From contig CAZVFN010000001.1 of NCBI GenBank assembly GCA_964626335.1, positions 11,482-75,481 on the forward strand: DNA of 64,000 bases, written 5' to 3'. Of the stretch, positions 1 through 64,000 are shown piece by piece. How positions within the stretch are numbered: the stretch's first letter is position 1; every line of letters begins with the position of its first letter. The position numbers were made by a program, and so were the translations under genes. Source of the stretch: an uncultured Ectothiorhodospiraceae bacterium (GTDB taxonomy: Bacteria; Pseudomonadota; Gammaproteobacteria; XJ16; Halofilaceae). The notes beneath the pieces are model-generated. The model was not told the origin of the DNA. It saw only the letters and a list, made by a program, of their open reading frames with translations, and did not search any database.

Positions 1-1820
1 TCAAGGTCGCTGACGCCCCAGAACTGCTCGAACTTGCGCCGCACCTCGTCGTCCCCGACCGGCTGATAATCGGGGTAGACCATGGGGATCAGGCCGGCAT
101 CCGAGGCGCCCTGCACGTTGTTCTGCCCGCGCAACGGATGCAGGCCGACGCCGGGCTTGCCGACGTTGCCGGTCATCAGTGCCAGCGCGATCAGGCAACG
201 GCTGTTGTCCGTGCCGTGGATGTGCTGGGAGATGCCCATGCCCCAGAACATGATCGACCGGGTCGTCGCGTAGATGCGCGCGACCTCGCGGATCGTCTCG
301 GCCGGGATGCCGCAGACATCGGCCATGCCTTCGGGGCTGTAGGCGTTCATCACGACCTGCTTCAGCTCTTCGAAGCCCTCGGTGCGCGCCTCGATGAACT
401 CGTCGTTGGTCAGCCCTTCCTCGATGATGGTGTACATCATCGAGTTGAGGAGCGCGACGTCGGTGTCCGGCTTGAACTGCAGCGTGTGCGTGGCGTGCCG
501 CGCCATTTCGATGCGCCGCGGATCGATCACGATCAGGTTCTTGCCGTTTTCGGCCTCGTTCTTCATGAACGTCGCCGCGACGGGGTGATTCGACGTCGGA
601 TTGGCGCCGATCACCACCATGGTTTCGGCGTCCTCGACATCGCGCACCTGGTTCGACACACCGCCGGAGCCGATCCCCTCGATCAGGGCCGCCACCGAGG
701 AGGCGTGACACAGCCGTGTGCAGTGATCGATATTGTTCGTGCCGAAACCGGTACGCACGAGTTTCTGGAACAGGTAGGCCTCCTCGTTCGAGCCCTTCGC
801 CGAACCGAAGCCGGCGAGTGCCTGGGGACCACTCTGCTCGCGGATCGCCAGCAACCCGGAAGCCGCGCGCTCCATTGCCTCTTCCCAGGTCGCCTCGCGG
901 AAGATGTCCTCGGGGCGGCCCGGATCGAAGTCGCTCCTGAGCTCCTTGGGCACACCCTCCTTGCGGACCAGCGGCTTCGTCAGCCGATTCGGGTGATCGA
1001 CGTAGTCGAAGCCGTAGCGGCCCTTGACGCACAGGCGCTCGTGGTTGGACGGCCCGTCGCGGCCCTCGATGTGCAGGATCCGGTTGTCCTTGACGTTGTA
1101 TTGCAGCTGGCAGCCGACGCCGCAGTAGGGGCAGACCGAGTCGACCTTCTCGTCCTCCTCGATCATGCCGACCCCCTGGGCCGGCATCAGCGCCCCGGTC
1201 GGACAGGCCTGGACGCACTCGCCGCAGGCGACGCAGGAGGACTCGCCCATCGGGTCGCCGAGGTCGAACACGATCTCCGCCTGGTCGCCGCGGAAGGCGA
1301 AGCCGATGACGTCGTGGACCTGTTCCTCGCGGCACGCACGCACGCAGCGCGTGCACTGGATGCAGGCATCGAGATTGACCGCCATGGCCGGATGCGAAAG
1401 GTCCGGTGCGGGCTGCTTGCGCGACGGGAAACGCGGTGTCGGCACGCCGGTCTCGCGGACCCAGTAGTCCAGTTCGCTGTCCGGCGTGTACTCGGTGTCC
1501 GGCATGTCCGACTGCAGCAGCTCGAGCACCATCTTCTGCGACAGGCGGGCCCGCTCTGTGCCACTGCGCACGACCATGCCCGCCTTCGGCAGCCGCCAGC
1601 ACGATGGCGCGAGCGCGCGCTCGCCGTCGATCTCGACCATGCAGGAGCGGCAGTTGCCGACCGGACGCTGGCCCTCCGTATAGCAGAGCCGCGGGATCTC
1701 GGTGCCGAGACCCTCGCGGTCCGCGGCCTGGAGAATGGTCTCGCCCTCGAGGGCGGTGATCTGCTCACCGTCGAGGGTGAAGGTGACGGTTTCGACGACG
1801 TGCTCGGGTTGGGCAGCCAT
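1..1820 (-). CDS. fdsA: NAD-dependent formate dehydrogenase alpha subunit (FdsA-like, molybdopterin/Fe-S). N-terminal ~606 codons only; the gene runs off the left edge.
   Basis: Absent from the supplied ORF track. Hand translation of the reverse strand from ATG 1820-1818 gives MAAQPEHVVETVTFTLDGEQITALEGETILQAADREGLGTEIPRLCYTEGQRPVGNCRSCMVEIDGERALAPSC (NuoG-type 2Fe-2S spacing C-x10-C-x2-C-x13-C), and later VNLDACIQCTRCVRACREEQ (4Fe-4S). The ATG overlaps the TGA of fdsB (ATGA). Confidence 0.85.
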   Translation of the reverse strand, partial: MAAQPEHVVETVTFTLDGEQITALEGETILQAADREGLGTEIPRLCYTEGQRPVGNCRSCMVEIDGERALAPSCWRLPKAGMVVRSGTERARLSQKMVLELLQSDMPDTEYTPDSELDYWVRETGVPTPRFPSRKQPAPDLSHPAMAVNLDACIQCTRCVRACREEQVHDVIGFAFRGDQAEIVFDLGDPMGESSCVACGECVQACPTGALMPAQGVGMIEEDEKVDSVCPYCGVGCQLQYNVKDNRILHIEGRDGPSNHERLCVKGRYGFDYVDHPNRLTKPLVRKEGVPKELRSDFDPGRPEDIFREATWEEAMERAASGLLAIREQSGPQALAGFGSAKGSNEEAYLFQKLVRTGFGTNNIDHCTRLCHASSVAALIEGIGSGGVSNQVRDVEDAETMVVIGANPTSNHPVAATFMKNEAENGKNLIVIDPRRIEMARHATHTLQFKPDTDVALLNSMMYTIIEEGLTNDEFIEARTEGFEELKQVVMNAYSPEGMADVCGIPAETIREVARIYATTRSIMFWGMGISQHIHGTDNSRCLIALALMTGNVGKPGVGLHPLRGQNNVQGASDAGLIPMVYPDYQPVGDDEVRRKFEQFWGVSDL

Positions 1821-3517
1821 CAGGACAGTTCCTCCGGGAAGTACTTGATCACGCAACGCATCGGATTGGGCGCGGCCTGGCCGAGCCCGCAGATCGAGGC
1901 ATCGACCATGCAGGTCGCCAGCTCGTCCAGCAAGTCGGTGTCCCAGCGCCGCTGTTCCATCAGGTGCGCCGCCTTGGCCGTGCCGACCCGGCAGGGGGTG
2001 CACTGGCCACAGGATTCGTGGTGGAAGAAGCGCATCGTGTTCAGCGCGGCCTGCTTCGCGCTGTCGCGGTTCGACAGCACGACAATCGCCGCCGAGCCGA
2101 TGAAGCAGTTCTCGTCGGCATCCTGCAGGGTGTCGAAATCGAGCGGGACATCGGCCTTGGAGGCCGGCAGGATGCCCCCCGATGCCCCGCCCGGGAAGTA
2201 GCCGTACAGCCGATGGCCGTCCTGCATGCCGCCGCAGTACTCGTCGATCAGCTCGCGCAGGGTGATGCCTGCGGGCGCGACGTGCACGCCCGGCTGCTTC
2301 ACGCGCCCGCTGACGGAGAACGAGCGGAACCCGGTGCGGCCGTTGCGCCCGTGCTGCGAGAACCACTCGGGCCCCTTCTCGAGCACGTCGCGCACCCAGT
2401 GCATCGTCTCCAGGTTCTGCTCGAGCGTGGGGCGGCCGAAGATGCCGATCTGGGCGACCAGCGGCGGGCGCAGGCGCGGCATGCCGCGCTTGCCCTCGAT
2501 CGACTCGATCATGCCCGACTCCTCGCCGCAGATGTAGGCCCCGGCCCCGCGGCGGATGTGGATCCGCGGCAGCGCGCACGGCGCGTCCGCGATCAGCTCG
2601 GCGACGGTCCGATGCAGCACTTGCTCGGCCGCGGCGTACTCGTCGCGCAGGTACAGGTAAACGTCGGGCGCGTTGATCGCCCAGGCGCCGATGAGCGTGC
2701 CCTCGAGGAAGCGATGCGGGTCGCGTTCGAGGAAATGGCGATCCTTGAACGTCCCGGGCTCGCCCTCGTCGATGTTGATGGCCACGTAGCGCGGCTCGGG
2801 CTCGTTGCGCAGGGCACGCCACTTCTTGCCGGCCGGGAAGCCGGCCCCTCCGAGGCCGCGCAGCTTCGCGTTCTCGAGCGTCGTGACGACGTCCTCGACC
2901 TCGCGCTCGCCATTGACACACTCGGCGAGCACCCGGTACCCGCCATCGGCACGGTAATCGGCGTAGTGCACCGTCTCCGCGGGCGGCGCCGGCATCGTTT
3001 CCCGGGCCTCGACCGCGGAACGGACGCCGTCGAGCGACGCCTCCGGGACCTGGTTGCGACCGACGACCGCGACGGGTGCATCGTAGCAACGGCCCACGCA
3101 GGGCACGCGCTGGACGCGGACATTGCTGCCGAGCCCCTCCTCGAGCTGATCGACCAGCTCGTCACAGCCGTACATCTCGCAGGTGATGGAGTCGCACACC
3201 CGCACGGTGAGCCCGGGGGGTGCCTCCTCGCCCTCTTTCACCACGTCGAAGTGATGGTAGAACGTGGCCACCTCGTAGACCTCGGCCGGCGAGAGCTTCA
3301 TCTCGCGGGCCAGCGCGACCAGGTGCTCGGCCGAAATGCAGCCGTAGTGATCCTGGATCTTGTGCAGGTGCTCGATCAGCAGGTCTGATTGGCGCGAGGC
3401 GTCGCCGAGCAGCGCCTGGATGTCCACGAGCGCCTCGGGGTCGACCGATCGCCCCTTGGGCTTGGCCCGCTTGCGGATCGGCTTGACGGGCGCTTCGCCT
3501 TTCGCACTGTCGGCCAT
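1820..3517 (-). CDS. fdsB: Formate dehydrogenase diaphorase subunit, a NuoE-like (FdsG) plus NuoF-like (FdsB) fusion
   Basis: ORF 1820..3589. I moved the start to ATG 3517 (MADSAKGEA...), which has AGGAGA a few nt upstream. The N-terminal part is NuoE-like 2Fe-2S (VCDSITCEMYGC ... CVGRC). The C-terminal part is NuoF-like (LRGLGGAGFPAGKKW, ESCGQCTPCR). Confidence 0.9.
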   Translation of the reverse strand: MADSAKGEAPVKPIRKRAKPKGRSVDPEALVDIQALLGDASRQSDLLIEHLHKIQDHYGCISAEHLVALAREMKLSPAEVYEVATFYHHFDVVKEGEEAPPGLTVRVCDSITCEMYGCDELVDQLEEGLGSNVRVQRVPCVGRCYDAPVAVVGRNQVPEASLDGVRSAVEARETMPAPPAETVHYADYRADGGYRVLAECVNGEREVEDVVTTLENAKLRGLGGAGFPAGKKWRALRNEPEPRYVAINIDEGEPGTFKDRHFLERDPHRFLEGTLIGAWAINAPDVYLYLRDEYAAAEQVLHRTVAELIADAPCALPRIHIRRGAGAYICGEESGMIESIEGKRGMPRLRPPLVAQIGIFGRPTLEQNLETMHWVRDVLEKGPEWFSQHGRNGRTGFRSFSVSGRVKQPGVHVAPAGITLRELIDEYCGGMQDGHRLYGYFPGGASGGILPASKADVPLDFDTLQDADENCFIGSAAIVVLSNRDSAKQAALNTMRFFHHESCGQCTPCRVGTAKAAHLMEQRRWDTDLLDELATCMVDASICGLGQAAPNPMRCVIKYFPEELS

Positions 3518-3634
3518 CGGATCTCCTCTTGCTGCACCGTTGCCCCACGCGGCGAGCCGCATCATAGCCTTTTTGGCACGCTGCGGCACAGCCTCATGCG
3601 ACGCACTGCTTGTCGCGATACGACATCCTAAAAC

Positions 3635-3651
3635 GATTTCGATTCGAAATC
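3635..3651. promoter_or_regulatory. 17-bp perfect palindrome GATTTCGA-T-TCGAAATC in the fdsB/livG divergent intergenic region; candidate operator
   Basis: Read directly. It is AT-rich in a GC-rich spacer, contains a T-N11-A core (TTTCGATTCGAAA), and lies between the divergent starts at 3517 and 3751. Confidence 0.3.
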
Positions 3652-3750
3652 ATAACGTCGTGCCCGGGCCGTGGGGAAGCCGTCCCAGCTTGAGGTGCGC
3701 CGGGGCCGTGTGTATCGTCGCGTGCCTCCCATCCGCGTCATGCCCGTGCA

Positions 3751-4527
3751 ATGATCGAGGTCGAAGACATCGTCAAGACCTTCGGCGGACTGCGTGCCGT
3801 CGACGGCTGTTCGTTCGGGGTGACGGAGGGGTCCATCACGGGCCTGATCGGCCCCAACGGCGCCGGCAAGACGACGCTGTTCAACATCGCCGCCGGGTTC
3901 CTGCAGCCCGACTCGGGCCGGGTGCTGCTTGACGGCACGGACATCACGGCGCTGCCCGCCCACCGCCGCTTCCACCGGGGTCTCGTGCGCACCTTCCAGA
4001 TCCCGCACGAGTTCGGGCGCATGTCGGTGATCGAGAACCTGATGATCGTGCCCCCGGGCCAGTCCGGCGAGAGCGTGGCGTCGACGCTGTTGCGCTTCGC
4101 TCGCGTGCGCCGCGAGGAGCGTGCCGTGCGCGAGCGCGCGGAGGGCGTCCTCGAGTTCCTGCAGCTTGCCCATCTGCGCGACGAGCTGGCCGCCAATCTG
4201 TCGGGCGGCCAGAAGAAGCTCCTCGAGCTGGGCCGCACGATGATGACCGAGGCGCGGGTGGTGCTTCTCGACGAGCCCGGCGCCGGCGTCAACCGCACAC
4301 TGCTGGGCCGCCTCGCCGAGGACATCCGCCGCCTCAACCGCGAGCACGGCTACACCTTCTGCATCATCGAGCACGACATGGACCTGATCGCCGAGCTGTG
4401 CGACCCGGTCGTGGTCATGGCGCAGGGGCGGGTGCTGACCCAGGGCACGATGGCGGAGATCCGCTCGAATGACGCCGTGCTCGAGGCCTACCTGGGCGGC
4501 GGCGCCGCCGCCGAAGCCGAGTCATGA
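3751..4527 (+). CDS. livG: Branched-chain amino acid-type ABC transporter, ATP-binding protein (LivG family)
   Basis: Walker A GPNGAGKTT, signature LSGGQKKLLE, Walker B VVLLDEP, and a LivG-type C-terminal extension. Confidence 0.85.
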   Translation: MIEVEDIVKTFGGLRAVDGCSFGVTEGSITGLIGPNGAGKTTLFNIAAGFLQPDSGRVLLDGTDITALPAHRRFHRGLVRTFQIPHEFGRMSVIENLMIVPPGQSGESVASTLLRFARVRREERAVRERAEGVLEFLQLAHLRDELAANLSGGQKKLLELGRTMMTEARVVLLDEPGAGVNRTLLGRLAEDIRRLNREHGYTFCIIEHDMDLIAELCDPVVVMAQGRVLTQGTMAEIRSNDAVLEAYLGGGAAAEAES

Positions 4528-5228
4528 CCCTGCTCGCGGCGGAGGCGATCCACGGCGGCTACGGCGGCGCCGACATCCTGCACGGGGTGTCGCTGCGTGT
4601 CGAGGCCGGCGAGATTGTGGTCGTCGTCGGCCCCAACGGTGCCGGCAAGTCGACCGCGATGAAGGCGCTTTTCGGGCTGGTCAACGTGCGCTCCGGGCGC
4701 GTGACGCTCGACGCCGAGGACATCAGCCGGCTCGCGCCGAACAAGATCGTCCGCCGCGGCATCTGCTACGTCCCGCAGGAGGCGAACGTGTTCCCGTCGC
4801 TGACGGTGCGCGAGAACCTCGAGATGGGCGCGTTCATTCGCCGCGACGACTTCCGCGCGCAGGCCGATCGGGTGTTCGAGCTGTTCCCCCCGCTCAAGGA
4901 GAAGCGCGGCCAGACGGCGGGCACGCTCTCGGGCGGTCAGCGCCAGATGGTCGCGATCGGCCGCGCGCTGATGCTCGAGCCGAAGGTGCTGCTGCTCGAC
5001 GAACCCACGGCCGGCCTGTCGCCGAGGTTCATCGAGCTGATCTTCGAGCGCGTTCGGGAGATCAACGCCGCCGGCGTGAGCATCCTCATGGTGGAGCAGA
5101 ACGCGCGCCAGGCGCTCCGCCTCGCCGACCGCGGCTACGTGCTGGTGCTCGGGGCCAATCGCCACGAGGACACCGGGGCCAACCTGCTTGCCGACCGCGA
5201 GGTCGCCGAGATGTTCCTGGGCGGATGA
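4524..5228 (+). CDS. livF: Branched-chain amino acid-type ABC transporter, ATP-binding protein (LivF family)
   Basis: GPNGAGKST, LSGGQRQMVAIGRAL, LLLDEP. The start overlaps the livG stop (ATGA). Confidence 0.85.
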   Translation: MTLLAAEAIHGGYGGADILHGVSLRVEAGEIVVVVGPNGAGKSTAMKALFGLVNVRSGRVTLDAEDISRLAPNKIVRRGICYVPQEANVFPSLTVRENLEMGAFIRRDDFRAQADRVFELFPPLKEKRGQTAGTLSGGQRQMVAIGRALMLEPKVLLLDEPTAGLSPRFIELIFERVREINAAGVSILMVEQNARQALRLADRGYVLVLGANRHEDTGANLLADREVAEMFLGG

Positions 5229-5237
5229 GGTGAGCCG

Positions 5238-6104
5238 ATGATCGATCTGCTGCAGCTCCTCATCTACGGCATCGTCCTCGGCAGCATCATCGCCCTGGGC
5301 GCGATCGGGGTCTCGCTGATCTTCGGCATCCTGCGCTTCGCGCATTTCGCGCACGGCGACCTGATGACCCTCGGTGCCTATTTCGCGCTGGCCGGTGTCG
5401 CGGGCATGGGCATGCCCATGTTCGCCGCCTTCGGCCTCGGCCTGGTCGCGACCGGCGCCGTCGCGGTGGTCATCGACCGCGCCCTCTACAGCCGCCTGCA
5501 GCGGGTCTCGCCCATCATCCTGCTGATCAGCTCGGTGGGTGTCGCGCTGATGCTGCGCAGCCTGATCCAGATGATCTGGGGGCCGGACAACGCCGTCTAC
5601 CAGGCCGGGATCTCGCAGCCGTGGGTCCTCGCCGGCGGGCTGCGCATCCAGCCGACCCAGGTCCTGATCATCGCGGGTGCGGCCACCCTGATGCTGGCGC
5701 TGCACCTGTTCCTGCAGCGGACACGCTTCGGCAAGGCCATGCGGGCGATGTCGGACAATCCCGACCTCGCGCGGCTGTCGGGCATCGACACCGACAAGGT
5801 GGTGATGCTGACCTGGGTCATCGCGGGCGTACTCGCGGCCGCGGCCGGCATCTTCCTCGGCATGGACACCCGGCTGCACCCGATCATGGGCTGGAAGCTG
5901 CTCCTGCCCGTGTTCGCCGCGGCGATCTTCGGCGGCATCGGCAAGCCGTACGGCGCGGTCGCCGGGGCACTGGTGATCGGGCTCGCGCAGGAGCTGTCGA
6001 CGCTGGTCATGCCGGCGGCCTACAAGCCGGCGGTGGCGTTCGCCCTCATGGTGATCATGCTCGTGTGGCGGCCCACGGGGCTGTTCAGCGGCAAGGTGCT
6101 TTGA
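5238..6104 (+). CDS. livH: ABC transporter permease (LivH family)
   Basis: 288-aa polytopic membrane protein with LivH-like ends (MIDLLQLLIYGIVLGSIIALGAIG ... VWRPTGLFG). Confidence 0.8.
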   Translation: MIDLLQLLIYGIVLGSIIALGAIGVSLIFGILRFAHFAHGDLMTLGAYFALAGVAGMGMPMFAAFGLGLVATGAVAVVIDRALYSRLQRVSPIILLISSVGVALMLRSLIQMIWGPDNAVYQAGISQPWVLAGGLRIQPTQVLIIAGAATLMLALHLFLQRTRFGKAMRAMSDNPDLARLSGIDTDKVVMLTWVIAGVLAAAAGIFLGMDTRLHPIMGWKLLLPVFAAAIFGGIGKPYGAVAGALVIGLAQELSTLVMPAAYKPAVAFALMVIMLVWRPTGLFSGKVL

Positions 6105-6106
6105 CC

Positions 6107-7081
6107 ATGGAACTCGCCGGGCTGCTCGGCTACTTCTTCTACTTCCTGTCGATGGCCACGATCTACGCCGTGCTCGCGCTCGGCCTGAACATCCAGTGGG
6201 GCTACACCGGCCAGCTCAACATCGGCGTGGCCGCGTTCTTCGCGGTGGGCGCCTACACCAGCGCCATCGCCACCAGCCCGGCCAGCGCGGACCACCTCGG
6301 GGGCTTCGCCCTGCCCTTCCTGGTCGGGCTGGTGCTGGCCATGGTCATCGCCGGCATTGTGGCCCTCGCGGTCGGGCTGATCACCCTCAACCTGCGCTCC
6401 GACTACCTGGCGATCGCCACCATCGGCATCGCCGAGATCGTGCGTCTGTTCCTCAAGAACGAGGCCTGGCTGACCAACGGGGTGCGCGGCATGTCGTCGA
6501 TCCCGGGGCCATTCGAGGGCATCGCGGGCGACGGCGAGGCCATGGCCTACCTGCTGGCGCTGCTGGCCCTGGCGGGGGGGGTGTACTGGACCTGCCAGCG
6601 GCTGTTCCGCTCGCCCTGGGCGCGCGTGCTGCGCGCCATCCGCGCGAACGAGGACGCGGTCCTGGCGGCGGGCAAGAACGTGCTGCGCTTCCGGGTCGAG
6701 GCGTTCGTGCTCGGCTCCATGTTCATGGGCCTCGGTGGGGCTCTCTACGCGCACTTCGTGGGCTTCATCAGCCCGGGTGCGTTCGACCCGATGTTCGCCA
6801 CGTTCGTCGTCTGGGTGATGCTGATCGCCGGCGGGAGCGGCAACAACCGCGGCGCCCTGCTGGGCGCCCTGGTCATCTGGGGGGTGTGGACCATGAGCGA
6901 GTCGATGGTCGGGGGCCTGATCGACATCGGCCTGCTGCCCGACCAGCTCAAGACCCAGGCCTCGGCGCTGCGCATCTTCGTGATCGGGCTGCTGCTGGAG
7001 ATCATCCTGCTGACGCGACCCCAGGGCCTGCTGCCGGAACGCCCGCCGCGGGCCATCGACCTGGCGCGCGAGCGCGACTGA
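6107..7081 (+). CDS. livM: ABC transporter permease (LivM family)
   Basis: In-frame tail of ORF 5621..7081. Start set at ATG 6107 (MELAGLLGYFFYFLS), 3 nt after the livH stop. Polytopic, with LNIQWGYTGQLNIG and SDYLAIATIG motifs. Confidence 0.8.
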   Translation: MELAGLLGYFFYFLSMATIYAVLALGLNIQWGYTGQLNIGVAAFFAVGAYTSAIATSPASADHLGGFALPFLVGLVLAMVIAGIVALAVGLITLNLRSDYLAIATIGIAEIVRLFLKNEAWLTNGVRGMSSIPGPFEGIAGDGEAMAYLLALLALAGGVYWTCQRLFRSPWARVLRAIRANEDAVLAAGKNVLRFRVEAFVLGSMFMGLGGALYAHFVGFISPGAFDPMFATFVVWVMLIAGGSGNNRGALLGALVIWGVWTMSESMVGGLIDIGLLPDQLKTQASALRIFVIGLLLEIILLTRPQGLLPERPPRAIDLARERD

Positions 7082-7217
7082 GCCCGGCCCGGTCGTCGCC
7101 CCGGCACCTCGGCACACCCCGGCCGCCCCGCTCCCCGGGACCACCCGGCGCCTCGCCCCCCGCCCCGGCATGCGAACGCGGCGGCACCTGCACGGCGAGA
7201 CCGCGGGGCGGCGCGGC

Positions 7218-8582
7218 TCAGAAGGCCGGCTGGATCGCCTTCATGCTCGCGCGCACCTTGTCCGGGGCGTGCCCGTACGGCGCGGCGAGCGCGTCGAACA
7301 GCCGATCGAGCTGGTCGTTCGCACGTTGCAGCGCATCGCCCTCGAGTGCGCCCTGCTGCGACAGCGTGTCGACCAGGCCCGCCAGCGCCATGGCGGCCTG
7401 GTCCGACCAGCCGCGGTCGGCGTAGCCGCTGGCCGCGCCGGCCGCCGCGATCCGCCGGGCGATGCCCTCGACCGCGGCCGTGTCGATCGGCGTGCCGGCG
7501 AGGCGCCGCTCCGCCTCGCGCGCCAGCGACAGCAGCCGCTCGGCGGCCTGTTCCACCGCCGGCACGCCGCTGCCCTGCGACCGGTGCAGCGCCTTCAACG
7601 CGTCGATCCAGCGGTTGCGCAGTTCCGGGGCGAGCTCGGCGAGCACATAGCCGAGCATGCGGAAGGTCGCGTCCTCGAACGGCACGGTGCCAGGCCCCTG
7701 GTCGACGATCGGGCGCGCGACCCAGCTCGTGTCGCCCAGTCCGTGGTGACAGCTGCGGCAATCGAAGTAGTACAGCTCGGGGAAGAGCCCGCCCCGCGCC
7801 AGGTCGTCGCGCACCTGCCGGACCTTGGTGCGCGCGGCCACGGCCTGCCCGATCGCCCAGGTCTCGGCGGCGGAGGCCGCCGTCTTGCGTTGCCGATAAT
7901 CGGCGTCGACGCGGTGATGCCGGGGCCGGATGCGGCTGAACGTGTCCGCCTCGAACAACAGCGACGGGTGGCCCGCGGCCATGATCCGGTGCGTCATGGG
8001 CGACGCCGGGTGGCTGTAGTGGCAGGACATGCACAGGCGCGTGCGCTCGACCGGTCGGTCCGTGGGATAGAGGCCATTCGCGACGTTGTCCGCGTGCGTC
8101 ACCCCGCTGTTGGTGTGCGTCTCGATCCAGTCCTCCGCTCCGCCGTGACAGGCCTCGCAGCCGACGCCGTCGCTCACCTGGAAGCGCCTGCCACGGCGCT
8201 CCTCGGGCACGTTGTCGGTGTGGCAATCCAGGCAGGTGTCGGCCGCCGTCGCGGCCCCCAGGCCCAGCCGATCCGCGATCCGCTGCGATTCATCCGTGCG
8301 CAGCACGGCGTAGGCCTTGGAGTGGGGATCCTTGCGGTGCCAGGTCAGGAACTCGTTCTGCAGCACGTCGGTACTGTCGGACGCCCGCCCGGCGCCGTGG
8401 CAGGTGCTGCCGGCGCAGGTGGCCACGCCGAGGTGCTTGCTGTCGCCGAGGCGCGGCAGGGGGGGATCGTCCTGCGCCGGCGCCATGCCGGCCACCCCCA
8501 GCAGCAGGGCCGCGCCGGCAGCTGCGCGCCGGCGCGCGAGCGGATTGCCTCGGTACACGGTCCTGCCGTAGTGTTGCCACAT
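7218..8582 (-). CDS. Secreted multihaem cytochrome c (five sites: one CX4CH and four CXXCH) with a haem-free helical C-terminal half
   Basis: GGAGAAGGAA lies upstream of ATG 8582. Signal-like N-terminus RRRAAAGAALLLGVAGMAPAQ. Haem sites CAGSTCH, CLDCH, CEACH, CMSCH, CRSCH. Divergent from the 8786 gene. Confidence 0.8.
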   Translation of the reverse strand: MWQHYGRTVYRGNPLARRRAAAGAALLLGVAGMAPAQDDPPLPRLGDSKHLGVATCAGSTCHGAGRASDSTDVLQNEFLTWHRKDPHSKAYAVLRTDESQRIADRLGLGAATAADTCLDCHTDNVPEERRGRRFQVSDGVGCEACHGGAEDWIETHTNSGVTHADNVANGLYPTDRPVERTRLCMSCHYSHPASPMTHRIMAAGHPSLLFEADTFSRIRPRHHRVDADYRQRKTAASAAETWAIGQAVAARTKVRQVRDDLARGGLFPELYYFDCRSCHHGLGDTSWVARPIVDQGPGTVPFEDATFRMLGYVLAELAPELRNRWIDALKALHRSQGSGVPAVEQAAERLLSLAREAERRLAGTPIDTAAVEGIARRIAAAGAASGYADRGWSDQAAMALAGLVDTLSQQGALEGDALQRANDQLDRLFDALAAPYGHAPDKVRASMKAIQPAF

Positions 8583-8785
8583 GGTGGGTTCCTTCTCCGG
8601 GGACTTCGCCGCAAGCTAAAGGGTCGGACCGGGTTCGAGCGTAGCGGCTCGCGGCGTTCTTTCCCAGTCCCCGGCGATCACATCGCGCCATGCGCGGTCG
8701 CCGATCGCCGGGTGATGCGGCCCGAACAAGGGGCCCGGCACTCCGCCGCCGCGCGGGTGTACCGGGTCGAGGGGGAACAATCGGC

Positions 8786-11218
8786 ATGGACCGTTACCCG
8801 GTTGCGATCGTGGGATCCGGCCCGGCCGGGCTGAGTGCAGCCTGCCGGGCCGCGGAGCGGGGCGTCGAGCACATCCTGCTCGAGGGTGCCGACCACTACG
8901 CCCACACGATCTACCGCTACCAGAAGGGCAAGCACGTGATGGCGGAGCCCAACGTGCTGCCGCTGCGCGCACCGATCCCGTTCGATGCCGGCCGGCGCGA
9001 GGAGATCCTCGAGGGCTGGGCATCCGGCGCCGGGGAGAAGGGCGCGAATACCCGCTTCAACGCCTCCGTCAAGGGCATCACGGGTGAGCGCGGCGACTTC
9101 CGCCTGACGCTCGCCGACGGCGCGGAGATCGCGGCCGAGCACGTCGTCCTGGCGATCGGCGTCCAGGGCAACCCGCGCACCCTGGGCCGCCCGGGCGAGG
9201 ACCTGCCCTTCGTCCAGTACCAGCTCGACGATCCCGGGGCCTACAGCGACGAGACGATCGTGGTCGTCGGCGCCGGCGATGCGGCGATCGAGAACGCGCT
9301 CGGCCTCGTCGAGCAGAACCGCGTGATCAGCGTCAATACGCGCGACGAGTTCACGCGCGCCAAGGACGCCAACAACCAGGCCATCCTGCAGGCGATCGAG
9401 AGTGAGTCGACGCCCATGGAGTGCTTCTACAACAGCACCGTGGACCGGGTCGATGCCCTCGAGGACGACAGCGGGTTCGCCGGCCAGATCACGCTCGACA
9501 CCGCCGAGGGCAAGGCCGAGATCAAGTGCCACCGGGTGATCGCCCGCATTGGCGCCATCCCTCCGCGCCGGTTCGTCGAGTCCTGCGGCGTCACGTTCCC
9601 CAACGACGACCCGAACTCCGTCCCGGAGGTCTCCAGCCAGTACGAGTCGAATGTCTCCGGGCTCTACATCATCGGCGCCCTCGCCGGCTATCCGCTGATC
9701 AAGCAGGCCATGAACCAGGGCTACGAGGTCGTCGAGTACATCCTCGGCCACGAAGTCGAGCCCGCCGACACGCCGCTGCTGCGCGACAAGTTCGCCGCCA
9801 TACCCGGTGGCGACGACGTCCCCGCGACGCTCGCACTGATCCAGGAGCGCGTGCCGATGCTCGCGCCGATCACGCAGCTGCAGCTGCGGGAGTTCCTGCT
9901 CGACAGCGACATCCACGCCCCCGCCGAGGGTGACACGATCTTCCGGTACAAGGACTACACCAACTCCATCTACTCGATCCTGCAGGGCGAGGTGCACGTC
10001 CACCCGGGCGATCCGAACGACCCGAAGACACCGCGCGCGGCGATCACTCTCACCCAGGGCCAGTTCTTCGGCGAGATGAGCCTGATCTCCGGGCGCCGGC
10101 GCTCGGCGACCGTGACCGCGGGCCGCGACTGCATCGTCATCGAGAGCTCGCGCCGGTCGCTGCTGACGCTGATGTACTCGGTCGAGGGCGTGCGCCGGGT
10201 GGTCGAGGAGTCCTTCCTGCTGCGCGCCATCCAGTCGCAGATCGCGCCCGGCTGCAGCGCCGAGGACCTGGGCGAGCTGGTGCGCACGGCGACGATCGAG
10301 AAGTACGCGGCCGGCGACGAGATCTTCCACGAGGGCGACGCCGGCGACTGCCTGCAGCTCATCCGCCGGGGCTCGGTGACGGTCTCGCGCCAGATCGGTG
10401 GGCGCGAGGTGGTGCTGGCGTACGTCCCGGCGGGCCAGTACGTCGGGGAGATGGCACTGGTCTCGGACGCGCCGCGTACGGCGACCGTGCGCGCCGCCGT
10501 CGCGACGGAGACGGTGCGCCTCGACGGCGACGCCTTCAAGCGCCTGCTCGAGGAGCACCCGGACGTGCGCAAGCGCGTCCAGCAGGTCTACAAGAACCGG
10601 CTGACCAGCGACATGGACCGCGGCCAGCAGCCCGAGGCCGGCGACATCATCTCGTTCCTGGTGGAGCAGGGCCTGGGCGAGGCCACCGACGTGCTGCTGA
10701 TCGACGAGTCGCTGTGCATCCGCTGCGATTACTGCGAGAGCGCCTGCGCCGATACCCACGGCGGTGTGTCGCGGCTCGACCGCGAGGCCGGCCCGACGTT
10801 CGCCCATGTGCACGTCCCGACCTCCTGCCGTCACTGCGAGCACCCGCACTGCATGAAGGACTGCCCGCCCGACGCGATCCACCGCAATCCCAACGGCGAG
10901 GTGTACATCGACGACACCTGCATCGGCTGTGGCAACTGCGAGAAGAACTGCCCCTACGGCGTGATCCAGATGGGCGTGGAGACCCGCCGCGAGCCCAGCC
11001 TGTGGGCGTGGCTGCTGACGGGGCTGGGCCCCGAGCCGGGCTCCGAGCTCAAGCCGAAGAAGAAGGAAAGCGACCAGAAGAAGGCGGTCAAGTGCGATAT
11101 GTGCAAGGATCTGCCGGGCGGCCCCGCCTGCGTGCGCGCCTGCCCGACCGGCGCGGCCCTGCGCATGAGCCCCGAGGCCTTCTTCGAGATGACGGAGAAC
11201 ACGTCGACGCGTGACTAG
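8786..11218 (+). CDS. Cytoplasmic fusion protein: FAD/NAD(P)-binding oxidoreductase, two cyclic-nucleotide-binding domains and a poly-ferredoxin (4Fe-4S) domain
   Basis: ORF 8690..11218. Start set at ATG 8786 (MDRYPVAIVGSGPAGLS), with GAGGGGGA upstream. Dinucleotide folds VAIVGSGPAG and IVVVGAGDAAIENA. cNMP cassettes FFGEMSLISGRRRSATV and YVGEMALVSDAPRTATV. Fe-S motifs CIRCDYCESAC, CRHCEHPHCMKDCP, CIGCGNCEKNCP, CDMCKD...CVRACP. Confidence 0.85.
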   Translation: MDRYPVAIVGSGPAGLSAACRAAERGVEHILLEGADHYAHTIYRYQKGKHVMAEPNVLPLRAPIPFDAGRREEILEGWASGAGEKGANTRFNASVKGITGERGDFRLTLADGAEIAAEHVVLAIGVQGNPRTLGRPGEDLPFVQYQLDDPGAYSDETIVVVGAGDAAIENALGLVEQNRVISVNTRDEFTRAKDANNQAILQAIESESTPMECFYNSTVDRVDALEDDSGFAGQITLDTAEGKAEIKCHRVIARIGAIPPRRFVESCGVTFPNDDPNSVPEVSSQYESNVSGLYIIGALAGYPLIKQAMNQGYEVVEYILGHEVEPADTPLLRDKFAAIPGGDDVPATLALIQERVPMLAPITQLQLREFLLDSDIHAPAEGDTIFRYKDYTNSIYSILQGEVHVHPGDPNDPKTPRAAITLTQGQFFGEMSLISGRRRSATVTAGRDCIVIESSRRSLLTLMYSVEGVRRVVEESFLLRAIQSQIAPGCSAEDLGELVRTATIEKYAAGDEIFHEGDAGDCLQLIRRGSVTVSRQIGGREVVLAYVPAGQYVGEMALVSDAPRTATVRAAVATETVRLDGDAFKRLLEEHPDVRKRVQQVYKNRLTSDMDRGQQPEAGDIISFLVEQGLGEATDVLLIDESLCIRCDYCESACADTHGGVSRLDREAGPTFAHVHVPTSCRHCEHPHCMKDCPPDAIHRNPNGEVYIDDTCIGCGNCEKNCPYGVIQMGVETRREPSLWAWLLTGLGPEPGSELKPKKKESDQKKAVKCDMCKDLPGGPACVRACPTGAALRMSPEAFFEMTENTSTRD

Positions 11219-11232
11219 GAGCCTGTCCGGGG
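11213..11232 (+). repeat. Solo copy of the motif CTAGGAGCCTGTCCGGG, overlapping the TAG stop of the 8786 gene
   Basis: The same 17-mer forms the left terminal repeat of the element at 39501. A diverged copy (CTAGGCGCCTGTCCG) is at 22014. No matching right end is seen downstream of this copy. Confidence 0.5.
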
Positions 11233-11426
11233 ACGGCATTCCAGGGCGCTGCGCGGGGAACCGGGTCCGCGGCGGGCGCGCGCTGCGCCGGGCTGCGCGC
11301 GGGGGAGTCGGATGACAGCGCCGCTGCACGCGTCGTGCGGCGCCGAAAGAGACCGGCCCACCGCGGCCGGCGGAGAACGAGCCGGGCGCAACCCGGCCAG
11401 AGGGAGCACCGGATGACCGCAGGTCC

Positions 11427-12365
11427 ATGCACGCCTCGTTCCTGACCTACGAGCGCTTCCGCCACCTCAAGCTCGCCCTGGCGCTCGCGCTCGCGGCGAT
11501 CGTGGCCTATGCATGGCACGACCCGGTCGGCGAGCCCAACGGCGGCACCTGGCTCGGCTACACCCTGGGGGGACTCGGGGCGGCGCTGATCCTGCTGCTG
11601 CTGTGGTACGGCGTGCGCAAGCGCCGTTTCCGGTCGCGCATGGGCACCGTCCGCGGCTGGCTGTCGGCGCACGTCTACCTCGGGCTCGTGCTGGTGGTGA
11701 TCGCGACCCTGCACACCGGCTTCGAATTCGGCTGGAACATCCACACGCTCGCCTACGCGCTGATGATCGCGGTGATCGTCAGCGGCATCTACGGCGTCTA
11801 CGCCTACCGCCGCTATCCCAACCTGATGACGGGTAACCGCACCGGCGTCGGTCCCCAGGCGATGCTCGACGAGATCGGCTCGCTCGAGCAGCAGGCCGTC
11901 GAGCTCGCCGACAGCATCGACGACCCGACCCACCAGGTCGTACTGCGCTCGATCCGCAACAACACCATCGGCGGCGGCGTGCGCGACCAGCTGCGCGGCG
12001 GACGCCCGAAGCAGGCGCGCCAGGAGGAAGACCGCGCGGAGGAGTTCCTCGAACAGAAGAACAGGACGCTGGTCGCCGACCTGGAGAAGATCAAGGCGCA
12101 GGAAGCCGACCGCATCATGCGGGCCGAGTCGACCATGCAGTTCGTCGCCGGCCATCTGGCGGCGGCCGAGCCGGGCCAGCAGGTGGAGCGCATCCGCCGC
12201 CTCATGGATCTCCTGTCGCGGCGCCGCGCCCTGGTGCGCCGGCTCAACCAGGACATCCAGCACCGCGCGCTGCTCCAGATCTGGCTGTACCTGCACGTGC
12301 CGCTTTCGCTCGGGCTGCTGGCAGCCCTCGTGGCGCACGTCGTCGCCGTGTTCACCTACTGGTAG
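11427..12365 (+). CDS. Five-TM membrane protein with two H-x13-H helices (candidate di-haem b transmembrane electron carrier) and a long charged coiled-coil insert
   Basis: TM3 reads SAH-VYLGLVLVVIATL-H and the last TM reads LH-VPLSLGLLAALVA-H, each with exactly 13 residues between the histidines. About 150 aa of charged helical sequence separates TM4 from TM5. Weak SD. The stop is 6 nt before the next gene. Confidence 0.6.
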   Translation: MHASFLTYERFRHLKLALALALAAIVAYAWHDPVGEPNGGTWLGYTLGGLGAALILLLLWYGVRKRRFRSRMGTVRGWLSAHVYLGLVLVVIATLHTGFEFGWNIHTLAYALMIAVIVSGIYGVYAYRRYPNLMTGNRTGVGPQAMLDEIGSLEQQAVELADSIDDPTHQVVLRSIRNNTIGGGVRDQLRGGRPKQARQEEDRAEEFLEQKNRTLVADLEKIKAQEADRIMRAESTMQFVAGHLAAAEPGQQVERIRRLMDLLSRRRALVRRLNQDIQHRALLQIWLYLHVPLSLGLLAALVAHVVAVFTYW

Positions 12366-12371
12366 GCCGCC

Positions 12372-14132
12372 ATGCGCGTTCTCGTTCGCCACATTACGCG
12401 CAGGTCGCAGACCGGCCTCGGCCACACCGACAAGACGGTCGCGGGCGACAGCCTCACCATTGGTCGCGGCGCGGACGCGGATGTCTTCCTCTCCGACCTG
12501 CACGTCGCCCTGCACCACGCCGTGCTGCGGCGTGTGTCGAGCGGCAGGTTCAGCGTTCAGGCGCGCACGCCGAGTGGCATCAAGATCAATGGCCGCACGC
12601 TGCAGACCGGCATCGTGCGCGCCGGCGACCGCATCGGCGTCGGCCTCAGCACCCTGCGCCTCGAGCGCGGCGACCAGGAGCACGACGTCGTCCTCGAGGT
12701 CGACGAGGCGCGGACCCGTGGCGGCGAAAAGGCGGACTCCGGGCCGACGACGCTGCGCGCGGCCGGTCTCGGCCGCCGGCGCTGGGCCTGGGCCGCCTTC
12801 CTGGTGGTGCTGGCGATCGGCCTGGGCCTGCCGCTGGCCGAGATATTCGGCGAGCGCGATGGCCTCGCCCTCGACGGCGGCAGCGCCGACGCTGCGGCGC
12901 GCGACGGCGGCGGGATCACGCGACACGTCGACTGGCTGCTGGCGGGCAGCGACCGCATCTGGGAAACCGGGCCGATGAGCAAGCCCCACCGCTCCTTCGG
13001 CGCCGATTGCGGCCAGTGCCACCGGCAGCCGTTCCAGCGCGTGAGCGACGCTGCCTGCCTCGACTGCCACGAGAACCAGCCGCACCACGCCGACGACACC
13101 GGCCTGATGCGGAGCGCCGGGCTCTCCGCTCGGCGCTGCGCGAGCTGCCACGTCGAGCACAGCGGCACCGAGGCCCTGCGCGCCGCCGACGCCGACATCT
13201 GCTCCGACTGCCACTCGGCGCCCGAGAGCAACATGCCGGGCAGCGACCTGCAGGCGGTTTCCGGCTTCGCCGGCGACCGGCACCCGCAGTTCCGCGTGCG
13301 CCTGGTGTCGTTCAACGAGGGGGGCGAGCCCGCCTGGAAGCGCGTGCCCATGGACGGGCCCGTGAGCGAGCAAAGCGGGCTCGCATTCCCCCACGACGCC
13401 CATCTGGCCGCGGACGGCGTAGAGGGTCCACAGGGCAAGGAACAGCTCGCGTGCGGCGACTGCCATCGCCCCGGGCCGACGGGCGTGACGATGCAGCCGG
13501 TGCGTTTCGAGCGCGACTGCCAGCGCTGCCACCAGCTGAACTTCGAGCCCGAGGACCCGGACCGCCAGCTACCCCACGGCCGCCCCGGGCTGGTGGTGTC
13601 GATGCTCGAGGAGTACTACTCGCGGGTCGCGCTCGCGGGCGGCTTCGACCGCGCGGACGCCGAGGTCGACCCCCCGGACGTGGTCGAGCGCGAGCGCACC
13701 GCCTCGAGCGAGCTCGAGGAGGGCGGGCGGCGTGCCGCGCTCGCCTGGGCGCGGGAACAGGCCGGCGTGGTCGCCAGCGAGATGTTCGACTACCGCGCCT
13801 GCAGCACGTGCCACCAGGTCACGCGCACGCCCGATGACCCGGCCGGCTGGCGGGTGCACCCCGTGGCGCTGACGCAGCAGTGGTTCCCGCAGGCGGATTT
13901 CACGCACGCGCGCCACGAGCAGATGGCCTGCAACGACTGCCACGAGGCCGGCGGCTCCGAGGCGGCGAGCGACGTGCTGATGCCCGGGATCGCGACCTGC
14001 CAGGAATGCCACGGCGGTTCCGGGGCGAGCGACCGGATCGCTTCCGGCTGCGTCGATTGCCACGGCTTCCACACGGCGACCGATCTGCGGATGGGGGCGA
14101 ACGATGAGGGGATGGCCCATGCGCAGCGCTAG
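12372..14132 (+). CDS. FHA domain - single TM - periplasmic decahaem cytochrome c fusion
   Basis: N-terminal FHA-like sequence (LTIGRGADADVFLSDLHVALHHAVL...IKINGRTL...GDRIGVG). TM helix WAWAAFLVVLAIGLGLPLA. Ten CXXCH sites follow: CGQCH, CLDCH, CASCH, CSDCH, CGDCH, CQRCH, CSTCH, CNDCH, CQECH, CVDCH. Confidence 0.8.
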   Translation: MRVLVRHITRRSQTGLGHTDKTVAGDSLTIGRGADADVFLSDLHVALHHAVLRRVSSGRFSVQARTPSGIKINGRTLQTGIVRAGDRIGVGLSTLRLERGDQEHDVVLEVDEARTRGGEKADSGPTTLRAAGLGRRRWAWAAFLVVLAIGLGLPLAEIFGERDGLALDGGSADAAARDGGGITRHVDWLLAGSDRIWETGPMSKPHRSFGADCGQCHRQPFQRVSDAACLDCHENQPHHADDTGLMRSAGLSARRCASCHVEHSGTEALRAADADICSDCHSAPESNMPGSDLQAVSGFAGDRHPQFRVRLVSFNEGGEPAWKRVPMDGPVSEQSGLAFPHDAHLAADGVEGPQGKEQLACGDCHRPGPTGVTMQPVRFERDCQRCHQLNFEPEDPDRQLPHGRPGLVVSMLEEYYSRVALAGGFDRADAEVDPPDVVERERTASSELEEGGRRAALAWAREQAGVVASEMFDYRACSTCHQVTRTPDDPAGWRVHPVALTQQWFPQADFTHARHEQMACNDCHEAGGSEAASDVLMPGIATCQECHGGSGASDRIASGCVDCHGFHTATDLRMGANDEGMAHAQR

Positions 14133-16182
14133 CCGGCTACTGCTCGCGACTGCCTGCCTGGCCGGCCTGCTCGCCGCCTGCGGCGGCGGCTCGCGCAGCG
14201 GCGGCTCCGATGCCGGCTCGAGCCAGGACACCGACTGCACCGGCTTTTGCCAGGACGCCGCGACCCGGCTCACGGCGAGCGATGTGCGCACCGTGATCGC
14301 CCAGGCGGCCGCAGAGGCGGACGCCCGCGGCGAGCCCGCGACCATCGCCGTCGTCGATCGCGTCGGCAACGTCCTGGGCCTGTTCCGCATGAACGGGGCC
14401 GACGCCAGCGTCGAGATCACGTCCACGCCCGGCCAGAGCGACGGCGTCGACGGGGGCCTGGAGGGCGTCAACATCATCCCCGACACGCTGGCGGCGATCG
14501 CCAAGGCCGTGACCGGGGCCTACCTCTCGTCCGAGGGCCATGCGTTCACCACCCGCACGGCGAGCCAGATCGTGCAGGCCCACTTCAACCCGGGCGAGGA
14601 CTTCCAGCCCGGGGGCCCGCTGTTCGGCGTGCAGTTCAGCCAGCTGCCCTGCTCGGACCTGGCGACCCGCTTCGACGGCGCCGACCCGATCAATGCCGGT
14701 CCCCACCGCTCGCCGCTGGGCCTGTCCGCCGACGCGGGCGGCCTGCCGCTGTACAAGAACGGCACCCCCGTCGGCGGGATCGGCGTGATCGCCGACGACG
14801 TCTACGGCCTGTCGCCGAAGGAGCTGGGCGGCGACCAGCCAACGAGCGTCGACGAGCTCGCGGCGGTCGCCGGCAGTGCCGGCTTCGCCGCGCCCGCCGC
14901 CCGGCGCGGCAACCGCATCACGGTCGAGGGCAAGCTGCTGCGCTTCGCGGCGGCGCAGCCGGGCGACCTGCGAACGGAGGCGTCGAACGCCCCCGCCTTC
15001 GCCAGCCTGGCCGGCACGACCGCGGCGGTGCCCGGCTACACCGATGGCACGATCCGCGGCGGCACGGCCTTCTCCAAGCCGGAATCGGGCATCCGCGCGA
15101 GTACCCACGCGGCCTTCAGCGGCCAGGACGCATTCGTGCTCGTTGACGATGCCGACAACCCGCGGTTCCCGCCCACGGCGGGCAGCGCCCCCGGCGGCGG
15201 CAACGCGCTCACGCAGAACGAGGTGGAGACGCTCCTCTCGGAGGCCCTCGCGGTCGCCAACCGGAGCCGTGCGCAGATCCGCCGCCCGCTCGGCAGCCGG
15301 GCCCGCGTCACGGTTTCCGTGGTCGACACCGACGGCAATGTCCTCGGCATCGTGCGCGGCCGCGACGCGCCCGTGTTCGGCATCGACGTCTCGCTGCAGA
15401 AGGCCCGGACGGCCGCGTTCTTCTCCGGCAGCGACGCGGCCACCGAGCTGCGGGCCGTGCCCGACGCCGAGTATCTCGACGGCGGCCTGTCGAGCCTGCG
15501 CAACGAGCCGATCAGCCATTACATCGACGGCGACCCGGGCGACGAGCGCCAGACGGGCGTGCGCGCCTTCCTCGGCGAGCCCAGCGCCCTCACCGGCGGT
15601 GTTGCCTTCGCCGACCGCTCCGGCGGCAACCTGTCGCGGCCGTTCTTCCCCGACGGCATCGACGGCAACCGCCACGGGCCCTTCAGCAAGCCGGGCGGCA
15701 TCGAGCCGCCCACGGAGTGGAGCCCGTTCTCCGTGGGCCTGCAGCTCGACCTGGTCTACAACGCCCTGATCCGCCACGTCGGCTTCATCGCCGGAGTGGC
15801 CGGCAGCGACGTGCCGATGAACTGCACGGGCATCCGCGGCCTGACCAACTCCGGTGGTGCCGGCCCCCTGACCCAGGCCGACACGATCGACACGGTGCGC
15901 AACGGCATCCAGATCTTCCCCGGCAGCGTGCCGATCTACCGCGGCAGCACGCTGGTCGGCGGCATCGGCGTCTCCGGCGACGGCATCGAACAGGACGACC
16001 TGATCGCGTTCCTGGGGCTGCACAACGCGGGCGAGAAGCTGGGCACGATCGACAATGCGCCGACGGCGATTCGGGCCGACAAGCTGAGTCCGGTCGACTT
16101 CGGCGTGAATTTGCGCTACGTGCAGTGCCCGCAGAAACCGTTCCTCGACAGCGATGAGCAGACCGTCTGTGAAGGCAAGTAA
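14119..16182 (+). CDS. Lipoprotein with two GlcG/HbpS-like (DUF336, haem-binding-type) domains
   Basis: ORF 14104..16182. Preferred start is ATG 14119 (MRSASRLLLATACLAGLLAAC, lipobox LAAC). DUF336-like segments ATIAVVDRVGNVLGLFRM, VTVSVVDTDGNVLGIVRGRDAPVFGIDVSLQKARTAAFF and PIYRGSTLVGGIGVSGDGIEQDDLIA. The start overlaps the upstream stop. Confidence 0.6.
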   Translation: MRSASRLLLATACLAGLLAACGGGSRSGGSDAGSSQDTDCTGFCQDAATRLTASDVRTVIAQAAAEADARGEPATIAVVDRVGNVLGLFRMNGADASVEITSTPGQSDGVDGGLEGVNIIPDTLAAIAKAVTGAYLSSEGHAFTTRTASQIVQAHFNPGEDFQPGGPLFGVQFSQLPCSDLATRFDGADPINAGPHRSPLGLSADAGGLPLYKNGTPVGGIGVIADDVYGLSPKELGGDQPTSVDELAAVAGSAGFAAPAARRGNRITVEGKLLRFAAAQPGDLRTEASNAPAFASLAGTTAAVPGYTDGTIRGGTAFSKPESGIRASTHAAFSGQDAFVLVDDADNPRFPPTAGSAPGGGNALTQNEVETLLSEALAVANRSRAQIRRPLGSRARVTVSVVDTDGNVLGIVRGRDAPVFGIDVSLQKARTAAFFSGSDAATELRAVPDAEYLDGGLSSLRNEPISHYIDGDPGDERQTGVRAFLGEPSALTGGVAFADRSGGNLSRPFFPDGIDGNRHGPFSKPGGIEPPTEWSPFSVGLQLDLVYNALIRHVGFIAGVAGSDVPMNCTGIRGLTNSGGAGPLTQADTIDTVRNGIQIFPGSVPIYRGSTLVGGIGVSGDGIEQDDLIAFLGLHNAGEKLGTIDNAPTAIRADKLSPVDFGVNLRYVQCPQKPFLDSDEQTVCEGK

Positions 16183-18034
16183 GCGCACAGTCATCGGCCT
16201 TGGCCTCGCCGCCGTCGTCCTCGCGCCGTTCGCCGCGGCCGCGGACGACGTCCGGCGCCGCCCGGGCAGCGACCGCGACCGGGTCATCGAGCGCGAGATC
16301 CCGGGCGAGCGCGACCGCGAGCGCCCGGGCAGCGATCGCCCCCGGGAGCGCGACAAGGTCGAGCAATCCCCCGATCGAGCGCAGCAGCCGCGCGAGCAGC
16401 CCGACCCCAACAGGGCCGCCGGGATCGGGCGCGTCGAGCCGGCTTCGGCGCCGGACGAGCCCGGGCGCTTGACCCTGCCCGTGCCCGATCGGTGGCGTAT
16501 CGTCAATTCGCTCGGGCTGATCGATCAGCGCTGGTGGGACCCCTACGATCAGAACACGTACAAGGCGGACAAGCCGATCCACGACGACTGGTTCCTCAAC
16601 GTCGACTTCACCTCGGACACCGTCGTCGAGCCCAGGCAGTTCCCCGTCCCCGTCTCCCCGCAGGGCACGGCACGCAGCAACGAGCTCGACCTGGTCGGCA
16701 ACGGCGAGCAGATGGTCTACGCCCAGACCTTCATCGCCGGTCTCGTCTACTACAAGGGCAACACCGTATTCAAGCCGCCCGACTGGGAATACCGGCTGAC
16801 GCTGGCCGGCCAGTACAACCACGTCGAGTCCGAGCAGGCGCGCCTGCTGCGGGCGGACCCGGACCGCGGTACCGACCGCTCCGACCAGCACCTCGGCGTC
16901 CAGGAGCTGTTCGTCGACAAGCACCTCAGAGATGTCTCGCCGCGCTATGACTTCGACTCGGTGCGCTTCGGCATCCAGCCGTTCAACGCCGATTTCCGCG
17001 GCTTCCTGTTCCAGGACGAGCCCTTCGGGGTACGCCTGTTCGGCACGCGCGACAACAACATCTTCCAGTACAACCTGGCCTGGTTCCGCCGCATCGAGAA
17101 GGACACCAACAGCGGCCTCAACGACCTCGCCGAGGGCCTGCGCGACGACGACGTCTTCGTCGCCAACCTGTTCTGGCAGGACTTCCCCGTGCTCGGCTTC
17201 GACAGCCAGGCCACGATCCTGCACAACCGCAATGAGGAAGGCGACGAGAGCGCGCACTTCAACCAGAACAACTTCATCGAGCGCCCGGCCTCCATCGGCC
17301 TGGAGAAGCCGCGCAACTACGACGTGACGTATGTCGGCCTCTCGGGCGACGGCCACTTCGGACGCACGAACTTCACCGGATCGGTGTATTACGCCCATGG
17401 CGAGCAGGACCGCGGCGTCTTCGTCGAGGAGCCCACCGACATCCGCGCCGGCTTCGCCGCCGGCGAGCTCTCCTGGGACTTCGACTGGACGCGCCTGCGC
17501 GTCTCCGGCCTCTATGCCAGCGGCGACGACGACCCGTTCGACGACGTCTCCAACGGCTTCGACGCCGTGTTCGAGAACCCGCTGTTCGCGGGCGCCGACA
17601 CCAGCTTCTGGATCCGCCAGCCCGTGCCGCTGATCGGCGGCGGTCGGGTCGCGCTGTCCGGCCGCAACGGGATACTCAACTCGCTGCGCAGCTCCAAGGA
17701 GGAAGGCCAGTCCAACTTCGACAATCCGGGCACCGTCCTGCTCGGCATCGGCACCGACCACGACGTCACGCCGCAGCTGCGTGTCTCGACCAACGTCAAC
17801 CAGCTGTGGTTCGACACGACCGAGACCGTGGAGGTCGCGCGCCAGCAGACGAACGTCGATGACGAGATCGGCACCGACATATCGGTCTCGGCAATCTACC
17901 GGCCGCTGTTCACGCAGAACATCGTCTTCCGCGGGTCGGCCGCCGTTCTCGAGCCGGGTGATGGCTACGAGCAACTGTTTGGCACCGACGACGAGGCCTA
18001 CTCCGTGCTCTTCAACCTGGTGTTGCGGTACTGA
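16154..18034 (+). CDS. Outer-membrane beta-barrel protein (porin-like) with an N-terminal Arg/Asp/Glu/Pro-rich repeat
   Basis: Signal peptide KRTVIGLGLAAVVLAPFAAAA. Repeat RPGSDRDR...RPGSDRPRERD. Long run of alternating beta-strand-like sequence. The C-terminus, ...VLFNLVLRY, ends in an aromatic residue. Overlaps the upstream gene by 29 nt and the downstream gene by 1 nt. Confidence 0.65.
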   Translation: MSRPSVKASKRTVIGLGLAAVVLAPFAAAADDVRRRPGSDRDRVIEREIPGERDRERPGSDRPRERDKVEQSPDRAQQPREQPDPNRAAGIGRVEPASAPDEPGRLTLPVPDRWRIVNSLGLIDQRWWDPYDQNTYKADKPIHDDWFLNVDFTSDTVVEPRQFPVPVSPQGTARSNELDLVGNGEQMVYAQTFIAGLVYYKGNTVFKPPDWEYRLTLAGQYNHVESEQARLLRADPDRGTDRSDQHLGVQELFVDKHLRDVSPRYDFDSVRFGIQPFNADFRGFLFQDEPFGVRLFGTRDNNIFQYNLAWFRRIEKDTNSGLNDLAEGLRDDDVFVANLFWQDFPVLGFDSQATILHNRNEEGDESAHFNQNNFIERPASIGLEKPRNYDVTYVGLSGDGHFGRTNFTGSVYYAHGEQDRGVFVEEPTDIRAGFAAGELSWDFDWTRLRVSGLYASGDDDPFDDVSNGFDAVFENPLFAGADTSFWIRQPVPLIGGGRVALSGRNGILNSLRSSKEEGQSNFDNPGTVLLGIGTDHDVTPQLRVSTNVNQLWFDTTETVEVARQQTNVDDEIGTDISVSAIYRPLFTQNIVFRGSAAVLEPGDGYEQLFGTDDEAYSVLFNLVLRY

Positions 18035-21000
18035 TGACAGCGCAAGCGAACCGAAACACGCCGATGAGCGAACCCGTCGCCCCCGGGCGCACGCCGAATC
18101 GCGCCCGGGCGTGGCTCCACGCCGGTGCCCTCGTGCTCGCGGCGACGCTGGCCTGGGGACCCGGCGACCGCGCGCAGGCGGCCTCCGCGCTCGGCGAGCC
18201 GCAGGACGTCGATTACGACCCCGCCCCGCCCGCGCCGAAGAACCAGCTGCCGGGCCAGGCCGAGGACAAGAGCGACGGCTGCCAGTCGTGCCACACCGAG
18301 ACCGACCAGAAGGACATGCACGACAACCCGGCGGTCGTTCTCGGCTGTACCGACTGCCACGGCGGCGATCACGACGTCATGCGCCCGGCCGACAGCGAAC
18401 AGGGCGATCCCGCCTACCAGAACGCGATGAAGGAAGCGCACGTCAAGCCGCTGTACCCGGGGGCGTGGAATTGGCCGAACAGCGCGACGCCGAAACGCAC
18501 GTACACGCTGCTGAACGAGGAATCGCCGGAATTCGTCCGCTTCGTGAACCCGGGCGACTACCGCGTCGCGGAGAAGGCGTGCGGCAACTGCCACGGCGAC
18601 ATCGTCGCCGCCGCCCAGCGCAGCCTGATGGCGACCTCGGCGATGTTCTGGGGCGGGGCGGCGTACAACAACGGCATCCTGCCCAACAAGCGCTACATCC
18701 TGGGCGAGGCCTACACCGACGAGGGCAAGCCCGCCAGGATCGAGAACCCGGTCGAGGTCACGGAGCCGATGAAGCGCGCCGGTGTCCGCCCCGAGCTGTG
18801 GCCCCTGCCCGCCTGGGAGACCGTGCCGCCGGCCGACGTCTTCCGCGTGTTCGAGCGTGGCGGGCGCAACAAGGAGAACCTGTTCCCCGAGACCGGCCTG
18901 CCGAACCCCGAATTCGACATCCAGGTGCTCGAGGAGCCGGGCCGCCCGGACATCCGCCAGTCGAACCGGGGCCCGGGCACCGGGCAGCGGATCGCCGTGC
19001 CGGTGCTCAACATGACCAAGACGCGGCTGAACGACCCGACCATGTGGTTCATGGGCACCAACGACAACCCGGGCGACTTCCGCTCCTCGGGCTGCTCGTC
19101 GTGCCACGTCGTCTACGCCAACGACCGCAAGGAAAAGTCCGCCGGCCAGTACGCCGAGCACGGCCACTGGGGCAAGAGCATCACCGCGGACCCGACCATC
19201 CCGAAGGATGAGAAGGGCCACCCCCTCGAACACAAGTTCACCGAGCAGATCCCGACCAGCCAGTGCATGATCTGCCACATGCACCAGCCGAATTCGTTCG
19301 TGAACTCGTTCCTCGGCTACACCATGTGGGACTACGAGTCCGATGCACCGCGCATGTGGCCCGAGGAGCAGCAATACCCGAGCTCCGAGGAGCAGCGCCG
19401 GATCAACGCCCGCAACCCCGAGGGCGCGGCCGTGCGCGGCAAGTGGGGCGACGTCGACTTCCTCTCCGGCGTATCGGAGCTGAACGACCAAATGGAGCAC
19501 ACGCAGTTCGCCGACTACCACGGCCACGGCTGGAACTTCCGCGCCGTGTTCAAGAAAGACCGCGAGGGCAAGCTGCTCGACGCGAAGGGCGACGTGGTGT
19601 CCCACGACGACCCGGAGAAGTTCGACAAGGCCGTGCACATGTCGTCGATCCACGCCGACAAGGGCATGCACTGCGTCGACTGCCACTACAGCCAGGACAC
19701 GCACGGCAACGGCCACATCTACGGTGAGGTCGCGCAGGCCATCGAGATCGAGTGCTCCGACTGCCACGGCACTGCCGAGCGCTACCCGGACCTGCTGACC
19801 AGCGGCCCGGCCGCGCCGCCGGGCGGGCGCGACATGTCGACGATGCGCACGCCCGACGGTCGCCAGCGCTTCGTCTGGCGTAACGGCGACCTGTACCAGC
19901 GCTCGCAAATGGACCCCGAAAAGGAGTGGCAGGTCAGCCTGGTCAAGGACACGGTGACGCAGGGCAGCGGCAGCTACAACGAGCGCGCCGCACGCTCCAA
20001 GCTGATGTCGTCGGACGAGCACAAGCAGGACTGGGGCCGAGACGTGGCGAAGGAGAACCGCGCGCACAAGGAATCGGAGATGATGTGCACCACCTGCCAC
20101 ACGTCCTGGACGACGAGCTGCGCGGGCTGCCATCTGCCGATCGAGGCGAACTGGAAGACCAAGCGCCATCACTACGAAGGCGGGGCCACGCGCAACTTCG
20201 CCACCTACAACCCCCAGGTGGTGCGCGACCAGATGTTCCAGCTGGGCCTGCACGGGCCCGCCAAGGGCAACCGCGTCGCACCGGTGCGCTCGTCCTCTGC
20301 GCTGGTGCTGTCGTCGCGCGACGCCGAGCGCGGGCTGATCTACACCCAGCAGCCGCCGATCTCGTCGGCCGGTTTCTCGTCGCAGGCGTTCGCGCCTCAC
20401 TTCGCGCACACCGTGCGCAAGACCGAGACGAAGTCGTGCGAGGACTGCCATCTCTCCGAGGAAGGCGACAACAACGCGATCATGTCGCAGTTGTTGCTCC
20501 AGGGGACCGATTTCGTCGATTTCGTCGGCTACAACGCCTGGGTCGGCGAGGCCGGCGGCCTGTCCGCCGTGCGCGTCAGCGAGTGGGAGGAGCCGCAGGC
20601 CGTGATCGGCAGCTACCTCCACGAGTACGCCTACCCCGACTGGTATGCGCAGCACAACAAGCGCGATCGCCAGCTGGACCAGGCCTATGACCACGGTGCC
20701 GGCGGCGAGGTCGGCTGCCTGCAACTGCGCGGCGAGTATGTCTACGCCGCCGAAGGGCCCGGGGGCTTCCAGGTCTACGACGCACAGGCGATCGGCAACA
20801 AGAACTTCTCGCAGCGCCTGATCACGCAGCCGTTCTCGCCGCTGGGCCACGACACCCAGGTCGACACGAGGAACGCGACCTGCGTCGCCCTGCCGACCAC
20901 CCAGCCGATCCACCCGGACCGCAATCAGGGCGAGCTGATGCGCGAGACCAACATGGAGCAGCCGTTCCACCCGGTCTACGACTACGCGGGCATCACCGAC

Positions 21001-21855
21001 AGCGAGGAGGGGCTGATCCTCGTCGACGTCAACACGCTCGCCGACGGCGAGCCGCGCAACAACTTCCTCGAGCGCGCGGTGACGTTCAACCCGAACGGCG
21101 TGCTCGACGGTGCGCGCGACATCACGTTCGGTGGGCACTTTGCCTACGTGGCCACCGATGACGAGCTCGTGGTGGTCGACCTGGATCAGCCCGGGCAGCC
21201 GCGGATCGCCGAGCGCATCCGCCTGCAGGATCCGCGTGCGAGTTTCGTCCAGTTCCGCTACCTGTTCGTCACCGATGCCACGGGTCTGCGGGTGATCGAC
21301 ATCACCCATCCGCAGGAGGCCGAGCTGGTTGCGGGCGCACGGGTCGAGCTGGCCGATGCGCAGGGCCTGCACGTGGCACGCACCTACGCCTACATCGCCA
21401 ACGGCGGGCAGGGTCTCGCGATCGTCGACGTGACGCGGCCGGAGGCGCCGGAGCTCTTCCAGCGCTTCGACGGCGGCGGGCGGATCGGCGACGCCCGCGA
21501 CGTCGTCGCCGGGGCCAGCTACGCCTCGGTGTTCGCCTACGTCGCGGACGGGCGCAACGGCCTGCAGGTCGTGCAGCTCACCTCGCCGGAGCGCACGCCC
21601 GGTTTCTACGGCTACAGTCCGCCGCCCGACCCGAAGTGGATCGCCGGTTACCCGACCGAGCGGCCGGCGCTGGCGCTGTCCGAGCCGCTGGAGCGCGACC
21701 GGGCAGTCGACGAGACCGGCCACCAGATCGCCGTGTTCGGGCGCATCGGCTCGCGACCGTTTGACTGGGAAGAGATGAAGCAGCTCTACCTCGACGACCA
21801 GGGCAAACCCTGGTACGTCAGCGATCCCCCGGGGGCCACCGCGGCCGGCAACTAG
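18034..21855 (+). CDS. Large secreted decahaem cytochrome c fused to a C-terminal LVIVD-repeat beta-propeller
   Basis: Signal-like ARAWLHAGALVLAATLAWGPGDRAQAAS. Ten CXXCH sites are spread over about 850 aa: CQSCH, CTDCH, CGNCH, CSSCH, CMICH, CVDCH, CSDCH, CTTCH, CAGCH, CEDCH. LVIVD-type repeats follow: GLILVDV, ELVVVDL, GLRVIDI, GLAIVDV, GLQVVQL. The ATG overlaps the upstream TGA. Confidence 0.8.
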   Translation: MTAQANRNTPMSEPVAPGRTPNRARAWLHAGALVLAATLAWGPGDRAQAASALGEPQDVDYDPAPPAPKNQLPGQAEDKSDGCQSCHTETDQKDMHDNPAVVLGCTDCHGGDHDVMRPADSEQGDPAYQNAMKEAHVKPLYPGAWNWPNSATPKRTYTLLNEESPEFVRFVNPGDYRVAEKACGNCHGDIVAAAQRSLMATSAMFWGGAAYNNGILPNKRYILGEAYTDEGKPARIENPVEVTEPMKRAGVRPELWPLPAWETVPPADVFRVFERGGRNKENLFPETGLPNPEFDIQVLEEPGRPDIRQSNRGPGTGQRIAVPVLNMTKTRLNDPTMWFMGTNDNPGDFRSSGCSSCHVVYANDRKEKSAGQYAEHGHWGKSITADPTIPKDEKGHPLEHKFTEQIPTSQCMICHMHQPNSFVNSFLGYTMWDYESDAPRMWPEEQQYPSSEEQRRINARNPEGAAVRGKWGDVDFLSGVSELNDQMEHTQFADYHGHGWNFRAVFKKDREGKLLDAKGDVVSHDDPEKFDKAVHMSSIHADKGMHCVDCHYSQDTHGNGHIYGEVAQAIEIECSDCHGTAERYPDLLTSGPAAPPGGRDMSTMRTPDGRQRFVWRNGDLYQRSQMDPEKEWQVSLVKDTVTQGSGSYNERAARSKLMSSDEHKQDWGRDVAKENRAHKESEMMCTTCHTSWTTSCAGCHLPIEANWKTKRHHYEGGATRNFATYNPQVVRDQMFQLGLHGPAKGNRVAPVRSSSALVLSSRDAERGLIYTQQPPISSAGFSSQAFAPHFAHTVRKTETKSCEDCHLSEEGDNNAIMSQLLLQGTDFVDFVGYNAWVGEAGGLSAVRVSEWEEPQAVIGSYLHEYAYPDWYAQHNKRDRQLDQAYDHGAGGEVGCLQLRGEYVYAAEGPGGFQVYDAQAIGNKNFSQRLITQPFSPLGHDTQVDTRNATCVALPTTQPIHPDRNQGELMRETNMEQPFHPVYDYAGITDSEEGLILVDVNTLADGEPRNNFLERAVTFNPNGVLDGARDITFGGHFAYVATDDELVVVDLDQPGQPRIAERIRLQDPRASFVQFRYLFVTDATGLRVIDITHPQEAELVAGARVELADAQGLHVARTYAYIANGGQGLAIVDVTRPEAPELFQRFDGGGRIGDARDVVAGASYASVFAYVADGRNGLQVVQLTSPERTPGFYGYSPPPDPKWIAGYPTERPALALSEPLERDRAVDETGHQIAVFGRIGSRPFDWEEMKQLYLDDQGKPWYVSDPPGATAAGN

Positions 21856-22017
21856 TGTCCTTTAACGGAAGTTCGCCGAGGTTTCTCGGCGAGGCATCGT
21901 GGTGGCTGGCACGGCGCGCCGACGAGCCATGGCGCATCCCATGGTGAGGAGGCGCAACGCCGCCAGGCGCCGCGAGGCCCGGCGAAAAGCCGGTGAACTC
22001 TCGTTAAAGGACACTAG
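21852..22017. mobile_element. MITE-like element A (~160 bp) with terminal inverted repeats TGTCCTTTAACG, flanked on both sides by CTAG
   Basis: Left end CTAGTGTCCTTTAACGGAAGTTC. Right end GAACTCTCGTTAAAGGACACTAG. That is 16 of 16 matching positions including CTAG, with further imperfect matches inward. No internal ORF. The left CTAG contains the TAG stop of the 18034 gene. Confidence 0.6.
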
Positions 22018-22146
22018 GCGCCTGTCCGAGAGATTCGCGCCGTCGCGAGCGCGTGGGACCAGCGAGCAGGTTTTGGCGATCGTGAAACGAGCATGGTGGT
22101 TCCCATGTGCGTCGAGCGCTCGCCGAAAGATGCTGCTGGGGCACGC
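22012..22146 (+). mobile_element. Diverged, right-end-degraded copy of MITE-like element B (paralogue of 39501..39677)
   Basis: By eye it aligns with 39505..39636 at roughly four-fifths identity (CTAGGCGCCTGTCCG...GCCGTCGCGAGCGCGTGG...GATCGTGAAACGAGCATGG...GTCGAGCGCTC...GATGCTGCTGGGGCACG). Element A sits exactly at its left CTAG. Confidence 0.5.
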
Positions 22147-22385
22147 GCGCACCGAGGCCACGGCTTCTGGGAGCGGCGCCCGGGCAAGCCCTGGTCCATG
22201 CCCTGTCGCCCGGTTTCGCCTGCCGAGCACCCGTGCCAGGCGCGCGGCCGGCGCCGGATCGCCCAATACGGGCAAGCCGCACAACGCCGCGAGTCGACCG
22301 GGCACGCGCACGGCTCGACAGTCCCTCCAACGACTGGCGTGCCCGCGCGCTTGGCCGCGACGTGCGTGTGCTATCCTGCCGCGCC

Positions 22386-23063
22386 ATGCAGTCGAGCACC
22401 CCCGCATCGCAGCCCGGATCCGACCCATTCGCCACCGGCGTCCTGCAGGTGCAAGGGCTCGGCTGCAGCCGCGGAGATCAAGTGCTGTTCGACGCACTCG
22501 AATTCCGCATCGAGCCGTCCGGGGTGCTGCTGATCGAGGGACCCAACGGTAGCGGCAAGACAACGCTGCTGCGCGCCATCTGCGGACTGGTGCCGATCGA
22601 CGCGGGTCGGATCAGCTGGAACGACCGCGCCGTGGAAACGGCCTTCGACGAAACCTACCGTGACGCGATCGCCTACGTAGGCCACGCAAGCGGGATCAAG
22701 GAAGATCTCACGGCCGCCGAGAACCTGACCGCCGCCCGCGCACTCGGCGGCGGTGGTGGCCGCGAGGGGCTCGCCCCGACCGCGGCGCTCGAGCAGCTGG
22801 GCCTCGGCTGGGCCGGCGAGCGATTGGTCCGACGCCTGTCCGCCGGACAGCGTCGCCGGGTCGCGCTGGCACGCCTGCTCACGGCACCCGCACCACTGTG
22901 GATCCTGGACGAGCCCCTGGCGGCACTCGACACCGACGGCAAGCGCTTGCTCGAGACACTGATCAGCGAGCACGCGAGCGCGGGCGGACTGACACTCATA
23001 TCGACGCATCAACCGCTGGCCCTGCCGGACGTCGGTGTCGAGCATCTCTACCTGGCCGCGTGA
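22386..23063 (+). CDS. ccmA: Cytochrome c biogenesis (System I) haem exporter, ATP-binding protein CcmA
   Basis: In-frame tail of ORF 22107..23063. Start set at ATG 22386 (MQSSTPAS). GPNGSGKTTLLR, LSAGQRRRVALARL, LWILDEP. Followed directly by ccmB. Confidence 0.85.
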   Translation: MQSSTPASQPGSDPFATGVLQVQGLGCSRGDQVLFDALEFRIEPSGVLLIEGPNGSGKTTLLRAICGLVPIDAGRISWNDRAVETAFDETYRDAIAYVGHASGIKEDLTAAENLTAARALGGGGGREGLAPTAALEQLGLGWAGERLVRRLSAGQRRRVALARLLTAPAPLWILDEPLAALDTDGKRLLETLISEHASAGGLTLISTHQPLALPDVGVEHLYLAA

Positions 23064-23065
23064 CC

Positions 23066-23734
23066 ATGCTCCGCGCTTTTGCCGCAATCCTCGTGCGCGA
23101 TTTGAGGCTGGCCCTGCGGCGACGCGGCGAGCTGGTCCAGCCCCTCGTCTTCCTGGTCGCGGTGATCACCCTGTTCCCGCTCGCCCTGGGCCCGGAACGC
23201 GAGCTGCTTGCCCGCATCGCGCCCGGCATTGTCTGGGTCGCCACCCTGCTTGCGGTTCTGCTGCCCGCGGATCGCATGTTCCGCTCGGACTATGACGACG
23301 GCAGTCTCGAGCAGCTGTTGCTCGCGCCGCAACCGACCTCGGTACTGGCACTCGCCAAGGTCGCGGCGCACTGGCTGACGTCCGCGCTGCCGATCGTCAT
23401 CCTCGCGCCGTTGGCAGGGCTGTTCCTGCAGCTACCCCTCGATGCGCTCCCGATCCTGGTCGCGACACTGGCCCTCGGCACACCGGTGCTCGGGCTGATC
23501 GCGGCCATCGGCGTGGCGCTCACCGTGGGGCTGCGCAGCGGCGGGCCGTTGCTGGCACTGCTGGTGCTGCCGCTCTACGTACCCGTGTTGATCTTCTCGG
23601 CCGGCGCCGTGGACCGGGCGATCGCGGGCCTGCCCGTGGCGGGTCCGCTGTACATGCTCGCCGCCCTGTTCGCACTGGCGCTGACGCTGGCGCCGCTGGC
23701 CGTTGCGGCGGCGCTGCGGATCTCGGTCGCGTAA
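23066..23734 (+). CDS. ccmB: Haem exporter permease CcmB
   Basis: Start ATG 23066 (MLRAFAAILVRDLRLALRRRGELVQPLVFLV). 222 aa, six hydrophobic segments, typical CcmB N-terminus and size. Confidence 0.85.
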   Translation: MLRAFAAILVRDLRLALRRRGELVQPLVFLVAVITLFPLALGPERELLARIAPGIVWVATLLAVLLPADRMFRSDYDDGSLEQLLLAPQPTSVLALAKVAAHWLTSALPIVILAPLAGLFLQLPLDALPILVATLALGTPVLGLIAAIGVALTVGLRSGGPLLALLVLPLYVPVLIFSAGAVDRAIAGLPVAGPLYMLAALFALALTLAPLAVAAALRISVA

Positions 23735-24005
23735 CCCGCAACGCGGCGCGGCGTGAATGGCGTCGCCGGCGCGGAGCGAGGTGGCGGTCAACCGATGCGA
23801 TGCGCCCCGGCGGTCGGGGTCGCCGGAGCGGATGCGGTCGAGCGCACCGCGCGCGGGCACGAGACCGCGGCGGCCAGTGGACCGCGCGGCGTGCCGGTGC
23901 GCCCCGCGAGGCCGGCTGCCGACTCGCTGCGCTGCAAGCCGCGACGCCTCGGGCAGACGCCGCCGCCTCCGCGTCGGCGGGGCAGCGTCCGGGTCCGGCG
24001 CGAAT

Positions 24006-24239
24006 CTAGCCGCGGCGGCGTCGCACCACGGCCAGGGTTGCACAGGCCACGGCCGCGAAGACCACGATGGCCGGCCCGCCCCAGGCCCAGCTCGGGATGC
24101 CCGCGAGCCAGTGGCCAACGGCCGCGAGCATGCCGTGGCCCGGATGGGCATGCGGCGCATGTCCCGTGTGGGCCATGGCCGCGAACGCGTGGAGTCCGCC
24201 GACCGCCGCGATGATGGGTGTGACAATGACCCTGCGCAT
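24006..24239 (-). CDS. Small (77 aa) His-rich membrane/secreted protein downstream of hynL
   Basis: C-terminal part of spurious ORF 24006..24995. GGAGAAATCG lies before ATG 24239. Sequence: MRRVIVTPIIAAVGGLHAFAAMAHTGHAPHAHPGHGMLAAVGHWLAGIPSWAWGGPAIVVFAAVACATLAVVRRRRG. It has an N-terminal hydrophobic segment, the stretch HTGHAPHAHPGH, and a C-terminal TM helix. Confidence 0.55.
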   Translation of the reverse strand: MRRVIVTPIIAAVGGLHAFAAMAHTGHAPHAHPGHGMLAAVGHWLAGIPSWAWGGPAIVVFAAVACATLAVVRRRRG

Positions 24240-24268
24240 CGATTTCTCCTCGTGCGTCCGCCGTTCGC

Positions 24269-26008
24269 CTATTGCACCTTGACCTTGAGGAGCTCCTCGC
24301 CTTCCGGATCGTGCACGTGCACGGCGCAGGCAATACACGGATCGAAGCTGTGGATCGTGCGCAGTATCTCCAGCGGCTGTTCCGGATCGGCCAGCTGGTG
24401 ACCCTTCAGCGAGGCCTCGTATGGACCGTCCTGACCTTCCGCGTCGCGCGGGCCTGCATTCCAGGTACTCGGCACCACCGCCTGGTAGTTCGATATCTGG
24501 CCGTCGTTGATCACGATCCAGTGTGCGAGCGCCCCGCGCGGCGCCTCCATGTAACCCACGCCGCGGGCCTCCTGCGGCCACGTCGAGGGGTCCCAGAACT
24601 CCGGGTTGAAGGTGCTCACGTCGCCCGCGTTGACGTTGCTCATCAGGTTGTCGTACCAGGTACTCATCGCGTCCGCGAAGATCTTCGTCTCCAGCGTCCG
24701 CGCGGCGACGCGGCCCATCGTCGAGAACATCGCCTCGAGCGGCAGGTCCAGCTGCTTCAGCGCCTTGCCGGCGAGCTCGCGCGTGGGCCCGTGACCATTG
24801 GCGTAGAGCATGAGCACGCGCGCCAGCGGCCCCACCTCCATCGGCTGGCCGCGCCATCGCGGTGATTTCAGCCAGGAGTACGCGGCATTGGTGTCGAGAT
24901 GGTCGAACGGCGGCCTCGGGCCGGTGTAATTCAGCGCCGTCTCGCCGTCGTATGGATGCAGGCCGACCTCGTCGCCCCCGCTGTAGTCGTACCACGAATG
25001 GGTCACGAATTCCTGGACCTGGTCCGGCGCATCGAGATCCATGTCGTGGATCTTCGACAGATCACGGCCGAGGATGACGCCGCGCGGCACGAGGAGATCC
25101 GAGTCCTGCGTCCCGCTCAGGGGGAAGTCGCCGTAGGTCATGAAATTGCCGATGCCCTCGCCGTGGCCGGTCTTGAACCAGTCCTTGTAATACGACGCGA
25201 TCGCGAGCGTATCCGGCAGGTAGACCTCGTCGACGAATTTCTGCATCTGCTCGATGATCTGGCCCACCTTCTGCAGGTTGCCCATGTTGACGGCCGTTCC
25301 GCTGGCGCCCTGGCCCTCGTGCACACTGATCCCGACGGGGGCACCGCCGACCAGGAAGTTCGGATGCGGATTCTTGCCACCGAATATGGTGTGCAGCTGC
25401 GCGACCTCGCGCTGCCACTCCAGCGCCTCCAGGTAGTGCGCCACCGCCATCAGGTTCGCCTCGGGCGGCAGCTTGTAGGCCGAGTGCCCCCAGTACGCAT
25501 TGGCGAATATGCCGAGCTGCCCCGATTCGACCAGGCCCTTGACCTTCTGCTGGACGTCGCCGAAGTAGCCGGGCGAAGACTTGGCGTGGTTCGAGATCGA
25601 CTGGGCCAGCTGCGACGTCGCCTTGGGGTCGGCCTTCAGCGCCGACGTGACGTCGACCCAGTCGAGGGCGTGCAGATGGTAGAAGTGCATGACGTGATCG
25701 TGCACGTACTGGGCACCGATCATCAGATTGCGTATCAACTGGGCGTTAGCGGGGATGTCGTAGCCCAGCGCATCCTCGACCGAGCGCACCGAGGCGATGC
25801 CGTGGACGAGCGTGCACACGCCGCAGATGCGCTGTGCGAACGCCCACGCGTCCCGCGGGTCACGGCCTCGCAGGATGATCTCGATACCCCGCACCATCGT
25901 GCCGGCGCTCGAGGCCCTGGCGATGGTCTGGCCATCGAGCTCGGCCTCGATCCGCAGATGGCCCTCGATCCGCGTGACCGGATCGACGACGACGGTCTCC
26001 GAGCTCAT
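24269..26008 (-). CDS. hynL: [NiFe] hydrogenase large subunit (membrane-bound uptake type, Isp-type operon)
   Basis: N-terminal RICGVC and C-terminal DPCIACAVH Ni-Fe ligands, followed by a 15-aa tail for proteolytic maturation. 579 aa. Confidence 0.95.
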   Translation of the reverse strand: MSSETVVVDPVTRIEGHLRIEAELDGQTIARASSAGTMVRGIEIILRGRDPRDAWAFAQRICGVCTLVHGIASVRSVEDALGYDIPANAQLIRNLMIGAQYVHDHVMHFYHLHALDWVDVTSALKADPKATSQLAQSISNHAKSSPGYFGDVQQKVKGLVESGQLGIFANAYWGHSAYKLPPEANLMAVAHYLEALEWQREVAQLHTIFGGKNPHPNFLVGGAPVGISVHEGQGASGTAVNMGNLQKVGQIIEQMQKFVDEVYLPDTLAIASYYKDWFKTGHGEGIGNFMTYGDFPLSGTQDSDLLVPRGVILGRDLSKIHDMDLDAPDQVQEFVTHSWYDYSGGDEVGLHPYDGETALNYTGPRPPFDHLDTNAAYSWLKSPRWRGQPMEVGPLARVLMLYANGHGPTRELAGKALKQLDLPLEAMFSTMGRVAARTLETKIFADAMSTWYDNLMSNVNAGDVSTFNPEFWDPSTWPQEARGVGYMEAPRGALAHWIVINDGQISNYQAVVPSTWNAGPRDAEGQDGPYEASLKGHQLADPEQPLEILRTIHSFDPCIACAVHVHDPEGEELLKVKVQ

Positions 26009-27342
26009 CGGTTGGACTCCTCATTGGGTTCGATGTGGTCGGCAACGAGCTCCAGCAGGCTGCCGGCCGTGTAGTGACCACGCGAGTGCTGCAGCGCGTC
26101 GTCGAAGCTGTAGCGACAGCCCGCGCAGCTCGTCAGCAACTGGTCCGCATCGGCGGCGTCGACCTCGGCCAGTTTCAGCTCGACCGCGTGATGACGCAGC
26201 TCGTCCGCGCGCTTCAGCAGGTTGACGCCGCCGCCGCCGCCGCAACAGAAGCCGAATCCGCGATGCGGTGTCTGCTCCCGCACGTCGATGCCCATTGCGC
26301 GCAGCAGCGACCGCGGTGCATCGCCGGCGCCGCCCTTGCGCACCAGCTGGCAGGGGTCGTGGAAGGCGACACTGCCGACGTCGGCGCTGTTCAGCCGCAG
26401 TCGGCCGGCGTCCAGCTCCTCGGCAAGGTATTCCGTGACGTGCAACACCCGGAAGGGCAACGACTCACCCTCGAGTTCGGCGGCCTCCCAGCGCAGCGCG
26501 GTGTAGCAATGGCCGCATTCGGGCACCACGACGACCGCGGCGCCGCAGGCGCGGGCCTCGTCGATCAACCGCCGGCTCAGCGCCTTCTGCCATTCCCGGC
26601 CGCCCGCGTAATAGGCGTAGTTGTCGGCGAGCAACGCGTCGCTGCGGAATGTGTAGCTTCCGCCCACACGCTCCATCACCTTCGCCAGCGCCGCGACCTG
26701 GGCGGGATACTGATCCACCTCCATGCTCGACAGCGTGATCATCGCATCCGCCTGCGACCGGTCGACGGGCACCGAGACCCCGTGTTCGTCACCGATCGCC
26801 AACAGCTTGTCGCGGTAGGGCTCCTCGCCCGGTCGCGGCACCCCCGTGCGATACTGATTCGCTGCCGCCTCGTAGAGCGCCTGCGGGGCGAGCCCGGCAT
26901 CGAACATGCCCTGCCGCGTCTCCTCGACCAGACCGGCGACGTCGATCCCCACGGGACAGACCAGGCTGCAGCGGCCGCAGAGATTGCAACTGTCGTAGAC
27001 GAGGTGCTGCCACTCCGCGAGCTCGTCTTCACTGATGGGGCGCTTGAGGCCGAGCCACCGGTAGATCGGGGCAAACGCCCCGTTCTCGCGCTTGTAGGCC
27101 TGCTTCAGCGGTTCGGCCTTGAGGATCGGGGTATACTTCGGATCTTCCGTACCCAGGTAGAAATGGCATGCCTCGGCACACATGCCGCAGTGGATGCAGG
27201 CGTCCAGGTTCATCGCCGTGCGCGCATTGATGCTGCGGGCGAAGCTGGCCATGGCCGCATCGACCCGCTCCGCGGGGCCCAGCTCGCCCTGGCGGTCGGC
27301 GGAGAAATGCTGACGCGAATCGGCTGTCGTGGTCGATGTCAA
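26005..27342 (-). CDS. isp2: Isp2: HdrD/DsrK-like Fe-S protein encoded between the hydrogenase subunit genes
   Basis: CIHCGMCAEACHFY and CNLCGRCSLVCPVG ferredoxin motifs, plus C-terminal Cys-rich CCG-type repeats (HDPCQL, FGFCCGGGGG). Start and stop overlap the flanking genes. Confidence 0.85.
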   Translation of the reverse strand: MTSTTTADSRQHFSADRQGELGPAERVDAAMASFARSINARTAMNLDACIHCGMCAEACHFYLGTEDPKYTPILKAEPLKQAYKRENGAFAPIYRWLGLKRPISEDELAEWQHLVYDSCNLCGRCSLVCPVGIDVAGLVEETRQGMFDAGLAPQALYEAAANQYRTGVPRPGEEPYRDKLLAIGDEHGVSVPVDRSQADAMITLSSMEVDQYPAQVAALAKVMERVGGSYTFRSDALLADNYAYYAGGREWQKALSRRLIDEARACGAAVVVVPECGHCYTALRWEAAELEGESLPFRVLHVTEYLAEELDAGRLRLNSADVGSVAFHDPCQLVRKGGAGDAPRSLLRAMGIDVREQTPHRGFGFCCGGGGGVNLLKRADELRHHAVELKLAEVDAADADQLLTSCAGCRYSFDDALQHSRGHYTAGSLLELVADHIEPNEESNR

Positions 27343-27998
27343 GACGCACCCCCTTTTCGGTCCAGGGCATAGGCATTGATGCCCCGCGACGGGAACAGGT
27401 AGAACGCATGCACGAGCTTGCCGAAGGGGAACCAGATCAACAGCAGGTCGAAGCTCAGTATGTGCACGGCCAGGAGCAGCTCGTAACGGGCACCGATGTG
27501 TCCGGTCGCCATGAGGCCCGTGACGACCACCAGCGTGGTGACGAACCAGCTGAAGTAGTCATCGAAATTCGAGAGCCGCTTCAACACCTTGTGGGTCAGT
27601 CGGCGTACCAGTACCGCGAGCAGCAGCGCCAGCGTGATCACCGAGAGGACGTGGATCACCGGGCTCGGCAGGGCGGGCCAGCTCACGCCGAAGATGCCGT
27701 CGACGACGGCGATGTGGGGCGCAAAGAACAGGATCACGAGGAACAGCGTGATGTGGTAGCTGTAACCGAGCATCTCGCCGTACATCGTCTGGCCGATGAA
27801 TTCCTTGTGCGGCCAGGACCGGTCGCCCATGGCATACACGGCACGACCGAGGGAACGCCCCGTCGGGCGGCGCGGCGCGGATTGGCGGCCCCGATGACGC
27901 TGCAGCAGGACCGCCGTGATCCGCCAGGCCATGCCCAGGAAGAAGATCGCGATCGCGATCGCGAGCATTGGTCCGCGTGCGAAAGTGAGCAGATCCAT
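27339..27998 (-). CDS. isp1: Isp1: NarI/DsrM-like membrane b-type cytochrome
   Basis: 219 aa, five hydrophobic helices with conserved His. It occupies the isp1 position between hynS and isp2. Confidence 0.8.
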   Translation of the reverse strand: MDLLTFARGPMLAIAIAIFFLGMAWRITAVLLQRHRGRQSAPRRPTGRSLGRAVYAMGDRSWPHKEFIGQTMYGEMLGYSYHITLFLVILFFAPHIAVVDGIFGVSWPALPSPVIHVLSVITLALLLAVLVRRLTHKVLKRLSNFDDYFSWFVTTLVVVTGLMATGHIGARYELLLAVHILSFDLLLIWFPFGKLVHAFYLFPSRGINAYALDRKGGAS

Positions 27999-28000
27999 GG

Positions 28001-29113
28001 TTACTCCTCCTCGCCGCCGGCGGCTTCGGACTGACGCGCCTTCTGCCGGTGCCGGCTCCAGGTGGCGGCAGCGCCGCCGACGACGGCACCGGCGGCCACC
28101 GCGCCGCCGGCAATCCCTCCGAGTTCACGCGTATTCATCTGTCCGTCACGGCCGAAGATCGCATTCGCCTGGGCCTGGTAGAAACTGCCGTTGTCCCAGA
28201 AGTTCGGCTCGGAGCAGCCGAGACATGGATGGCCGGACTCGATCGGGAAGCTCGTGCCGTCGTTCCACTTCATCGTGGCACACGCGTTGTAGGTCGTCGG
28301 GCCCTTGCAGCCGAGCTCGTACAGGCACCAGCCGTTGCGCGCGCCCTCGTCGTCGAAGCTCTTCGCAAACAGGCCGGCGTCATAGAACGGACGGCGGTAG
28401 CAACGGTCGTGGATGGTCTGACCGAAGAAGACACGCGGACGCCCGAGGTGGTCGAGCTCCGGCAGCTGGCCCTGGCTGTAGTAATACACCAGCGTGCCCG
28501 TCATCACGCCCGGGATCGGCGGGCACCCGGGCACATTGATCACCGGCTTGCCGGCGACGGCGTCGGATACGGCGACCGCCCCGGTCGGATTCGGGTCGGC
28601 GTGCGGGATGCCGCCGAAGGCGGCGCAGGTGCCGACCGAAACGATCGCGGCCGCCCCTTCCGCCACGTGCCGCAGCTCGTCGACGGCGCTCTTGCCGCCG
28701 GAGGTGTGATAGACACCGCCGTCGGCCATCGGGATCGAGCCGTCGACGATGACCAGATAATCGCCCCAGTTCTGCTCGATGGCGTTCTCGATCGCCTGCT
28801 CGGCCTGATGCCCGGCGGCCGCCATGATCGTGTGATTGTAATCGAGGGAGATGACGTCGAAGAGCAGCTTCTCGATCGAGGGCGAGGCGGCGCGTGTCAG
28901 CGATTCGAAGCAGCCCGTGCACTCCTGGAAGGGCATGTAGAGCACCGACGGGCGACGCTTTTTCGTCAACGTCTCGGCCCACGCCTCGCCGACGATGGGC
29001 GGCATGCCCATCATGGCCGCGGTGGCGGTGCAGAACTTGAGGAACCGGCGGCGGCTGACCCCCTTCTTCGAGAGCGTCTCGCCCACTGTCGGTGGCGCTT
29101 GTCTGTCAGGCAT
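28001..29113 (-). CDS. hynS: [NiFe] hydrogenase small subunit with a Tat signal
   Basis: ORF 28001..29191. Start set at ATG 29113 (MPDRQ...). Tat motif SRRRFLKF. ECTGC proximal-cluster motif. C-terminal hydrophobic anchor. Confidence 0.93.
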   Translation of the reverse strand: MPDRQAPPTVGETLSKKGVSRRRFLKFCTATAAMMGMPPIVGEAWAETLTKKRRPSVLYMPFQECTGCFESLTRAASPSIEKLLFDVISLDYNHTIMAAAGHQAEQAIENAIEQNWGDYLVIVDGSIPMADGGVYHTSGGKSAVDELRHVAEGAAAIVSVGTCAAFGGIPHADPNPTGAVAVSDAVAGKPVINVPGCPPIPGVMTGTLVYYYSQGQLPELDHLGRPRVFFGQTIHDRCYRRPFYDAGLFAKSFDDEGARNGWCLYELGCKGPTTYNACATMKWNDGTSFPIESGHPCLGCSEPNFWDNGSFYQAQANAIFGRDGQMNTRELGGIAGGAVAAGAVVGGAAATWSRHRQKARQSEAAGGEEE

Positions 29114-29582
29114 GCTCGTTACCCCCCGCGCTCGAGCCGTGATCTGCGTACGCCGCGAGCCGCTGCCGGATCCGCTCGACGCCCGCGGCAAGGTCGGCCT
29201 CGTCCGTCCGCAGGATCCGCGGCATGGTTGTCACCTCGATCGACTCGGCAAGCACATTGCCTTCCGGGTCGCGGTGTCCGATCCACCAGACCCCGTGGAC
29301 CGCAGTCTCGCGGACACGGGAGACGCCGTCCGCGAACACCTGGGCATCCACTTCCCCTTCTCCGAGCGCATCGCGCAACTGCTCGTAGTCCGCGTGCGAC
29401 AGCGGCATCGTTGCAAGATCGACGCAACCCGCCTCGCCCGCGCTCGCGAGCCGCTCCAGGTGCGCGGCGATCTCGTGGAACACCGCGGTCACGCCCCCGC
29501 CGAGGCCGCGCTGGCTCTCGGGCGTGCCCGACGCGACGGGGCCCGATTCGACGGTGACCGGGATCTGCGACAGGCGACTCAT
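29106..29582 (-). CDS. HupH/HyaF C-terminal-domain-like hydrogenase accessory protein (short form)
   Basis: ATG 29582 overlaps the TGA of hynD (ATGA). The segment LATMPLSHADYEQLRDALGEGEVDAQVF resembles the HupH C-terminal domain signature. Only about 158 aa. Confidence 0.5.
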   Translation of the reverse strand: MSRLSQIPVTVESGPVASGTPESQRGLGGGVTAVFHEIAAHLERLASAGEAGCVDLATMPLSHADYEQLRDALGEGEVDAQVFADGVSRVRETAVHGVWWIGHRDPEGNVLAESIEVTTMPRILRTDEADLAAGVERIRQRLAAYADHGSSAGGNEHA

Positions 29583-30097
29583 GGGCGCCACGCCTCGATC
29601 AGCTCGACGACCGCCTGCGCGGCAAGCGGCAGCGCCGTCGCGCCCGCGGTCCCGGGACGCGAGCCCCAGTCGAGCTCATCGGGCTCGATCGCGACCAGCG
29701 CCCGGCGCCCCGGCAGCTCGTCGCGCAGCCGGGCCATGTCCATCAGCTCCGCGATGCTCACCTCGTGCACGCTGACGGCGCCGCGACGGTTGAGGAACCT
29801 GTCCATGTCCGTGCCCGCAAACACCTGCACCGTGCCCGGGGCCGCACCCAGCTTCGCGGCGTCGATCACGATCAGGCCATCGGTGCCCGCGATCGTCTCC
29901 AGGAGGGAAAAGCTGAGTGTACCGCCGTCGACCAGCGTGACGTCCGCGTGAACGCGGTCGGTCAGCTCGGCCAGCACGTGAACGCCGACCCCGTCGTCGC
30001 TGCGCAGGGTGCTGCCGACACCGAGGACGGTGACCGGGGCACCGTCTGCCGCACGGGCCGGGGCGCCCGCGGCGGGATGGGTCGATGGTTCGTGCAT
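29579..30097 (-). CDS. hynD: Hydrogenase maturation endopeptidase (HupD/HyaD/HynD family)
   Basis: VLGVGSTLRSDDGVGVHV ... IVIDAA ... SVHE are typical motifs of the [NiFe] large-subunit C-terminal protease. Confidence 0.85.
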   Translation of the reverse strand: MHEPSTHPAAGAPARAADGAPVTVLGVGSTLRSDDGVGVHVLAELTDRVHADVTLVDGGTLSFSLLETIAGTDGLIVIDAAKLGAAPGTVQVFAGTDMDRFLNRRGAVSVHEVSIAELMDMARLRDELPGRRALVAIEPDELDWGSRPGTAGATALPLAAQAVVELIEAWRP

Positions 30098-30157
30098 ACC
30101 CCGCGGCCTCTGGCAAGGGGACGCTGTAATTACACCCCGAACACCGCGCCTCCCGAA

Positions 30158-30171
30158 TTGACCTGCATCAA
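30158..30171. promoter_or_regulatory. FNR/CRP-family box TTGACCTGCATCAA, about 67 nt upstream of the hynD ATG
   Basis: Matches TTGAT-N4-ATCAA with one mismatch. Lies in the hynD/hypA divergent spacer. Confidence 0.55.
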
Positions 30172-30217
30172 CGACACGGTTGCCAGTATGGGGCCGGGCC
30201 CGGAGCTTCGGCGGAAC

Positions 30218-30231
30218 TTGATGTGGATCAA
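30218..30231. promoter_or_regulatory. Perfect FNR consensus box TTGATGTGGATCAA, about 65 nt upstream of the hypA start
   Basis: Exact TTGAT-N4-ATCAA in the same divergent spacer, placed as a mirror image of the first box. Confidence 0.6.
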
Positions 30232-30289
30232 CTCCCGCAGGGGCTGGCCCCGACTAGGATGGAAGCGTCTTCTCAGCGGACAGTCTGCC

Positions 30290-30691
30290 GTGCACGAGCT
30301 GGCCCTGTGCCAAGGTCTGCTGGATCAGGTCGGCCACGTGGCCGTTGCGCAGCGTGCCGATGCGGTCACGCGGATCGTGGTGCGCGTCGGCCCGCTGTCG
30401 GGGGTCGAGCCGCCGCTGCTCGAGAGCGCCTTCACGCTCGCCCGCGCCGGAACGGTCGCCGCGCAGGCCGCGCTGGAGATCGAATTCACGGCGGTGCGCG
30501 TGGCCTGCCTCGAATGCGGGGCCGAATGCGAGGTGGCGGCCAATCGACTGGTGTGCGCCGCCTGCCACAGCTACCGCACTCGGCTCGTCGAGGGCGACGA
30601 AATGCAGCTGGTCAGGGTGGAGCTGAACCGCACCGACGGGGGCAATGCCCCCTGCGAGCCGCAACCGAGCGAGGCAGCCGATCATGTGTAA
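30290..30691 (+). CDS. hypA: Hydrogenase nickel-insertion protein HypA
   Basis: GTG start at 30290, (V)HELALCQGLLDQV. Zn motifs CLECG and CAACH. In frame with ORF 29765..30691. Confidence 0.85.
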   Translation: MHELALCQGLLDQVGHVAVAQRADAVTRIVVRVGPLSGVEPPLLESAFTLARAGTVAAQAALEIEFTAVRVACLECGAECEVAANRLVCAACHSYRTRLVEGDEMQLVRVELNRTDGGNAPCEPQPSEAADHV

Positions 30692-31445
30692 CACGTGCGG
30701 ATGCAACATCACCGAAGGCAACCGCCACGCCGCGCACGCCCATGACCACGACCACGGCCATTCCGCCGTCGAGGTCCTCTCCAGTCTGCTCGCGGGCAAC
30801 GACCGCCAGGCGGGGCACAACCGGGCCCATTTCGATGCCCACGGAGTCCGCGCGATCAATCTCATGTCCTCGCCCGGCGCCGGCAAGACCGCGCTGCTCG
30901 AGCAGACGATCCGCGCGCTCGAGGGCGACTACCGGGTCGGCGTGATCGTCGGCGACCTGGAGACGGAAAACGACGCGGATCGCCTGCGCAGCCACGGCGT
31001 GAGCGCCCGTCAGATCACCACCGGCAGCGCCTGCCATCTGGACGCCCACCTCGTCCACGAGGCGCTGCACGCGCTGGATCTGGACGCGATCGATCTGCTC
31101 TTCATCGAGAACGTCGGCAACCTCGTGTGCCCCGCGAGCTTCGACCTCGGACAGCACCGCAACGTCGCGCTGCTCGCCGTGACCGAAGGCGACGACAAGC
31201 CCGCGAAGTATCCGGTCATGTTCCGCGCCGCCGACCTGGCGTTGCTGACCAAGTGCGATCTGCTCGAAGTGCTCGATGATTTCGATCCGGCCCGCGCCCG
31301 GGCAACGCTCGCCGCACTCGGGACCGGGGCTCCCCTGCTCGAGGTCGCTGCGCGCCGCACCCGGGCACTGGAGCCGTGGCTCGACTGGCTGCACTCCGAG
31401 ATGGATTCGAGCGCGACCGCACGGGCCGCGCTCGCCACGAGCTAG
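30684..31445 (+). CDS. hypB: Hydrogenase nickel-incorporation GTPase HypB
   Basis: Start ATG 30684 (MCNTCGC high-affinity Ni motif). His-rich HAAHAHDHDHGH. P-loop SSPGAGKT. ENVGNLVCP. Confidence 0.92.
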   Translation: MCNTCGCNITEGNRHAAHAHDHDHGHSAVEVLSSLLAGNDRQAGHNRAHFDAHGVRAINLMSSPGAGKTALLEQTIRALEGDYRVGVIVGDLETENDADRLRSHGVSARQITTGSACHLDAHLVHEALHALDLDAIDLLFIENVGNLVCPASFDLGQHRNVALLAVTEGDDKPAKYPVMFRAADLALLTKCDLLEVLDDFDPARARATLAALGTGAPLLEVAARRTRALEPWLDWLHSEMDSSATARAALATS

Positions 31446-31474
31446 TGGGCGCTGCGGCAAGGGAGGATACGACA

Positions 31475-31732
31475 ATGTGCCTGGCCGTTCCCGCTCGGGT
31501 GGTGGACATCGACGGCGACGATCGCGCCGAGATCGACGTCGGCGGTACCCGCAACCAGATATCGCTGGCGCTCGTGGACGATGTGAGCGTGGGCGACTAC
31601 GTCATCGTCCACACGGGCTTCGCGATCGCACGGCTCGACGTCGAGGAAGCCGAGAAGACGCTGGCGCTTTTCGCCGAGATCGCAGAGCACATCGGGGAAT
31701 CGGGTGATGCGATATATCCGCGAGTTTCGTGA
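31475..31732 (+). CDS. hypC: Hydrogenase assembly chaperone HypC
   Basis: GGGAGGA precedes ATG 31475. MCLAVPARVV N-terminus (Cys2). 85 aa. Confidence 0.9.
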   Translation: MCLAVPARVVDIDGDDRAEIDVGGTRNQISLALVDDVSVGDYVIVHTGFAIARLDVEEAEKTLALFAEIAEHIGESGDAIYPRVS

Positions 31733-32855
31733 CGGCGACACCGCCAAGGGGCTGAGACGGGCCGTGGCCGAGGAGGCCGATCCGGGGCGCGTCTACAACC
31801 TGATGGAATTCTGCGGCGGTCACACGCACGCCATCTTCCGCTACGGCGTCCAGGACCTCCTCCCGGACAACGTGCGCATGGTGCACGGCCCGGGGTGCCC
31901 CGTGTGCGTGCTGTCGACCGCGCGCCTGGACATGGCGATTCGCCTGGCGCGCACCCCGGGCGTCATCCTCGCGACCTACGGCGACATGATGCGTGTGCCC
32001 GCGTCGCGCAAGCAGAGCCTGCTCCGGGCCCGGGCCGAGGGCTGCGACGTGCGCATGGTGTACGCGGCCACCGAAGCGCTCGAGATCGCGCAGGCCAACC
32101 CCGACCGCGAGGTCGTGTTCTTCGCCATCGGTTTCGAGACGACCACGCCGCCGACGGCGGTGGCCGTGCTCGAGGCCCGGCGCCTCGGGCTGTCGAACTT
32201 TTCCGTGTTCTGCAACCATGTCCTGACGCCGTCGGCGATCCAGTCGATCCTGGACTCGCCCGACGTGCGGTCGCTCGACAGCGTGCGCGTCGACGGCTTC
32301 CTCGGCCCGTCGCACGTCTCCACGATCATCGGCAGCCGTCCCTACGAGTTCTTCGCCGAGGAGTACGAGCGCCCGGTGGTCATCTCCGGTTTCGAGCCCC
32401 TCGACGTGATGGCCTCGATCCGCATGCTCCTGCGCCAGCTCAACGAGGGTCGCACCGCGGTCGAGAACCAGTTCACGCGCGGTGTCTCCCGCGACGGCAA
32501 TGCCAAGGCGCAGCGGATGGTGGCCGAGGTCTTCGAGCTGCGCGCCCGCTTCGACTGGCGCGGCCTCGGCGAGGTCCCCTACAGCGGCCTGCGGATCCGG
32601 TCGGCCTATGCCGACCTCGACGCCGAGCAGCGATTCGAGCTGCAGGCGAAGCCCGTGCGCGAGAACAAGGCCTGCGAGTGCCCGGCGATCATCCGGGGTG
32701 TGAAGAAGCCGACCGATTGCACGATCTTCGGCACCGTGTGCACGCCGACCAATCCGATCGGGTCCTGCATGGTCTCGTCCGAGGGGGCCTGCGCCGCGTA
32801 CTACAAGTACCGGCATCGCAAGACCGCGCCGGCCGATACCTCGGAGAGTGCGTAG
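31707..32855 (+). CDS. hypD: Hydrogenase maturation Fe-S protein HypD
   Basis: MRYIREFRD..., EFCGGHTHAI, GPGCPVCV motifs. The ORF track starts at GTG 31704 and ATG 31707 is adjacent. Confidence 0.92.
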   Translation: MRYIREFRDGDTAKGLRRAVAEEADPGRVYNLMEFCGGHTHAIFRYGVQDLLPDNVRMVHGPGCPVCVLSTARLDMAIRLARTPGVILATYGDMMRVPASRKQSLLRARAEGCDVRMVYAATEALEIAQANPDREVVFFAIGFETTTPPTAVAVLEARRLGLSNFSVFCNHVLTPSAIQSILDSPDVRSLDSVRVDGFLGPSHVSTIIGSRPYEFFAEEYERPVVISGFEPLDVMASIRMLLRQLNEGRTAVENQFTRGVSRDGNAKAQRMVAEVFELRARFDWRGLGEVPYSGLRIRSAYADLDAEQRFELQAKPVRENKACECPAIIRGVKKPTDCTIFGTVCTPTNPIGSCMVSSEGACAAYYKYRHRKTAPADTSESA

Positions 32856-32862
32856 CCCCGCC

Positions 32863-34598
32863 ATGCGCGTACTCCTGCTGACCGAGGCTTTCAACAGCCT
32901 GACCCAGCGCCTGCACGTCGAGCTCTCCGAGCTCGACCACCGGGTCTCGGTCGAGTTCTATATCAACGACGCCATGACCACCGAGGCGGTCGAGCTCTTC
33001 CGCCCCGACGTGATCGTCGCGCCCCTGCTCAGGCACCGCATCCCGGACCCCATCTGGCAGAACCGGCTGTGCCTGGTGGTTCATCCCGGCGCACCGGGCG
33101 ATCGCGGCCCGTCGTCGCTCGACTGGGCCGTCCAGGAAGGCCATGACGAGTGGGGCGTCACCGTGCTGCAGGCCGACGCGCGCTTCGACGCGGGGCCGGT
33201 CTGGGCCTACCGGCTCTTCCGCATGCGCGCGGCGCGCAAGAGCAGCGTGTATCGACTCGACGTCACCGAAGCCGCCACCGCGGCGGTGCTCGAGGCATTG
33301 ACGCGCGTCGGCGACTCGACGTTCCGCCCGGCACCGCCCGCGGAGCTGGCGGTGAGCCGCGGCAACGGCTGGCGCGACCCCATCCGCCAGTCCGAGCGCG
33401 CGATCGACTGGACGCGCGACGACACGGAGACGGTCCTGCGCCGCATCCGTGCGGCCGACGGCGCGCCCGGCGTGGCCGACGAGCTCCTCGGCGTCCCGTG
33501 CCGGCTGTTCGACGCGCATCCCGAGGCGAGGCTCCGGGGCGAGCCGGGCACGGTGATCGCGCGGCGCGCGGGTGCCGTGTGCGTGGCAACGACCGACGCG
33601 GCGGTCTGGATCGGCCACCTTCGCGCCACCACCGAGGATGCCCCCGGGTTCAAGCTGCCGGCGACCACCGTGCTCGGGCAGCGCCTGGACACCGTCCCCG
33701 AATCCCCCCTCGGCCCCGACGAGGACGACGGCGGGGCGACGTTCCGCGAGATCCGCTACGAGGAGATCGGCCGCGTCGGGATCCTGCACTTCGACTTCTA
33801 CAACGGGGCGATGAGCACGGCCCAGTGCGAACGCCTCCTGGCCGCCTACCGGCTCGCGTGCGGACGGCCCACGCGCGTGCTCGTGCTCGCGGGCGGACGT
33901 GATTTCTGGTCCAACGGCCTGCATCTCAACGTGATCGAGGCGGCCGACAGCCCCGCGGACGAGTCCTGGCGCAACATCAACGCGATGGACGATCTCACCG
34001 AGGCCGTCATCCGCACCACCGACCGCCTGACGGTCACCGCACTCGGCGCCAACGCGGGTGCCGGCGGGGTGTTCCTGGCCCTGGCGGCCGATCATGTCGT
34101 CATGCGCCGCGGTGTCGTGCTCAATCCCCACTACAAGAACATGGGCAACCTGTACGGATCCGAGTACTGGACCTACCTGCTGCCCCGGCGCGCCGGCGAC
34201 GCGGGCGCCACCGCCGTCATGGAGCGTCGCCTGCCGCTGGGCGTGGACGCGGCCCTGCGCGCCGGGCTGGCGGACAGCGTCGGGCCGGGCGATCCGCCGG
34301 GCTTCGCCGAGCACAGCCGGGCGCTCGCCCGGGGTTTCGCCGCCGACCCCGCCTTCGACGATCACGTCGCGGCGAAGGCGCAGCGCCTGGCCGCCGACGA
34401 GGCCGAGCGTCCCCTGGCCGACCATCGCGAGGCCGAGCTCGAGCGGATGCGGCTCAACTTCTACGGTTTCGATCCGAGCTACCACGTCGCGCGTTACCGC
34501 TTCGTCCACCACTGGCAGCCCGGCTGGACACCGCGGCATCTCGCGATCCACCGGCGCCTGGACTGGAAACGGCCGGGGGCCGGCGACGCCGCCGCCGG

Positions 34599-34602
<4 letters not shown>
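32863..34602 (+). CDS. hypX: HypX/HoxX-type maturation protein (formyltransferase-like N-domain plus enoyl-CoA hydratase-like C-domain)
   Basis: MRVLLLTEAFNSLTQRLHVEL...HPGAPGDRGPSSLDWA (formyl-transferase fold), and later GILHFDFYNGAMS...LAGGRDFWSNGLHLN (crotonase fold). Sits between hypD and hypF. Confidence 0.8.
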
Positions 34603-36937
<2,335 letters not shown>

Positions 36938-36950
<13 letters not shown>

Positions 36951-37945
36951 AGCGGATCGGACTCGCCCACGGCAACGGCGGTCGCTACATGCGCGAGCTG
37001 ATCGACGACCTGTTCGCGCAGCGCCTGGCCAACCCCTGCCTGGATGTCACCGTGGACGCGAGCCCGCTCGAGCTGGGCGATGGCCGCCTGCTGGTGACGA
37101 CCGACGGCTTCACCGTCGACCCGCTCGAGTTTCCCGGCGGCAACATCGGCTCGCTCGCCGTGCACGGCACGGTCAACGACCTCGCGGTGGCCGGGGCGCT
37201 GCCGCGCTACCTCACGCTCAACGCGTTCCTCGAGGAAGGCACGGAGATCGCGCTGCTCGAGCGGATCGTGGACGCCCTGGCAGCCGCGGCGCGCGACTGC
37301 GGCGTCGCCGTCGTGGCCGGCGACACCAAGGTCGTCGGGCGCGGCGAGTGCGGCGGCGTGTATCTCGTGACCACGGGGCTCGGCAGCCCGATCGACGGCC
37401 CCCGGCTGGGCGCCGCCGCGGTCCGGACCGGCGACCGGATCGTGGTCAGCGGTCCGGTCGGCGACCACGGCGCGGCGGTGATGCTCGCGCGCGAGGAATT
37501 CGGCATGCGCGGGGACCTCCACTCCGACACCGCCAGCGTCGCGCCGGCCGCGCACGCGCTGATGGGCTGCCCGGGCGTTCGCTTCATGCGCGATCCGACC
37601 CGGGGCGGGCTGGCCACGGTGGTCAACGAGATCGCACGCCAGACGGGGCTCGGGATCAGGCTCCACGAGGGCGACGTCCCGGTCAGTGAGGCGACCGCCG
37701 GGGTTTGCGAGCTGCTCGGTTACGATCCGCTGTATCTGGCCTGCGAGGGCCGGCTCGTCGCGGTGCTCGCCGCCGAGGAAACCGAGCGCGCACTGGAGCT
37801 GCTCGCCGCCTGCGGCGCCGCGCCGCGGCCGGCCGTGATCGGCGAGATCGGGTCGCCGCCGGGCGAGGTCGCCCTCGAGACCGAGCTCGGCGGCCAGCGC
37901 GTCCTCGACGAGCTCGAGGAGGATCCCTTGCCGCGCATCTGTTGA
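36938..37945 (+). CDS. hypE: Hydrogenase maturation protein HypE
   Basis: Start ATG 36938 (MEQVKRIGLAHGNGG). AIR-synthase-like fold. C-terminal ...DPLPRIC (PRIC motif). Confidence 0.92.
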
Positions 37946-38011
37946 CCGCGCGTCGGGGCACCGGCCGCCCCGCGCACGCACGGCACCGCGCCCGCGAGCG
38001 CGCGCGGGCCC

Positions 38012-39508
38012 ATGGCCGCCATCGACCCGCGCGAACCCGCGACTCGGGCACGACCCCCTATGGCACCCAGTGACGACACCCCGGGGCTGCGCCTCGTCTT
38101 CGGCGCCAGCGGCTACATCGGCCGCCATCTCGTGCCGTACCTGCGGGCTCGCGGTCTTGCGGTCCGGGCGGTCGCGAGACGCCGGGGCCCGCTCGCGGCG
38201 CGCGCGTGGCCCGGCGTCGAGATCGGCGAAGCCGATGCCCTGCAGCCCGATTCGCTCGAGCCAGCGCTCGCAGGCGTCAGCGTGGCCTACTACCTGGTCC
38301 ATTCCATGGCGGCCGGACAGGGCTTCGGTCGGATCGACGAACTCGCCGCGGACCACTTCCGCCTGGCGGCCGCCGCGGCCGGTGTCGAGCGCATCGTCTA
38401 CCTCGGGGGACTGGTTCCGCCCAACGCGGCCAGCGAGCATCTGCTCTCGCGAGCGCGCACGGGCGAGATCCTGGGCCGGGGGACGGTGCCGGTCACCGAG
38501 ATCCGCGCGGGGATCGTCGTCGGCCCCGGCTCCGCGGCATTCGAAACGATGCGCGACGTGGTCCTGCATCTGCCGCTGGTCCTGCTTCCGCGCGCCGCGC
38601 GGCGCGCGACCACGCCGATCGCCCTGGACAATCTGCTCGAGTACCTGCACCGGGTGCCCGACGTCCCCGAGACCGCCGATGCCATCTATGACGCCGGGGG
38701 CCCCGAGGACGTCACCTATGAGCAGATGATGCGCCAGATCCCGGCGACGCTGGGCCGGCGGGCACCGCCCATGCCGTGCGTGCCCGGCGTGTCGCCGCGG
38801 GTCTTCGCGCTGGGGTTCCCGCTCGTGACGACGGTGCCGACCCCGATTGCCCGAGCGCTGATCGAGGGCATGAACAACGACTTCACGACGAGCGACCGGA
38901 GGTTGTGCCGGCTCGTCGACCAACCACTGATCCCCCTCGAAGCGTCCGTGCGGGCGGTCTTCGAGGCCGAACGCAGCGAGGGGGCCTGCGATCGCTGGGT
39001 CGAGGGAGCATTCTCCATGCGCCACAACCGTCACGATTACGCCTACTACCCCAAACGCGCGAGTGGCAGCCACACGACAACCGCGCCGCCCGCACAGGTC
39101 TGGTCGGTGCTGCAGTCGATCGGCGGCGTCAACCGCTATTTCTACCTCAACGGCCTGTGGACGCTGCGCGAGGTGCTGGACTGGATGGCCGGGGGTCCGG
39201 GACTCCGCCATGGCCGAAGCCATCCCACCGAGCTGCACGAGGGCGACCACGTCGACTCCTGGCACGTCATCGGCCTCGAGCCCGAGCGCCGGTTGACCCT
39301 GGGCTTCGGCATGAAAGCACCCGGCGCCGGCGTGCTGGAGTTCACCCTGGCGCCGCTCGACAACGGCGGAACCCGCCTCGCGGCGACCGCGTACTGGCAA
39401 CCGGCCGGGATCGCCGGCCTGCTCTACTGGTATCCGCTCGCCCCGTTCCACCAGCTCATCTTCGAAGGCATGACGCGCGAGATCTGCGAGCGCGCCGAGC
39501 GCCACTAG
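38012..39508 (+). CDS. NAD(P)-binding SDR/NmrA-like protein with a DUF2867-like C-terminal domain
   Basis: FGASGYIGRHLVPYL Rossmann motif. C-terminal half WHVIGLEPERRLTLGFGMKAPGAGVLEF. Start uncertain (38012 or ATG 38060). The stop codon lies inside the repeat at 39501. Confidence 0.6.
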   Translation: MAAIDPREPATRARPPMAPSDDTPGLRLVFGASGYIGRHLVPYLRARGLAVRAVARRRGPLAARAWPGVEIGEADALQPDSLEPALAGVSVAYYLVHSMAAGQGFGRIDELAADHFRLAAAAAGVERIVYLGGLVPPNAASEHLLSRARTGEILGRGTVPVTEIRAGIVVGPGSAAFETMRDVVLHLPLVLLPRAARRATTPIALDNLLEYLHRVPDVPETADAIYDAGGPEDVTYEQMMRQIPATLGRRAPPMPCVPGVSPRVFALGFPLVTTVPTPIARALIEGMNNDFTTSDRRLCRLVDQPLIPLEASVRAVFEAERSEGACDRWVEGAFSMRHNRHDYAYYPKRASGSHTTTAPPAQVWSVLQSIGGVNRYFYLNGLWTLREVLDWMAGGPGLRHGRSHPTELHEGDHVDSWHVIGLEPERRLTLGFGMKAPGAGVLEFTLAPLDNGGTRLAATAYWQPAGIAGLLYWYPLAPFHQLIFEGMTREICERAERH

Positions 39509-39677
39509 GAGCCTGTCCGGGCAATCCGTGCCGTCGCGAGCGCGTGGCACAGCGAGGCAGGTTGAGCGATCGTGAGACGAGCATGGGGGTCGCCATGTGA
39601 GTCGAGCGCTCACCAAAAGATGCCGCTGTGGCACGGGCACAGTCGGTACAGGGTTGCCGGGACAGGCTCCCAGTGGC
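39501..39677. mobile_element. MITE-like element B (~177 bp) with ~24-bp terminal inverted repeats GCCACTRGGAGCCTGTCC.GGCAA
   Basis: Left end GCCACTAGGAGCCTGTCCGGGCAA. Right end TTGCCGGGACAGGCTCCCAGTGGC. No ORF inside. A paralogue is at 22012 and a solo end at 11213. Confidence 0.6.
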
Positions 39678-39800
39678 CCGCCGCCTCGCCTGGCCGGATT
39701 CGCCGTTGCACGGTCCGTCCGGCGCCGCCTCGCACGGCGAACCGCGGGCGGACCGGGCATGCGCCGGCCCGTGCGAGCCGGCTATCGCCGGCCGGGGTGA

Positions 39801-40283
39801 TCAATAACGGCCATGGGCCTTCATGACGTAGTTCGCGAGTTCCGACGCCTCTTCGTTCATGCGCAGCAGGTTGCGGTGGGTGATGCGGAAGATAGCCCGC
39901 ATGACGCGATAGACGAGCCACGGGTCGGAATCGATCAATGCCTCGAAGTCCTCGGGCAGGAGGCCGTACACCTCCGCTTCGCCGCGGGCGCGCAGTGTCG
40001 CCCGCCGCGGCGACCGATCGACGAAGGCACGCGTTCCGGCGCATTCGCCCGAGTGCATCACATGGACGATCTCCCGTTCACCCGACCGGGTCGCGACGAC
40101 CTCGAGCTGCCCCCGAACCAGCAGGAAGAGTCGCAGATTCCGTTCGCCTTCCTCGACCAGGACCTCGCCGTCGGCCAGTCGGATCGCGTGCATCCGGTCC
40201 GCGAGCCGCGCGCACTGCTCATCGTCGAGCTCGGCGACCACGGGCGACGGACCCAGTTTGCGCACATCGATCTCGTCAGTCAT
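39801..40283 (-). CDS. Stand-alone cyclic-nucleotide-binding domain protein
   Basis: ORF 39801..40292, with ATG at 40283 (MTDEIDV). cNMP beta-barrel pattern LFLLVRGQLEVV...GECAGTRAFVDRSPRRATLRA. No DNA-binding domain. Confidence 0.7.
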   Translation of the reverse strand: MTDEIDVRKLGPSPVVAELDDEQCARLADRMHAIRLADGEVLVEEGERNLRLFLLVRGQLEVVATRSGEREIVHVMHSGECAGTRAFVDRSPRRATLRARGEAEVYGLLPEDFEALIDSDPWLVYRVMRAIFRITHRNLLRMNEEASELANYVMKAHGRY

Positions 40284-41053
40284 CGCGACCACTCCGCGTT
40301 ATCGATCACCCAGGGGCGGTCGCCACCGGTCGCAATGACGACGGGGCACCCCGCCCGAATGCCTCCGTGCAACCCCCTCGTTCCCGGACGTCATGGGGCG
40401 CAACCGGCCGCGCACCGAACGCGCCGCATCCGGGTGGCCGCGGCGGCGGTCACGCGCTTTCCGTGCCGCCATGCGGCCGCACCAGCGGCCCATGACGCGC
40501 AGCGGCTCGGATTCGCCGTGAACGGCCGTTGCCCGCGGCTCCACGCGCCGGGGCGCCGCCCACGTCGATCCCGATGCCGGGGCTTGACCGCCGATCGCGC
40601 CACTGCGATCCGATCCGACGCGGCTCGACTGCGTGCCGTGGCCCGGATCGCGCACGCGCGCCATGAGACTATACCCCGGGGTGTCCGGTCTCAGCCAGAT
40701 CGGGCGCTGCGGTTGCGGTACGCCGCGCCGTGCATGCCTCGCGATGGCGACATGCGCAGCGCAGCCACGCCGCCGACGCGCCGCCTGCCCGCTGACGGGG
40801 CCGACAAGGGCCCCCGGACCTCGACGCGGCATGGCTCGCCGCGCGGGCGCTCGCCGCCTCCGGCGCGATCGACCCGCGGCCGCCGGACCCAGCCCCCGGC
40901 ACGACGGCTGCACGGCTTGCCCCGGTGCGGGCCGCCGACGGTACCCGGCCGCCGTTGGGCTGGTTGCGCCGCGGGCCTCAGTGCTATCGTCGCCGCCCCG
41001 GCGGCTCCACCCAGGGGCAGCGTCCGGTATCGCTCCCGCTGCGGAGGTCGTCC

Positions 41054-41746
41054 ATGCGTGCCGTGATCACGCAAGCCCTCGGCCCGGATGTGGCTGGTGA
41101 AACGCTGAGCCTGCTGGATGCCACATCGGATCAATTGCGCTTTCGCCCCAACGAGCTCGTCTATGCGCAGGACAGCGCCGCCGATGGCATATTCGTCGTC
41201 TGTCATGGATGCATACTGCTCGAATGGAAGGCGCACAACGGCTATGTAGCGGCCCTGCGCCTGGCGACCGCGGGGCAGTCCTTCGGCCATCGCAGCTTCT
41301 GCGCCGGCGAGCCACGCTCCACCGAAGCCCGCTGCGTGAGTTCTGCGCTCGTGTTGCATCTGCCGTCCCGCGTGATCTGCAATGCCGCGTCGACGGACCC
41401 CGACTTCTATCGCATCCTGGCACGCCTGCTCGGGCGCGACGAGGGGCCCAAGCTCTCCAAGGTCGCGCGCAACGGACGCACGCCCGTGCGCCAGCGCCTG
41501 GCCTACGTGCTGGCGACGCTGACCGCGCGGCTCCAGAGCTCGGCTGTCGACGACGGCACGGTCTGGTTCGAATTCCCGCTCAAGCAGAAGGATCTGTCCA
41601 ATCTCCTCGACGTCACCCACGAAACGGTGTCGCGCTGCCTGCACGAACTCGAGCACGAGGAATTGCTGCGCGTCGAGCACAGCCCGCGGCGTCTCTGGAT
41701 CCGTGATCCAGCCGAACTGGAGCTCATCGCCGCGGGGCGCGACTGA
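41054..41746 (+). CDS. Crp/Fnr-family transcription regulator with an FNR-type E-x-x-S-R recognition helix and no N-terminal Cys cluster
   Basis: Start ATG 41054 (MRAVITQAL). Effector domain IFVVCHGCILLEW...SFGHRSF. HTH KQKDLSNLLDVTHETVSRCLHELEHEELL. Confidence 0.8.
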   Translation: MRAVITQALGPDVAGETLSLLDATSDQLRFRPNELVYAQDSAADGIFVVCHGCILLEWKAHNGYVAALRLATAGQSFGHRSFCAGEPRSTEARCVSSALVLHLPSRVICNAASTDPDFYRILARLLGRDEGPKLSKVARNGRTPVRQRLAYVLATLTARLQSSAVDDGTVWFEFPLKQKDLSNLLDVTHETVSRCLHELEHEELLRVEHSPRRLWIRDPAELELIAAGRD

Positions 41747-41977
41747 ACCGGCAAGTGCACGCGGCGCACCGTCAGACCCTCGCGGCCCGCCATCGGATCC
41801 GGGCCCTCGCGCCGGGTTGCAACCATCCTCGATCCGGCTCCGCGCCCGTGCTGGCCAGCAATCACGCGCAGCGGGCCCGGGTTGATCCGACAGCCCCGAA
41901 CGGCGCTTACCCGGGGGCATCCACCGCCGACGGCGACGGGGTCAAGCGCCGCGGACTCCGGGGAGGTTGCCCGCTTG

Positions 41978-42017
41978 CCTGCCCGGCCTCCGCCCTCCCT
42001 GTCGTGCGCCGGGCAGG
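41978..42017. terminator. 10-bp perfect inverted repeat (CCTGCCCGGC ... GCCGGGCAGG) between the convergent regulator gene and mtrB; possible bidirectional terminator
   Basis: Read directly. The loop is 20 nt and there is no clear U-tract. Confidence 0.25.
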
Positions 42018-42035
42018 TGCCATTCTCGACCGGCC

Positions 42036-44195
42036 CTAGAATCGCAACGCCACCGAGACCCGCAGCACTTGCACGGTGTCGTCGTACGATTCATCGCCCA
42101 GCGTGAGCACCGTGGGGATCGTGTCCGGCTCGACGCCGTCCTTGAAGAAATTGTCCTCGCGCAGATCCTCGACCAGGTAGCCGAGCTGCAGGTCCACATT
42201 CTGGCGCAGCGGACGCTGGGCACTGAGCTCGAGGCTCAGGCGCTCGGTGTTCAGGTCGGGAAACGGCGGTGCCGTGACGCCCTGCTTGTCGATGCTGTAA
42301 TCGCCGTCGGCGTGCGAGTAGGTGAAGTCGAGTCTTCCCTTCTCCCACTTGCCGGGCAGCTCGGCGACCTCCAGGCCGGCGCCGAAGGTCCAGAACCGGT
42401 CCACCTGGTCGGCGGTCCAGGCCGCACCGTTGATATTGTCGGCCCCGGCGACCTCCGCCTCCAGCCGCTGGGTGGAGACGAAGCCGTTCGTCGTGATCCC
42501 CTCGGCCGGTGCCGTCGAAACATCGAAGGTGATGCTGCGCGTCTGGCCCTCGGTCAGTCCCACGATCGTGTCCGTGTAGTCCTCGTTACCGAATTCCACC
42601 GCCAAGCCGACGGTCGTCGTCGTGCCGACCAGGTAATCCACGCCGACGCGTGTCGCATAGCGTTCGCGCTCGGCGAGATGGTAGCGGCGCAGGTCCGGGT
42701 TCTCCGTCGGGGTCAAGCGGAACGGGTCGCGGTCCGCCGAGCGGTCCTCGAACGTCTGGCGCGCGCGGACATTGAGCCGGGGCGTCGGATTCGCGCGCGC
42801 CTCCAGCCAGACGGTATCCGTCTCGACCTCCTCTGCATCCTGGAACGTGCGGTCGGTCTCCTGGTGCTCGACGGCACCGGCGAACGTCAAGCTGTTCGAC
42901 CAGCGGTAATCGAGCCCCAGGTCGACGCCGATGCGCTCATGGCTGTACGGCCGGTTCCTGCGCACGTCGGCAATGACCGAGTCGGTGCTCACCTGGGTGA
43001 AGGCGTCGCGCGGGGTATCGTTGTCGCGCTCGTCGTAGTCGAGCTCGGCGATGCCCGACAGGCGCTCCGTGAGGTCGCTGGTGACGCGCAGGTTCGCGGT
43101 CCGCGTGTTGACCTCGCCCTCCAGATCGCTGCGCGGCAGGGCCGGCGTCGAGATCCCGCCATTCACCGTCGTCGGCAGGAATGCCTCGTCCTGTTCCATG
43201 CGGCCCAGCGCAAGGCGCCCCGCCACGGTCGTCGAGCCCGGGGCCCGCCAGGAGCCGGAGACGGCGACCTGGTGGAACTCGTTGTCCGGGGCCAGTGACA
43301 GCTGACCCTCGTCGGCGCCGAACGCGGAGGTGAACGGGTTCTCCCAGCGCACGGCGTCGTTGTCGTTGTCGAACGTCGACACGCGGTAGGCGGCCTTGAG
43401 CTGCCAGCGGTCGCGGACATAGGCGGCCGACGCGTCGAGGGTCCTGGTTTCGTAGTCGACCGGCGTGATCAGCTCGGACGAACGGAACAGGAAGCTGCCG
43501 CCCTTGACCTTGCTCCCTTCCTGCCTCGATTCGCTGTAATCGAGGTTGAATCGCCATGCGTTGCCCTGGAGGAGCTCCGCGCCGAGGTCGACCTGCTCGC
43601 GCTCCTGCGCGATGTCGACATCCCGCAGGCTGGCGTCGAGCGCGGTCATGCCGCCTGTGGAACCCGAGCGCACCCACCCGCCGGGCAGCCGCTGATCCGT
43701 CGAGCCCGCGCCGCGGAAGATGGTCTGCGTGTCGTTGAAAGGGAACTCGGGTATCTCGGTGTAATCCAGATAGAGGCTGTAGCGACCCTGGCGGCCACCC
43801 TCCACCCGCAACGAGCGGCTGTCGATGCCGAGGTCCTCGCCGAGGATGTCGATGTAGCGGGCGTCATCGCCGCGATAGATCGCATCGGCGCCCAGGATCG
43901 CGAATCCCCCTTCTTCCTCGAGGCCCCGGTAATGGCCGAAGGCGAACGAATCCTCCGAGACATAGCCGCCGCCGAGGCTCAGGCTGCCGTTCCAGCCCGA
44001 CGGGAACTCGCAGTCATTGCACGCCCAGCCCTCCGTGTCCGCCGGGGGCAGGGAGAACGAGCCGTACTCGCCATCGGACGGGCCGTTGCCCTGGTCGCCG
44101 TCTTCGGCCACCACCGGCGCCGCGGCGATCAGCAGGCAGCCGGCGACCATCAGTGTCAGCCGGTCGTTGCAGCGCATCGCATCGTCGCTCGACAT
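42036..44195 (-). CDS. mtrB: MtrB/PioB-family outer-membrane beta-barrel of a porin-cytochrome complex
   Basis: Signal peptide. N-terminal CNDC (CxxC) motif. About 700 aa of beta-strand-like sequence ending ...VSVALRF. Immediately downstream of the decahaem mtrA. Confidence 0.85.
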   Translation of the reverse strand: MSSDDAMRCNDRLTLMVAGCLLIAAAPVVAEDGDQGNGPSDGEYGSFSLPPADTEGWACNDCEFPSGWNGSLSLGGGYVSEDSFAFGHYRGLEEEGGFAILGADAIYRGDDARYIDILGEDLGIDSRSLRVEGGRQGRYSLYLDYTEIPEFPFNDTQTIFRGAGSTDQRLPGGWVRSGSTGGMTALDASLRDVDIAQEREQVDLGAELLQGNAWRFNLDYSESRQEGSKVKGGSFLFRSSELITPVDYETRTLDASAAYVRDRWQLKAAYRVSTFDNDNDAVRWENPFTSAFGADEGQLSLAPDNEFHQVAVSGSWRAPGSTTVAGRLALGRMEQDEAFLPTTVNGGISTPALPRSDLEGEVNTRTANLRVTSDLTERLSGIAELDYDERDNDTPRDAFTQVSTDSVIADVRRNRPYSHERIGVDLGLDYRWSNSLTFAGAVEHQETDRTFQDAEEVETDTVWLEARANPTPRLNVRARQTFEDRSADRDPFRLTPTENPDLRRYHLAERERYATRVGVDYLVGTTTTVGLAVEFGNEDYTDTIVGLTEGQTRSITFDVSTAPAEGITTNGFVSTQRLEAEVAGADNINGAAWTADQVDRFWTFGAGLEVAELPGKWEKGRLDFTYSHADGDYSIDKQGVTAPPFPDLNTERLSLELSAQRPLRQNVDLQLGYLVEDLREDNFFKDGVEPDTIPTVLTLGDESYDDTVQVLRVSVALRF

Positions 44196-44215
44196 AACCA
44201 GCCCCCCAGGCGGCC

Positions 44216-45193
44216 CTACCGGCTCAGGTTGGATCCCGATGGACTATTGGAGCCGTGCACCTGCGTATGGCAGTTCGTGCAACTGCCCGACAGCAGGAAC
44301 GCCGACGGCGTCCCCGAGGGCAGGTCGTTACCGGTGCGACCGATGCTCGGGTGGCCCAGGCGCGAATGGCATTCCTGGCACAGCAGCGGCGACCGCTGCG
44401 TCAGCATGCCCTCGTGATTCGAGCCATGTGGCCGATGGCACAGCGAGCAGTCCTCGGTTACCGGTGCGTGTTCCCACAGGTGCGGGCCGCGCTTCTCCGC
44501 GTGGCACTCGTAGCAGGTCTGGTTGAGCGTCGGGCGCTTGAGCATCGCCTCGGTCAGCGAGCCGTGCGGCTTGTGGCAGGACGCGCAATCCATCTGGCCA
44601 TGGCGGAGCGGGTGCGTGTACGCGCGGCTCGCCTGCGCCTTCTGCTCGGTGTGGCAATCGAAGCAGACGCCCGCCTGCCGTGAAGTCACCGTCGTCGGGT
44701 CGCGCCGCGCGTGCGACTCGTGGCAGTCGGCGCAGCCGACCTCCTGGCGCTGGTGGACGCTGCCCGCCCAGGCCCCGTGGGACTGGCCGCGGTGGCAGTC
44801 CGCGCAGATCCGGTTCTCGCGCTCCTCGGACCAGAGCGAGTTGGGCCCGAACGCCGGCATCGGCGGACGCTCCTCGCCGAAGCCGACGCGCCCGGCGTGG
44901 TCGCCCCCGGGGCCGTGGCAGGCCTCGCACTGGGAGCCCGCGAACGGCGTGTCCGGGTCGCCGATCACGCCGTGCGGGCCCTTCATGACCGCGCCGATGT
45001 GCGGCTCGTCCTCGCCGCCGTGGCACTTGAGGCAGGTGTCGGCGCCCGCCTCGGTATAGGTGGGCATCGGCGCCTGGTCGCCATCGCCGCCGCCGTCCTC
45101 GGCCGCCCGCGCGGGCGTGCCGAGCACGATTCCGCCGACCAGCAGGGCCACCGCGGCGGCCCCACGGGCAGTCACACGGTGATGATCAGGCAA
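44216..45193 (-). CDS. mtrA: MtrA/DmsE-family periplasmic decahaem cytochrome c
   Basis: Ten CXXCH in about 300 aa: CLKCH, CEACH, CADCH, CADCH, CFDCH, CASCH, CYECH, CSLCH, CQECH, CTNCH. Signal peptide. The start is non-ATG (TTG 45193 or GTG 45175), so it is uncertain. Confidence 0.88.
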   Translation of the reverse strand: MPDHHRVTARGAAAVALLVGGIVLGTPARAAEDGGGDGDQAPMPTYTEAGADTCLKCHGGEDEPHIGAVMKGPHGVIGDPDTPFAGSQCEACHGPGGDHAGRVGFGEERPPMPAFGPNSLWSEERENRICADCHRGQSHGAWAGSVHQRQEVGCADCHESHARRDPTTVTSRQAGVCFDCHTEQKAQASRAYTHPLRHGQMDCASCHKPHGSLTEAMLKRPTLNQTCYECHAEKRGPHLWEHAPVTEDCSLCHRPHGSNHEGMLTQRSPLLCQECHSRLGHPSIGRTGNDLPSGTPSAFLLSGSCTNCHTQVHGSNSPSGSNLSR

Positions 45194-45301
45194 ACCGGCA
45201 TTCCCGTTGATTGCTGTTGTTCTATGTCGCCCGCGCGGACGACCTCCCTTGCCGAGCCGCCCGGCCCGGGCCGCGCGGAGCGACCCGGGCCCGCCACATC
45301 C

Positions 45302-47827
45302 CTAATCGCCTAGATCGTGCGCATCGGCGATGTCGACGCTCCGCCCCGGGCCGTGGCAGAAGGCGCAGTTCTCGCTGTCGGGCATCGCGGCGTCGATCTT
45401 CGCCTGGGTATCGGCATTGGTGATGGCGTCATGGGCATCCGAACCGGCGACGCCGTCGGCGAACGGGTCGGCCACGAAGCCGTCGCCCTGCGAGTTGCCG
45501 GCCGTGCCGCGCCGGCTCATGTGATCGCGCGCCGAGTCCGAATCATGGCACGAGGTACACACGGCGGCCGTCGGACTAACGTTGTTATCGTCCGTCGGAT
45601 CCGTTGCGGTGCCGATGAAGGTCGCGCCACCGAACGAGCCGCCCGCTTGGGTGTCCCTCGCGGCCTCGTCCACGGTGGCCTGCGTCTGGTTCGTCGTCCC
45701 GAGGATGGCGGTCCGGCTGACCCCGCGCTCGACGGAGTTCGTGATCGGCAGCTCGTAGCTACCCTCCTCGTGGCAGGCGCGGCACTCGCCTGACGACCGC
45801 GGGTAGGCCACCTCGGCGAAGTTGTTCAGGCTGTGGCCGAACCCCATGAGTTCGTAGTCGTCCTCGCGGATGTCGGCGCCGTGGATCGCATGGATCATGT
45901 ACTTCATGTCGATCGTCTGCGACTCCAGGTCGTCCTCCGGGTCCTGGGTCCGACCGCTGAAGACATTGGCGACTGTGCCCTCATTGAGCCCGTTGACCGT
46001 GGTGTCGGGGTCAGCCGGCCGCACCTCCAGATCCGTGTTGTTCGGGTTGTGGCACATCACGCATTGCTGGATGTTGTCGGTGCGGTTGCTGCCGTGCAGC
46101 GACAGCCCGTCGTTCTGCTCGTGGCATGCCTGGCACTTGGCCAGATCCACCACGCTGCGCCGGGGCTGCGGACTCGCGTCGTTGATGGCAAAGGCCTTCA
46201 CCGCGCCTGTCACCGGGACCTCGTCGACCGCCTCGGCGTCGAAAGAGGTATCGCCCTCGAACTCGCCGGCCGGATGGCCCTCGATCGAGACCGCACCCGA
46301 GCCCAGCGGCGGCGTGGTCGCCGGCACGGTTAGCGGGCTCGGCAATTGCGACGTGAGCACGCTGTAGGTGCCGTCGCCGTTATCCTGGACGTATGAGGGG
46401 AGCCCGGTCCCATCCGCGACCAGCGAGACGCTCTTCGGGCTCGCCGGGGCGCCGCCGGTCACGGCCGTGCCGCTGGCGTTGGCGACGTTCGTGTAGTCGC
46501 TCGTCGGCCAGGCGAAGAGCATCTGGATGCGCGTGCTGCCGTCGGTCTGCGTGAACGGCGCATCGTTGGCGATGTCGTAGGCCTGGCCGTCGTTAGTCGG
46601 ATCCGTGAAGGAGAAAGTCACCACCGGCGACTGCCCCTCGCCCGTCTGCGAGATATCGAGGATGTTGTACTCGAAGCGCTTCGCGGCCTCCTGCGAGGGG
46701 ATCGTGTGGCTCGCCAGGATGGGCTCGACCAGTGCGCCCTCGGCGTGGCAGGTCGAGCAGCTCGAATTCGGCTGGGCGCCGGCGACGTGGTTGTCGTTGG
46801 CGTTGGTCAGGCCATTCTCGTCGAACGCCAGGTCCTCGTGACACGAGGCGCACTGCGCGGCCGTGGCGCGATTGTTGACGTTGACGGCCTGCGGAGTCTC
46901 AGGGTCCGCCGGATCGTGGCAGTTGGTGCAGTTGCGCACGTCCTGCGGGTGCTCGACCTCGCTGAAGTCATCGAGCGGGGAACCGAAGTTCTCGCAGGTG
47001 AAGCCGCAGAATTTCGCGTTGTCGCTCCCCTCGTGAATCTGGTGGATCATGCGGCCGAAGTCGATCGACACCGGATCGCCCTTGCGGTAGTCCTGCGCGC
47101 CCTTCTGGTGGCAGGTCACGCAGTACTCGACGTCTTGGCGCGGCCCGCCGTGGAAGGCGAACTCCTTCGTCCCGTGGCAGGTCGCGCAGCTGTCCTGCTT
47201 CACGACCTTGTGCTCGCTGAGGCCGGTCGTGTTGCCGCTCGACGGCTGGAAGTCGAAGACGCCGTCGCTGCCGGCGACCTCCTCCCCCAGCAGCACCGGG
47301 TCGCGGATCTCCATGCCGACGCGATGAGTGGACTCGGGCTCGAACGCGATGCCGTCGATCTCCTCGAGCGGCCGGTCGAAGGTGAACGAGTACATGCCGT
47401 TGCCGTCCGGGCTTGCGCGGAACGTGCCCTCGGCATAGGTGCCGGGCTGGAAATCGGGCTGGCCTTCGTCGTCGGAGAGGATGTAGGACTGCCAGTCCGA
47501 GTTCTCGCCGTCGGCGCCCGCCACGAGCTTGTTGACGGTGAAGCTGAACTCGACGTTCTCGCCCTGGCGCAGGCCGTTGACCGGCACGCCGCGGCCATCC
47601 TTGACCTGGAACTCGATGACGATCGGGCTCTCGACGCGGACGTCTGTGATGGTCGGGTTCAGGGCCTCTGGGGCCTCGTTGCGATCGAATCCGGGCGCGG
47701 GCTCCGGTGGCGGCTCGCCGCCTCCGGCGCTGCCGCCGCCACCGCCACCGCACGCGGTGAGTGCCAGTGAGAACAGCGCGGCGGCCAGACCGCCACACCA
47801 TCGACCGGAATCGATTCCACCCGCCAT
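45302..47827 (-). CDS. mtrC: OmcA/MtrC-family decahaem lipoprotein cytochrome c
   Basis: ORF 45302..48187 trimmed to ATG 47827 (GGGGGAGAAG upstream). Lipobox LALTAC followed by a Gly-rich linker. Ten CXXCH arranged as 5+5 around beta-domains. Confidence 0.8.
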   Translation of the reverse strand: MAGGIDSGRWCGGLAAALFSLALTACGGGGGGSAGGGEPPPEPAPGFDRNEAPEALNPTITDVRVESPIVIEFQVKDGRGVPVNGLRQGENVEFSFTVNKLVAGADGENSDWQSYILSDDEGQPDFQPGTYAEGTFRASPDGNGMYSFTFDRPLEEIDGIAFEPESTHRVGMEIRDPVLLGEEVAGSDGVFDFQPSSGNTTGLSEHKVVKQDSCATCHGTKEFAFHGGPRQDVEYCVTCHQKGAQDYRKGDPVSIDFGRMIHQIHEGSDNAKFCGFTCENFGSPLDDFSEVEHPQDVRNCTNCHDPADPETPQAVNVNNRATAAQCASCHEDLAFDENGLTNANDNHVAGAQPNSSCSTCHAEGALVEPILASHTIPSQEAAKRFEYNILDISQTGEGQSPVVTFSFTDPTNDGQAYDIANDAPFTQTDGSTRIQMLFAWPTSDYTNVANASGTAVTGGAPASPKSVSLVADGTGLPSYVQDNGDGTYSVLTSQLPSPLTVPATTPPLGSGAVSIEGHPAGEFEGDTSFDAEAVDEVPVTGAVKAFAINDASPQPRRSVVDLAKCQACHEQNDGLSLHGSNRTDNIQQCVMCHNPNNTDLEVRPADPDTTVNGLNEGTVANVFSGRTQDPEDDLESQTIDMKYMIHAIHGADIREDDYELMGFGHSLNNFAEVAYPRSSGECRACHEEGSYELPITNSVERGVSRTAILGTTNQTQATVDEAARDTQAGGSFGGATFIGTATDPTDDNNVSPTAAVCTSCHDSDSARDHMSRRGTAGNSQGDGFVADPFADGVAGSDAHDAITNADTQAKIDAAMPDSENCAFCHGPGRSVDIADAHDLGD

Positions 47828-48017
47828 TGGTCTTCTCCCCCGGTCTTGACGCCGAGCTTCGCCGGCTGGGCCGCCGACACTGCGTGGGCCGACCCGCGTT
47901 GCGTCGGCGGTCGTGGCTGCACCGCTCGCTGTTCGCCATCGGTGCGGATTACGTGTATTTAACCTAGCGCTCGGTGGACCGGCGCGCCACCGGTGACGAC
48001 CCTCGTGTTCGCGGAAG

Positions 48018-48031
48018 TTGACACACATCAA
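48018..48031. promoter_or_regulatory. FNR/CRP-family box TTGACACACATCAA in the mtrC/cytochrome c divergent spacer
   Basis: One mismatch to TTGAT-N4-ATCAA. The centre is about 86 nt upstream of ATG 48111 and about 197 nt upstream of the mtrC ATG. Confidence 0.55.
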
Positions 48032-48110
48032 ATTTGCTCCGCGTAAGCGCCGACAGCGATGACCGCCGGTGGTAGGTTTCAATCCCCATGCGCGACGCGA
48101 CGGAAGAAAG

Positions 48111-48752
48111 ATGACAATGAGATTGACTCGCATTTGCGTATTGAACGCCGGGTTGCTCATCACCCTGCTGGCCTCGCCCGCAGCCATGGCCGCCGACGCG
48201 CCGGACGTGGTCGAGCAGAAGTGCGCCGACTGTCACGGCAAGGATGGCATCAGCAGCGACGAGAACCTGCCGAGCATTGCGGGCGCCTCCGGATTCTTCC
48301 TCGAGAACCAGATGGCGATCTTTCGCGAGGAGGCGCGTCCCTGCGAGGCGGATGCCTTCGAAGGCGAAGAGGACGCCTCGGCGGCCAACCACTGCAAGCT
48401 GGCGGCCGGGCTGGCCGATGACGCGATCGCGGCCGTCGCGAAGCATTACTCTGCGCAGCCGTTCGAGCCGGCCGACCAGCCGGTCGACCAGGCACTGGCG
48501 GACAAGGGCGCGTCGATCCACGAGGCCGCGTGCAGCAAGTGCCACAGCAACGGCGGCAGCCTCGCCCTGGACGACGCCGGGATCCTCGCCGGGCAGTGGA
48601 AGCCGTACCTGATGGAACAGCTCGAGTACTACAAGGCCGGCAAGCGGTGGCAGCCGGAGAAGATGAAGCCGACGATCGACGAGCTGAGCGAGCCGGACAT
48701 GAAGGCGCTGGTCGAGTACTACGCCAGCCAGGGCGAGAAGCGGTTCGAGTAG
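48111..48752 (+). CDS. Periplasmic dihaem class-I (c4-like) cytochrome c
   Basis: Start ATG 48111 (MTMRLTRICVLNAGLLITLLASPAAMA signal peptide). CADCH and CSKCH. Confidence 0.75.
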   Translation: MTMRLTRICVLNAGLLITLLASPAAMAADAPDVVEQKCADCHGKDGISSDENLPSIAGASGFFLENQMAIFREEARPCEADAFEGEEDASAANHCKLAAGLADDAIAAVAKHYSAQPFEPADQPVDQALADKGASIHEAACSKCHSNGGSLALDDAGILAGQWKPYLMEQLEYYKAGKRWQPEKMKPTIDELSEPDMKALVEYYASQGEKRFE

Positions 48753-48864
48753 TCCGGGCGGCGCGGTGCGCGGTGCCGACCGGCGCCGCGCCGTCGGCGC
48801 CGGGGATGACCGCCGTTGAGGACGGCCCGCACGGGGTCGCCCGCCGGATACGAGGAGGGCCCGC

Positions 48865-49476
48865 ATGAGCGATAACGAAGACCCCGGGCGGCATTCGAAG
48901 CGCAATGGCCTCTGGTCACGGCTCTGGCGCCAGCCGCGCCAGCGGTTCCTGCTCGGCATCCCGATTGGCGCGGTCGTGTTCCTGGTGCTGGGGATCGTGT
49001 TGACGGAGGGCTTCCACAAGAGCCTCGCGCTGTCGAATACGCAGGCATTCTGCACCTCCTGCCACGAGATGCAGGCGTTCGTCTATCAGGAGTTCAAGCA
49101 GAGCCCCCACTACAGCAACGTCAGCGGCGTGCGGGCGAAATGCGCGGACTGCCACGTGCCGAAGAGCTTCCTGCCGAAGATGCAGCGCAAGATCCAGGCG
49201 AGCTTCAACGAGGTGCCGGCCTGGATCACGGGCAAGATCGACACGCGCGAGGAGTTCGAGGCGCACCGCGCGGAGCTCGCACAGCGCGTCTGGGACCGCA
49301 TGAAGGCCCACGACTCGCGCAACTGCCGCAGCTGCCACACCTACGAGGCGATGGCCAAGGAGTCGCAGGGCCGCTACGCGCGCCGCAAGCACTCGGCGGA
49401 GTACCGCGAGGCCACGGGCAAGACCTGCATCGACTGCCACAAGGGTGTTGCACACAAGCTGCCGGAAGAGATGTAA
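48865..49476 (+). CDS. cymA: NapC/NirT/CymA-family membrane-anchored tetrahaem quinol dehydrogenase
   Basis: N-terminal TM FLLGIPIGAVVFLVLGIVL. CTSCH, CADCH, CRSCH, CIDCH. AGGAGGG before the ATG. Confidence 0.85.
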   Translation: MSDNEDPGRHSKRNGLWSRLWRQPRQRFLLGIPIGAVVFLVLGIVLTEGFHKSLALSNTQAFCTSCHEMQAFVYQEFKQSPHYSNVSGVRAKCADCHVPKSFLPKMQRKIQASFNEVPAWITGKIDTREEFEAHRAELAQRVWDRMKAHDSRNCRSCHTYEAMAKESQGRYARRKHSAEYREATGKTCIDCHKGVAHKLPEEM

Positions 49477-49589
49477 TCTAACGGCTGCGACCGGCCCCGT
49501 GGATCCCGGCCGCTGGCACCATCCGGCGGCCCGGACCGGGGGCTCGCACCCGAGCCGCCCCGGCATGACCGTGCAGCGAGGAGCGCTTC

Positions 49590-50417
49590 TTGAACCAGGC
49601 GTCATCGGCAGTCGAGTCGTCAACCGGCTCCCCGCAGCGTGGCCAGCGGGGGGGCGAACCGCGCCGCTGGCGCTGGTTCCACCGCCTGGGATCGCCGGCG
49701 CATTTCTACGCGCTGGCGCGGCGGCTGACGCCGTGGCTGGGCGCGTTGACGGCGATCCTGCTCGCCGTCGGCACCTACTGGGGGCTGGTGATCGCCCCGC
49801 CCGACTACCAGCAGGGCGAGAGCTACCGGATCATCTTCGTGCACGTGCCGGCGGCCTGGCTGTCGCTGTTCTGCTGGATGTTCATGACCGTCTGCGCGCT
49901 GCTGGTGCTGGTCTGGCGGATGAAGGTCGCGGCGTCGCTGATGCGCGCGGCCGCGCCCCTGGGCGCGAGCTTCACCTTCCTGGCGCTGGCCACCGGCGCG
50001 CTGTGGGGCAAGCCGATGTGGGGCACCTACTGGGTCTGGGACGCGCGCCTCACCTCGGAGCTGATCCTGCTGCTGCTGTATCTCGGCTTCATCGGCCTGC
50101 AGTCGGCGATCGAGGAGCGCAACACCGCCGCGCGCGCCGGCGCCGTGCTCGCGCTGGTCGGGGTGGTCAACATCCCGATCATCCACTACTCCGTCGAGTG
50201 GTGGAACACGCTGCACCAGGGGCCGACGGTGACGCGCTTCGACAGCCCGGCGATGAGCGTCGACATGCTGCTGCCGCTGCTGGTCATGGCGATCGCGTTC
50301 ATGAGCTATTTCGCCACCGTGGTGCTCAAGCGTGCGCGCTGCGATCTCCTCGAGGCCGAATCCTCCAGCCAGTGGGTGCGCGAACGCTTGCGAGGCGGCG
50401 GGGAGGCCTCTTCATGA
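49590..50417 (+). CDS. ccmC: Haem lyase/haem delivery protein CcmC
   Basis: TTG start with GAGGAG upstream. [18 protein letters not shown] tryptophan-rich (WWD) motif. Confidence 0.9.
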
Positions 50418-50578
50418 GCGGGCAGGAATTTCTCGCCATGGGCGGCTACGCCGCTTACGTCTGGCCCGCCTACGGCCTGGCGCTGGTCGTGCTCATCGCC
50501 AATGCCGTGCTGCCCCACCGGCGCGAGCGGCAACTCCTGCGCGCGGCGGACACCGCCGCCGGACGAACGAAACCATGA
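50414..50578 (+). CDS. ccmD: CcmD
   Basis: 54 aa, [33 protein letters not shown]. The ATG overlaps the ccmC TGA. Not listed as a separate ORF in the track. Confidence 0.8.
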
Positions 50579-51072
50579 CACCGCGACGACGCAAGAGACT
50601 CGCCCTCGTCGGCGCCCTCGTCGCCGGCGTGGGCATCGCCACCACGCTGGGGTTGCTCGCCTTCCGCGAAAACCTGGTGTACTTCTACACGCCCTCGGAG
50701 GTCGCGCAGGGCAAGGCCCCGGTCGAGCGCAAGTTCCGCATCGGTGGCCTGGTGGCGGACGGCAGCGTCGAGCGCGCCGACGAGTCGCTGCGGGTGCGCT
50801 TCGAGGTCACCGATCGTGCCAAGGCCGTCCCGGTCGTGTACGAGGGCGTCCTGCCCGACCTGTTCCGCGAGGGTCAGGGGATCGTCGCCGACGGCAGTCT
50901 CAACGGCAAAGGCCGATTCGTGGCCGAGCGCGTGCTCGCCAAGCACGACGAGAACTACATGCCGCCCGAGGCCACCGAGGCACTCAAGAAGGCGGAGACG
51001 GGCTATGGGGCCGATGGCAAGGCCGGGTATGCGCCCGACGGCAAGCCCGCATCCGCGGACGGGGGATCATGA
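50575..51072 (+). CDS. ccmE: Haem chaperone CcmE
   Basis: Start ATG 50575 ([13 protein letters not shown]...). [19 protein letters not shown] (haem-binding His). Confidence 0.9.
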
Positions 51073-53057
51073 TTCCCGAGATCGGCAATTTCGCCCTCTG
51101 CCTGGCCCTGGCACTGGCGCTGATCCAGGCGTTCTTCCCGCTGGCCGGCGCGCAGCAGGGCCGGGTGGCGTGGATGGCGCTCGCCCGTCCGGCCGCCCTC
51201 ACCCAGTTCGTGTTCGTCGCCGCCGCCTTCGTCGCGCTGTCGATCTCCTTCTACGTCAGCGACTTCTCGGTCGCCTACGTCGCCGAGAACTCCAACCGGA
51301 TCCTGCCGTGGTACTACCGCCTGACGGCGGTCTGGGGCGGGCACGAGGGCTCGATGCTGCTGTGGAGCCTGGTCCTGGCGGGCTGGACGCTGGCGGTCGC
51401 ACTCGCCTCGCGCACCCTGCCGCTCACCGTGCTCGCGCGCGTGATCGGCGTCATGGGGCTGATCAGCGCGGGGTTCCTGCTGTTCATGCTGCTCACCTCG
51501 AACCCGTTCGCGCGCCTCGACCCCGCACCGCTGGACGGCGCCGACCTCAACCCCCTGCTGCAGGACGTGGGCATGATCGTCCATCCGCCCATGCTCTACA
51601 TGGGCTACGTCGGCATGTCGGTCGCGTTCGGCTTCGCCATCGCCGCGCTGCTCGGCGGCCGTCTCGATGCGGCCTGGGCGCGCTGGGCCCGGCCCTGGGT
51701 GACCACGGCGTGGATCTTCCTGACCCTGGGCGTGACGCTCGGCAGCTGGTGGGCCTACTACGAGCTCGGCTGGGGCGGCTGGTGGTTCTGGGACCCGGTG
51801 GAGAACGCCTCGTTCATGCCCTGGCTGGTGGCCACCGCCCTGATCCACTCGCTCGCCGTCACCGAGAAGCGCGGCGCCTTCAAGAGCTGGACCGTGCTGC
51901 TGGCGATCACGGCGTTCTCGCTGTCGCTGCTGGGCACGTTCATCGTGCGCTCGGGGGTGCTGACCTCGGTCCACGCGTTCGCGACGGATCCCGCGCGCGG
52001 GGTCTACATCCTGGCCTTCCTCGGGCTCGTCATCGGTGGCAGCCTGGTGCTGTACGCCCTGCGCGGGCCGCAGACGCTCGGCGGCAGCCGCTTCGAGTGG
52101 CTGTCGCGCGAAACCATGCTGCTGGCCAACAACGTGCTGCTCGTCGTGTCCATGCTGACCGTGCTGCTGGGCACGCTGTACCCGCTCGTCGTCGACGCCA
52201 TGGGCCTCGGCAAGCTGTCCGTCGGACCGCCCTACTTCAACGCCACGTTCGTGCCGCTCATGGTGCTGCTCGCGTTGGCGGTCGGATTCGGCCAGCTGGT
52301 GCGCTACAAGCGCGACCAGGCGCGGCGCATCGTCGGCCACATGAGCTACGCCGCGGGCGCCGCGGTGGTGCTCGGGGTCGGGGCCGCCGTGATGCTCGGC
52401 GGCGAGCTCGGCACGCGCGCGGGCGTCGGGCTGGGCCTGGCGCTCGCCCTCTGGGTCGCGCTCGGCAGCGTGCAGGCCATGCGCACGCAGCTGTCGAGCC
52501 AGCGCGGGCTGGCCGGGGCGCTGCGCCGCCTGCCCGCCGGTGTCTACGGGATGTCGCTGGCGCACATCGGCTTCGCCGTCGCCATCGTCGGCGTGACCGT
52601 CTCGAGCGCCTACGCCGTCGAGGAGCGCCTGCGCATGGCGCCGGGCGACACCGCGGAGGTCGCCGGCTACCGCTTCCGCTTCGAGGGCGTGAACCAGGTC
52701 CAGGGGGCGAACTACCGCTCGTCCATGGGGTCGGTGGTCGTCTCGCGCGGCGGCGAGCGGGTGGCCCGGCTGCAGCCGGAGAAGCGCCAGTACGCCTCGG
52801 GCGGGCGCCCCATGACCGAGGCCGGGATCGACGCCGGCCTGACGCGCGATGTCTACGCCTCGCTCGGCGAGCCGCTGGATGGCGACGGCGCCTGGAGCCT
52901 GCGGCTCTACCACAAGCCGTTCGTCCGCTGGATCTGGCTCGGTGGTGTCTTGATCGCCCTGGGCGGCGTCGTGGCGGTCGGCGACCGCCGGTACCGTGCC
53001 GAGCGGCAGCGGGTCTCGGCCGCGAGTCCGGGCGCCGCGACGGCGACGGGTCGCTGA
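51069..53057 (+). CDS. ccmF: Cytochrome c haem lyase subunit CcmF
   Basis: Start ATG 51069 ([14 protein letters not shown]). [18 protein letters not shown] motif. 662 aa, polytopic. Confidence 0.92.
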
Positions 53058-53058
53058 C

Positions 53059-53595
53059 TTGCCGCGCGCGCGTTACGTCATCCCGCTGGTCGTGTTCGTC
53101 GTGATCGCCGCCTTCATGGCGGTCGGCCTCACGCGCGATCCGTCACGCGTGCCCTCGCCGCTGATCGGCAAGTCCGTGCCGGGGTTCGAACTGGCCACCG
53201 TGGCCGAGCCTGGGCGCCGCGTGGCGCCGCGCGATTTCGAGGGGCAGGTCTGGCTGCTCAATGTGTGGGCCAGCTGGTGCGTCGCCTGCCGCGAGGAACA
53301 CCCGGTGATGATGCGGGCCTCGGAGCGCGAGGGCCTGACGCTGGTCGGCCTCGACTACAAGGACCAGCGCGGCTCGGCCGTCCAGTGGCTCGAGCGCCAC
53401 GGCGACCCCTACACGGTCTCCGCACACGACCCCGAGGGCAAGGTCGGGATGGACCTCGGCGTCTACGGCGTGCCCGAGACGTACGTGATCGACGCCGAGG
53501 GCACGATCCGCTACAAGCACGTCGGTCCGATCTCGCACGAGACGCTCGAGGAGGAAATCCTGCCGCTGGTCGACGACCTGCAACGGAGCTCCTGA
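53059..53595 (+). CDS. ccmG: Thiol:disulfide oxidoreductase CcmG/DsbE
   Basis: WCVAC active site, GVYGVPETYVID. Start uncertain: TTG 53059 just after the ccmF stop, while the track ORF begins at 52996. Confidence 0.85.
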   Translation: MPRARYVIPLVVFVVIAAFMAVGLTRDPSRVPSPLIGKSVPGFELATVAEPGRRVAPRDFEGQVWLLNVWASWCVACREEHPVMMRASEREGLTLVGLDYKDQRGSAVQWLERHGDPYTVSAHDPEGKVGMDLGVYGVPETYVIDAEGTIRYKHVGPISHETLEEEILPLVDDLQRSS

Positions 53596-54095
53596 TGCGC
53601 CGGACTGTCGTCCACATCCTGTTCGCCCTCGCGCTCGCCTGCATGCTGGCGCCCGCGCCGCTGATCGCCAACGACGAGAGCCTGCGCGAGTTCGACAGCG
53701 AGGCCGAGCGCGAGCGCTACTACGAGCTGCTCGAGGTCCTGCGCTGCCTGGTGTGCCAGAACGAGAGCCTGGCCAGCTCGAGCGCCGATCTCGCCCAGGA
53801 CATGCGCGACGAGGTCTATCGCCTGGTGGTCGAGGAGGATCGCTCGCGGGAGGCGGCGATCGACTTCCTCACCCAGCGCTACGGTGACTTCGTGCTCTAC
53901 CGCCCGCCCTTCCAGCCGACGACCTGGGCGCTGTGGCTGGGCCCGTTCGTCCTGCTGGCGATCGGCGCAGGGGCCGTGGTCCTCATCATCCGTCAGCGGC
54001 GCCGCGCGTCCCAACGCGCGCTGTCGCCGGACGAGCGGGCCCGTGCCGAGCAGTTGTTGCAGGATGACCCGTCCGCGGAGGACCCGGATCGATGA
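53595..54095 (+). CDS. ccmH: CcmH (apocytochrome thioreductase)
   Basis: Start ATG 53595 (MRRTVVHILFALALA). LRCLVCQNESL motif. C-terminal TM. Confidence 0.88.
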   Translation: MRRTVVHILFALALACMLAPAPLIANDESLREFDSEAERERYYELLEVLRCLVCQNESLASSSADLAQDMRDEVYRLVVEEDRSREAAIDFLTQRYGDFVLYRPPFQPTTWALWLGPFVLLAIGAGAVVLIIRQRRRASQRALSPDERARAEQLLQDDPSAEDPDR

Positions 54096-55807
54096 CGTGG
54101 TTCGTGCTCGTCGCCGCGATCATGCTCGTGGTCGCCGTCGCCACGGTCGTCCCCTGGATCCTGCGGCGATCCCTGCGGGCGCGGCGCGTCGCCGGCCACG
54201 ATCTGCGGCGCGTGTACCGCGAACGCCTGGCCGAGCTGGAGGCGGAGCGCGAGCGCGGCAACCTGTCCGAGACGGGCTTCAGCGAGGCCCGCGAGGAGCT
54301 CGAGCGCGAGGTGCTCGAGGACGCCGACCGGGCGGGCGAGGCGAGCGCGGTCGCGACCGCCGGACCCGCGCGGGCAACCGGTGCGGTCATCGCGGTCCTC
54401 GTGCCCGTGGTCACCGTGGCGGTGTACACGGCGACCGGGCGGCCGGACCTTGTCGGCAGCGGCAGCACGGACCGGCTTTCCAGCCAGGCCGCGCAGCGCT
54501 ACGCCGGCATGGAGCCCGGCCAGCGCATCCCGGCGCTCGAGGACTACGTCGACAAGCGCCCGCAGGCGCCGCGGGCCTGGCGCCTGCTGGGCGAGGCCTA
54601 CCTCGCCCAGCAGGAGTTCGGCGACGCCTACAGCGCGCTGCAGCGCGCGCGCAGGGAGGGGCGCGGCGAGGATGCGGGATTGATCGCGCGCCAGGCGGAG
54701 GCGCTGCTGATGGCCAATGACCGGCGCTTCACGCGCGGCGTGCGGCGACTCGTCGACAAGGCGCTGGACGTCGATGCACGCCAGCCGCTGGCCCTGCTGC
54801 TGGCCGGGCACGCCGACATGGCCGCGGGGCAAACGCAACAGGCCGTGGACCACTGGCGCGCGCTGGCGGACGCGATGCCCGAAGGCGACAGCAACCGCCG
54901 TGCGGTGGAGCAGATGATCGCGCGCGCGCAGAACGGGACCGCGGCCGCCGCGTCCGGGAACGGCGGACAGAACAGCGCCGAGGCAGCGACGGACGCGGGC
55001 GGGGCCCGCGTGGCCGCCCGCGTGCGCCTCGGCGATGGACTCGCCGGGGACGCCCCCGCCGACGCCCCCGTATTCGTCTTCGCCCGGCCGGCCGGCGCCG
55101 ACGGCGGACCACCGGTGGCCGTGATGCGCACGCGCGTGGACGCACTGCCCGCCGAGATCACGCTGACCGACGAACAGGCCATGGTCGACGGGCGTAACCT
55201 GTCCCAGGCCGGCCGCGTCGTGGTGACCGCCCGGGTTGCGAGCAGCGGCGACGTGCGCCCCCAGCCGGGCGACCTCGAGGGCAGCAGCGCCCCCGTGGCC
55301 GTCGGTGCCGATGCGCGCACCCGGGTGGTGATCGATCGCGTCATCGGTGATGGCGCCGCGGACGGCAGCAGCGCCGCCCCGAGTGCCGGGGCCGAGGCCG
55401 ATGCCGGCGACGGCAGCGCGGCCGAGGCCGCCCAGGCCGGCAGCGACACCGGCGCCGCGGGCGTGAGCGTGCAGGTCAGGCTCGCGAGCGGGCTGCGCGA
55501 GTCGGCGTCCGCCGACACCCCCGTTTTCGTCTTCGCCCGCGCCGCCGGCGACGGCGGCGGTGGCCCGCCGCTGGCGGTGGCTCGCTCGCGCGTCGGCGCC
55601 CTGCCCGCCCGCATCACGCTCACGGACGACGACGCCATGACATCCGCGCGCAAGCTCTCGCAGGCGGCGCGCGTACGAATCGTGGCCCGGGCCTCGCTGT
55701 CCGGCGGGGTCAGGCCGCAGAGCGGCGACCTGCAGGGCGAGAGCGGCGCCGTGGCCGTCGGGCCCGACGCCAACGCGGCGGTCACGATCGACCAACGCAT
55801 ACCCTGA
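54092..55807 (+). CDS. ccmI: CcmI/CycH (TPR apocytochrome chaperone) carrying two tandem copies of the C-terminal domain
   Basis: N-terminal TM plus YRERLAELEAERERG, then TPR-like AWRLLGEAYLAQQEFGDA. Two paralogous ~115-aa modules follow (VFVFARPAG...LPAEITLTDEQAM... and VFVFARAAG...LPARITLTDDDAM...). Confidence 0.8.
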   Translation: MTWFVLVAAIMLVVAVATVVPWILRRSLRARRVAGHDLRRVYRERLAELEAERERGNLSETGFSEAREELEREVLEDADRAGEASAVATAGPARATGAVIAVLVPVVTVAVYTATGRPDLVGSGSTDRLSSQAAQRYAGMEPGQRIPALEDYVDKRPQAPRAWRLLGEAYLAQQEFGDAYSALQRARREGRGEDAGLIARQAEALLMANDRRFTRGVRRLVDKALDVDARQPLALLLAGHADMAAGQTQQAVDHWRALADAMPEGDSNRRAVEQMIARAQNGTAAAASGNGGQNSAEAATDAGGARVAARVRLGDGLAGDAPADAPVFVFARPAGADGGPPVAVMRTRVDALPAEITLTDEQAMVDGRNLSQAGRVVVTARVASSGDVRPQPGDLEGSSAPVAVGADARTRVVIDRVIGDGAADGSSAAPSAGAEADAGDGSAAEAAQAGSDTGAAGVSVQVRLASGLRESASADTPVFVFARAAGDGGGGPPLAVARSRVGALPARITLTDDDAMTSARKLSQAARVRIVARASLSGGVRPQSGDLQGESGAVAVGPDANAAVTIDQRIP

Positions 55808-55868
55808 GCGGCGCGATCCGGTCGGCGCGCACGCCCCGACCGAGCCGACCGCGCAGCCCGCGTCGACC

Positions 55869-56024
55869 GCGAGCGGGCTCGCCCCCACAGGAATCCCGTC
55901 GCCCCCGGGCGCGGCAACCGGTGGGCGCGAGCCCGCTGCCGTCGATCACGAGCCAGCCCGCTCAAGCAGGGAACCGCTCAGTCGCGGGTTGAGTAAACGG
56001 GGGGAGCGAGCTTGCTCGCGATGG
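55869..56024. repeat. Cluster of three REP-like palindromic units (GTGGG.GCGAGC..GCTCGC family)
   Basis: GCGAGCGGGCTCGCCCCCAC (55869) is inverted relative to GTGGGCGCGAGCCCGCTGC (55921). A third unit, GGGGGAGCGAGCTTGCTCGCGA, is at 55999. The same family occurs at 59712. Confidence 0.6.
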
Positions 56025-56170
56025 CCTCGGATCCGTGACGCCTGATCGACGCCGATCACCCAATCACCCATCGATCGCACTCACGCCGCGGTGCACCGCC
56101 GCCTCCCGCGCCATGCGATCGTCGTACGGCGATGGGCTCCGCCGTGCGATGCCCGCAGAATCCGACGCAG

Positions 56171-56209
56171 AAAAAAACGGCCCGGCCCCGCGCGCTGCGG
56201 GACCGGGCC
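56171..56209 (-). terminator. Rho-independent terminator downstream of the binding-protein gene
   Basis: On the minus strand: GGCCCGGTCCCGC-AGCGC-GCGGGGCCGGGCC followed by GTTTTTTT. It lies 39 nt after the stop at 56248. Confidence 0.7.
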
Positions 56210-56247
56210 GCCGCCGATCGCGTCCGCCCGCGCGGCGCGGACCGGTG

Positions 56248-57564
56248 TTACTTGCCGGGCTCGAGCACCTCGACGGTCTCGATCTTGCCGTCGCGGATCA
56301 CCCAGTGGGCGAAGGACCCGCCGACGTCGCCATTGTCGTCGAAATCGACCGCGCCGGACGCGCCGTTGTAGTCGATGTCCTCGCCGTCGGCGAGCAGCTC
56401 GCGCGCCTTGCTCCATTCACCCGGCAGGATGTCCTCGCCCGGGGGATTGGCGACGTCGCGGAGGTTGTCGCGCACGGCCTCGGGATCGTTGCTGCCGGCG
56501 GCCTCGGCGGCGAGCGCGAGCAGGTAGGTCGCGTCATAGGCCGTGTCGATGAACGGCTTGGGCGGCAATTCGCCGTACTCGCCCTCGTAGGCCGACTTGA
56601 AGTTTTTCGCCGCCGGCGTGTCCGTTTGTGCCTGCGGGGCGGTGCCGTAACTGCCATCGAGCGCGTCCGCACCGACTGCGTCGATGATCTCCGGCGCCTT
56701 CAGGCCGTCGGTGAACACGAACTGGTCGAAATGCCCGCCCTCCAGCGCCTGGCGCAGGATGGTGGTGCCGTTCTCCGGATAGCCGATCAGGACCAGGGCC
56801 TCGGCGCCACCGTCGGCCAGCTTCGACAGCTCGCCGCGATACGAGGCGCTGCCCTTCTCGTAGGCTTCGCTGGCGTAGACCGAGCCGCCGTTGGCCTCGA
56901 ACGCATCGGTGAAGCTGTTCGCCAGCCCCTCGCCGTAGTCGTTGTTGACATAGAGGATGGACACAGTGGACAGCCCGTCGTCGGCCACCACCTGCGCCAG
57001 TGCCTTGCCCTGGAAGGCATCCGAGGGCACGGTCCGGAACATGAAGTCGTTGTCATCCAGGTCGGTGATCACCGGGGACGTGGAGGCACCCGAGATCTGC
57101 GCCACCCCTTCCTTGCTGGTGACGCTCTTGGCGACCGGGATGGTCACGCCGGACGACAGCGCCCCGACGATGCCGGAAACCCCCTGGATCGAGACGAGCT
57201 TCTTGGCCGCATCCGTACCCGCCTGCGGCTTGGTCTGGGTGTCGCCGACCTCGACGACCAGATCCTGGCCGAGCACGCCGCCGGCGCCATTGATTTCCTT
57301 GGCCGCGAGCTCGATGCCGTTGCCCGAGCTCTGGCCGTAGGCCTGCAGGTCGCCGGTCATCGGCAGGAGCGCGCCGAGCTTCACGGGGCCGCTGCCGCCG
57401 GAGCCGCTGTCCGCGGCCTGCTCCTCGGCGCCATCGCCGGCGTTGCCCTCGGCCTCGCTGGCCGACTCCTCGGACGAGCATCCAGCGAGCACGAGCGCGG
57501 CGGCCGCGGCCAGCGCCAGACCGCGCCAGCCGGCAAGCGCGTCGGTACGGATACGAGCTGCCAT
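56248..57564 (-). CDS. LivK-family periplasmic substrate-binding lipoprotein (orphan, no adjacent transporter genes)
   Basis: ORF 56248..57603 trimmed to ATG 57564 (GGAGGT upstream). Lipobox VLAGC. Type-I binding-protein pattern KLGALLPMTGDLQAYG...IVGALSSG...YVNNDYGEG. Confidence 0.8.
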   Translation of the reverse strand: MAARIRTDALAGWRGLALAAAAALVLAGCSSEESASEAEGNAGDGAEEQAADSGSGGSGPVKLGALLPMTGDLQAYGQSSGNGIELAAKEINGAGGVLGQDLVVEVGDTQTKPQAGTDAAKKLVSIQGVSGIVGALSSGVTIPVAKSVTSKEGVAQISGASTSPVITDLDDNDFMFRTVPSDAFQGKALAQVVADDGLSTVSILYVNNDYGEGLANSFTDAFEANGGSVYASEAYEKGSASYRGELSKLADGGAEALVLIGYPENGTTILRQALEGGHFDQFVFTDGLKAPEIIDAVGADALDGSYGTAPQAQTDTPAAKNFKSAYEGEYGELPPKPFIDTAYDATYLLALAAEAAGSNDPEAVRDNLRDVANPPGEDILPGEWSKARELLADGEDIDYNGASGAVDFDDNGDVGGSFAHWVIRDGKIETVEVLEPGK

Positions 57565-57751
57565 GGTGTTACCTCCGTCGAGTTGTTCTTGCAGGCCGCT
57601 CATTCTTGGCGGAGCGATACCGGGGTGTCAACGTAACTCCCCGTCAGAGCCGTGCGGTGAAAGGGTCCCGGGGGGGGCTTTGCCTCGGCGCAAAACCGTA
57701 CTAGACTGGTACCCAATTAGACGGGGTCTAAGACCGAGTCCAGGGAGTGCG

Positions 57752-58219
57752 ATGCTCAGGATCAGCAAACTGACCGATTACGCCACCGTCGTGCTGGCCG
57801 CCATGGCACGCGAACCGGAGCGGGTGCACACGGCGGCGGACCTGTCGGGCCGGACCGGTGTCGCGCACCCGACGGTGAGCAAGCTGCTCAAGCAGTTCGC
57901 GCGTGCCGGCATGCTCACCTCGTACCGCGGGGCGCACGGCGGCTATCTGCTGGCCGAGGCACCCGAAAGCGTCTCGGCCGCGCGGATCATCGACCTGGTC
58001 GAGGGACCGGTCGCGGTCACCGAGTGCAGCCGCGGCGACCACCAGTGCGAATTGGAAGGCATGTGCGGCGTGGGCCATCACTGGCAGCGCATCAATCGGG
58101 CGATCCGGGCCGCCCTCGAGGAAATCAGCCTGGCTGACCTCGCGGCGCCGACGACGGCGCCGCTGCCGCGGATCGATCTGCGGCGGGCCGTTACCGGCGA
58201 GGTCGAGGTCAACCACTAG
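57752..58219 (+). CDS. Rrf2-family (IscR/SufR-like) Fe-S-sensing regulator heading the suf operon
   Basis: Start ATG 57752 ([19 protein letters not shown]), AGGGAG upstream. Three Cys in [14 protein letters not shown]. Confidence 0.8.
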
Positions 58220-58233
58220 CAGCGGAGTCGACC

Positions 58234-59685
<1,452 letters not shown>

Positions 59686-59711
59686 AGTCCGGCACCACGC
59701 GCGAATACGGC

Positions 59712-59783
59712 ACTGTGGGAGCGAGCTTGCTCGGGATCGAGCGTCGCGGGCGCATCATTCGCCGGCTGGCTCGCTCCCACGGG
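59712..59783. repeat. Inverted pair of REP-like units between sufB and sufC
   Basis: CTGTGGGAGCGAGCTTGCTCGGG ... GGCTGGCTCGCTCCCACGGG. The 12-nt arms GTGGGAGCGAGC and GCTCGCTCCCAC can form a long hairpin. Confidence 0.6.
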
Positions 59784-59839
59784 AGAAATCGAACCATGGG
59801 GACGATATCCCCGACCGGATCCCAGAGGTAACCTTTTCC

Positions 59840-60610
59840 ATGACCGAACCGATGCTGAAGATCCGCAATCTGCACGCGAAGGCCGAGGATGCCGACATCC
59901 TTCGCGGGCTCGACCTCGACGTCAACGCGGGCGAGGTCCACGCGATCATGGGGCCGAACGGCTCCGGCAAGTCGACGCTGGCCCACATCCTCGCCGGCCG
60001 CGACGATTACGAGGTGACCGACGGCTCGGTGATCTATAAGGGCCAGGACCTGCTGGAAATGGAGCCCGAGGCGCGCGCGCACGAGGGCGTCTTCCTGGCA
60101 TTCCAGTATCCGGTCGAGATCCCGGGCGTGAACAACATCTACCTGCTCAAGTCGGCGGTCAACGCCAAGCGCAAGTACCAGGGCCAGGAGGAGATCGACT
60201 CGGTCGATTTCCTGACCGACGTCAAGGAGAAGATGAAGGTCATGGGCATGGACGAGAGCTTCCTCAAGCGCTCGGTCAACGAGGGCTTCTCGGGCGGAGA
60301 GAAGAAGCGCAACGAGGTGTTCCAGATGATGGTGCTGGAACCCGAGCTGTGCGTCATGGACGAGACCGACTCGGGGCTGGACATCGACGCGCTCAAGATC
60401 GTCGCCGAGGGGGTGGAGCGCATGCGCAGCCCCGACCGCGCGATCGTGCTGGTCACTCACTACCAGCGCCTGCTGAACCACATCGAGCCCGACCGGGTGC
60501 ACGTGCTCGCCGGCGGCCGGGTCATCAAGTCCGGCGACAAGGGCCTGGCCTACGAGCTCGAGGAGCACGGCTACGACTGGGTCCGCAAGGAGGAGGCAGC
60601 GAGCGCATGA
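59840..60610 (+). CDS. sufC: Fe-S cluster assembly ATPase SufC
   Basis: GPNGSGKSTL, FSGGEKKRNEV, CVMDETDSGLD. Confidence 0.93.
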   Translation: MTEPMLKIRNLHAKAEDADILRGLDLDVNAGEVHAIMGPNGSGKSTLAHILAGRDDYEVTDGSVIYKGQDLLEMEPEARAHEGVFLAFQYPVEIPGVNNIYLLKSAVNAKRKYQGQEEIDSVDFLTDVKEKMKVMGMDESFLKRSVNEGFSGGEKKRNEVFQMMVLEPELCVMDETDSGLDIDALKIVAEGVERMRSPDRAIVLVTHYQRLLNHIEPDRVHVLAGGRVIKSGDKGLAYELEEHGYDWVRKEEAASA

Positions 60611-61937
60611 AGGCCATCGACGACACCACGAGCCGCCTGCTCGAGCGCTTGCAGGGCGAGCGCCCCGGCGACGCGCACGCAGGCGTCGCCGCACTGCGGC
60701 GCCAGGGCGTCGAGCGCTTCGCCGCGCTCGGGCTGCCGCACCAGCGCATCGAGGACTGGAAGTACACGAGCACCAAGGCGATCGCCAAGCGCGACTTCGC
60801 GCGCCCGGACGCCGCCGGCGCGACGGCTGACCCCGGGCAGATCGAGGCGCTGCGCATCCCGGGCCTGGACGCCCACCGGCTGGTGTTCATCAATGGTCAC
60901 TACGCGGCCGCGCTCTCGGACGGCGATCCGGGCGATGCCGGGGTCCGCCTGCGCAGCCTGGCCGAGGTCCTCGCCGAGGACCCGGATGCGCTGATGGATC
61001 GGCTCGCCGCGGCCGCGCCGACCGATTTCAGCGGCTTCACCGCGCTGAACACGGCGTTCGCGGATGACGGCGCCATGGTCGAGATCGCAGCGGATCACCG
61101 CGCGCGACGGCCCATCGAGCTATTGTTCGTCTCGACCGCTCAGGAGCAGCCGATCGCCGCCCACCCGCGCATCCTGGTCGATGCCGGCCACCATGCCGAG
61201 GCGACGCTCGTGGAGCACTACGTGGGCCTGGACAATGCACAGAACCTGACCAACGCGGTCACGGAGGCCCGCCTCGAAACGGGCGCGCGCCTCGCTCATT
61301 ACCGCGTCCAGCGCGAGAGCCGCAAGGGCTTCCACATCGGCAGCCTGCACGTGAACCAGGCCGCGGACAGCCGCCTCGAGCAGCACAACGTGCTGATCGG
61401 CGCGTCCCTGTGCCGCACCGACATCAATACGGCGCTGAACGCGGAGGGGGCCGAGACCCTCTACAACGGGCTCTATCTGGCCAACGCGCGTCAGCACGTG
61501 GATACCCACACGCGGATCAACCACAACGAGCCCAACACGAGCAGCGAGGAGGCCTATCGCGGCGTCCTCGACGGCTACGCGCGCGGCGTCTTCAACGGGC
61601 GGGTCTACGTGGCGCCGCACGCGCAGAAGACCGCCGCCTACCAGTCGAACGACAACCTGCTGCTCTCCGGCAAGGCGGAGATCGATACGAAGCCGGAGCT
61701 CGAGATCTACGCCGACGACGTCGTCTGCACCCACGGGGCCACGGTCGGCCAGCTCGACACGCGGGCGCTGTTCTACCTGCGCTCGCGGGGCGTGGACCAC
61801 GAGACCGCCCGCGGGCTGCTGCTGTACGCCTTCGCCGAGGCGGCGATCGAGCGCATGTCGATCGAGCCGCTGCGCGAGTGGCTCCAGGGCTTCGTCATCG
61901 ACGAACTCCCCCATGCCGACAAGATCCAGGAGTTCGT

Positions 61938-61941
<4 letters not shown>
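60607..61941 (+). CDS. sufD: Fe-S cluster assembly protein SufD
   Basis: Start ATG 60607, overlapping the sufC TGA. EDWKYTS N-terminal motif. C-terminal beta-helix region EIYADDVVCTHGATVGQLD. Confidence 0.9.
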
Positions 61942-63191
<1,250 letters not shown>

Positions 63192-63204
63192 GGGAGTCGC
63201 GACC

Positions 63205-63753
63205 ATGATGCAGGACTACGAACCGATTACGCTGTCGCGCGGTGTCCAGGCGATCCGCGTGCCCTCGGGCGATCGGATCATCCTGCCCAAGGGCATGCAG
63301 GTCATGATCACGCAGGCGCTCGGCGGCAGCTTCACCGTCAACATCGGCGGCAACCTCGCCCGTGTCGCCAACGAGGACGCCGACGCCCTCGGCCAGGATC
63401 CGATGCAGGGGCCGGACGTCCCGGAGAACCCGAGCGACCGGGACATCGAGGCGGCGGTCTACCGCCAGCTCGAGACCTGCTTCGACCCGGAGATCCCGAT
63501 CAACATCGTCGATCTCGGCCTCGTCTACGATTGCGACGTGCACCGCGCCACCGATTCGACCTGGCACGTCGGTATCCGCATGACGCTGACCGCGCCCGGC
63601 TGCGGCATGGGTGACGTCATCGCCGACGACGTGCGCTACAGCGTCGAATTGATCCCCGGCGTGGAGCAGTGCGACGTCGAGCTGGTCTTCGAGCCGCAGT
63701 GGGGCCCGGAGATGATGTCCGAGGCCGCCCGGCTGCAGACGGGCATGATGTGA
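63205..63753 (+). CDS. sufT: SufT-like (DUF59/MIP18-family) Fe-S assembly protein
   Basis: C-terminal DUF59 pattern CFDPEIPINIVDLGLVY...TLTAPGCGMG. Position after sufS. Confidence 0.75.
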   Translation: MMQDYEPITLSRGVQAIRVPSGDRIILPKGMQVMITQALGGSFTVNIGGNLARVANEDADALGQDPMQGPDVPENPSDRDIEAAVYRQLETCFDPEIPINIVDLGLVYDCDVHRATDSTWHVGIRMTLTAPGCGMGDVIADDVRYSVELIPGVEQCDVELVFEPQWGPEMMSEAARLQTGMM

Positions 63754-63884
63754 CCGCGCCGGTACGCGCATGAACCGCCCCGACCATGGGTAGACGCCGC
63801 ACCTTCGCCGGACGGCGTCCCGTGGACCTCGGGCATCGGCGCGCGGCGCGCGCGCCGCGACCCCGGAACACCAGGAGCGAGCCC

Positions 63885-64000
63885 ATGACGGACTGGACCG
63901 ACGTCGCCAGGAAGGACGAGCTGCTGCCCGGCGAGTACCGGGTGGTCGATGTCGACGACGTCGACATCGTCGTGTTCAACATCGACGGCGAGTACTACGC
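63885..64000 (+). CDS. Rieske-type [2Fe-2S] ferredoxin-like protein, first 38 codons only (runs off the right edge)
   Basis: AGGAG 8 nt before ATG 63885. MTDWTDVARKDELLPGEYRVVDVDDVDIVVFNIDGEYY is a typical N-terminal strand pattern for small Rieske proteins. The cluster motifs would lie beyond the window. Confidence 0.5.
   Translation, partial: MTDWTDVARKDELLPGEYRVVDVDDVDIVVFNIDGEYY

Follow-up and report, generated by a model that had tools for sequence, protein, structure and literature searches.

The window (the whole 64,000-nt stretch of DNA analysed) contains a real seven-gene cluster, g1–g7 (Table 1), which is held together in hundreds of bacterial species and whose most likely role is to draw electrons from NAD(P)H in the cytoplasm and pass them through the inner membrane to an uncharacterized ten-haem periplasmic protein, g7. 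All seven ORFs proposed in the initial annotation are present at the positions given there, with GC3 values of 0.92–0.95, i.e. the codon bias of real genes, and its haem counts and domain assignments were reproduced by CxxCH counting, Pfam profile matches, and readable motifs. The junction pattern claimed earlier follows from the coordinates: g3 and g4 are separated by 6 nt, and overlaps of 14 (29 if an alternative start is used), 29, and 1 nt are found at g4/g5, g5/g6, and g6/g7, respectively. A start of g2 at 8786, rather than at 8690 where the ORF opens, fits the onset of ortholog conservation near residue 39.

Table 1. Genes of the cluster, with positions in the window and predicted products.
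Gene	Position	Strand	Predicted product
g1	7218..8582	-	Periplasmic c554-like cytochrome, 4 CxxCH and 1 CxxxxCH; helical, haem-free C-terminal part
g2	8786..11218	+	Cytoplasmic FAD and NAD(P) flavoprotein; two cNMP-binding domains; four-cluster [4Fe-4S] ferredoxin domain
g3	11427..12365	+	Five-helix inner-membrane protein, predicted di-haem b
g4	12372..14132	+	Cytoplasmic FHA-like domain, one TM helix (141-159), periplasmic decahaem c domain (10 CxxCH)
g5	14119..16182	+	Periplasmic protein with two GlcG/HbpS (DUF336)-like halves; lipoprotein (LAAC) here
g6	16154..18034	+	Outer-membrane 18-strand beta-barrel; disordered charged N-terminal extension with conserved RRRPG motif
g7	18034..21855	+	Sec-exported 1273-aa protein; decahaem domain (10 CxxCH, ~ residues 60-830), C-terminal LVIVD beta-propeller

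Related loci were sampled by fetching 80 loci, drawn from at least 499 species hits and distributed in Gamma-, Alpha-, and Betaproteobacteria. The order g2-g3-g4-g5-g6-g7 is intact in essentially all of those with enough flank. Conservation of gene order over 80 loci and three proteobacterial classes is more than chance and supports the earlier proposal of a single functional unit. An Acidobacteria genome and at least two more distant ones also carry the core of the cluster, which comprises the porin, g7, the c554-like cytochrome (g1), a protein with cNMP and Fer4 domains, the H-x13-H membrane protein, a multihaem protein, and a flavoprotein linked to FHA. In distant phyla, the g6 homolog is 28% identical and its gene lies directly upstream of that of the g7 homolog. 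All haem motifs are invariant among orthologs of the cytochromes (4/4 CxxCH in 46 orthologs of g1, and 10/10 in 56 of g4 and 72 of g7). The divergent orientation of g1 noted in the initial annotation is found here and in the closest relative, where g1 lies upstream, but in most genomes it follows g7 immediately and in the same orientation. Both g1 and g7, which had been called secreted, have a Sec signal peptide, and nothing beyond this is readable; the periplasm is taken as the default location of g1, g5, and g7.

The flavoprotein part of g2 is YpdA/TrxR-like, without the CxxC motif. Pfam matches of g2 comprise Pyr_redox_2/3, two cNMP_binding domains, and Fer4 families, and its PDB matches are Bdr/YpdA, PKA regulatory subunits, and HycB. 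The sequence also shows four Cys-cluster motifs. Across 44 orthologs, there is little or no variation in the two GxGxxG dinucleotide motifs or in the G-E...R cassette residues of either cNMP domain. These motifs indicate that g2 binds FAD and NAD(P)(H) and bears a chain of four [4Fe-4S] clusters.

In g3, the motifs W78-x3-H82-x13-H96, S119-G-x-x-G123, and W286-x3-H290-x13-H304 were identified; the four His residues are invariant in 48 proteobacterial orthologs and three distant-phylum homologs, and the charge distribution puts one His pair near each membrane face. The twofold W-x3-H-x13-H motif is a well-supported signature of two putative b-haems. A cytochrome-b561 match in Pfam is sub-threshold, the PDB search by sequence detected neither a solved homolog of g3 nor evidence of a quinone site, and no significant match to NOX, MsrQ, or NarI was obtained in Pfam or PDB; the di-haem assignment thus rests on the motifs. 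The g4 protein matches the FHA, Yop-YscD_cpl, and c7/c3 c-type haem families of Pfam. Its canonical pThr-binding Ser is replaced by Ala in most sampled orthologs, so that an FHA regulatory step is uncertain, while the Arg is retained in 27/50, and the Arenicella version has no FHA domain. Matches of g1 to cytochrome c554 were found in Pfam (Cytochrome_C554, E 3.5e-9) and PDB (E 0.004).

The most conserved protein of the set is g7 (conservation score 0.63 vs. 0.32 for g4 and 0.36 for g1). LVIVD repeats were identified by Pfam, and the fusion of haem and LVIVD domains is retained in relatives 41-50% identical to g7. No solved homolog of g7 was found. In the g7 model (pLDDT 51 overall), the propeller is confident but the haem part is not, and no catalytic site or open haem coordination was identifiable in the latter; the conserved His residues are sufficient for bis-His ligation of all ten haems. 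The g6 protein has no Pfam match. Its AlphaFold2 model, of moderate confidence (pLDDT 68), has 18 strands, and the best Foldseek match is AlgE (E 2e-17, TM 0.65), followed by OprD/Occ porins, which are likewise 18-strand barrels; Alginate_exp was weakly matched by 4/28 g6 homologs. Sequence identity between g6 and AlgE/OprD is, however, 12-14%, no alginate synthesis or export genes lie near g6, and the g6-type barrel is always encoded beside cytochrome genes, even in other phyla.

We give an about even chance to the cluster being a regulated, NOX-like electron-export module that feeds a periplasmic decahaem/beta-propeller oxidoreductase and has a dedicated solute channel. In such a module, g3 would bind two b-haems through its invariant His pairs, one close to either side of the membrane; g4 is anchored beside g3, its ten c-haems lying on the periplasmic side, and electrons would pass from NAD(P)H via FAD, the Fe-S clusters, the two b-haems, and the c-haems of g4, and possibly via g1, to g7, bypassing the quinone pool as in NADPH oxidases and Fre-MsrQ. 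Outward flow is energetically downhill when the NAD(P)H couple lies at the cytoplasmic end, and the membrane potential assists it. Because the flow spends both reductant and membrane potential, it would be gated; candidate gates are the binding of cyclic nucleotides by g2 and contacts made through FHA, and in many genomes genes for a PP2C phosphatase and a double-FHA protein are also present, following the cluster in ~27/80 loci. The g7 protein would act as the terminal periplasmic oxidoreductase on a small solute, which may cross the outer membrane via the AlgE/OprD-like channel g6, the g6 gene probably being translationally coupled to g7. In the sibling PCC4/ptd cluster, an enzyme-type cytochrome (NrfA-family pentahaem) stands in the place of g7, which is consistent with g7 being an enzyme.

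With NADPH oxidase/ferric reductase domain systems, including the two-component Fre-MsrQ, the cluster shares NAD(P)H, flavin, two predicted transmembrane b-haems with His pairs 13 residues apart on two helices, and presumably delivery outside the cytoplasmic membrane without quinones. The FNR-type flavoprotein (FAD_binding_6/NAD_binding_1) of the acidobacterial version and the faint Ferric_reduct match of the membrane protein in another distant locus point to a split NOX architecture. Unlike those systems, g3 has five helices rather than six, an Fe-S domain with four clusters stands in between, the flavoprotein of the present cluster is of the TrxR/YpdA kind, and electrons would go to a multihaem c chain rather than to O2, Fe(III), or MsrP.

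On the favoured reading, the seven genes constitute one redox machine, a variant of the predicted PCC4/Ptd type, which the module matches. PCC4 was predicted by He et al. (2017, PMC5566968) as a set of a membrane protein, an Fe-S/cNMP protein, a flavoprotein, a decahaem, a tetrahaem, and a porin; the gene set was later named ptdABCDEFG (bioRxiv 10.1101/2023.11.21.568154), and its function was left unknown in both studies. By the published descriptions rather than direct sequence comparison, both types contain a five-helix inner-membrane protein in which helix 4 bears SGxxG and W-x3-H-x13-H occurs twice (the PCC3/PCC4 signature, PMC5566968), preceded by an Fe-S (PF13247) protein with cNMP domains, together with an FAD/NAD(P) oxidoreductase, a periplasmic decahaem, a protein with four CxxCH motifs, and a porin, and the hosts are chiefly marine or saline Proteobacteria. 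Unlike PCC4/ptd, the present cluster lacks the NrfA-family pentahaem with a beta-sandwich (PtdA) and has the LVIVD-propeller decahaem instead, adds the double-GlcG protein, fuses the flavoprotein and the cNMP/Fe-S protein into one polypeptide, and gives its decahaem an FHA domain and a membrane anchor. A fusion of this last kind was noted in Ferrigenium, with its function left unknown (bioRxiv 10.64898/2026.01.22.701106). There, as described, a trio of genes in Ferrigenium straubiae specifies an inner-membrane module built like the present one: an FHA-multihaem cytochrome (a cytoplasmic FHA domain fused to a periplasmic, single-helix-anchored cytochrome), a five-helix membrane protein, and a [4Fe-4S] protein; that cytochrome has nine haems vs. 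ten in g4, and the trio adjoins nirK, unlike the present cluster, and was reported without a porin, LVIVD cytochrome, or GlcG protein. The statement in the initial annotation that no characterized complex has this composition therefore holds, the nearest matches being simpler and prediction-only, but 'undescribed' applies in part: the inner-membrane module type had been predicted, and what appears to be undescribed so far is the LVIVD decahaem and the double-GlcG protein, for neither of which a published description was found.

The initial annotation regarded the cluster as a wire across the whole envelope. Invariant cofactor motifs strongly support its cytoplasm-to-periplasm part, while an exit through g6 to extracellular acceptors such as minerals or electrodes, by way of a cytochrome (g7, g1, or the g4 tip) that is inserted in the barrel or caps it, is unlikely. 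A porin encoded with several multihaem cytochromes resembles the gene content of porin-cytochrome clusters, PCC4 and ptd were read in this way by their describers, and, as in MtrCAB/PioAB, decahaem cytochrome genes stand beside an outer-membrane barrel gene, that of g7 being always immediately downstream of the porin gene in proteobacterial and distant loci (with the 1-nt overlap here). LVIVD propellers are also said to be surface-associated, and the N-terminus of one distant homolog (P0259) is lipobox-like. Cyc2 is an example of a small barrel with room for a single haem domain. However, g6 contains no cysteine and no haem motif, in agreement with the earlier remark that it lacks CxxC, and its 18 strands (vs. 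26) and the failure of all 28 homologs to match MtrB_PioB led us to reject g6 as an MtrB-type conduit barrel; the true MtrB in the window scores 504 bits against the MtrB/PioB model, to which g6 gives no score. The cluster is distinct from MtrCAB, as had been claimed. The Sec signal of g7 is ordinary and, as in most orthologs, without a lipobox, matches to MtrC domains are below threshold, and conservation is far higher in g7 than in the wire-like g4. Residues per haem number 127 in g7 and 96 in the surface cytochrome MtrC of the window, a density that does not separate the two. In addition, the periplasmic decahaem of the present cluster is anchored to the inner membrane, its input would come from NAD(P)H and Fe-S rather than from quinol via CymA, and a complete MtrCAB with a CymA-like protein is already encoded in the same genome.

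Tmc/Hmc-type complexes of sulfate reducers carry electrons inward, and their architecture, in which a periplasmic multihaem c, a membrane di-haem b, and a cytoplasmic Fe-S protein join the periplasmic and cytoplasmic redox pools, matches that of the present cluster. If the cluster operated in their manner or as He et al. modelled PCC4, g7 would oxidize a donor in the periplasm or outside the cell (Fe(II), Mn(II), or an S or N compound) and electrons would pass via g1 and g4 to g3 and on to the quinone pool or cytoplasmic NAD(P)+/Fe-S acceptors. This direction is somewhat less probable still than extracellular export. The weak TmcA and QrcA matches of g4, the resemblance of g1 to cytochrome c554, which accepts electrons from an oxidizing enzyme, the occurrence of PCC4 in iron oxidizers, and an uptake-type NiFe hydrogenase in the genome of the window favour it. 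Reduction of NAD(P)+ from the periplasm, however, opposes the membrane potential and so needs a very low-potential donor, an NAD(P)-site flavoprotein is retained in every version of the cluster, including the FNR-type one, and the hosts are mostly aerobic heterotrophs (e.g. Halieaceae, Nevskiaceae, Arenicella, and Steroidobacteraceae). The cluster also has no HdrD-type CCG domain or NrfD-like subunit, unlike Tmc/Hmc, in addition to its NAD(P)-binding flavoprotein and cNMP/FHA domains, and the TmcA and QrcA matches are very weak.

A redox-sensing device, in which the haem chain, instead of carrying metabolic flux, would inform the cytoplasm of the redox state of the periplasm by way of FHA, cNMP, and PP2C partners, is improbable: signalling domains are unusually dense (two cNMP domains on g2, FHA on g4, the PP2C and double-FHA genes, and, in distant phyla, Ser/Thr kinases and FHA-fused flavoproteins encoded close to the cluster), and the EfgA and HbpS families, relatives of g5, are sensors, but 25 c-haems, two b-haems, four Fe-S clusters, and a dedicated porin are excessive for a sensor, to our knowledge no sensor using anywhere near so many cofactors and a dedicated porin, the FHA domain, whose pThr-binding residues are poorly retained, is missing from the Arenicella version, and g7 shows enzyme-like conservation.

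Within the favoured export module, g5 may be a periplasmic accessory that binds a ligand or haem. It matches HbpS-like proteins in Pfam (E 1.7e-24) and EfgA/GlcG in PDB (E 7e-7), and contains an internal duplication (E 2e-5). The protein is absent from the distant-phylum versions of the cluster; its orthologs carry a lipobox in Gammaproteobacteria and a plain signal peptide, as soluble periplasmic proteins, in Alphaproteobacteria.

All seven open reading frames of the initial annotation were recovered by translation at the coordinates claimed for them, and their GC3 values (0.92-0.95) are those of genuine genes in this window of ~70% GC. Scans with Pfam and NCBIfam also confirmed the domain content. 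For g2, a flavoprotein carrying cNMP-binding and [4Fe-4S] domains, conservation among orthologs starts near residue 39, which supports the originally proposed start at 8786 over the ORF start at 8690. The coordinates further bear out the tight gene junctions, i.e. a 6-nt gap followed by overlaps of 14 or 29, 29, and 1 nt. Every other junction being tight, g2 is separated from g3, a five-helix membrane protein gene, by a GC-rich spacer of 208 nt (window 11219-11426); a promoter and terminator scan of the whole cluster, including this gap, detected no site above chance.

Coordinates and motif content of cluster genes and of neighbouring ORFs
Feature	Position	Strand	Content
g1 (c554-like cytochrome)	7218-8582	minus	four CxxCH and one CxxxxCH (motif count on translation)
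g4 (FHA-decahaem cytochrome)	12372-14132		ten CxxCH (motif count on translation)
g7 (LVIVD decahaem cytochrome)	18034-21855		ten CxxCH (motif count); LVIVD repeats (Pfam)
ORF	6196-7425	plus	no Pfam match, no confident gene call
ORF	6020-7171	minus	no Pfam match, no confident gene call

Relatives of g7, the 1273-aa decahaem protein, were scanned in one genome per species, which yielded at least 499 stretches; 80 loci were fetched and compared with the seven proteins by tblastn. In essentially all loci with enough upstream sequence, g2, g3, g4, g5 (a double GlcG/HbpS protein), g6 (the outer-membrane barrel or porin), and g7 are present in the same order and orientation, and the neighbourhood from g2 to g7 is thus syntenic across the Gamma-, Alpha-, and Betaproteobacteria. 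The hosts include Halofilum, Wenzhouxiangella, Halieaceae, Solimonas/Nevskiaceae, Arenicella, Steroidobacteraceae, Woeseiaceae, Rhodospirillaceae, and Geminicoccaceae. In most loci the g1 homolog comes next after g7, in the orientation of g7; exceptionally, g1 is divergent and upstream in the window and in its closest relative (L002). Genes for a PP2C phosphatase and a double-FHA protein extend the cluster in about 27 of the 80 loci (e.g. L048:15024-17126 and L010:15213-16451), and a homolog of neither gene was found in the window. A conserved ORF of ~148 aa without a Pfam match lies between the g4 and g5 homologs in 12 loci (L027:5559-6005 and 11 others), all of them alphaproteobacterial.

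More distant loci were reached through a 41% identical g7 relative, obtained in a search of 50%-identity representatives, and two of the homologs of that relative. The core of the cluster recurs in these loci, i.e. in one Acidobacteria genome and two further distant genomes, and consists of a porin (28% identity to g6, E 1e-49), a g7-like protein, a c554-like cytochrome, a cNMP and Fer4 protein, a membrane protein of ~285-297 aa, and a multihaem cytochrome; none of the three loci contains g5. Two of them continue the core with FHA proteins and an FHA-fused flavoprotein, of the FNR type in one and of the Pyr_redox_2 plus Fer2 type in the other, and Ser/Thr kinase genes are located nearby. The synteny and the distant-phylum core therefore indicate that the seven-gene unit is old, modular, and under strong selection. 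The g7 family contains more than 8000 sequence clusters with matches in at least 499 species, and all copies are annotated as 'hypothetical'; g7 identity between Alpha- and Gammaproteobacteria is ~62-66%. The system is found in several phyla and in hundreds of species, most of them aerobic and from marine, saline, or soil habitats, including the cultured Chromatocurvus halotolerans DSM 23344, Kineobactrum salinum, Halofilum ochraceum, and isolates of Solimonas and Arenicella.

The g2 protein combines a pyridine-nucleotide flavoprotein (Pyr_redox_2/3), two cNMP_binding domains, and a polyferredoxin of the DmsB/HycB type (four Cys-cluster motifs; PF13247, E 1e-10). Among 44 orthologs, both GxGxxG dinucleotide motifs are invariant, and in each of the two cyclic-nucleotide cassettes the Gly-Glu...Arg residues are fully or almost fully conserved; no redox-active CxxC was found in the flavoprotein part of the ortholog alignment. 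The solved relatives of g2 are YpdA/Bdr, regulatory subunits of PKA, and the four-cluster ferredoxin HycB. The functions fused in the window are encoded by separate flavoprotein and cNMP/Fe-S protein genes in distant relatives. The g3 protein carries the motifs W78-x3-H82-x13-H96, S119-G-x-x-G123, and W286-x3-H290-x13-H304. No substitution of its four histidines (H82, H96, H290, and H304) was seen in 48 proteobacterial orthologs or in three distant homologs; W286, G120, and G123 are invariant across phyla, and S119 and W78 are conserved in at least 90%. From the positive-inside charges, one histidine of each pair (H82, H290) is predicted to lie close to the cytoplasmic side of the membrane and its partner (H96, H304) close to the periplasmic side, a placement that would have the geometry of a transmembrane relay of two b-haems. 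In its motifs and their conservation, g3 thus appears to resemble the Ferric reductase domain (NOX/FRE/MsrQ), in which His pairs about 13 residues apart on two transmembrane helices ligate two b-haems. The only Pfam match of g3 is a sub-threshold one to a cytochrome-b561 family (Ni_hydr_CYTB, 23.5 bits against a cutoff of 30.1). The Pfam scan gave no PF01794 match, one distant homolog gave a faint Ferric_reduct match, and a profile search of the PDB with g3 returned no match to NOX, MsrQ, NarI, or FdnI.

The g4 protein has an N-terminal FHA domain, a single transmembrane helix (141-159), and c7/c3-type haem modules identified by Pfam; its ten haem motifs are invariant among orthologs. Since g4 has no signal peptide, the FHA-like domain is predicted to be cytoplasmic and the ten haem motifs periplasmic. 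Among the phosphothreonine-site residues of the FHA domain, Gly is invariant, Arg and His are present in 27 of 50 and 35 of 49 orthologs, respectively, and Asn-Gly is mostly kept. The phosphothreonine-binding Ser is replaced by Ala in most sampled orthologs, and the Arenicella protein lacks the domain altogether. Given the Ser replacement, the partial conservation of Arg, and this loss, the domain may serve for docking and not for the classical reading of phosphothreonine. Even so, the linked PP2C and FHA genes speak for an involvement of phospho-signalling.

The initial annotation had set the cluster apart from the canonical MtrCAB set of the same window, and this distinction holds for the barrel, the MtrA-like, and the MtrC-like component alike. 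MtrCAB is characterized by a 26-strand PF11854 barrel that sheathes a decahaem cytochrome, a soluble MtrA-like periplasmic decahaem protein with ~30-35 residues per haem, and a surface lipoprotein with MtrC/OmcA domains. Unlike MtrA, g4 contains an FHA domain and a membrane anchor; it has 59 residues per haem, compared with 32.5 in the MtrA of the window, and reaches an E value of only 0.0055 against chain A of PDB entry 6r2q, which we take to be the MtrA chain. Instead of the lipobox of a surface lipoprotein, g7 and most of its orthologs have an ordinary Sec signal and an AxA-type cleavage site, and g7 scores 18.6 bits on the MtrC/OmcA-type domain PF22113, below the cutoff of 30. No Pfam family matched g6, and none of 28 g6 homologs matched PF11854 (MtrB_PioB), to which the true MtrB of the window (42036-44195) scores 504 bits; four of the 28 matched Alginate_exp weakly.

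AlphaFold2 modelled g6 (pLDDT 68) as a barrel of 18 strands, preceded at the N-terminus by a charged extension that is disordered. In a Foldseek search of the PDB with this model, AlgE ranked first (E 2e-17, TM 0.65), followed by 18-strand OprD/Occ channels and general porins, and MtrB was absent from the top 50 matches. An alginate-type exporter was rejected on gene context: the barrel gene is surrounded by cytochrome genes in all 80 loci, as well as in distant phyla, and not by an operon for polysaccharide synthesis and export. With an identity to the AlgE/OprD fold matches of 12-14%, the likeness to AlgE is one of fold only. The extension, residues ~30-110 (window 16240-16480), directly follows the signal peptide, is rich in Arg, Asp, Glu, and Pro, and contains an RRRPG motif that is nearly invariant in proteobacterial homologs.

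These data bear on the initial proposal of a wire across the whole envelope. A real, conserved, and uncharacterized electron-transfer unit is present, and the part of it that leads from the cytoplasm to the periplasm stands on firm ground; the outer-membrane part of the wire found no support. A true trans-outer-membrane conduit appears unlikely here: as modelled, a barrel of 18-strand size should be unable to sheathe a decahaem cytochrome in the manner of MtrB, and g6 contains neither a cysteine nor a haem motif. A Cyc2-like plug could conceivably hold a single haem inside g6.

The g7 protein is the most conserved of those compared, with a mean identity to the window sequence of 0.63 (g1, 0.36; g4, 0.32). 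It contains long invariant non-haem motifs throughout its length, and the haem and propeller fusion is kept at 41-50% identity in other phyla. This pattern is typical of what would be expected of an enzyme, not of a generic wire, and the protein looks like a new class of multihaem enzyme. Haem density was dropped as a test of enzyme versus wire, since the MtrC of the window has a similar ratio. Sequence and profile searches of the PDB yielded no solved homolog, only insignificant haem-motif matches (NrfA, E 0.68; ActA-like, E 0.29), and no enzyme family could be assigned from them. AlphaFold2, run with a 31-sequence alignment, did not model the haem domain, and a Foldseek search with the propeller retrieved generic propellers only, from which no active site could be proposed. 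Two candidate identities were rejected: ExtM, to which the NCBIfam similarity is distant (67 bits against a cutoff of 800), and a CuZ-like or other metal site in the propeller, where conserved His residues are too few. The HbpS/GlcG-like g5 is internally duplicated and has an LAAC lipobox; it is a lipoprotein in Gammaproteobacteria and has a plain signal peptide in Alphaproteobacteria, a signal pattern that would fit a periplasmic location.

Part of this arrangement has been predicted before. PCC4 was described as a porin, three periplasmic multihaem cytochromes (4, 5, and 10 haems), and a five-helix protein of the inner membrane that bears SGxxG on helix 4 and W-x3-H-x13-H twice, with a PF13247 Fe-S gene also located upstream in a marine subgroup (He et al. 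2017, PMC5566968). A cluster from Alphaproteobacteria of oxygen-deficient zones, named ptdABCDEFG and described as 'completely unknown' in function (bioRxiv 10.1101/2023.11.21.568154), is evidently the same, and a trio of FHA-multihaem, five-helix, and [4Fe-4S] proteins has been noted in Ferrigenium (bioRxiv 10.64898/2026.01.22.701106). The membrane-protein signature is carried exactly by g3. The inner-membrane module, the tetrahaem-type cytochrome, and the porin are common to these systems and the cluster of the window, Ptd being compared by its description. The cNMP and PF13247 protein upstream of the membrane protein and the FAD/NAD(P) oxidoreductase are also present here, fused in g2, and the 10-haem and four-CxxCH proteins have their counterparts in g4 and g1, whereas the set of 4, 5, and 10 haems does not recur. 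The NrfA-family pentahaem protein with a beta-sandwich (PtdA) is absent, and the ten-haem LVIVD protein g7 is found instead; g5 is an addition, as is the flavoprotein fusion. Our literature search found no published mention of the LVIVD decahaem protein and, on multihaem proteins of Halieaceae and NOX-like multihaem systems, nothing beyond the ptd preprint. The module, initially seen as a candidate undescribed one, is therefore not wholly undescribed: the kind it belongs to is known from predictions, and within it the LVIVD decahaem protein and the double GlcG/HbpS protein g5 appear to be new.

The best-supported electron path runs from g2 through g3 and g4 to g7, and the conserved motifs point to a capacity of each part to bind its cofactors. 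Electrons would pass from NAD(P)H to FAD and the four [4Fe-4S] clusters of g2, to the two b-haems of g3, to the ten c-haems of g4, and then to g7, possibly via the c554-like g1; it is the order and direction of transfer that we infer. Outward flow is favoured because no version of the cluster lacks an NAD(P)-binding flavoprotein and because in one distant version an FNR-type module, together with the membrane protein (for which a second distant locus gives the faint Ferric_reduct match), yields a split NADPH-oxidase layout. For electrons of the NAD(P)H couple, export is thermodynamically downhill and helped by the membrane potential, whereas the reverse needs a donor of very low potential. Inward electron uptake, of the kind proposed for PCC4 or seen in Tmc/Hmc complexes, is improbable, slightly more so than a true outer-membrane conduit. 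The NrfA-family pentahaem protein that takes the place of g7 in the sibling cluster suggests, by analogy, that g7 may be a terminal enzyme of the reductase type. The invariable adjacency of the porin and g7 genes, with their 1-nt overlap, suggests that the two proteins are a stoichiometric pair, in which g6 would be a channel for the substrate (or product) of g7. The cNMP, FHA, and PP2C controls make sense because export of NAD(P)H electrons is costly, and that the assembly bearing them is mainly a sensory device is very improbable.

A bolder reading, less likely than not, is that the cluster encodes a multi-subunit bacterial analogue of NADPH oxidase, i.e. a system that exports NAD(P)H electrons independently of quinones, is gated by cyclic nucleotides and phosphorylation, and powers a new class of periplasmic enzyme, a decahaem-LVIVD propeller protein, with its own outer-membrane channel. 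If this is right, many aerobic heterotrophs spend cytoplasmic NAD(P)H on periplasmic chemistry, in a regulated manner and without the quinone pool, and the machinery could serve NAD(P)H-dependent reduction of extracytoplasmic oxidants, e.g. O2 to superoxide, metal or halogen oxyanions, or nitrogen oxides. Such an exporter would represent a new respiratory or defensive principle in bacteria, with multihaem enzymes of a new class at its end. A habit would also be corrected by it: PCC4/ptd-type clusters have been taken as extracellular conduits, and hence as markers of iron cycling, merely from a porin beside cytochromes, and the porin here looks like a solute channel. The proposal matters because the family is very widespread and hypothetical in all its copies, because g7 looks like a new enzyme class, and because cultured hosts make direct tests possible.

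Several further features were observed in the window. The ccm operon appears to be split: ccmA and ccmB directly follow g7 (22107-23734), and ccmC, ccmF, a ccmG-like redoxin gene, and ccmH/I resume ~26 kb further on (49590-55807). The stretch between the two halves (24269-49476) contains a NiFe hydrogenase with Isp-type partners, hyp maturation genes, a complete mtrCAB, and a NapC/CymA-like tetrahaem gene, and resembles an inserted island. Long ORFs are present on both strands of the stretch that separates a LivH-type permease gene from the 3' end of g1 (6105-7217). On the minus strand, 1820-3589 encodes a 589-aa fusion of a NuoE-like thioredoxin-type [2Fe-2S] module, a NuoF-like FMN/NADH module, and SLBB and 4Fe-4S domains, which is a diaphorase-type unit near the cluster.

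Follow-up and report, generated by a model that had tools for sequence, protein, structure and literature searches.

An 810-residue flavo-iron-sulfur protein with tandem cyclic-nucleotide-binding domains: a candidate input subunit for inner-membrane electron export

Introduction

What is the role of a single cytoplasmic polypeptide that joins a flavin domain, two cyclic-nucleotide-binding (CNB) domains and a polyferredoxin, and is encoded next to a membrane protein and multihaem cytochromes? The question is raised by a stretch of 64,000 nucleotides from an uncultured Ectothiorhodospiraceae bacterium (contig CAZVFN010000001.1), hereafter the window. To our knowledge, electron exit from cytoplasmic metabolism to outer-membrane conduits is known in few model organisms, and always by way of quinol oxidases (CymA, ImcH, CbcL). 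Nor do we know of a characterised redox enzyme gated by a CNB domain; a literature search found none.

Relatives of the protein are encoded in at least 593 GTDB species genomes, and most carriers are aerobic heterotrophs, e.g. Lysobacterales, Nevskiales and Burkholderiales. Species that can be cultivated are among them, such as Nevskia soli, Solimonas terrae and Fontimonas thermophila. In the literature we found no experimental work on any member of the family, and nothing on the source of an early database homologue, 'uncultured bacterium W4-39b'.

Results

A flavoprotein fused to two CNB domains and a four-cluster ferredoxin

The gene, g1 (8786..11218, + strand), belongs to a cluster of seven, g0 to g6. 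It encodes an 810-aa flavo-iron-sulfur protein with an FAD/NAD(P)H domain, two CNB domains and four predicted [4Fe-4S] clusters. The coding nature of its open reading frame (8690..11218, +) is borne out by a GC3 of 0.93. The first-pass annotation had set the start at ATG 8786; this agrees with an identical database protein of 810 aa (P0001), with the start position of the homologues in the alignment and with a Shine-Dalgarno sequence, GAGGGGGA, about 10 nt upstream. The same annotation had described a cytoplasmic protein with flavin folds, two intact cNMP cassettes and a DmsB/HycB-type polyferredoxin. Domain HMMs and motifs bear out all three parts, and g1 has neither a transmembrane (TM) segment nor a signal peptide. 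The structure model is moderate overall (pLDDT 70.7): it reaches ~80-90 in the flavin domain and ~40-50 in the Fe-S domain, where it is too weak for flavin-to-cluster or cluster-to-haem geometry.

Pfam, Foldseek and motifs define a thioredoxin-reductase-like flavin domain with two dinucleotide-binding folds at aa 4-325 (8795..9760, +). Pfam places Pyr_redox_3 at aa 8-297 (E 8e-29, score 101.2, gathering 30) and Pyr_redox_2 at aa 5-312 (E 3e-25, score 89.8, gathering 26.1). The FAD motif GSGPAG (G10-x-G12-x-x-G15) has all three glycines invariant; in the second dinucleotide motif, GAGDAA (G162-x-G164-x-x-A167), G162, G164 and D165 are invariant or nearly so. The best Foldseek matches, with E-values of 5e-23 to 1e-19, are YpdA/Bdr, thioredoxin reductase (TrxR)-like ferredoxin-NADP reductases (FNRs) and TrxRs, the nearest folds being the TrxR-like FNRs and YpdA/Bdr (e.g. 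2zbw, 3ab1, 5ygq, 3lzw). Residues 1-340 contain no CxxC and no invariant Cys. Since the NCBIfam scores also stay below cut-off (TRX_reduct 58.9 against 343.45; YpdA 110.8 against 339.9), g1 is neither a TrxR nor a YpdA and is FNR-like by default; lacking a redox disulfide, its flavin domain would therefore act like a TrxR-type FNR. It shares fold, motifs and the missing CxxC with the TrxR-like ferredoxin-NADP+ reductases (B. subtilis YumC, Chlorobaculum FNR) and YpdA/Bdr, but is only ~20% identical to them and, unlike them, is fused to CNB and Fe-S domains. The pyridine-nucleotide loop of the family, N-R-(R/K/G)-x-x-F-x-R-A-K, is one that we take to resemble the HRRxxxR NADPH motif of TrxR. 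In g1 it reads VNTRDEFTRAK, with Thr in place of the first Arg, so either NADH or NADPH may be the donor.

CNB domain A (aa 373-485; 9902..10240, +) carries the cassette FFGEMSLISGRRRSATV, complete with E430, R439, S440 and A441. Domain B (aa 486-615; 10241..10630, +) carries YVGEMALVSDAPRTATV, equally complete with E555, R564, T565 and A566, and sends a long C-helix into the Fe-S domain. Pfam matches cNMP_binding (PF00027) to these two stretches with an E-value of 1e-35 (122 bits, cut-off 27.5). The pair (aa 381-606) aligns, both domains together, with the PDB entries for PKA regulatory subunits, whose CNB-A and CNB-B have the same layout and intact phosphate-binding cassettes. Both cassettes follow the canonical G-E...R-[ST]-A pattern. 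The Arg and Glu phosphate contacts are present and conserved on alignment: in 16 relatives at 60-91% identity, the cassette Gly, Glu, Arg and Ala are invariant, except for A441 (15/16). Among 32 deep representatives, R439 is kept in 19, R564 in 22 and E555 in 19; as Arg or Glu is replaced in about a third of the deep lineages, cNMP gating cannot be a trait of the whole family. The CNB-containing NCBIfam matches include CRP and the mycobacterial acetyltransferase Pat, a bacterial CNB-fused enzyme and a precedent for allosteric cAMP control of a fused enzyme.

The C-terminal part of g1 (aa 637-800; 10694..11185, +) is a four-cluster ferredoxin domain of the HycB/HydN/DmsB type, assigned by Pfam, a PDB match and Cys invariance. 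Fer4_11 (PF13247; 42.3, cut-off 26.2) and Fer4_7 match at aa 640-800. The cysteines fall into four motifs of the CxxCxxCxxxC(P) spacing type: C644/647/650/654, C681/684/689/693, C712/715/718/722 and C770/773/782/786. All 16 are invariant in 32 representatives at 31-58% identity, which settles an initial estimate of three to four clusters on four. Residues 638-807 align end to end with residues 7-170 of HycB3 (7qv7_A, E 2e-19), from the hydrogen-dependent CO2 reductase, and the domain aligns likewise with HycB of formate hydrogenlyase (7z0s_B); both have four Cys motifs with the same spacing. The NCBIfam equivalogs HydN (52.2 against 260), AegA N-terminus and DmsB (56.7 against 214.1) match below cut-off. 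We rule out membership of such equivalogs (DmsB, HydN, NrfC, HybA and others), the scores being far under the curated cut-offs. Whereas HycB, HydN and DmsB are free subunits of molybdo- or hydrogenase complexes, the version in g1 is the C-terminal domain of a flavoprotein.

A putative di-haem membrane protein

Downstream lies g2 (11427..12365, +), a 312-aa inner-membrane protein with five TM helices and a putative di-haem b transmembrane wire. Its motifs are invariant: W78-x3-H82-x13-H96 on TM3, S119-G120-x-x-G123 on TM4 and W286-x3-H290-x13-H304 on TM5, with both H-x13-H pairs invariant in two sets of 56 and 32 sequences. A helical insert of 160 residues separates TM4 from TM5; by the positive-inside rule, this insert and the N-terminus are cytoplasmic. 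Haem binding remains putative and is read from the His motif.

With the AF2 model of g2 (pLDDT 75.7), Foldseek finds no structural relative in the PDB, the best match (E 0.31) being helical sensor domains that match the insert; a profile search finds no relative among PDB sequences. Pfam gives no match to PF01794 (Ferric_reduct) at E<=0.01, a distant homologue scores 17 bits against that family, and Ni_hydr_CYTB reaches 23.5 (cut-off 30.1). For want of a Foldseek or PDB profile match, we decided against placing g2 in the ferric-reductase-domain or cytochrome b561 families; the resemblance is one of motifs.

A cluster conserved in order and tied by fusions

The next gene, g3 (12372..14132, +), encodes 586 aa, in which a single TM helix (aa 141-159) joins an FHA domain on the cytoplasmic side to a periplasmic decahaem c domain with 10 CxxCH. 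It is followed by g4 (14104..16182, +), a 692-aa lipoprotein with three HbpS-like (GlcG/DUF336) domains; g5 (16154..18034, +), a 626-aa secreted protein and putative outer-membrane beta-barrel, with a weak porin match and a C-terminus ...LVLRY; and g6 (18034..21855, +), a putative cell-surface component, namely a secreted decahaem cytochrome of 1273 aa whose C-terminal part is an LVIVD beta-propeller. Divergent from g1, g0 (7218..8582, - strand) encodes a 454-aa secreted c554-like cytochrome (4 CxxCH and 1 CxxxxCH).

Searches for sigma-70 promoters and terminators around g1 gave nothing above chance, and no Rfam family matches over 7000-24500. The CRP-type site TGTGA-N6-TCACA is absent from the g0/g1 divergent region and occurs 3 times in the whole window, where 11.9 are expected. 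We discarded the 208-nt g1-g2 spacer as a regulatory RNA: it folds no better than shuffles (z = 0.5) and shows no conservation among relatives with 82-94% protein identity. Elsewhere the window encodes a periplasmic [NiFe] hydrogenase, and the same genome holds a canonical CymA-MtrCAB mineral-reduction route.

Across 80 loci from alpha-, beta- and gamma-proteobacteria, g2 is present in 60, g3 in 63 and g4 to g6 in 45-47. A g2 homologue lies directly downstream of g1 in 55 of the 69 informative loci; 10 further ones have a permuted cluster, and 4 have g1 with no g2 nearby. The linkage of g1 to the downstream membrane protein and cytochromes is thus found in other genomes as well. In a marine alphaproteobacterium (L080) and in Magnetococcus (L088), the triad g1-g2-g3 stands alone. 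The first-pass annotation had named the H-x13-H membrane protein as the redox partner of g1, a pairing strengthened by this synteny and by a natural fusion of g1 and g2 in a single ORF of a Magnetococcus MAG (P0123). In other lineages g1 is fused to two FHA domains (P0137) or bears an N-terminal extension that is FHA-like by sequence, with no Pfam FHA match (P0131). These natural fusions tie g1, g2 and g3 to one another. A short form, with two cNMP domains and the Fe-S part but no flavin domain, adjoins a g2 homologue in Gemmatimonadota/Latescibacterota.

Discussion

Relation to PCC4 and ptd

Two described systems contain the same inner module: subgroup II of the PCC4 gene cluster was published by He et al. 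(2017, Front Microbiol, PMC5566968), and ptdABCDEFG, an operon, by Elbon et al. (2024, bioRxiv 10.1101/2023.11.21.568154). In both, an Fe-S (pfam13247)/cNMP protein is encoded directly 5' of a membrane protein of ~300 aa, which is followed by a decahaem cytochrome. The window has this arrangement, with PF13247 and PF00027 on g1, 10 CxxCH in g3 and a conserved order g1-g2-g3; we liken the module to PtdE/PtdF/PtdG by descriptions and synteny. The PCC3/PCC4 inner-membrane protein is given as ~300 aa with five TM, SGxxG on TM4 and W-x3-H-x13-H on TM3 and TM5 (PMC5566968), and g2 matches it in all these traits. In Oceanospirillum, the Fe-S protein and the membrane protein are annotated as a single gene (PMC5566968). 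We rejected membership of PCC3, whose periplasmic cytochromes have 21-27 haems against 10 in g3.

The outer parts differ. The PCC4/ptd set (c552-like pentahaem, tetrahaem and their porin) is not in the window cluster; its place is taken by a lipoprotein with three HbpS-like domains, a different porin-like protein and a decahaem-LVIVD protein. One locus (L022) bridges both: there g1-g2-g3 follow genes for a c552-like pentahaem, a putative porin of 553 aa without a family match and a tetrahaem cytochrome. In the papers on PCC4/ptd, PtdE is said to combine cNMP with 'two 4Fe-4S', and the FAD/NAD(P) oxidoreductase is a protein of its own, PtdC, whereas g1 has flavin, CNB and four clusters on one chain. 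The g1 system is a variant of a kind already described but uncharacterised, with a different outer module.

An electron-conduit role for clusters with such an inner module was proposed independently in both papers, which leave function undecided (PMC5566968; 10.1101/2023.11.21.568154); NAD(P)H input, cNMP gating and the FHA link are discussed in neither. The FHA link, the seven-gene cluster and these earlier descriptions go beyond the first-pass annotation.

A possible route for electrons

We consider it somewhat probable that g1 serves, in the cytoplasm, as the subunit by which electrons enter a three-part export module of the inner membrane. NAD(P)H would reduce the FAD of the TrxR-like domain, and electrons would then pass along the C-terminal HycB-like wire, with its four [4Fe-4S] clusters, into a cytoplasmic-side haem b of g2 (H82/H290), across to a periplasmic-side haem (H96/H304) and on to the decahaem domain of g3, tethered by its one helix. 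From there they may continue to an extracellular acceptor by way of g0, g5 (porin-like) and g6 (the decahaem-propeller at the surface). The CNB domains, placed between the flavin and the Fe-S wire, could make electron transfer dependent on cAMP or cGMP. FHA domains, which g3 carries here and g1 carries in other lineages, may provide a second control or assembly input of the phospho-threonine type.

Export of NAD(P)H electrons along a two-haem wire would run with the membrane potential and conserve no energy. Being downhill and non-conserving, it would therefore either release reducing power under tight gating or support a respiration of low yield, bypassing the quinone pool in both cases.

In NOX, FRE and MsrQ systems, cytoplasmic NAD(P)H reduces a flavin, which passes electrons to a stack of two b haems, bound through His pairs in TM3 and TM5, and from there to an acceptor on the opposite side. 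A second messenger gates some of the NOX enzymes: in NOX5/DUOX it is Ca2+, acting via EF-hands. The proposed g1-g2 pair would follow the logic of NOX/FRE and of MsrQ with its flavin reductase Fre, and g2 likewise carries an H-x13-H pair on each of TM3 and TM5. The flavin domain is however of the TrxR type and not the FNR type of those systems, four Fe-S clusters are interposed, the flavoprotein and the membrane protein are separate chains that are rarely fused, and the putative acceptor is a multihaem chain in place of O2, Fe-chelate or MsrP.

Other readings

The same parallel also suits an outward flow without mineral respiration, in which electrons go to a periplasmic or surface reaction; this we hold to be unlikely. 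Candidates, unlikely as they are, would be assimilatory ferric reduction, reduction of nitrogen oxides or peroxide by the c554-like or decahaem proteins, NOX-like extracellular superoxide production or MsrQ-like periplasmic repair. The sharing of NAD(P)H, flavin and two b haems by the NOX/FRE/MsrQ systems is consistent with them, as are the likeness of g0 to cytochrome c554, the three HbpS-like domains of g4, whose family is annotated as haem-binding or haem-degrading, and the presence of a mineral-reduction route in this genome already. A nitrogen-cycle role has been raised for ptd (Elbon et al., 10.1101/2023.11.21.568154). A route that reaches the surface is nevertheless favoured by the conserved porin-like g5 and by g6, the secreted decahaem-propeller of 1273 aa, and we recognised no catalytic site in any of the partner proteins.

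Inward flow would start at a donor outside the cell (e.g. Fe(II), Mn(II) or a cathode) and lead through g2 to quinone, or to g1, which would go on to reduce NAD(P)+ or another cytoplasmic acceptor. PCC4 occurs in Zetaproteobacteria and Hyphomicrobium, in Fe/Mn-oxidising settings, and its flow was drawn from an extracellular donor to the quinone pool (PMC5566968); the hydrogenase of the window also means that low-potential periplasmic electrons exist in the organism. We rank this direction low, as quite improbable, on bioenergetic grounds: inward transfer along a two-haem wire would oppose the inside-negative membrane potential and would have to reach -320 mV without an energy-coupling element. 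Moreover, most carriers are aerobic heterotrophs, and a quinone-reducing cytochrome b has no need of a cytoplasmic flavoprotein of the NAD(P)H type, whether encoded beside it or fused to it.

That g1 is a sensor, its flavin and Fe-S clusters reporting NAD(P)H or redox state and its CNB domains cNMP in order to regulate g2/g3, e.g. via FHA, without itself carrying most of the electron flow, fits the two kinds of signalling domain associated with it and the frequency of regulators among bacterial CNB-fused proteins (NCBIfam returned CRP and Pat), but is very improbable given 16 invariant Cys in a HycB-type four-cluster chain typical of a wire, a flavin-less short form that keeps this wire beside g2 and a g1+g2 fusion that puts it at the membrane protein.

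Implications

Returning to electron export from NAD(P)H, we tentatively suggest that g1-g2-g3 may act, independently of quinones and gated by a second messenger, as an oxidoreductase between NAD(P)H and an extracellular acceptor. It would be a bacterial analogue of NADPH oxidase, assembled from a flavoprotein of the TrxR type, an Fe-S wire of four clusters, a di-haem membrane protein of a new type and a decahaem cytochrome on a tether, and widespread in aerobic soil, freshwater and marine Proteobacteria not regarded as electroactive. On this still tentative proposal, cAMP/cGMP together with FHA/phospho-threonine signalling might switch the passage of cytoplasmic reducing power to the cell surface on or off.

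The inner-membrane proteins of PCC3, PCC4 and ptd have been 'hypothetical' since 2017. If the proposal is true, hundreds of species would possess a direct route from NAD(P)H to the surface, past the quinone pool, and the assumed direction of flow in PCC4 would have to be reinterpreted. A route switched by cyclic nucleotides would contain the first redox enzyme so controlled, and its three genes would offer a compact, regulatable module for coupling metabolism to electrodes.

Domain architecture of g1

The gene of the flavo-iron-sulfur protein g1 lies in an open reading frame at 8690..11218 (+), whose third-position GC of 0.93, in a window of 70% GC, marks it as coding. Read from the ATG at 8786, it gives 810 residues identical to a database protein (P0001) called at the same length. 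The same start residue is used by 16 relatives in the alignment, and about 10 nt 5' of the ATG there is a GAGGGGGA ribosome-binding site; on these three grounds the start at 8786 of the first-pass annotation is borne out.

That annotation had read from the sequence two dinucleotide-binding folds, two complete cNMP cassettes and Cys motifs for three to four clusters. Pfam profiles now return the same order of domains: Pyr_redox_3 (aa 8-297, E 8e-29) and Pyr_redox_2 (aa 5-312), two stretches of cNMP_binding (E 1e-35) and Fer4_11/Fer4_7 (aa 640-800). Both cyclic-nucleotide-binding (CNB) cassettes are canonical (G-E ... R-S/T-A), with residues E430/R439/S440/A441 and E555/R564/T565/A566. Their Gly, Glu, Arg and Ala are invariant in the close family (16 relatives, 60-91% identity), A441 nearly so (15/16), and thus no loss of the Arg/Glu contacts is seen there; about a third of the deep lineages (32 representatives, 31-58% identity) have the Arg or Glu of a cassette substituted. 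The iron-sulfur domain carries four Cys motifs, and since all 16 Cys are invariant in the 32 representatives, four [4Fe-4S] sites are expected. A search for transmembrane helices and a signal peptide found neither in g1, in agreement with the cytoplasmic location first proposed.

By sequence and fold, the flavin domain belongs with the low-molecular-weight thioredoxin reductases (TrxR). The structures nearest to it are YpdA/Bdr and TrxR-like ferredoxin-NADP reductases (Foldseek E 5e-23 to 1e-19), and its PDB sequence match is 7a7b. A disulfide reductase is nonetheless ruled out, because residues 1-340 contain neither a CxxC nor an invariant Cys in the relatives' alignments and g1 scores far under the NCBIfam TrxR and YpdA cut-offs. 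The remaining precedent, by analogy, would be an FNR-like flavin passing electrons to Fe-S. The pyridine-nucleotide loop of the family has the consensus N-R-(R/K/G)-x-x-F-x-R-A-K, reminiscent of the TrxR HRRxxxR NADPH motif. Its first Arg, present in 27/32 deep and 14/16 close relatives, is Thr in the window's g1 (T185, 9338-9340) and in its closest relative; the donor is therefore left as NAD(P)H, and T185 may mark a changed donor preference. The CNB pair (aa 381-606) aligns in tandem with PKA regulatory subunits. The Fe-S domain can be aligned over its whole length with HycB3 of the hydrogen-dependent CO2 reductase and with HycB of formate hydrogenlyase, both of them four-cluster 'wire' subunits.

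Distribution of the family

A word-index search matched g1 to 7135 proteins (E<=1e-10). Of the 120 best, nearly all are around 800 aa long and share the architecture, with 60-91% identity. An exhaustive search matched 905 of the 50%-identity representatives at E<=1e-30, among them about 45 full-length clusters with identities down to 31%. At least 593 GTDB species genomes have a relative. Most carriers among the matches listed belong to Gammaproteobacteria (Lysobacterales, Nevskiales, Salinisphaerales, Steroidobacterales), with others in Burkholderiales and Alphaproteobacteria. Carriers that can be cultivated include Nevskia soli, Solimonas terrae, Fontimonas thermophila, Pseudomarimonas arenosa and Zavarzinia sp. 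The relatives are named in databases only 'cyclic nucleotide-binding domain-containing protein' or 'thioredoxin reductase'. One of them, P0130 (1212 aa, JGI metagenome), has several hundred extra residues, as repeated modules of about 100 aa inserted before and within the CNB region.

Conserved neighbourhood and partner proteins

We compared the window's neighbours of g1 with 80 fetched loci by tblastn. The order g1-g2-g3-g4-g5-g6 recurs in alpha-, beta- and gamma-proteobacteria, with homologues of g2 in 60/80 loci, g3 in 63/80, g4 in 47/80, g5 and g6 in 45/80 each and g0 in 31/80, many of the absences being accounted for by contig ends. Where at least 1.3 kb of sequence lies 3' of g1 (69 informative loci), the next gene is g2 in 55; ten have the permuted cluster g3-g4-g5-g6-g0-g1, and four have neither. 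The expected linkage of g1 to the downstream cytochrome genes thus holds in other genomes. A minimal version, the g1-g2-g3 triad alone, occurs in a marine alphaproteobacterium and in Magnetococcus (loci L080 and L088). The g1-g2 spacer of the window (11219-11426) is unusually long, at 208 nt, and rich in GC; shuffled versions of it fold just as well, and its sequence is not kept in close relatives. In other genomes the length of this spacer runs from about 20 nt to more than 1 kb.

The membrane protein g2 (312 aa; 11427-12365) has five hydrophobic helices. By the positive-inside rule, the N-terminus, the loop at 60-76 (7 K/R) and a helical insert of 160 residues (26 K/R) all face the cytoplasm. 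Invariant are W78-x3-H82-x13-H96 in TM3, S119-G120-x-x-G123 in TM4 and W286-x3-H290-x13-H304 in TM5. As TM3 and TM5 share the same orientation, H82/H290 could hold a haem on the cytoplasmic side and H96/H304 one on the periplasmic side. T135 is also invariant, in a cytoplasmic R-Y-P-x-L-M-T-x-N-R stretch just past TM4; its candidacy as a phospho-threonine target of FHA domains is pure speculation.

The decahaem protein g3 begins with an FHA domain, spans the membrane once (aa 141-159) and carries ten CxxCH motifs; with a single TM helix between the two parts, the FHA domain is cytoplasmic and the haem domain periplasmic. The divergent gene g0 encodes a secreted c554-like cytochrome (four CxxCH and one CxxxxCH). 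Between the decahaem and porin-like genes, 47/80 loci keep g4 (14104-16182, +), a lipoprotein with three HbpS-like (GlcG/DUF336) domains, whose role might be haem binding or scaffolding. The secreted g5 has a weak porin match and the C-terminus ...LVLRY. Finally, g6 (18034-21855, +) is a secreted protein of 1273 aa, 59-69% identical across classes, that joins ten CxxCH to an LVIVD beta-propeller, a combination of which we found no description in the literature searched.

Fusions join g1 to its partners

Three architectures among the representatives bind g1, g2 and g3 together. In P0123 (1110 aa, Magnetococcus sp. YQC-9, MEO5345780.1), g1 and g2 form a single ORF, whose residues 795-1110 align to g2 residues 4-312 (E 1e-51); it is interior to a 44.5-kb contig, and a g3 homologue comes next. 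A fused Fe-S/membrane protein gene also occurs in Oceanospirillum beijerinckii (He et al. 2017, PMC5566968). In P0137 (1134 aa), two FHA domains precede g1 (Pfam FHA E 5e-28, two stretches) within a g1-to-g6 cluster that is identical in other respects; the N-terminal extension of P0131 (970 aa) is FHA-like by sequence, although Pfam gave no FHA match for it. A short form of 476 aa, with two CNB domains and Fe-S and devoid of the flavin domain, has 63 members in Gemmatimonadota and Latescibacterota. A g2 homologue (E 9e-22) comes after it and a cytochrome c' gene before it, as at 5400-8113 of locus L083, where GAF-histidine-kinase genes lie upstream.

By these fusions the Fe-S end of g1 is put next to the N-terminus of g2, on the cytoplasmic side, and the FHA domain is linked functionally with g1. 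Together with the 55/69 adjacency, the single-ORF fusion supports the earlier proposal that the H-x13-H membrane protein is the redox partner of g1. We regard the composition and partnership of g1-g2-g3 as highly probable.

Other redox genes of the window

A canonical metal-reduction set lies at 42036-49476: an MtrB/PioB porin (42036-44195, -; Pfam E 9e-151), an MtrA-like decahaem (44216-45193, -), an MtrC/OmcA-like protein (45302-48187, -), a mono-haem cytochrome c (48069-48752, +) and a CymA/NapC-NirT quinol dehydrogenase (48865-49476, +). Besides the g0-g6 cluster, a quinol-linked route is thus present. Just upstream, adjoining the Mtr genes, are a stand-alone CNB protein of 163 aa (39801-40292, -) and a Crp-type regulator (CNB + HTH_Crp_2; 40925-41746, +). 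There are hints that cNMP signalling is linked with extracellular electron transfer in this organism.

An Isp-type periplasmic [NiFe] hydrogenase (24269-29191, -) comprises a small subunit, a 219-aa protein with no family match, a CCG/Fer4 HdrD-like protein and a large subunit; maturation genes (HycI, HypB, HypD, HypF, HypE-like) lie at 29579-37945. Cytochrome c maturation genes form two separate groups, ccmA/ccmB-like directly after g6 (22107-23734, +) and ccmC/ccmF/ccmH(CycH)-like adjoining the Mtr/CymA set (49590-55807, +). A 589-aa fusion of thioredoxin-like [2Fe-2S] and NuoF-type FMN/NADH domains (HoxF/formate dehydrogenase beta type; 1820-3589, -) adjoins a branched-chain amino-acid ABC transporter (3751-7081).

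Relation to described clusters

He et al. (2017, PMC5566968) defined PCC4 by a porin, 4-, 5- and 10-haem periplasmic cytochromes, a conserved inner-membrane protein and 'other redox-active proteins'; their subgroup II has an Fe-S (pfam13247) gene 5' of the membrane protein gene. The signature given for that membrane protein is exactly that of g2. Elbon et al. (2024, bioRxiv 10.1101/2023.11.21.568154) named apparently the same cluster ptdABCDEFG, whose function 'remains completely unknown'. Locus L022 bridges the two descriptions: there g1-g2-g3 stand behind a 595-aa pentahaem matching the Thermochromatium c552 structure 5ze8, a 553-aa putative porin without family match, and a tetrahaem. Judged by these descriptions and by synteny, the inner module of the window's cluster is common to PCC4 and ptd, whereas its outer genes g4, g5 and g6 are unlike theirs. 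Nor do g4-g6 match PCC3, where the periplasmic cytochrome carries 21-27 haems.

The logic of the g1-g2-g3 module is that of NOX/FRE and MsrQ-Fre, but membership of the NOX/FRE family is rejected: g2 is matched neither by the Pfam Ferric_reduct profile nor by a PDB structure, and the flavin domain of g1 belongs to a different fold class. With its architecture abundant in databases and the cluster noticed twice before, g1 is not categorically new. In the searchable literature we did not find a single chain joining flavin, two CNB domains and four clusters, fusions as evidence for a g1-g2-g3 complex, the link to FHA domains, an outer module of the g4-g6 kind, or the proposal of a quinone-independent NAD(P)H outlet gated by cNMP.

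Proposed electron path and its control

In the best-supported reading, electrons would pass from NAD(P)H to the FAD of g1, through its four [4Fe-4S] clusters to the two b haems of g2 and the decahaem of g3, and then by way of g0/g5/g6 to an acceptor outside the cell. For PCC4, the flow was drawn from an outside donor to the quinone pool (PMC5566968). Inward flow through the g2 wire, ending on NAD(P)+, would oppose both the membrane potential and the -320 mV of the couple, with no coupling device in sight. Outward flow would run with the inside-negative potential and downhill from -320 mV, and on these energetic grounds we lean, on balance, towards outward, NAD(P)H-driven transfer.

Such an outlet would conserve no energy and would drain NAD(P)H, which would explain its two regulatory inputs, the tandem CNB and the FHA domains. 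The CNB pair is inserted between the flavin domain and the Fe-S wire; in the obvious model, ligand-responsive CNB helices would set the distance or orientation of the flavin relative to the first cluster. Gating of the flux by cNMP is a tentative proposal. As the cassette Arg/Glu are replaced in about a third of the deep lineages, it would not extend to the whole family, and is probably a trait of the window's clade and of many others, but not of all.

Follow-up and report, generated by a model that had tools for sequence, protein, structure and literature searches.

The membrane protein with five transmembrane (TM) helices described here, encoded in a 64,000-nt stretch of DNA that was analysed as a whole (the window), is probably a subunit carrying two b-type haems. 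Together with the products of both flanking genes, a cytoplasmic flavo-FeS protein and an FHA-cytochrome c (Table 1), it would form a conduit that moves electrons outward from NAD(P)H to a decahaem cytochrome c, in the manner of a split NOX. The family to which the protein belongs (the 5-TM family) is large, unnamed, widespread and uncharacterised. Its homologues fall into 3,266 clusters when grouped at 50% identity, and a collection with one genome per species contains at least 593 confirmed matches.

Table 1. Features of the 5-TM gene and its neighbours. Positions are nucleotides of the window; residue ranges of the TM helices are approximate.
Feature	Position	Strand	Description
5-TM predicted di-haem cytochrome b ORF	11427..12365	+	312 aa plus stop
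TM1 (res 14-30)	11466..11516	+	Peripheral, poorly conserved; H13 and H31 not conserved
TM2 (res 42-63, out->in)	11550..11615	+	G48-x13-G62 on conserved face; proposed haem-packing helix
Cytoplasmic loop 2 (res 64-77)	11616..11657	+	7 K/R; R64-K65-R66 conserved at least 90%; candidate propionate or partner contact
TM3 (res 78-98, in->out)	11658..11720	+	W78-x3-H82-x13-H96, G86 invariant; proposed axial ligands of inner (H82) and outer (H96) haem
Periplasmic loop 3 (res 99-105, FEFGWNI)	11721..11741	+	Highly conserved; N104 98%
TM4 (res 105-127, out->in)	11739..11807	+	H106 (98%)-x13-G120 (invariant), plus G123, Y127; proposed second packing helix
Cytoplasmic helical insert (res 128-282)	11808..12272	+	Flanks moderately conserved; middle variable, often gapped
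TM5 (res 283-312, in->out)	12273..12362	+	W286-x3-H290-x13-H304; proposed second axial ligands of inner (H290) and outer (H304) haem
Upstream partner, cytoplasmic flavo-FeS protein	8690..11218	+	Pyr_redox (YpdA/TrxR-like), two cNMP-binding domains, HycB/ArrB-like multi-[4Fe-4S] ferredoxin domain
Downstream partner, FHA-cytochrome c	12372..14132	+	N-terminal cytoplasmic FHA, one TM (res 137-161), periplasmic domain with 10 CxxCH
Accessory lipoprotein, HbpS-like (PF03928) repeats	14104..16182	+	In 56/69 loci
Accessory 626-aa exported protein	16154..18034	+	No family
Accessory 1273-aa exported protein	18034..21855	+	10 CxxCH plus LVIVD beta-propeller repeats
Divergent cytochrome c554/c7-like multihaem protein	7218..8582	-	4 CxxCH plus 1 CX4CH, signal peptide

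The open reading frame of the 5-TM protein was confirmed to be real, and its five TM helices were assigned by hydropathy and charge analysis. Five helices were also found in homologues of the 312-residue type, and some relatives have two extra helices at the N-terminus, giving seven. Because cytoplasmic loop 2 contains seven Lys/Arg residues and periplasmic loops 1 and 3 contain none, the N-terminus is placed inside and the C-terminus outside, with the insert at residues 128-282 in the cytoplasm. By the positive-inside rule, TM3 and TM5 are parallel, both running from the inside to the outside, and this common direction is what the pairing of H82 with H290 and of H96 with H304 requires.

The original prediction had pointed to two exact H-x13-H helices. 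These were confirmed as H82-VYLGLVLVVIATL-H96 in TM3 and H290-VPLSLGLLAALVA-H304 in TM5, with exactly 13 residues between the His of each pair and the codon positions checked. On their own, such motifs are marginally unusual, since shuffling the 312 residues, 11 of them His, 200,000 times with the composition kept gave two or more H-x13-H pairs in 4.0% of cases; it is their conservation that places them beyond chance. The conservation of the four His, which had been named as a check, was found to be complete in 30 close homologues and also in 112 full-length representatives with identity down to 32%, in an alignment whose mean column identity is only 21%. The other residues invariant among the 112 representatives are G48, G86 and G120, and H106 is a fifth conserved His besides the four proposed ligands. 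H13 and H31 were ruled out as haem ligands, not being conserved.

Each of the helices TM2-TM5 carries a conserved pair of residues at a spacing of 14 (G48/G62, H82/H96, H106/G120 and H290/H304), located 0-66 degrees from the conservation moment of its own helix. As TM3 and TM5 both carry W-x3-H-x13-H (W78-x3-H82 and W286-x3-H290), the two His pairs lie at matched depth. The top inter-helix MI-APC pairs (Neff about 170) connect TM2 with TM3, TM3 with TM4 and TM2 with TM5, and none connects TM3 with TM5. This covariation provides weak evidence for a TM2-3-4-5 ring, in which the His helices would sit on the diagonal.

The four haem ligands of cytochrome b all come from two helices, B and D, of a four-helix bundle (PMC7908018), and a conserved Gly of helix A packs on the haem (PMC8379992). 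The pattern G-x13-G / H-x13-H / H-x13-G / H-x13-H of TM2-TM5 appears, at the sequence level, to resemble this four-helix, B/D-ligated layout. Two low-spin b-haems would be held inside the TM2-TM5 bundle, with H82 (TM3) and H290 (TM5) as axial ligands of the inner, cytoplasmic-side haem and H96 and H304 as those of the outer, periplasmic-side haem, and TM2 (G48/G62) and TM4 (H106/G120) would pack on the haem faces like helices A and C of cytochrome b. Unlike bc1/b6f cytochrome b, however, the 5-TM protein has five TM helices instead of eight (or a 4+3 split), has a His (H106) instead of Gly at one packing position, and lacks helices E-H, the Qo/Qi motifs and Rieske or c1 partners, no gene for either of the latter being found in the conserved neighbourhood. 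No sequence or Foldseek similarity between the two was detected.

The original prediction had not recognised a family, and neither did the searches: in Pfam and NCBIfam, the window protein reached the threshold of no model and matched only PF01292 below threshold (23.5 bits versus a gathering score of 30.1; E 5.2e-5), over residues 9-125 only, and PF01794 gave no match at E<=1. Among the 112 representatives, 50 match PF01292 below threshold (best E 3.8e-8), 13 match DUF4405 and four match Ferric_reduct (PF01794, best E 0.001). All three belong to a single Pfam clan of di-haem proteins. The other Pfam matches are mostly singletons, with a few families matched by two or three of the 112 members, and a precomputed PF01292 assignment is present in a minority of the homologues. 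PDB sequence searches with the single protein, a full-length profile and a TM-only profile found no cytochrome, and nothing came up but designed TM bundles and coiled-coil noise due to the insert. When the TM-only profile was compared by hhalign with CybB, YodB, MsrQ and an alignment of five E. coli PF01292 proteins (CybB, YodB, YceJ, HyaC and FdnI), all probabilities were below 1% (0.3% for the five-protein alignment and below 0.2% for CybB and YodB singly), the template profiles being shallow.

Structure searches likewise found no relative. The full-length AF2 model has a pLDDT of 73, and the insert dominates its Foldseek search, the top matches being the four-helix-bundle sensor domains of TorS and McpS, none of them significant. 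A core model was obtained from P0249, a 212-aa homologue without most of the insert, which is probably a deletion or assembly variant and not a natural mini-form, since its 90% cluster holds a 300-aa member. This core model is confident (pLDDT 90.9, pTM 0.86). Its best Foldseek match in the PDB had an E of 0.45 and a TM-score of 0.41, and NOX, CybB, FdnI and cytochrome b were all missing from the top matches of this method, which is weak on all-helical membrane bundles.

A 2026 preprint on Ferrigenium describes the membrane subunit as having no redox motif in InterPro and suggests a scaffold (10.64898/2026.01.22.701106, section 6.3.2). A non-redox scaffold or anchor would join the FHA-cytochrome to the Fe-S protein, its His being structural, proton-relaying or metal-binding, and would be in keeping with the lack of a curated family at threshold and of a haem-protein neighbour by Foldseek. 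We nevertheless consider this improbable, as the four membrane-embedded His do not vary and are paired as H-x13-H on two parallel helices, at matched depth, the neighbouring helices carry invariant Gly at equal spacing, and half of the members lean towards PF01292, with fewer leaning towards DUF4405 and Ferric_reduct. A protein devoid of a TM cofactor chain would, moreover, leave no path from the cytoplasmic Fe-S clusters to the periplasmic c-haems, and the single TM helix of the cytochrome, having no cofactor site, offers no alternative across the membrane.

The insert between TM4 and TM5 was originally predicted as a coiled coil of about 150 residues. Its place was borne out, as was its length (about 155 residues), but judging from the AF2 model, with helices at residues 105-138, 143-164, 166-177, 195-232 and 249-310, the term helical bundle suits it better. 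The charged stretch EEDRAEEFLEQKNRTLVADLEKIKAQEADRIMRAE (residues 200-234, nt 12024-12128) had also been proposed to dock the FHA domain or the Fe-S protein. This role is not supported, because the stretch falls within residues 191-247, where conservation is the lowest in the whole protein (49% gaps, mean top-residue frequency 0.15); some full-length homologues, such as P0106, lack these residues. No Thr of the insert is conserved, the best reaching 65%, and a conserved phospho-Thr docking site there was consequently dropped. The moderately conserved flanks (128-190 and 248-282) could instead serve as a cytoplasmic docking platform.

The genes on either side are strongly tied to the 5-TM gene. 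A gene for an FHA-TM-multihaem cytochrome c was found immediately downstream in 83 of 83 loci, beginning in the window 6 nt past the 5-TM stop, and a flavo-cNMP-FeS gene was found immediately upstream in 69 of 72 loci (96%), with the synteny spanning Gamma-, Alpha- and Betaproteobacteria (Gallionellaceae) and Magnetococcus. In a single MAG, that of Magnetococcus sp. YQC-9, the flavo-FeS and 5-TM proteins are fused as one 1110-aa ORF (P0214). The flavo-FeS gene is not adjacent in the other three of the 72 loci, among them one with a radical-SAM gene upstream (L036) and one with only a 157-aa cNMP-binding protein (L093), so NAD(P)H need not be the sole donor. In the window, the true start of the flavo-FeS protein is likely M33 at 8786. 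Its ferredoxin domain is a four-cluster domain homologous to the cluster-chain ferredoxins HycB3, HycB4, HycB and ArrB, and relatives of Fe-S subunits of this kind dock onto membrane cytochromes b. The cytochrome c554/c7-like gene was found in a subset of loci. The gene cluster is followed in the window by ccmA and ccmB, and an Rfam and tRNA scan of the 64,000 nt found nothing. Taken with the His invariance, the matched depth, the Gly/His spacing and the PF01292-leaning matches, this partner pairing provides indirect support for the predicted bis-haem b carrier.

In the proposed mechanism, electrons from NAD(P)H would enter at the FAD of the upstream flavoprotein, pass along its [4Fe-4S] chain to the inner haem b and from there to the outer haem b, and then reach the ten c-haems of the membrane-anchored downstream cytochrome. 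The final acceptors would be lineage-specific periplasmic or outer components, here the HbpS-like lipoprotein, the 626-aa protein and the decahaem LVIVD protein. Outward flow would be compatible with the low potential of NAD(P)H and with a membrane that is negative inside. The conduit may, in addition, be gated by cyclic nucleotide, as the two cNMP-binding domains suggest, and by Thr phosphorylation, as the FHA domain suggests.

PF01292, represented by CybB, YodB, YceJ, HyaC and FdnI, is the best, though sub-threshold, Pfam resemblance of the 5-TM protein and likewise comprises membrane di-haem b subunits. To FdnI and HyaC, electrons are delivered by a docked Fe-S subunit with several clusters (FdnH and HyaA, respectively), and the characterised members of the family are quinone-reactive. 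There is, accordingly, a modest chance that the 5-TM protein is a di-haem cytochrome b in redox exchange with the quinone pool, like FdnI, HyaC and the b domain of CbcL, and acts as a quinol oxidase or quinone reductase for the decahaem cytochrome, with the flavo-FeS protein as a second input or a regulator. The pairing with the FHA-cytochrome is invariant and the flavo-FeS gene is occasionally missing, which would suit this arrangement, and a link between the FHA-cytochrome and the quinone pool is proposed in the Ferrigenium preprint (10.64898/2026.01.22.701106). The bc-type proteins CbcL, MtoC and MtrH of Geobacter and Fe-cycling bacteria also combine a periplasmic multihaem c with an inner-membrane di-haem b that feeds periplasmic or extracellular transfer, and Geobacter CbcL, with nine CX2CH motifs in its c domain and a HydC/FdnI-like di-haem b domain, is a proposed quinol oxidase (PMC6295460). 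Its substrate would be menaquinol. Unlike the present module, however, CbcL has b and c in one polypeptide and six TM helices in its b domain, and is without a cytoplasmic flavo-FeS partner, FHA or cNMP domains. Proteins of PF01292 differ as well in having four TM helices and a 1+1+2 distribution of ligands (H13 in TM1, H45 in TM2, and H137 and H151 in TM4 in the numbering of the five-protein E. coli alignment, where H13, H45 and H151 are invariant), whereas the 5-TM family has a 2+2 distribution on TM3 and TM5, mostly Tyr, Trp or Phe at position 13 and no conserved His in TM1 or TM2; the Fe-S partner here is also cytoplasmic rather than periplasmic. No quinone-site motif was identified in the 5-TM protein, and the adjacency of the flavo-FeS gene in nearly all loci, together with its fusion in one genome, argues for direct input from the cytoplasmic side.

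A direct outward conduit from NAD(P)H would have a parallel in NOX, where bis-histidyl motifs on TM3 and TM5, both running from the inside to the outside, hold two stacked b-haems and carry electrons of cytoplasmic NAD(P)H outward (PMC5676040). The NOX/FRD proteins (NOX2, SpNOX and FRE1; PF01794) share with the 5-TM family the His pairs on TM3/TM5 at a spacing of about 13 residues and a cytoplasmic NAD(P)H/FAD donor, here encoded alongside and fused in the one MAG. They differ in having six TM helices instead of five and a fused FNR-type FAD/NADPH domain, for which the 5-TM protein, ending at or within four residues of TM5, has no counterpart; in the 5-TM family, an insert of about 120-155 residues separates TM4 from TM5. 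Electrons here would come from a TrxR/YpdA-like flavoprotein that is a polypeptide of its own and has cNMP domains and a multi-[4Fe-4S] wire, and they would go to a multihaem cytochrome c instead of O2 or Fe(III). Matches to PF01794, all weak, were limited to four of the 112 representatives, and the Foldseek search of the core model gave no match to NOX structures. The module would then correspond to a NOX or ferric reductase divided among polypeptides and extended by an Fe-S wire and a multihaem c acceptor. The Tmc, Hmc and DsrMKJOP complexes of sulfate reducers likewise connect redox reactions on the two sides of the membrane, by way of a multihaem c in the periplasm, a cytochrome b in the membrane and an Fe-S protein in the cytoplasm, but their cytochromes b are of the NarI/DsrM type and their Fe-S proteins are HdrD-like CCG proteins; none is known to have an NAD(P)H-flavin module, cNMP or FHA domains.

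The same chain of cofactors might in principle run inward, with donors in the periplasm or outside the cell (Fe(II), for example) supplying the flavo-FeS protein, through the multihaem cytochromes, with electrons for NAD(P)+ reduction. The module is present in Fe(II)-oxidising Gallionellaceae, where the FHA-cytochrome has been proposed for the Fe(II)-oxidation chain, and in a biocathode MAG (L082). Even so, inward flow is very improbable: it would oppose the membrane potential, the reduction of NAD(P)+ by high-potential donors would be strongly uphill with no subunit for energy coupling, and most carriers belong to groups of heterotrophs, including Lysobacterales, Nevskiales and Alcanivorax. 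Carriers that are cultured and tractable include Tahibacter, Fontimonas thermophila, Oceanibacterium hippocampi and Alcanivorax.

What would an outward conduit of this kind mean for its carriers? Work on the physiology of Fe(II) oxidisers has already singled out the FHA-cytochrome as a candidate (10.64898/2026.01.22.701106), and the four invariant His, as predicted haem ligands, make the redox role of the membrane partner of this cytochrome directly testable. More broadly, and more tentatively, the 5-TM family may represent a previously unrecognised fold-level lineage of di-haem cytochromes b, one that would serve a quinone-independent export of NAD(P)H electrons, gated by cyclic nucleotide and phospho-Thr, to periplasmic and extracellular multihaem networks across hundreds of species of Proteobacteria, Fe(II)-oxidising Gallionellaceae among them. 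Known routes to periplasmic and extracellular multihaem cytochromes (CymA, CbcL and ImcH) begin at the quinone pool (PMC6295460). If the proposed reading is true, a direct route from NAD(P)H to a decahaem cytochrome c, by way of Fe-S clusters and a pair of b-haems, would be a different entry into extracellular and periplasmic electron transfer, and the module would dissipate, rather than conserve, the membrane potential under second-messenger control.

The ORF that had been predicted to encode a bis-haem b carrier was confirmed as real, and its product, the five-helix membrane (5-TM) protein, comprises 312 amino acids. Both H-x13-H motifs of the original prediction are present, as H82-VYLGLVLVVIATL-H96 and H290-VPLSLGLLAALVA-H304, with exactly 13 residues inside each pair; since at least two such pairs are expected in 4% of shuffles from composition alone, the motif is unconvincing by itself. 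Hydropathy and loop charges indicated five transmembrane helices (14-30, 42-63, 78-98, 105-127 and 283-312). Loop 2 (64-77) contains seven K/R and no acidic residues and is therefore cytoplasmic, loops 1 and 3 contain no K/R and are therefore periplasmic, and the topology is thus N-in, C-out. TM3 and TM5 run in the same direction, in to out, and the insert between TM4 and TM5 (128-282) is cytoplasmic.

What distinguishes these histidines? A word-indexed search gave more than 3,784 matches, and the family comprises 3,266 clusters (50% identity, E<=1e-3), 341 of them at E<=1e-30. H82, H96, H106, H290 and H304 are invariant in 30/30 homologues of at least 50% identity. Across 112 representatives of full length, with identities as low as 32% and a mean column identity of 21%, the four motif histidines were retained in every sequence, and the sole invariant columns are G48, H82, G86, H96, G120, H290 and H304. 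H106, R64, K65, R66, W78, S80, N104, G123, Y127, P131, W286 and P292 are conserved in at least 90%; H13 and H31 show no conservation. Pairs spaced by 14 residues occur among the top-conserved positions on four consecutive helices (G48/G62 on TM2, H82/H96 on TM3, H106/G120 on TM4 and H290/H304 on TM5), all 0 to 66 degrees off the conservation moment of their own helix. The motif W-x3-H-x13-H (W78, W286) is common to the two His helices and places the inner two and the outer two histidines at matched depth. The strongest inter-helix couplings (MI-APC, 256 sequences, Neff about 170) were TM2-TM3, TM3-TM4 and TM2-TM5, with TM3-TM5 absent among them, a pattern weakly consistent with a ring TM2-3-4-5 having the His helices on its diagonal.

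This sequence pattern fits the layout of cytochrome b, in which two haems lie in a four-helix bundle A-D, all four ligands come from helices B and D (PMC7908018) and a conserved Gly of helix A packs against haem (PMC8379992). By description, the closest fit is the rule for NOX/ferric reductase domains that TM3 and TM5 carry bis-histidyl motifs (PMC5676040), although this family lacks a fused dehydrogenase domain and has five helices where the rule's proteins have six. The failure to recognise the family in the original prediction was borne out: it is unnamed and has no detectable solved relative. No Pfam or NCBIfam model reached threshold for the window protein, its PF01292 match scoring 23.5 bits (cut-off 30.1, residues 9-125). 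The 112 representatives matched PF01292 (50; best E 3.8e-8), DUF4405 (13) and Ferric_reduct (4), the remaining matches being mostly singletons, with a few unrelated families matched by two or three members. We take the sub-threshold matches to suggest resemblance to di-haem cytochromes b at the level of the clan rather than membership. In aligned PF01292 proteins (E. coli CybB, YodB, YceJ, HyaC and FdnI) the ligands are distributed 1+1+2 on TM1, TM2 and TM4, unlike the 2+2 pattern of the 5-TM family, and hhalign of the TM-only family profile against these five and MsrQ gave probabilities <1%. PDB sequence and profile searches returned no cytochrome. Foldseek matches of the full-length AF2 model (pLDDT 73) were all insignificant and paired the insert with sensor domains of the four-helix-bundle type. 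A 212-aa homologue without most of the insert (P0249), probably a deletion variant, was modelled as five long helices (pLDDT 90.9, pTM 0.86), with a best Foldseek match of only E = 0.45 (TM 0.41). Public annotation is inconsistent: several IMG records in the cluster of homologue P0179 are named 'uncharacterized membrane protein YobD (UPF0266 family)', and the UniRef name of a Fontimonas member is 'Ferric reductase like transmembrane component'.

The operon is tightly packed: the 5-TM gene stands second, with the FHA-cytochrome starting 6 nt past its stop, and later genes overlap.

Features of the operon and its surroundings in the window
Feature	Position	Strand	Remarks
NuoF-like and ABC transporter flank	1820-3589 and 3751-6104	- and +	not conserved in related loci
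Flavo-FeS protein	8690-11218	+	Pyr_redox (YpdA/TrxR-like), 2 cNMP_binding, HycB/ArrB-like multi-[4Fe-4S] domain
5-TM protein	11427-12365	+	
FHA-cytochrome	12372-14132	+	FHA domain, one TM helix, 10 CxxCH
HbpS-like lipoprotein	14104-16182	+	HbpS-like x3, 692 aa
Exported protein without family	16154-18034	+	626 aa
Exported LVIVD protein	18034-21855	+	1273 aa, 10 CxxCH, LVIVD repeats
ccmA (ABC_tran), ccmB (PF03379)	22107-23734	+	directly downstream of multihaem cytochrome cluster
Hydrogenase large subunit	24269-26008	-	
HdrD-like protein	26005-27342	-	Fer4+CCG
ORF without Pfam match	27339-27998	-	218 aa, where membrane cytochrome b would be expected
Hydrogenase small subunit	28001-29191	-	
Maturation protease	29579-30097	-	HycI-type

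Among 89 related loci, counting those with room for the neighbour, the FHA-cytochrome directly follows the 5-TM gene in 83/83 and the flavo-FeS gene directly precedes it in 69/72. The exceptions are L036, L038 and L093; a MiaB/RimO-like radical-SAM gene takes that place in the first (L036:6541-8903), and in the last (L093:5268-9128) only a separate cNMP-binding protein of 157 aa stands ahead of a 7-TM family variant (P0212, 385 aa), both loci keeping the FHA-cytochrome. The 5-TM family is an invariant partner of the FHA-multihaem cytochrome. In Magnetococcus sp. YQC-9 (L087:6001-9333, JAMOBI010000025.1), flavo-FeS and 5-TM form one in-frame ORF of 1110 aa (MEO5345780.1), the 5-TM part joining directly onto the C-terminal end of the Fe-S protein, and the FHA-cytochrome then follows; as the fusion comes from one MAG only, the stop codon may have been lost to a sequencing error. 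The module is carried by Lysobacterales, Nevskiales, Steroidobacteraceae and Alcanivorax (Gammaproteobacteria), Rhodovibrio (closest relative, 83% identity) and Oceanibacterium (Alphaproteobacteria), Gallionellaceae and Magnetococcus. The HbpS-like, 626-aa and LVIVD genes occur in 56/69 loci, being missing from Gallionellaceae, Magnetococcus and Tahibacter; the 626-aa and LVIVD proteins have no PDB sequence relatives, and all three exported proteins are probably lineage-specific electron acceptors. The trio also appears in a preprint of May 2026 on Ferrigenium straubiae (10.64898/2026.01.22.701106), where its members are a [4Fe-4S] protein, a membrane protein with five helices and the FHA-nonahaem cytochrome 'NHC', and the Gallionellaceae pangenome contains a ten-haem 'Forkhead-associated protein' cluster with no function assigned (PMC10734462). 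In the literature covered, which is incomplete, no paper was found that recognises the 5-TM protein as haem-binding.

Several observations concern the surroundings. The intergenic gap before the 5-TM gene (11219-11426) is 208 nt and very GC-rich (12-99 nt in relatives); a GAGGGAG Shine-Dalgarno-like motif at 11400 lies 7 nt ahead of an out-of-frame ATG at 11413, from which an ORF of 10 codons runs across the start codon of the 5-TM gene. The mechanical flavo-FeS ORF (8690-8785 extension) begins 32 codons upstream of MDRYPVAIVGSGPAGL; because homologues have about 797-807 aa, M33 at 8786 is the probable true start. The extension is rich in Arg but is not a Tat signal. Upstream of the cluster lie genes for a NuoF-like protein (2Fe-2S thioredoxin-like domain, Nuo51 FMN domain, NADH_4Fe-4S region) and a branched-chain amino-acid ABC transporter. 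The ORF next after ccmB (23757-24401) has no Pfam match, and a complete ccm operon is therefore not seen in the window. An Isp-type [NiFe] hydrogenase cluster occupies 24269-30097 (-).

The insert is found in 112/112 representatives (100-197 aa, median 122). Described originally as a coiled coil, it was predicted by AF2 to be a bundle of helices that runs on from TM4 and into TM5, not a canonical coiled coil. The charged segment proposed to dock the FHA domain or the Fe-S protein falls inside residues 191-247, where conservation is the lowest in the whole protein (49% gaps, top-residue frequency 0.15), and no insert Thr is conserved >65%, so that docking there is unsupported. The flanks (128-190 and 248-282) show moderate conservation and are a possible docking site.

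The motif, topology, conservation, synteny and fusion are observations, and the assignment of the 5-TM protein as a predicted di-haem cytochrome b is well supported indirectly. The inner haem would be bound by H82/H290 and the outer by H96/H304. Electrons would enter from NAD(P)H through the FAD and Fe-S chain of the cytoplasmic flavo-FeS partner, pass through the membrane by way of the two b-haems and leave through the ten c-haems of the anchored FHA-cytochrome to lineage-specific acceptors; both the NAD(P)H potential and the membrane potential favour outward flow. The main rival is that the protein may be a cytochrome b that reacts with quinone and serves the decahaem cytochrome, as suggested by analogy with CbcL (PMC6295460), the PF01292 resemblance and the three loci without a flavo-FeS gene. 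The cNMP domains and the FHA domain, with its GR / SxxH / NG signature kept, suggest regulation of the module. The canonical pThr-binding signature of the FHA domain (12372-12680, +) consists of GR in IGRG, SxxH in SDLH and NG in INGR; Pfam scores are equal for the phospho-independent YscD-type FHA fold, and no conserved kinase or phosphatase gene lies near the FHA-cytochrome. Overall, the protein would be a transmembrane di-haem cytochrome b, a kind already known, set in a system whose architecture is like that of a NOX split into parts and given an Fe-S wire.

Follow-up and report, generated by a model that had tools for sequence, protein, structure and literature searches.

Outside Shewanella and Geobacter, the passage of electrons through the inner membrane during extracellular electron transfer and metal oxidation is poorly understood. 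Desulfovibrio has the Tmc and Hmc complexes, in which a membrane cytochrome b connects periplasmic multihaem cytochromes with Fe-S proteins in the cytoplasm. PCC4, a hypothetical porin-cytochrome cluster found in Alpha- and Gammaproteobacteria, was put forward as a genomic hypothesis by He et al. in 2017; its Subgroup II combines a gene for an Fe-S protein (PF13247), a protein of ~300 amino acids with five transmembrane (TM) helices, for which a di-haem-b role was proposed, periplasmic cytochromes with 4, 5 and 10 haems, and a porin (PMC5566968). Fusions of a forkhead-associated (FHA) domain to a multihaem cytochrome have also been recorded. A 'Forkhead-associated protein' with 10 CXXCH motifs was tabulated in 2023 as cluster 403 of the Gallionellaceae pangenome (PMC9900912, Table 1), and a 2026 preprint on the membrane-associated nonahaem cytochrome 'NHC' of Ferrigenium straubiae, which called such a fusion previously unreported, proposed a CymA/NrfH-like link to quinone and left the FHA domain unexplained (bioRxiv 10.64898/2026.01.22.701106). 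The FHA-multihaem architecture has thus already been noticed in the literature, and the protein described here belongs to a widespread family. As for the FHA fold itself, phosphothreonine (pThr) binding is defined by an Arg in the β3-β4 loop and a Ser in the β4-β5 loop, and the FHA domain of SctD, which is without pThr-binding residues, docks SctK / the cytoplasmic sub-complex in a phosphate-independent manner (bioRxiv 10.1101/2020.09.22.308627).

The stretch of DNA analysed here (the window; 64,000 nucleotides) carries a gene cluster that resembles PCC4 Subgroup II (Table 1). As in that subgroup, the Fe-S gene lies immediately upstream of a gene for a 5-TM protein with an SGXXG motif in TM4 and a WX3HX13H motif in each of TM3 and TM5, and a 10-haem cytochrome gene follows; a c554-like 4-haem cytochrome is likewise encoded near the decahaem gene. 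The window cluster has no 5-haem gene. Two related loci (L052 and L070) show exactly the published composition, with genes for a 4-haem cytochrome, a 5-haem cytochrome and a 512-aa protein without Pfam match behind the FHA-decahaem gene. There are two differences: an FHA domain is not mentioned in the PCC4 report (PMC5566968), and the outer module of the window cluster consists of an HbpS-like lipoprotein, a protein of 626 aa that is called porin-like from a faint match, and a 1273-aa protein with ten CXXCH motifs and an LVIVD propeller, in place of 4-haem and 5-haem cytochromes with a porin. Assignment to PCC3 was rejected, as the cytochromes of that class carry 21-34 or more haems and low-complexity repeats (He et al. 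2017), unlike the ten haem motifs found here.

Table 1. Features of the FHA-decahaem cytochrome gene and of the genes around it (window positions).
Feature	Position	Strand	Basis
Divergent c554-like cytochrome, 4 CXXCH + 1 CX4CH, signal peptide	7218..8615	-	Pfam Cytochrome_C554, motif count
Cytoplasmic FAD/NAD(P)H flavoprotein (YpdA/TrxB-like) with 2 cNMP-binding domains and HycB-like poly-[4Fe-4S] part	8690..11218	+	Pfam, NCBIfam
Partner inner-membrane protein, 312 aa, 5 predicted TM helices	11427..12365	+	weak Ni_hydr_CYTB match; conserved His/Trp/Ser-Gly
FHA - TM - decahaem c-type cytochrome gene, 586 aa	12372..14132	+	ORF; Pfam FHA + Cytochrome_C7/c3/Paired_CXXCH; >140 full-length homologues
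Cytoplasmic FHA-fold domain (aa 1-112)	12372..12707	+	PF00498, AF2, Foldseek, residue register
Low-confidence acidic/Gly-rich linker (aa 113-134), with the basic GLGRRRW stop-transfer flank as its end	12708..12773	+	pLDDT, flank charges
Single transmembrane helix, about aa 135-164, core 141-159, N-in/C-out	12774..12863	+	KD 2.28, flanks, AF2 helix 135-164
Periplasmic decahaem domain (aa 195-567)	12954..14072	+	motif positions, invariant columns, pLDDT mostly above 90
Lipoprotein, 692 aa, three HbpS/GlcG-like stretches	14104..16182	+	Pfam HbpS-like x3; lipobox-like LLAAC; 69/82 loci
Signal-peptide protein, 626 aa, candidate outer-membrane beta-barrel/porin	16154..18034	+	signal-like N-terminus; 67/82 loci
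1273-aa protein, ten CXXCH in N-terminal 800 aa, C-terminal LVIVD beta-propeller	18034..21855	+	Pfam LVIVD 66.9 bits; motif count

The first-pass annotation had described the central gene as an FHA domain fused through one TM helix to a periplasmic decahaem cytochrome 'wire', and this fusion, with its N-in topology, is real and conserved across homologues. A start codon downstream of the FHA region is excluded, since the reading frame opens at 12366, directly behind the TAG of the upstream gene, and the full-length homologues align from Met1 with a coverage of 97-100%. The protein contains one hydrophobic segment, as had been claimed, flanked by five K/R and one D/E on its N-terminal side and by two K/R and five D/E on its C-terminal side, and no N-terminal signal peptide was found. 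These positive-inside flank charges and the lack of a signal peptide together place the FHA domain in the cytoplasm, and not in the periplasm, with the haem part predicted to lie on the periplasmic side. Within the linker, residues 117-128 have a pLDDT below 50 in the AF2 model. R136 is invariant in 86 homologues.

The ten CXXCH sites reported at first reading were all located (aa 213, 229, 256, 277, 361, 383, 477, 520, 543 and 560) and are invariant in the 86 homologues, as are ten further His residues that are putative distal ligands (H206, 239, 263, 304, 341, 344, 402, 512, 515 and 567). The cytochrome matches the Pfam models Cytochrome_C7 (55.3 bits) and Cytochrom_c3_2 (42.3 bits); a PDB sequence search with the haem domain matched nothing useful. 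On these features, the domain is predicted to be a bis-His c3/c7-type multihaem c-type cytochrome that is exported to the periplasm, and Ccm haem-attachment genes are present in the window. A quinol dehydrogenase of the NapC/NirT/CymA/NrfH type was considered and rejected: the cytochrome has no PF03264 match, and its first haem motif lies about 50 aa beyond the TM helix. A genuine NapC/NirT gene does occur elsewhere in the window, at 48820-49476.

The N-terminal domain passes the FHA profile check (PF00498, aa 29-91, 30.9 bits against a cutoff of 20.7), and precomputed PF00498 annotation is present for most of the 120 homologues listed. AF2 models aa 1-112 as an 11-stranded β-sandwich with a pLDDT of 96-98, and the top 50 Foldseek matches in the PDB are all FHA domains, led by GarA/OdhI (E 6.5e-7), which is also the best sequence match (E 2e-4); Rv0020c and Rv1747 are further close matches in sequence and structure. 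The actinobacterial GarA/OdhI proteins share the GR, H-A, NG and GD-x-I-x-I-G signature, of which the window domain retains G31, R32, H49, A50, N73-G74, G85 and G91. They differ, however, in being soluble and in having the canonical Ser-Arg and S-L-N-G-T in place of the Ala-Leu and T-P-S-G-I found here. In addition, the apical face of GarA binds enzymes that are not phosphorylated.

In the motif string first read from the sequence (GR...SxxH...NG...GD), two elements were assigned off-register. S41-D-L-H44 is not the FHA SxxH: the V-S-R-R-H-A of GarA aligns with V45-A46-L47-H48-H49-A50, so that the canonical Ser corresponds to A46. Likewise, N73-G74 is the second, structural NG rather than the peptide-binding one, as S-L-N-G-T of GarA aligns with T66-P67-S68-G69-I70 and its Asn corresponds to S68. 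Phmmer, hmmalign and MAFFT all agree on this register against GarA/OdhI. Residue counts were taken from two sets, 86 homologues and 135 FHA domains of the family. The β3-β4 loop Arg (R70 of Rad53, the 'GR' of GarA) is present as R32 and is kept in 70/86 and 128/135 (95%) of them, and the Gly of the signature in 100% of the 135. At the β4-β5 Ser position (S85 of Rad53), by contrast with the canonical domain, the window protein has Ala, as do 52 of the 86 homologues, Ser occurring in 6/86 and in 7/135 (5%); the next residue is Leu (L47) instead of Arg or Asn. The Asn that touches the peptide backbone (N107 of Rad53) is Ser in the window protein, with Asn in just 3/86.

The first-pass annotation had taken the domain for a pThr reader and derived kinase control from it. 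Of the two defining residues, however, only the Arg is kept. Since most of the residues that read pThr are lost, the domain is more likely a docking piece than a phospho-sensor, and we infer that it is not a canonical pThr reader; the conserved R32 and the best matches to the pThr-binding GarA/OdhI would be compatible with weak or non-canonical phospho-binding. A precedent for docking is offered by SctD (YscD/PrgH/MxiG/PscD); this protein and GltG of Myxococcus gliding likewise combine a cytoplasmic FHA fold, a single TM helix and a periplasmic domain in a trans-envelope machine. Indeed, the best non-FHA profile matches of aa 21-102 are Yop-YscD_cpl (31.9 bits, below its cutoff of 33.2) and NCBIfam GltG (23 bits). 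Membership of the SctD/YscD family was nevertheless rejected on this sub-threshold score and on the presence of a haem domain in place of ring-building domains. Furthermore, SctD FHA domains have lost the Arg too, whereas it is conserved in the FHA-decahaem family, and no secretion genes lie near the window cytochrome.

Were the FHA domain a genuine pThr reader after all, a Hanks-type kinase and a PP2C phosphatase would be encoded elsewhere, and the phosphorylated partner, or the phosphorylated cytochrome, would control conduit assembly or gating or couple redox state to phosphosignalling. The above-threshold Pfam score, the identity of the nearest matches and the 95% conservation of the phosphate-contacting Arg argue for this, as does the presence of a Pkinase gene at three and of a PP2C gene at two of about 168 family loci within 10 kb: at L002 a PP2C gene and one for a tandem-FHA protein lie directly downstream, and at L086 a kinase gene is divergent from the FeS gene. 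Such linkage nevertheless amounts to about 2% of the loci, roughly chance level by estimate, and at L002, one of the kinase-near loci, the cytochrome (P0113, of the 'GS' branch) is without the FHA Arg too. The window itself, as first noted, yielded no Ser/Thr kinase or PP2C in a Pfam scan of 37 ORFs (stretches 1-1800 and 60600-63200 lying outside its coverage) and in phmmer searches with two kinases and one PP2C. Nor does the family alignment reveal a conserved Ser or Thr in the cytoplasmic insert of the 5-TM protein, which had been suggested as a phosphoprotein to inspect. With the canonical Ser and Asn replaced as well, we regard this explanation as unlikely.

The neighbouring genes suggest what the domain might dock to. 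The stop codon of the 5-TM protein gene lies 6 nt before the cytochrome ATG, and the junction is of only a few nt also at L001, L002, L083, L085 and L086. The protein carries the motifs W78x3H82x13H96 (TM3), S119-G-x-x-G123 (TM4) and W286x3H290x13H304 (TM5); these show little or no variation among 88-92 sequences, the four His none at all, and would fit a putative di-haem b transmembrane relay. Hydropathy resolves TM2-TM5, TM1 (aa 15-31) being read from the sequence, and the cytoplasmic insert measures about 155 aa in the window and 120-160 aa in the family. The Fe-S flavoprotein, in whose sequence neither a TM segment nor a signal peptide was found, may start at M33 (8786); it matches Fer4_11 (PF13247, E 1e-10) and, by sequence in the PDB, Bdr, PKA-R and HycB. 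The divergent c554-like gene likely begins at the ATG at 8582, and its homologue flanks the cluster at L001, L002, L083, L085, L086 and L088. Downstream, the HbpS-like lipoprotein gene overlaps the cytochrome 3' end by 29 nt. The protein encoded next may be the porin, with a faint NCBIfam match only (DESULF_POR1, E 0.002), and the 1273-aa protein, for which no PDB sequence relative was found, is the product of the most conserved gene of the cluster, with 58-68% identity across loci.

A search for the same architecture in other genomes, as had been proposed, revealed that the window protein is not unique: relatives occur on many metagenome contigs and in the genomes of at least 207 species, among them Woeseiaceae, Alcanivoracaceae, Lysobacterales, Methylococcales, Nitrosomonas and Rhodovibrio-like bacteria. 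Complete genomes with a family member include OZ246012.1, OY969566.1, OY829369.1, CP121321.1 and that of Sinimarinibacterium thermocellulolyticum HSW-8, and Nitrosomonas supralitoralis is a further cultured carrier. NHC would, from its published description alone, be a homologue. In both it and the cluster 403 protein, a single TM helix joins an FHA domain in the cytosol to a multihaem region in the periplasm, and 5-TM and [4Fe-4S] genes adjoin; NHC differs in its nine haems and in its position next to nirK and an SHP-like gene, and no outer-membrane module is described for it. The related-locus search, based on an alignment of 24 closer sequences, recovered a fixed gene order: the FAD/NAD(P)H-2xcNMP-[4Fe-4S] protein, the 5-TM four-His membrane protein and the FHA-decahaem cytochrome. 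The membrane protein is present at 82/82 genome loci and at every metagenome locus with enough upstream DNA, and the FeS gene lies upstream of it at 80/82 genome loci.

Does the FHA domain go together with the FeS gene? Among loci with at least 4.8 kb of upstream sequence, 75 plus one frameshifted locus have both, 18 have the FHA domain only, 17 have neither, and none has the FeS gene only (Fisher p = 1e-10, the loci not being phylogenetically independent). The frameshifted locus (L005) is the source of the lone apparent 'FHA-less with FeS' count; the L002 FeS gene is present, split over about 11 frames, and two seemingly FHA-less proteins (P0103, P0087) are split or truncated gene calls. L121 and L125, which fall outside the main block of FHA-less proteins, were left unscored, as their contigs stop within 300 nt of the haem domain on its upstream side. 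When an NJ tree was built from the haem domain, the FeS-less loci all came out together in a single clade that contains no FeS-carrying locus and within which the FHA-less proteins are nested; the FHA domain was therefore lost only after loss of the FeS gene. In this clade, erosion of the signature has already begun at H49, A50 and N73, R32 being kept at all 18 of its FHA-carrying loci. The association rests on essentially one loss event. What is new here is that the FeS flavoprotein gene is always accompanied by the FHA domain, and that FHA-less cytochromes are nested in a clade already without that gene. The first-pass annotation had left the partner of the FHA domain unknown; with the FAD/cNMP/Fe-S protein gene ahead of the cytochrome at all 76 loci that carry it, each with an FHA domain (76:0), the partner is more likely this co-encoded protein.

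Our preferred explanation, to which we give about an even chance, is that the cytochrome is the inner-membrane decahaem of a PCC4-type conduit and that its FHA domain is a phospho-independent docking or assembly module. Electrons would pass between the cytoplasmic flavo-Fe-S module, the membrane haem-b pair, the periplasmic decahaem and the outer-membrane module. By analogy, the conduit would couple a porin-cytochrome module to something like a split NOX/ferric reductase or the Tmc/Hmc complexes. The FHA domain would fasten the membrane anchor of the cytochrome to the complex on its cytoplasmic side, the Fe-S flavoprotein being the most probable attachment point, with Arg32 probably contacting an acidic group on the partner; this role would parallel that of the degenerate SctD/YscD FHA domain, which links the inner-membrane ring of type III secretion to the cytoplasmic platform. 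As R32 is intact at all 18 FHA-carrying loci without an adjacent FeS gene, another or additional ligand is conceivable, and may be, for example, the cytoplasmic insert of the membrane protein. The combination of a periplasmic c3-type multihaem cytochrome, a membrane di-haem b and cytoplasmic Fe-S/flavin would be shared with Tmc/Hmc, Geobacter CbcL and NOX/FRE (in part after PMC5566968); the HX13H pairs are shared with the ferric-reductase domain. The window proteins nevertheless have no significant homology to the subunits of these systems, NCBIfam giving faint matches to TmcA and QrcA. We know of no FHA or cNMP domains in any of them, and of none whose operon also encodes an outer-membrane module.

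A bolder reading, which we hold tentatively and think rather unlikely, has the flavoprotein, the four-His protein of the membrane and the FHA-decahaem cytochrome forming a cyclic-nucleotide-gated, NOX-like transmembrane wire that bypasses the quinone pool and leads directly from cytoplasmic NAD(P)(H) to periplasmic and outer-membrane cytochromes; as a clamp or switch, the FHA domain would recruit the cytoplasmic input module, Arg32 binding an acidic or phosphorylated residue.

It is also conceivable, if improbable, that the FHA domain binds the 120-160 aa insert of the 5-TM protein, or that the cytochrome homo-oligomerises through it, the FeS correlation being a by-product of shared ancestry. 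The membrane protein is, after all, the only universal neighbour, the short gene junction suggests translational coupling, and the FHA domain persists with R32 at the 18 loci that have no adjacent FeS gene. Insert residues G182, G183, L189 and D276 are, moreover, conserved at FHA-carrying loci and differ in the FHA-less sequences scored, but these are four closely related membrane proteins, too thin a comparison. In the FHA-less clade the membrane protein persists and the length of its insert is unchanged (median 137 aa), so the insert does not depend on the FHA domain, and the absence of the FeS gene beside every FHA-less cytochrome is left unexplained. That the fold is a largely functionless relic, or a cytoplasmic 'plug' fixing the N-in topology of the signal-anchor helix, would suit the mostly vanished ligand residues and the one whole clade that works without it while keeping the rest of the cluster, yet it is very improbable: a recognisable signature and a 95% conserved Arg are kept although overall identity between the proteins is only 30-35%, the fold is predicted with very high confidence, and the loss is confined to the FeS-less clade.

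To our knowledge, the FHA-decahaem family is the only multihaem cytochrome family with a cytoplasmic signalling-type domain. The residue analysis and the FHA/FeS co-occurrence sharpen the vague "regulatory domain" remark of the literature into two specific questions, namely pThr binding and docking between the FHA domain and the flavoprotein. If the FHA domain recruits the cNMP-binding NAD(P)H/Fe-S module, the complex would be a regulated, quinone-independent link from cytoplasmic reducing power to the cell surface, which would matter for bioelectrochemistry and for the cycling of iron and manganese. Should the NOX-like gated wire be true, it would represent a new class of trans-envelope conduit under second-messenger control in hundreds of proteobacterial species.

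The FHA-decahaem cytochrome gene lies in a reading frame that opens at 12366, right behind the TAG of the upstream gene, with its earliest ATG at 12372, and encodes 586 amino acids. The product is matched from Met1 by over 140 database proteins, each 550-600 aa in length (97-100% coverage, 29-74% identity), and the start codon therefore does not lie downstream of the FHA region. The Pfam FHA model (PF00498) reaches 30.9 bits on residues 29-91 (cutoff 20.7), while the Cytochrome_C7, c3 and Paired_CXXCH models also score on the protein. With 86 homologues as input, AF2 gives a model (mean pLDDT 86) in which residues 1-112 form an 11-strand sandwich (pLDDT 96-98), followed by a disordered linker, a helix (residues 135-164) and a confident haem domain; the top 50 of 50 Foldseek matches in the PDB are FHA domains, GarA and OdhI ranking best. 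The single hydrophobic segment (residues 141-159) is flanked by a basic N-side (5 K/R, 1 D/E) and an acidic C-side (2 K/R, 5 D/E), and no N-terminal signal peptide was found; hence, the FHA domain is cytoplasmic and the haem domain periplasmic. Ten CXXCH motifs (residues 213-564) are invariant across the family, as are ten further histidines, a pattern that fits ten bis-His haems. The layout proposed in the first-pass annotation, an N-terminal FHA domain joined by one transmembrane helix to ten periplasmic CXXCH sites, thus stands.

The gene is the third of a co-directional cluster, after a flavoprotein (FeS) gene and a gene for a 5-TM inner membrane protein (IMP).

Electron-transfer and cNMP-binding features of the window
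Feature	Position	Orientation	Remark
Divergent c554-like 4-haem cytochrome	7218-8615	-	
FeS flavoprotein	8690-11218	co-directional	cytoplasmic; YpdA/Bdr-like FAD/NAD(P)H domain, two PKA-R-like cNMP-binding domains, HycB-like poly-[4Fe-4S] domain
Tandem PKA-R-like CNB domains	aa 380-640 of 8690-11218 product		
5-TM protein (IMP)	11427-12365	co-directional	
FHA-decahaem cytochrome	12372-14132	+	
Lipoprotein	14104-16182	co-directional	three HbpS-like stretches
Signal-peptide protein	16154-18034	co-directional	porin-like on faint evidence only
1273-aa protein	18034-21855	co-directional	ten CXXCH, LVIVD propeller
NiFe hydrogenase large subunit	24269-26008		
HdrD-like CCG/Fe-S protein	26005-27342		
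NiFe hydrogenase small subunit	28001-29230		
Stand-alone CNB protein	39804-40298	-	
Crp-like regulator	40796-41746	+	
MtrB/PioB porin	42036-44243	-	Pfam E 1e-150
MtrA-like decahaem	44216-45301	-	
MtrC/OmcA-like cytochrome	45302-48232	-	
cbb3-type mono-haem c	48063-48752	+	
NapC/NirT CymA-like tetrahaem	48820-49476	+	

A search for the same architecture elsewhere, as had been suggested, revealed that it is widespread: a single peptide-pattern scan picked up relatives in the genomes of 207 GTDB species, mostly Gammaproteobacteria with some Alphaproteobacteria and one Verrucomicrobiia MAG. The order FeS-IMP-cytochrome is kept in 80-82 of 82 loci, accompanied by HbpS-like (69/82), porin-like (67/82) and large cytochrome (59/82) genes. 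The IMP motifs W78x3H82x13H96, S119-G-x-x-G123 and W286x3H290x13H304 are invariant in approximately 90 homologues, and are exactly the features described by He et al. (PMC5566968) for the inner-membrane protein of the hypothetical porin-cytochrome clusters PCC3 and PCC4, which was read as a di-haem-b, ferric-reductase-like relay. PCC4 Subgroup II was reported to carry a PF13247 Fe-S gene upstream of this protein, together with 10-, 5- and 4-haem cytochromes (PMC5566968); in two related loci, L052 and L070, the genes after the FHA-decahaem gene likewise encode cytochromes with four and with five haems, and a 512-aa protein that matches no Pfam family. Because the IMP features, the Fe-S gene and this composition all match, the FHA-decahaem family can be identified as the PCC4 decahaem, the window representing the commoner variant with a different outer module.

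Several features of the cluster merit description. If the lipoprotein ORF starts at its earliest ATG, its first 29 nt are shared with the 3' end of the FHA-cytochrome gene (14104-14132); the lipoprotein and porin-like genes likewise have 29 nt in common (16154-16182), and the ATG of the 1273-aa cytochrome overlaps the stop of the porin-like gene by 1 nt, a packing consistent with a single operon. The IMP and FHA-cytochrome genes share one reading frame, with only TAG and GCC GCC between them (12363-12374). In the nearest alphaproteobacterial relative, a Rhodovibrio MAG (74% identity; locus L006, 1437-3260), the annotation merges the IMP and FHA part into a 565-aa 'FHA domain-containing protein' (P0051) and calls the rest a 340-aa 'cytochrome c3 family protein' (P0017). 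The fusion is probably artefactual, produced by assembly or a frameshift, since it would place the FHA domain on the wrong side of the membrane. The 1273-aa protein, for which no sequence relative was found in the PDB, is the best-conserved product of the cluster (58-68% identity over the L001-L088 homologues in loci at >40% identity), the FHA-cytochrome reaching only 31-39% over the same loci. Furthermore, five Paracoccaceae/Thermohalobaculum-type loci (L052, L066, L070, L071 and L078) possess the FeS-IMP-FHA-decahaem core without HbpS-like, porin-like or LVIVD genes; what comes next in two of them (L052 and L070) is a set of c554-like 4-haem and 5-haem cytochromes with the Pfam-less protein of ~500 aa. 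Core and outer module are therefore separable units.

The FHA domain had been taken for a phospho-Thr reader, and this claim was not borne out. Binding of pThr requires an Arg in the β3-β4 loop and a Ser in the β4-β5 loop (bioRxiv 10.1101/2020.09.22.308627), with Arg70 and Ser85 filling these roles in Rad53 FHA1, helped by Asn86 and Thr106 (PMC2615620). In a register against GarA/OdhI on which phmmer, hmmalign and MAFFT all agree, G-R is kept as G31-R32, V-S-R-R-H-A becomes V45-A46-L47-H48-H49-A50 (Ser to Ala, Arg to Leu), S-L-N-G-T becomes T66-P67-S68-G69-I70 (Asn to Ser), and Y-V-N corresponds to I72-N73, a second, structural NG. Given this register, the 'SxxH' (S41...H44) and 'NG' (N73-G74) of the first-pass annotation are off-register. 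Across an 86-sequence alignment the Ser position holds Ala in 52 and Ser in six, and the canonical Asn position holds Asn in three; among 135 FHA domains from genome and metagenome loci, Gly is present in 100%, Arg in 95% and Ser in 5%. The family conserves the FHA fold signature and the Arg, and the domain of the window, judged by its residues, would not be a canonical phospho-Thr reader.

Kinase control proved the weakest part of the earlier proposal. Using two kinases and one PP2C from related loci as phmmer queries against ~168 loci and the window, we found a kinase near three loci (L002, L033, L086) and a PP2C near two (L002, L032); this ~2% linkage is, by our estimate rather than by computation, roughly equal to chance adjacency. 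In line with the first-pass annotation, phmmer and Pfam scans of 37 ORFs found no Ser/Thr kinase or PP2C gene in the window, and no conserved Ser/Thr was seen in the cytoplasmic insert of the IMP. A genuine pThr reader, for which the retained Arg might speak, is unlikely. In L002, a PP2C and a tandem-FHA protein directly follow the cluster (20722-21716 and 32-1720), and a Pkinase lies near it in L033 (654-2474) and in L086 (3217-5253, -), the latter fused to CsgG/LpoB/PEGA-like domains; the L002 and L086 cytochromes belong to a branch whose FHA domain has lost the Arg too.

Three homologues (P0091, P0107 and P0112) are devoid of the FHA domain, beginning ~25 residues ahead of the TM helix, and their loci possess the IMP and lack the FeS gene. 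A metagenome scan seeded with these proteins yielded 80 more loci. Of all loci whose upstream DNA extends for 4.8 kb or more, 75 and one further, frameshifted locus have both FHA and FeS, 18 have FHA only, 17 have neither, and none has FeS without FHA. On an NJ tree built from the haem domain, all FeS-less loci form one clade with zero FeS-positive members, and the FHA-less proteins are nested within it; loss of the FeS gene is therefore likely to have preceded loss of the FHA domain. This order is expected if the main job of the FHA domain is to hold the flavoprotein, and is directional evidence rather than proof, the pattern amounting to essentially one evolutionary event. In the FeS-less loci that retain FHA, H49, A50 and N73 are already eroding and R32 persists in 18 of 18, which leaves room for a second FHA ligand. 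Binding to the membrane protein only is as unlikely as a genuine pThr reader, and that the domain is a relic is very improbable. In L002 (6506-9100, on a 3.5-Mb contig), the FeS gene is split into ~11 reading-frame fragments that jointly cover the whole profile, reflecting either a long-read assembly error or a pseudogene.

Domain layout, topology, conserved haem ligands and synteny, the degenerate pThr pocket and the FHA-FeS co-occurrence are direct results; the mechanism is inferred, and we give about even chances to phosphate-independent FHA docking of a cytoplasmic module in an electron conduit. Electrons would be relayed, in one direction or the other, along a chain of cytoplasmic NAD(P)(H)/FAD/[4Fe-4S], a pair of b haems carried by the 5-TM protein, the decahaem of the periplasm and the outer module. 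The FHA domain, tethered ~22 residues from the membrane, would dock the cytoplasmic module without phosphate, much as SctD/YscD docks the sorting platform of type III secretion. Second-messenger control of electron input is suggested by the pair of cNMP-binding domains in the flavoprotein. The window encodes three separate cNMP-binding proteins, which hints at cyclic-nucleotide control of electron-transfer genes.

A second, classical porin-cytochrome conduit of Mtr type is located at 42036-49476; within 40 kb, therefore, the organism carries two distinct envelope conduits for electrons. Cytochrome c maturation (Ccm) genes occur in two blocks (22107-23734 and 49569-55807), with ccmA/ccmB directly downstream of the PCC4-type cluster and ccmC, ccmF, a CcmG-like redoxin and CcmH/CycH adjoining the Mtr cluster. 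Between the two cytochrome clusters (24269-37945) lie a NiFe hydrogenase and HypA/B/D/F/E maturation genes, and H2 could be an electron source for both conduits.

A published table covering 27 Gallionellaceae genomes with the FHA-multihaem fusion enters it as a 'Forkhead-associated protein' with 10 CXXCH (PMC9900912, Table 1), and a Ferrigenium nonahaem cytochrome with the same two neighbours was called a previously unreported combination by authors who left its function open (bioRxiv 10.64898/2026.01.22.701106); He et al. had described the core of the cluster, under the name PCC4, in 2017 (PMC5566968). The window member therefore belongs to a known but uncharacterised kind, and its architecture is striking and testable, yet neither unique nor newly discovered. 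To this family the present analysis adds a case, built on individual residues, against a pThr-reading role, an account of how large and how invariant the three-gene core is, the co-occurrence of FHA and FeS with the order of their loss, and two alternative outer modules.
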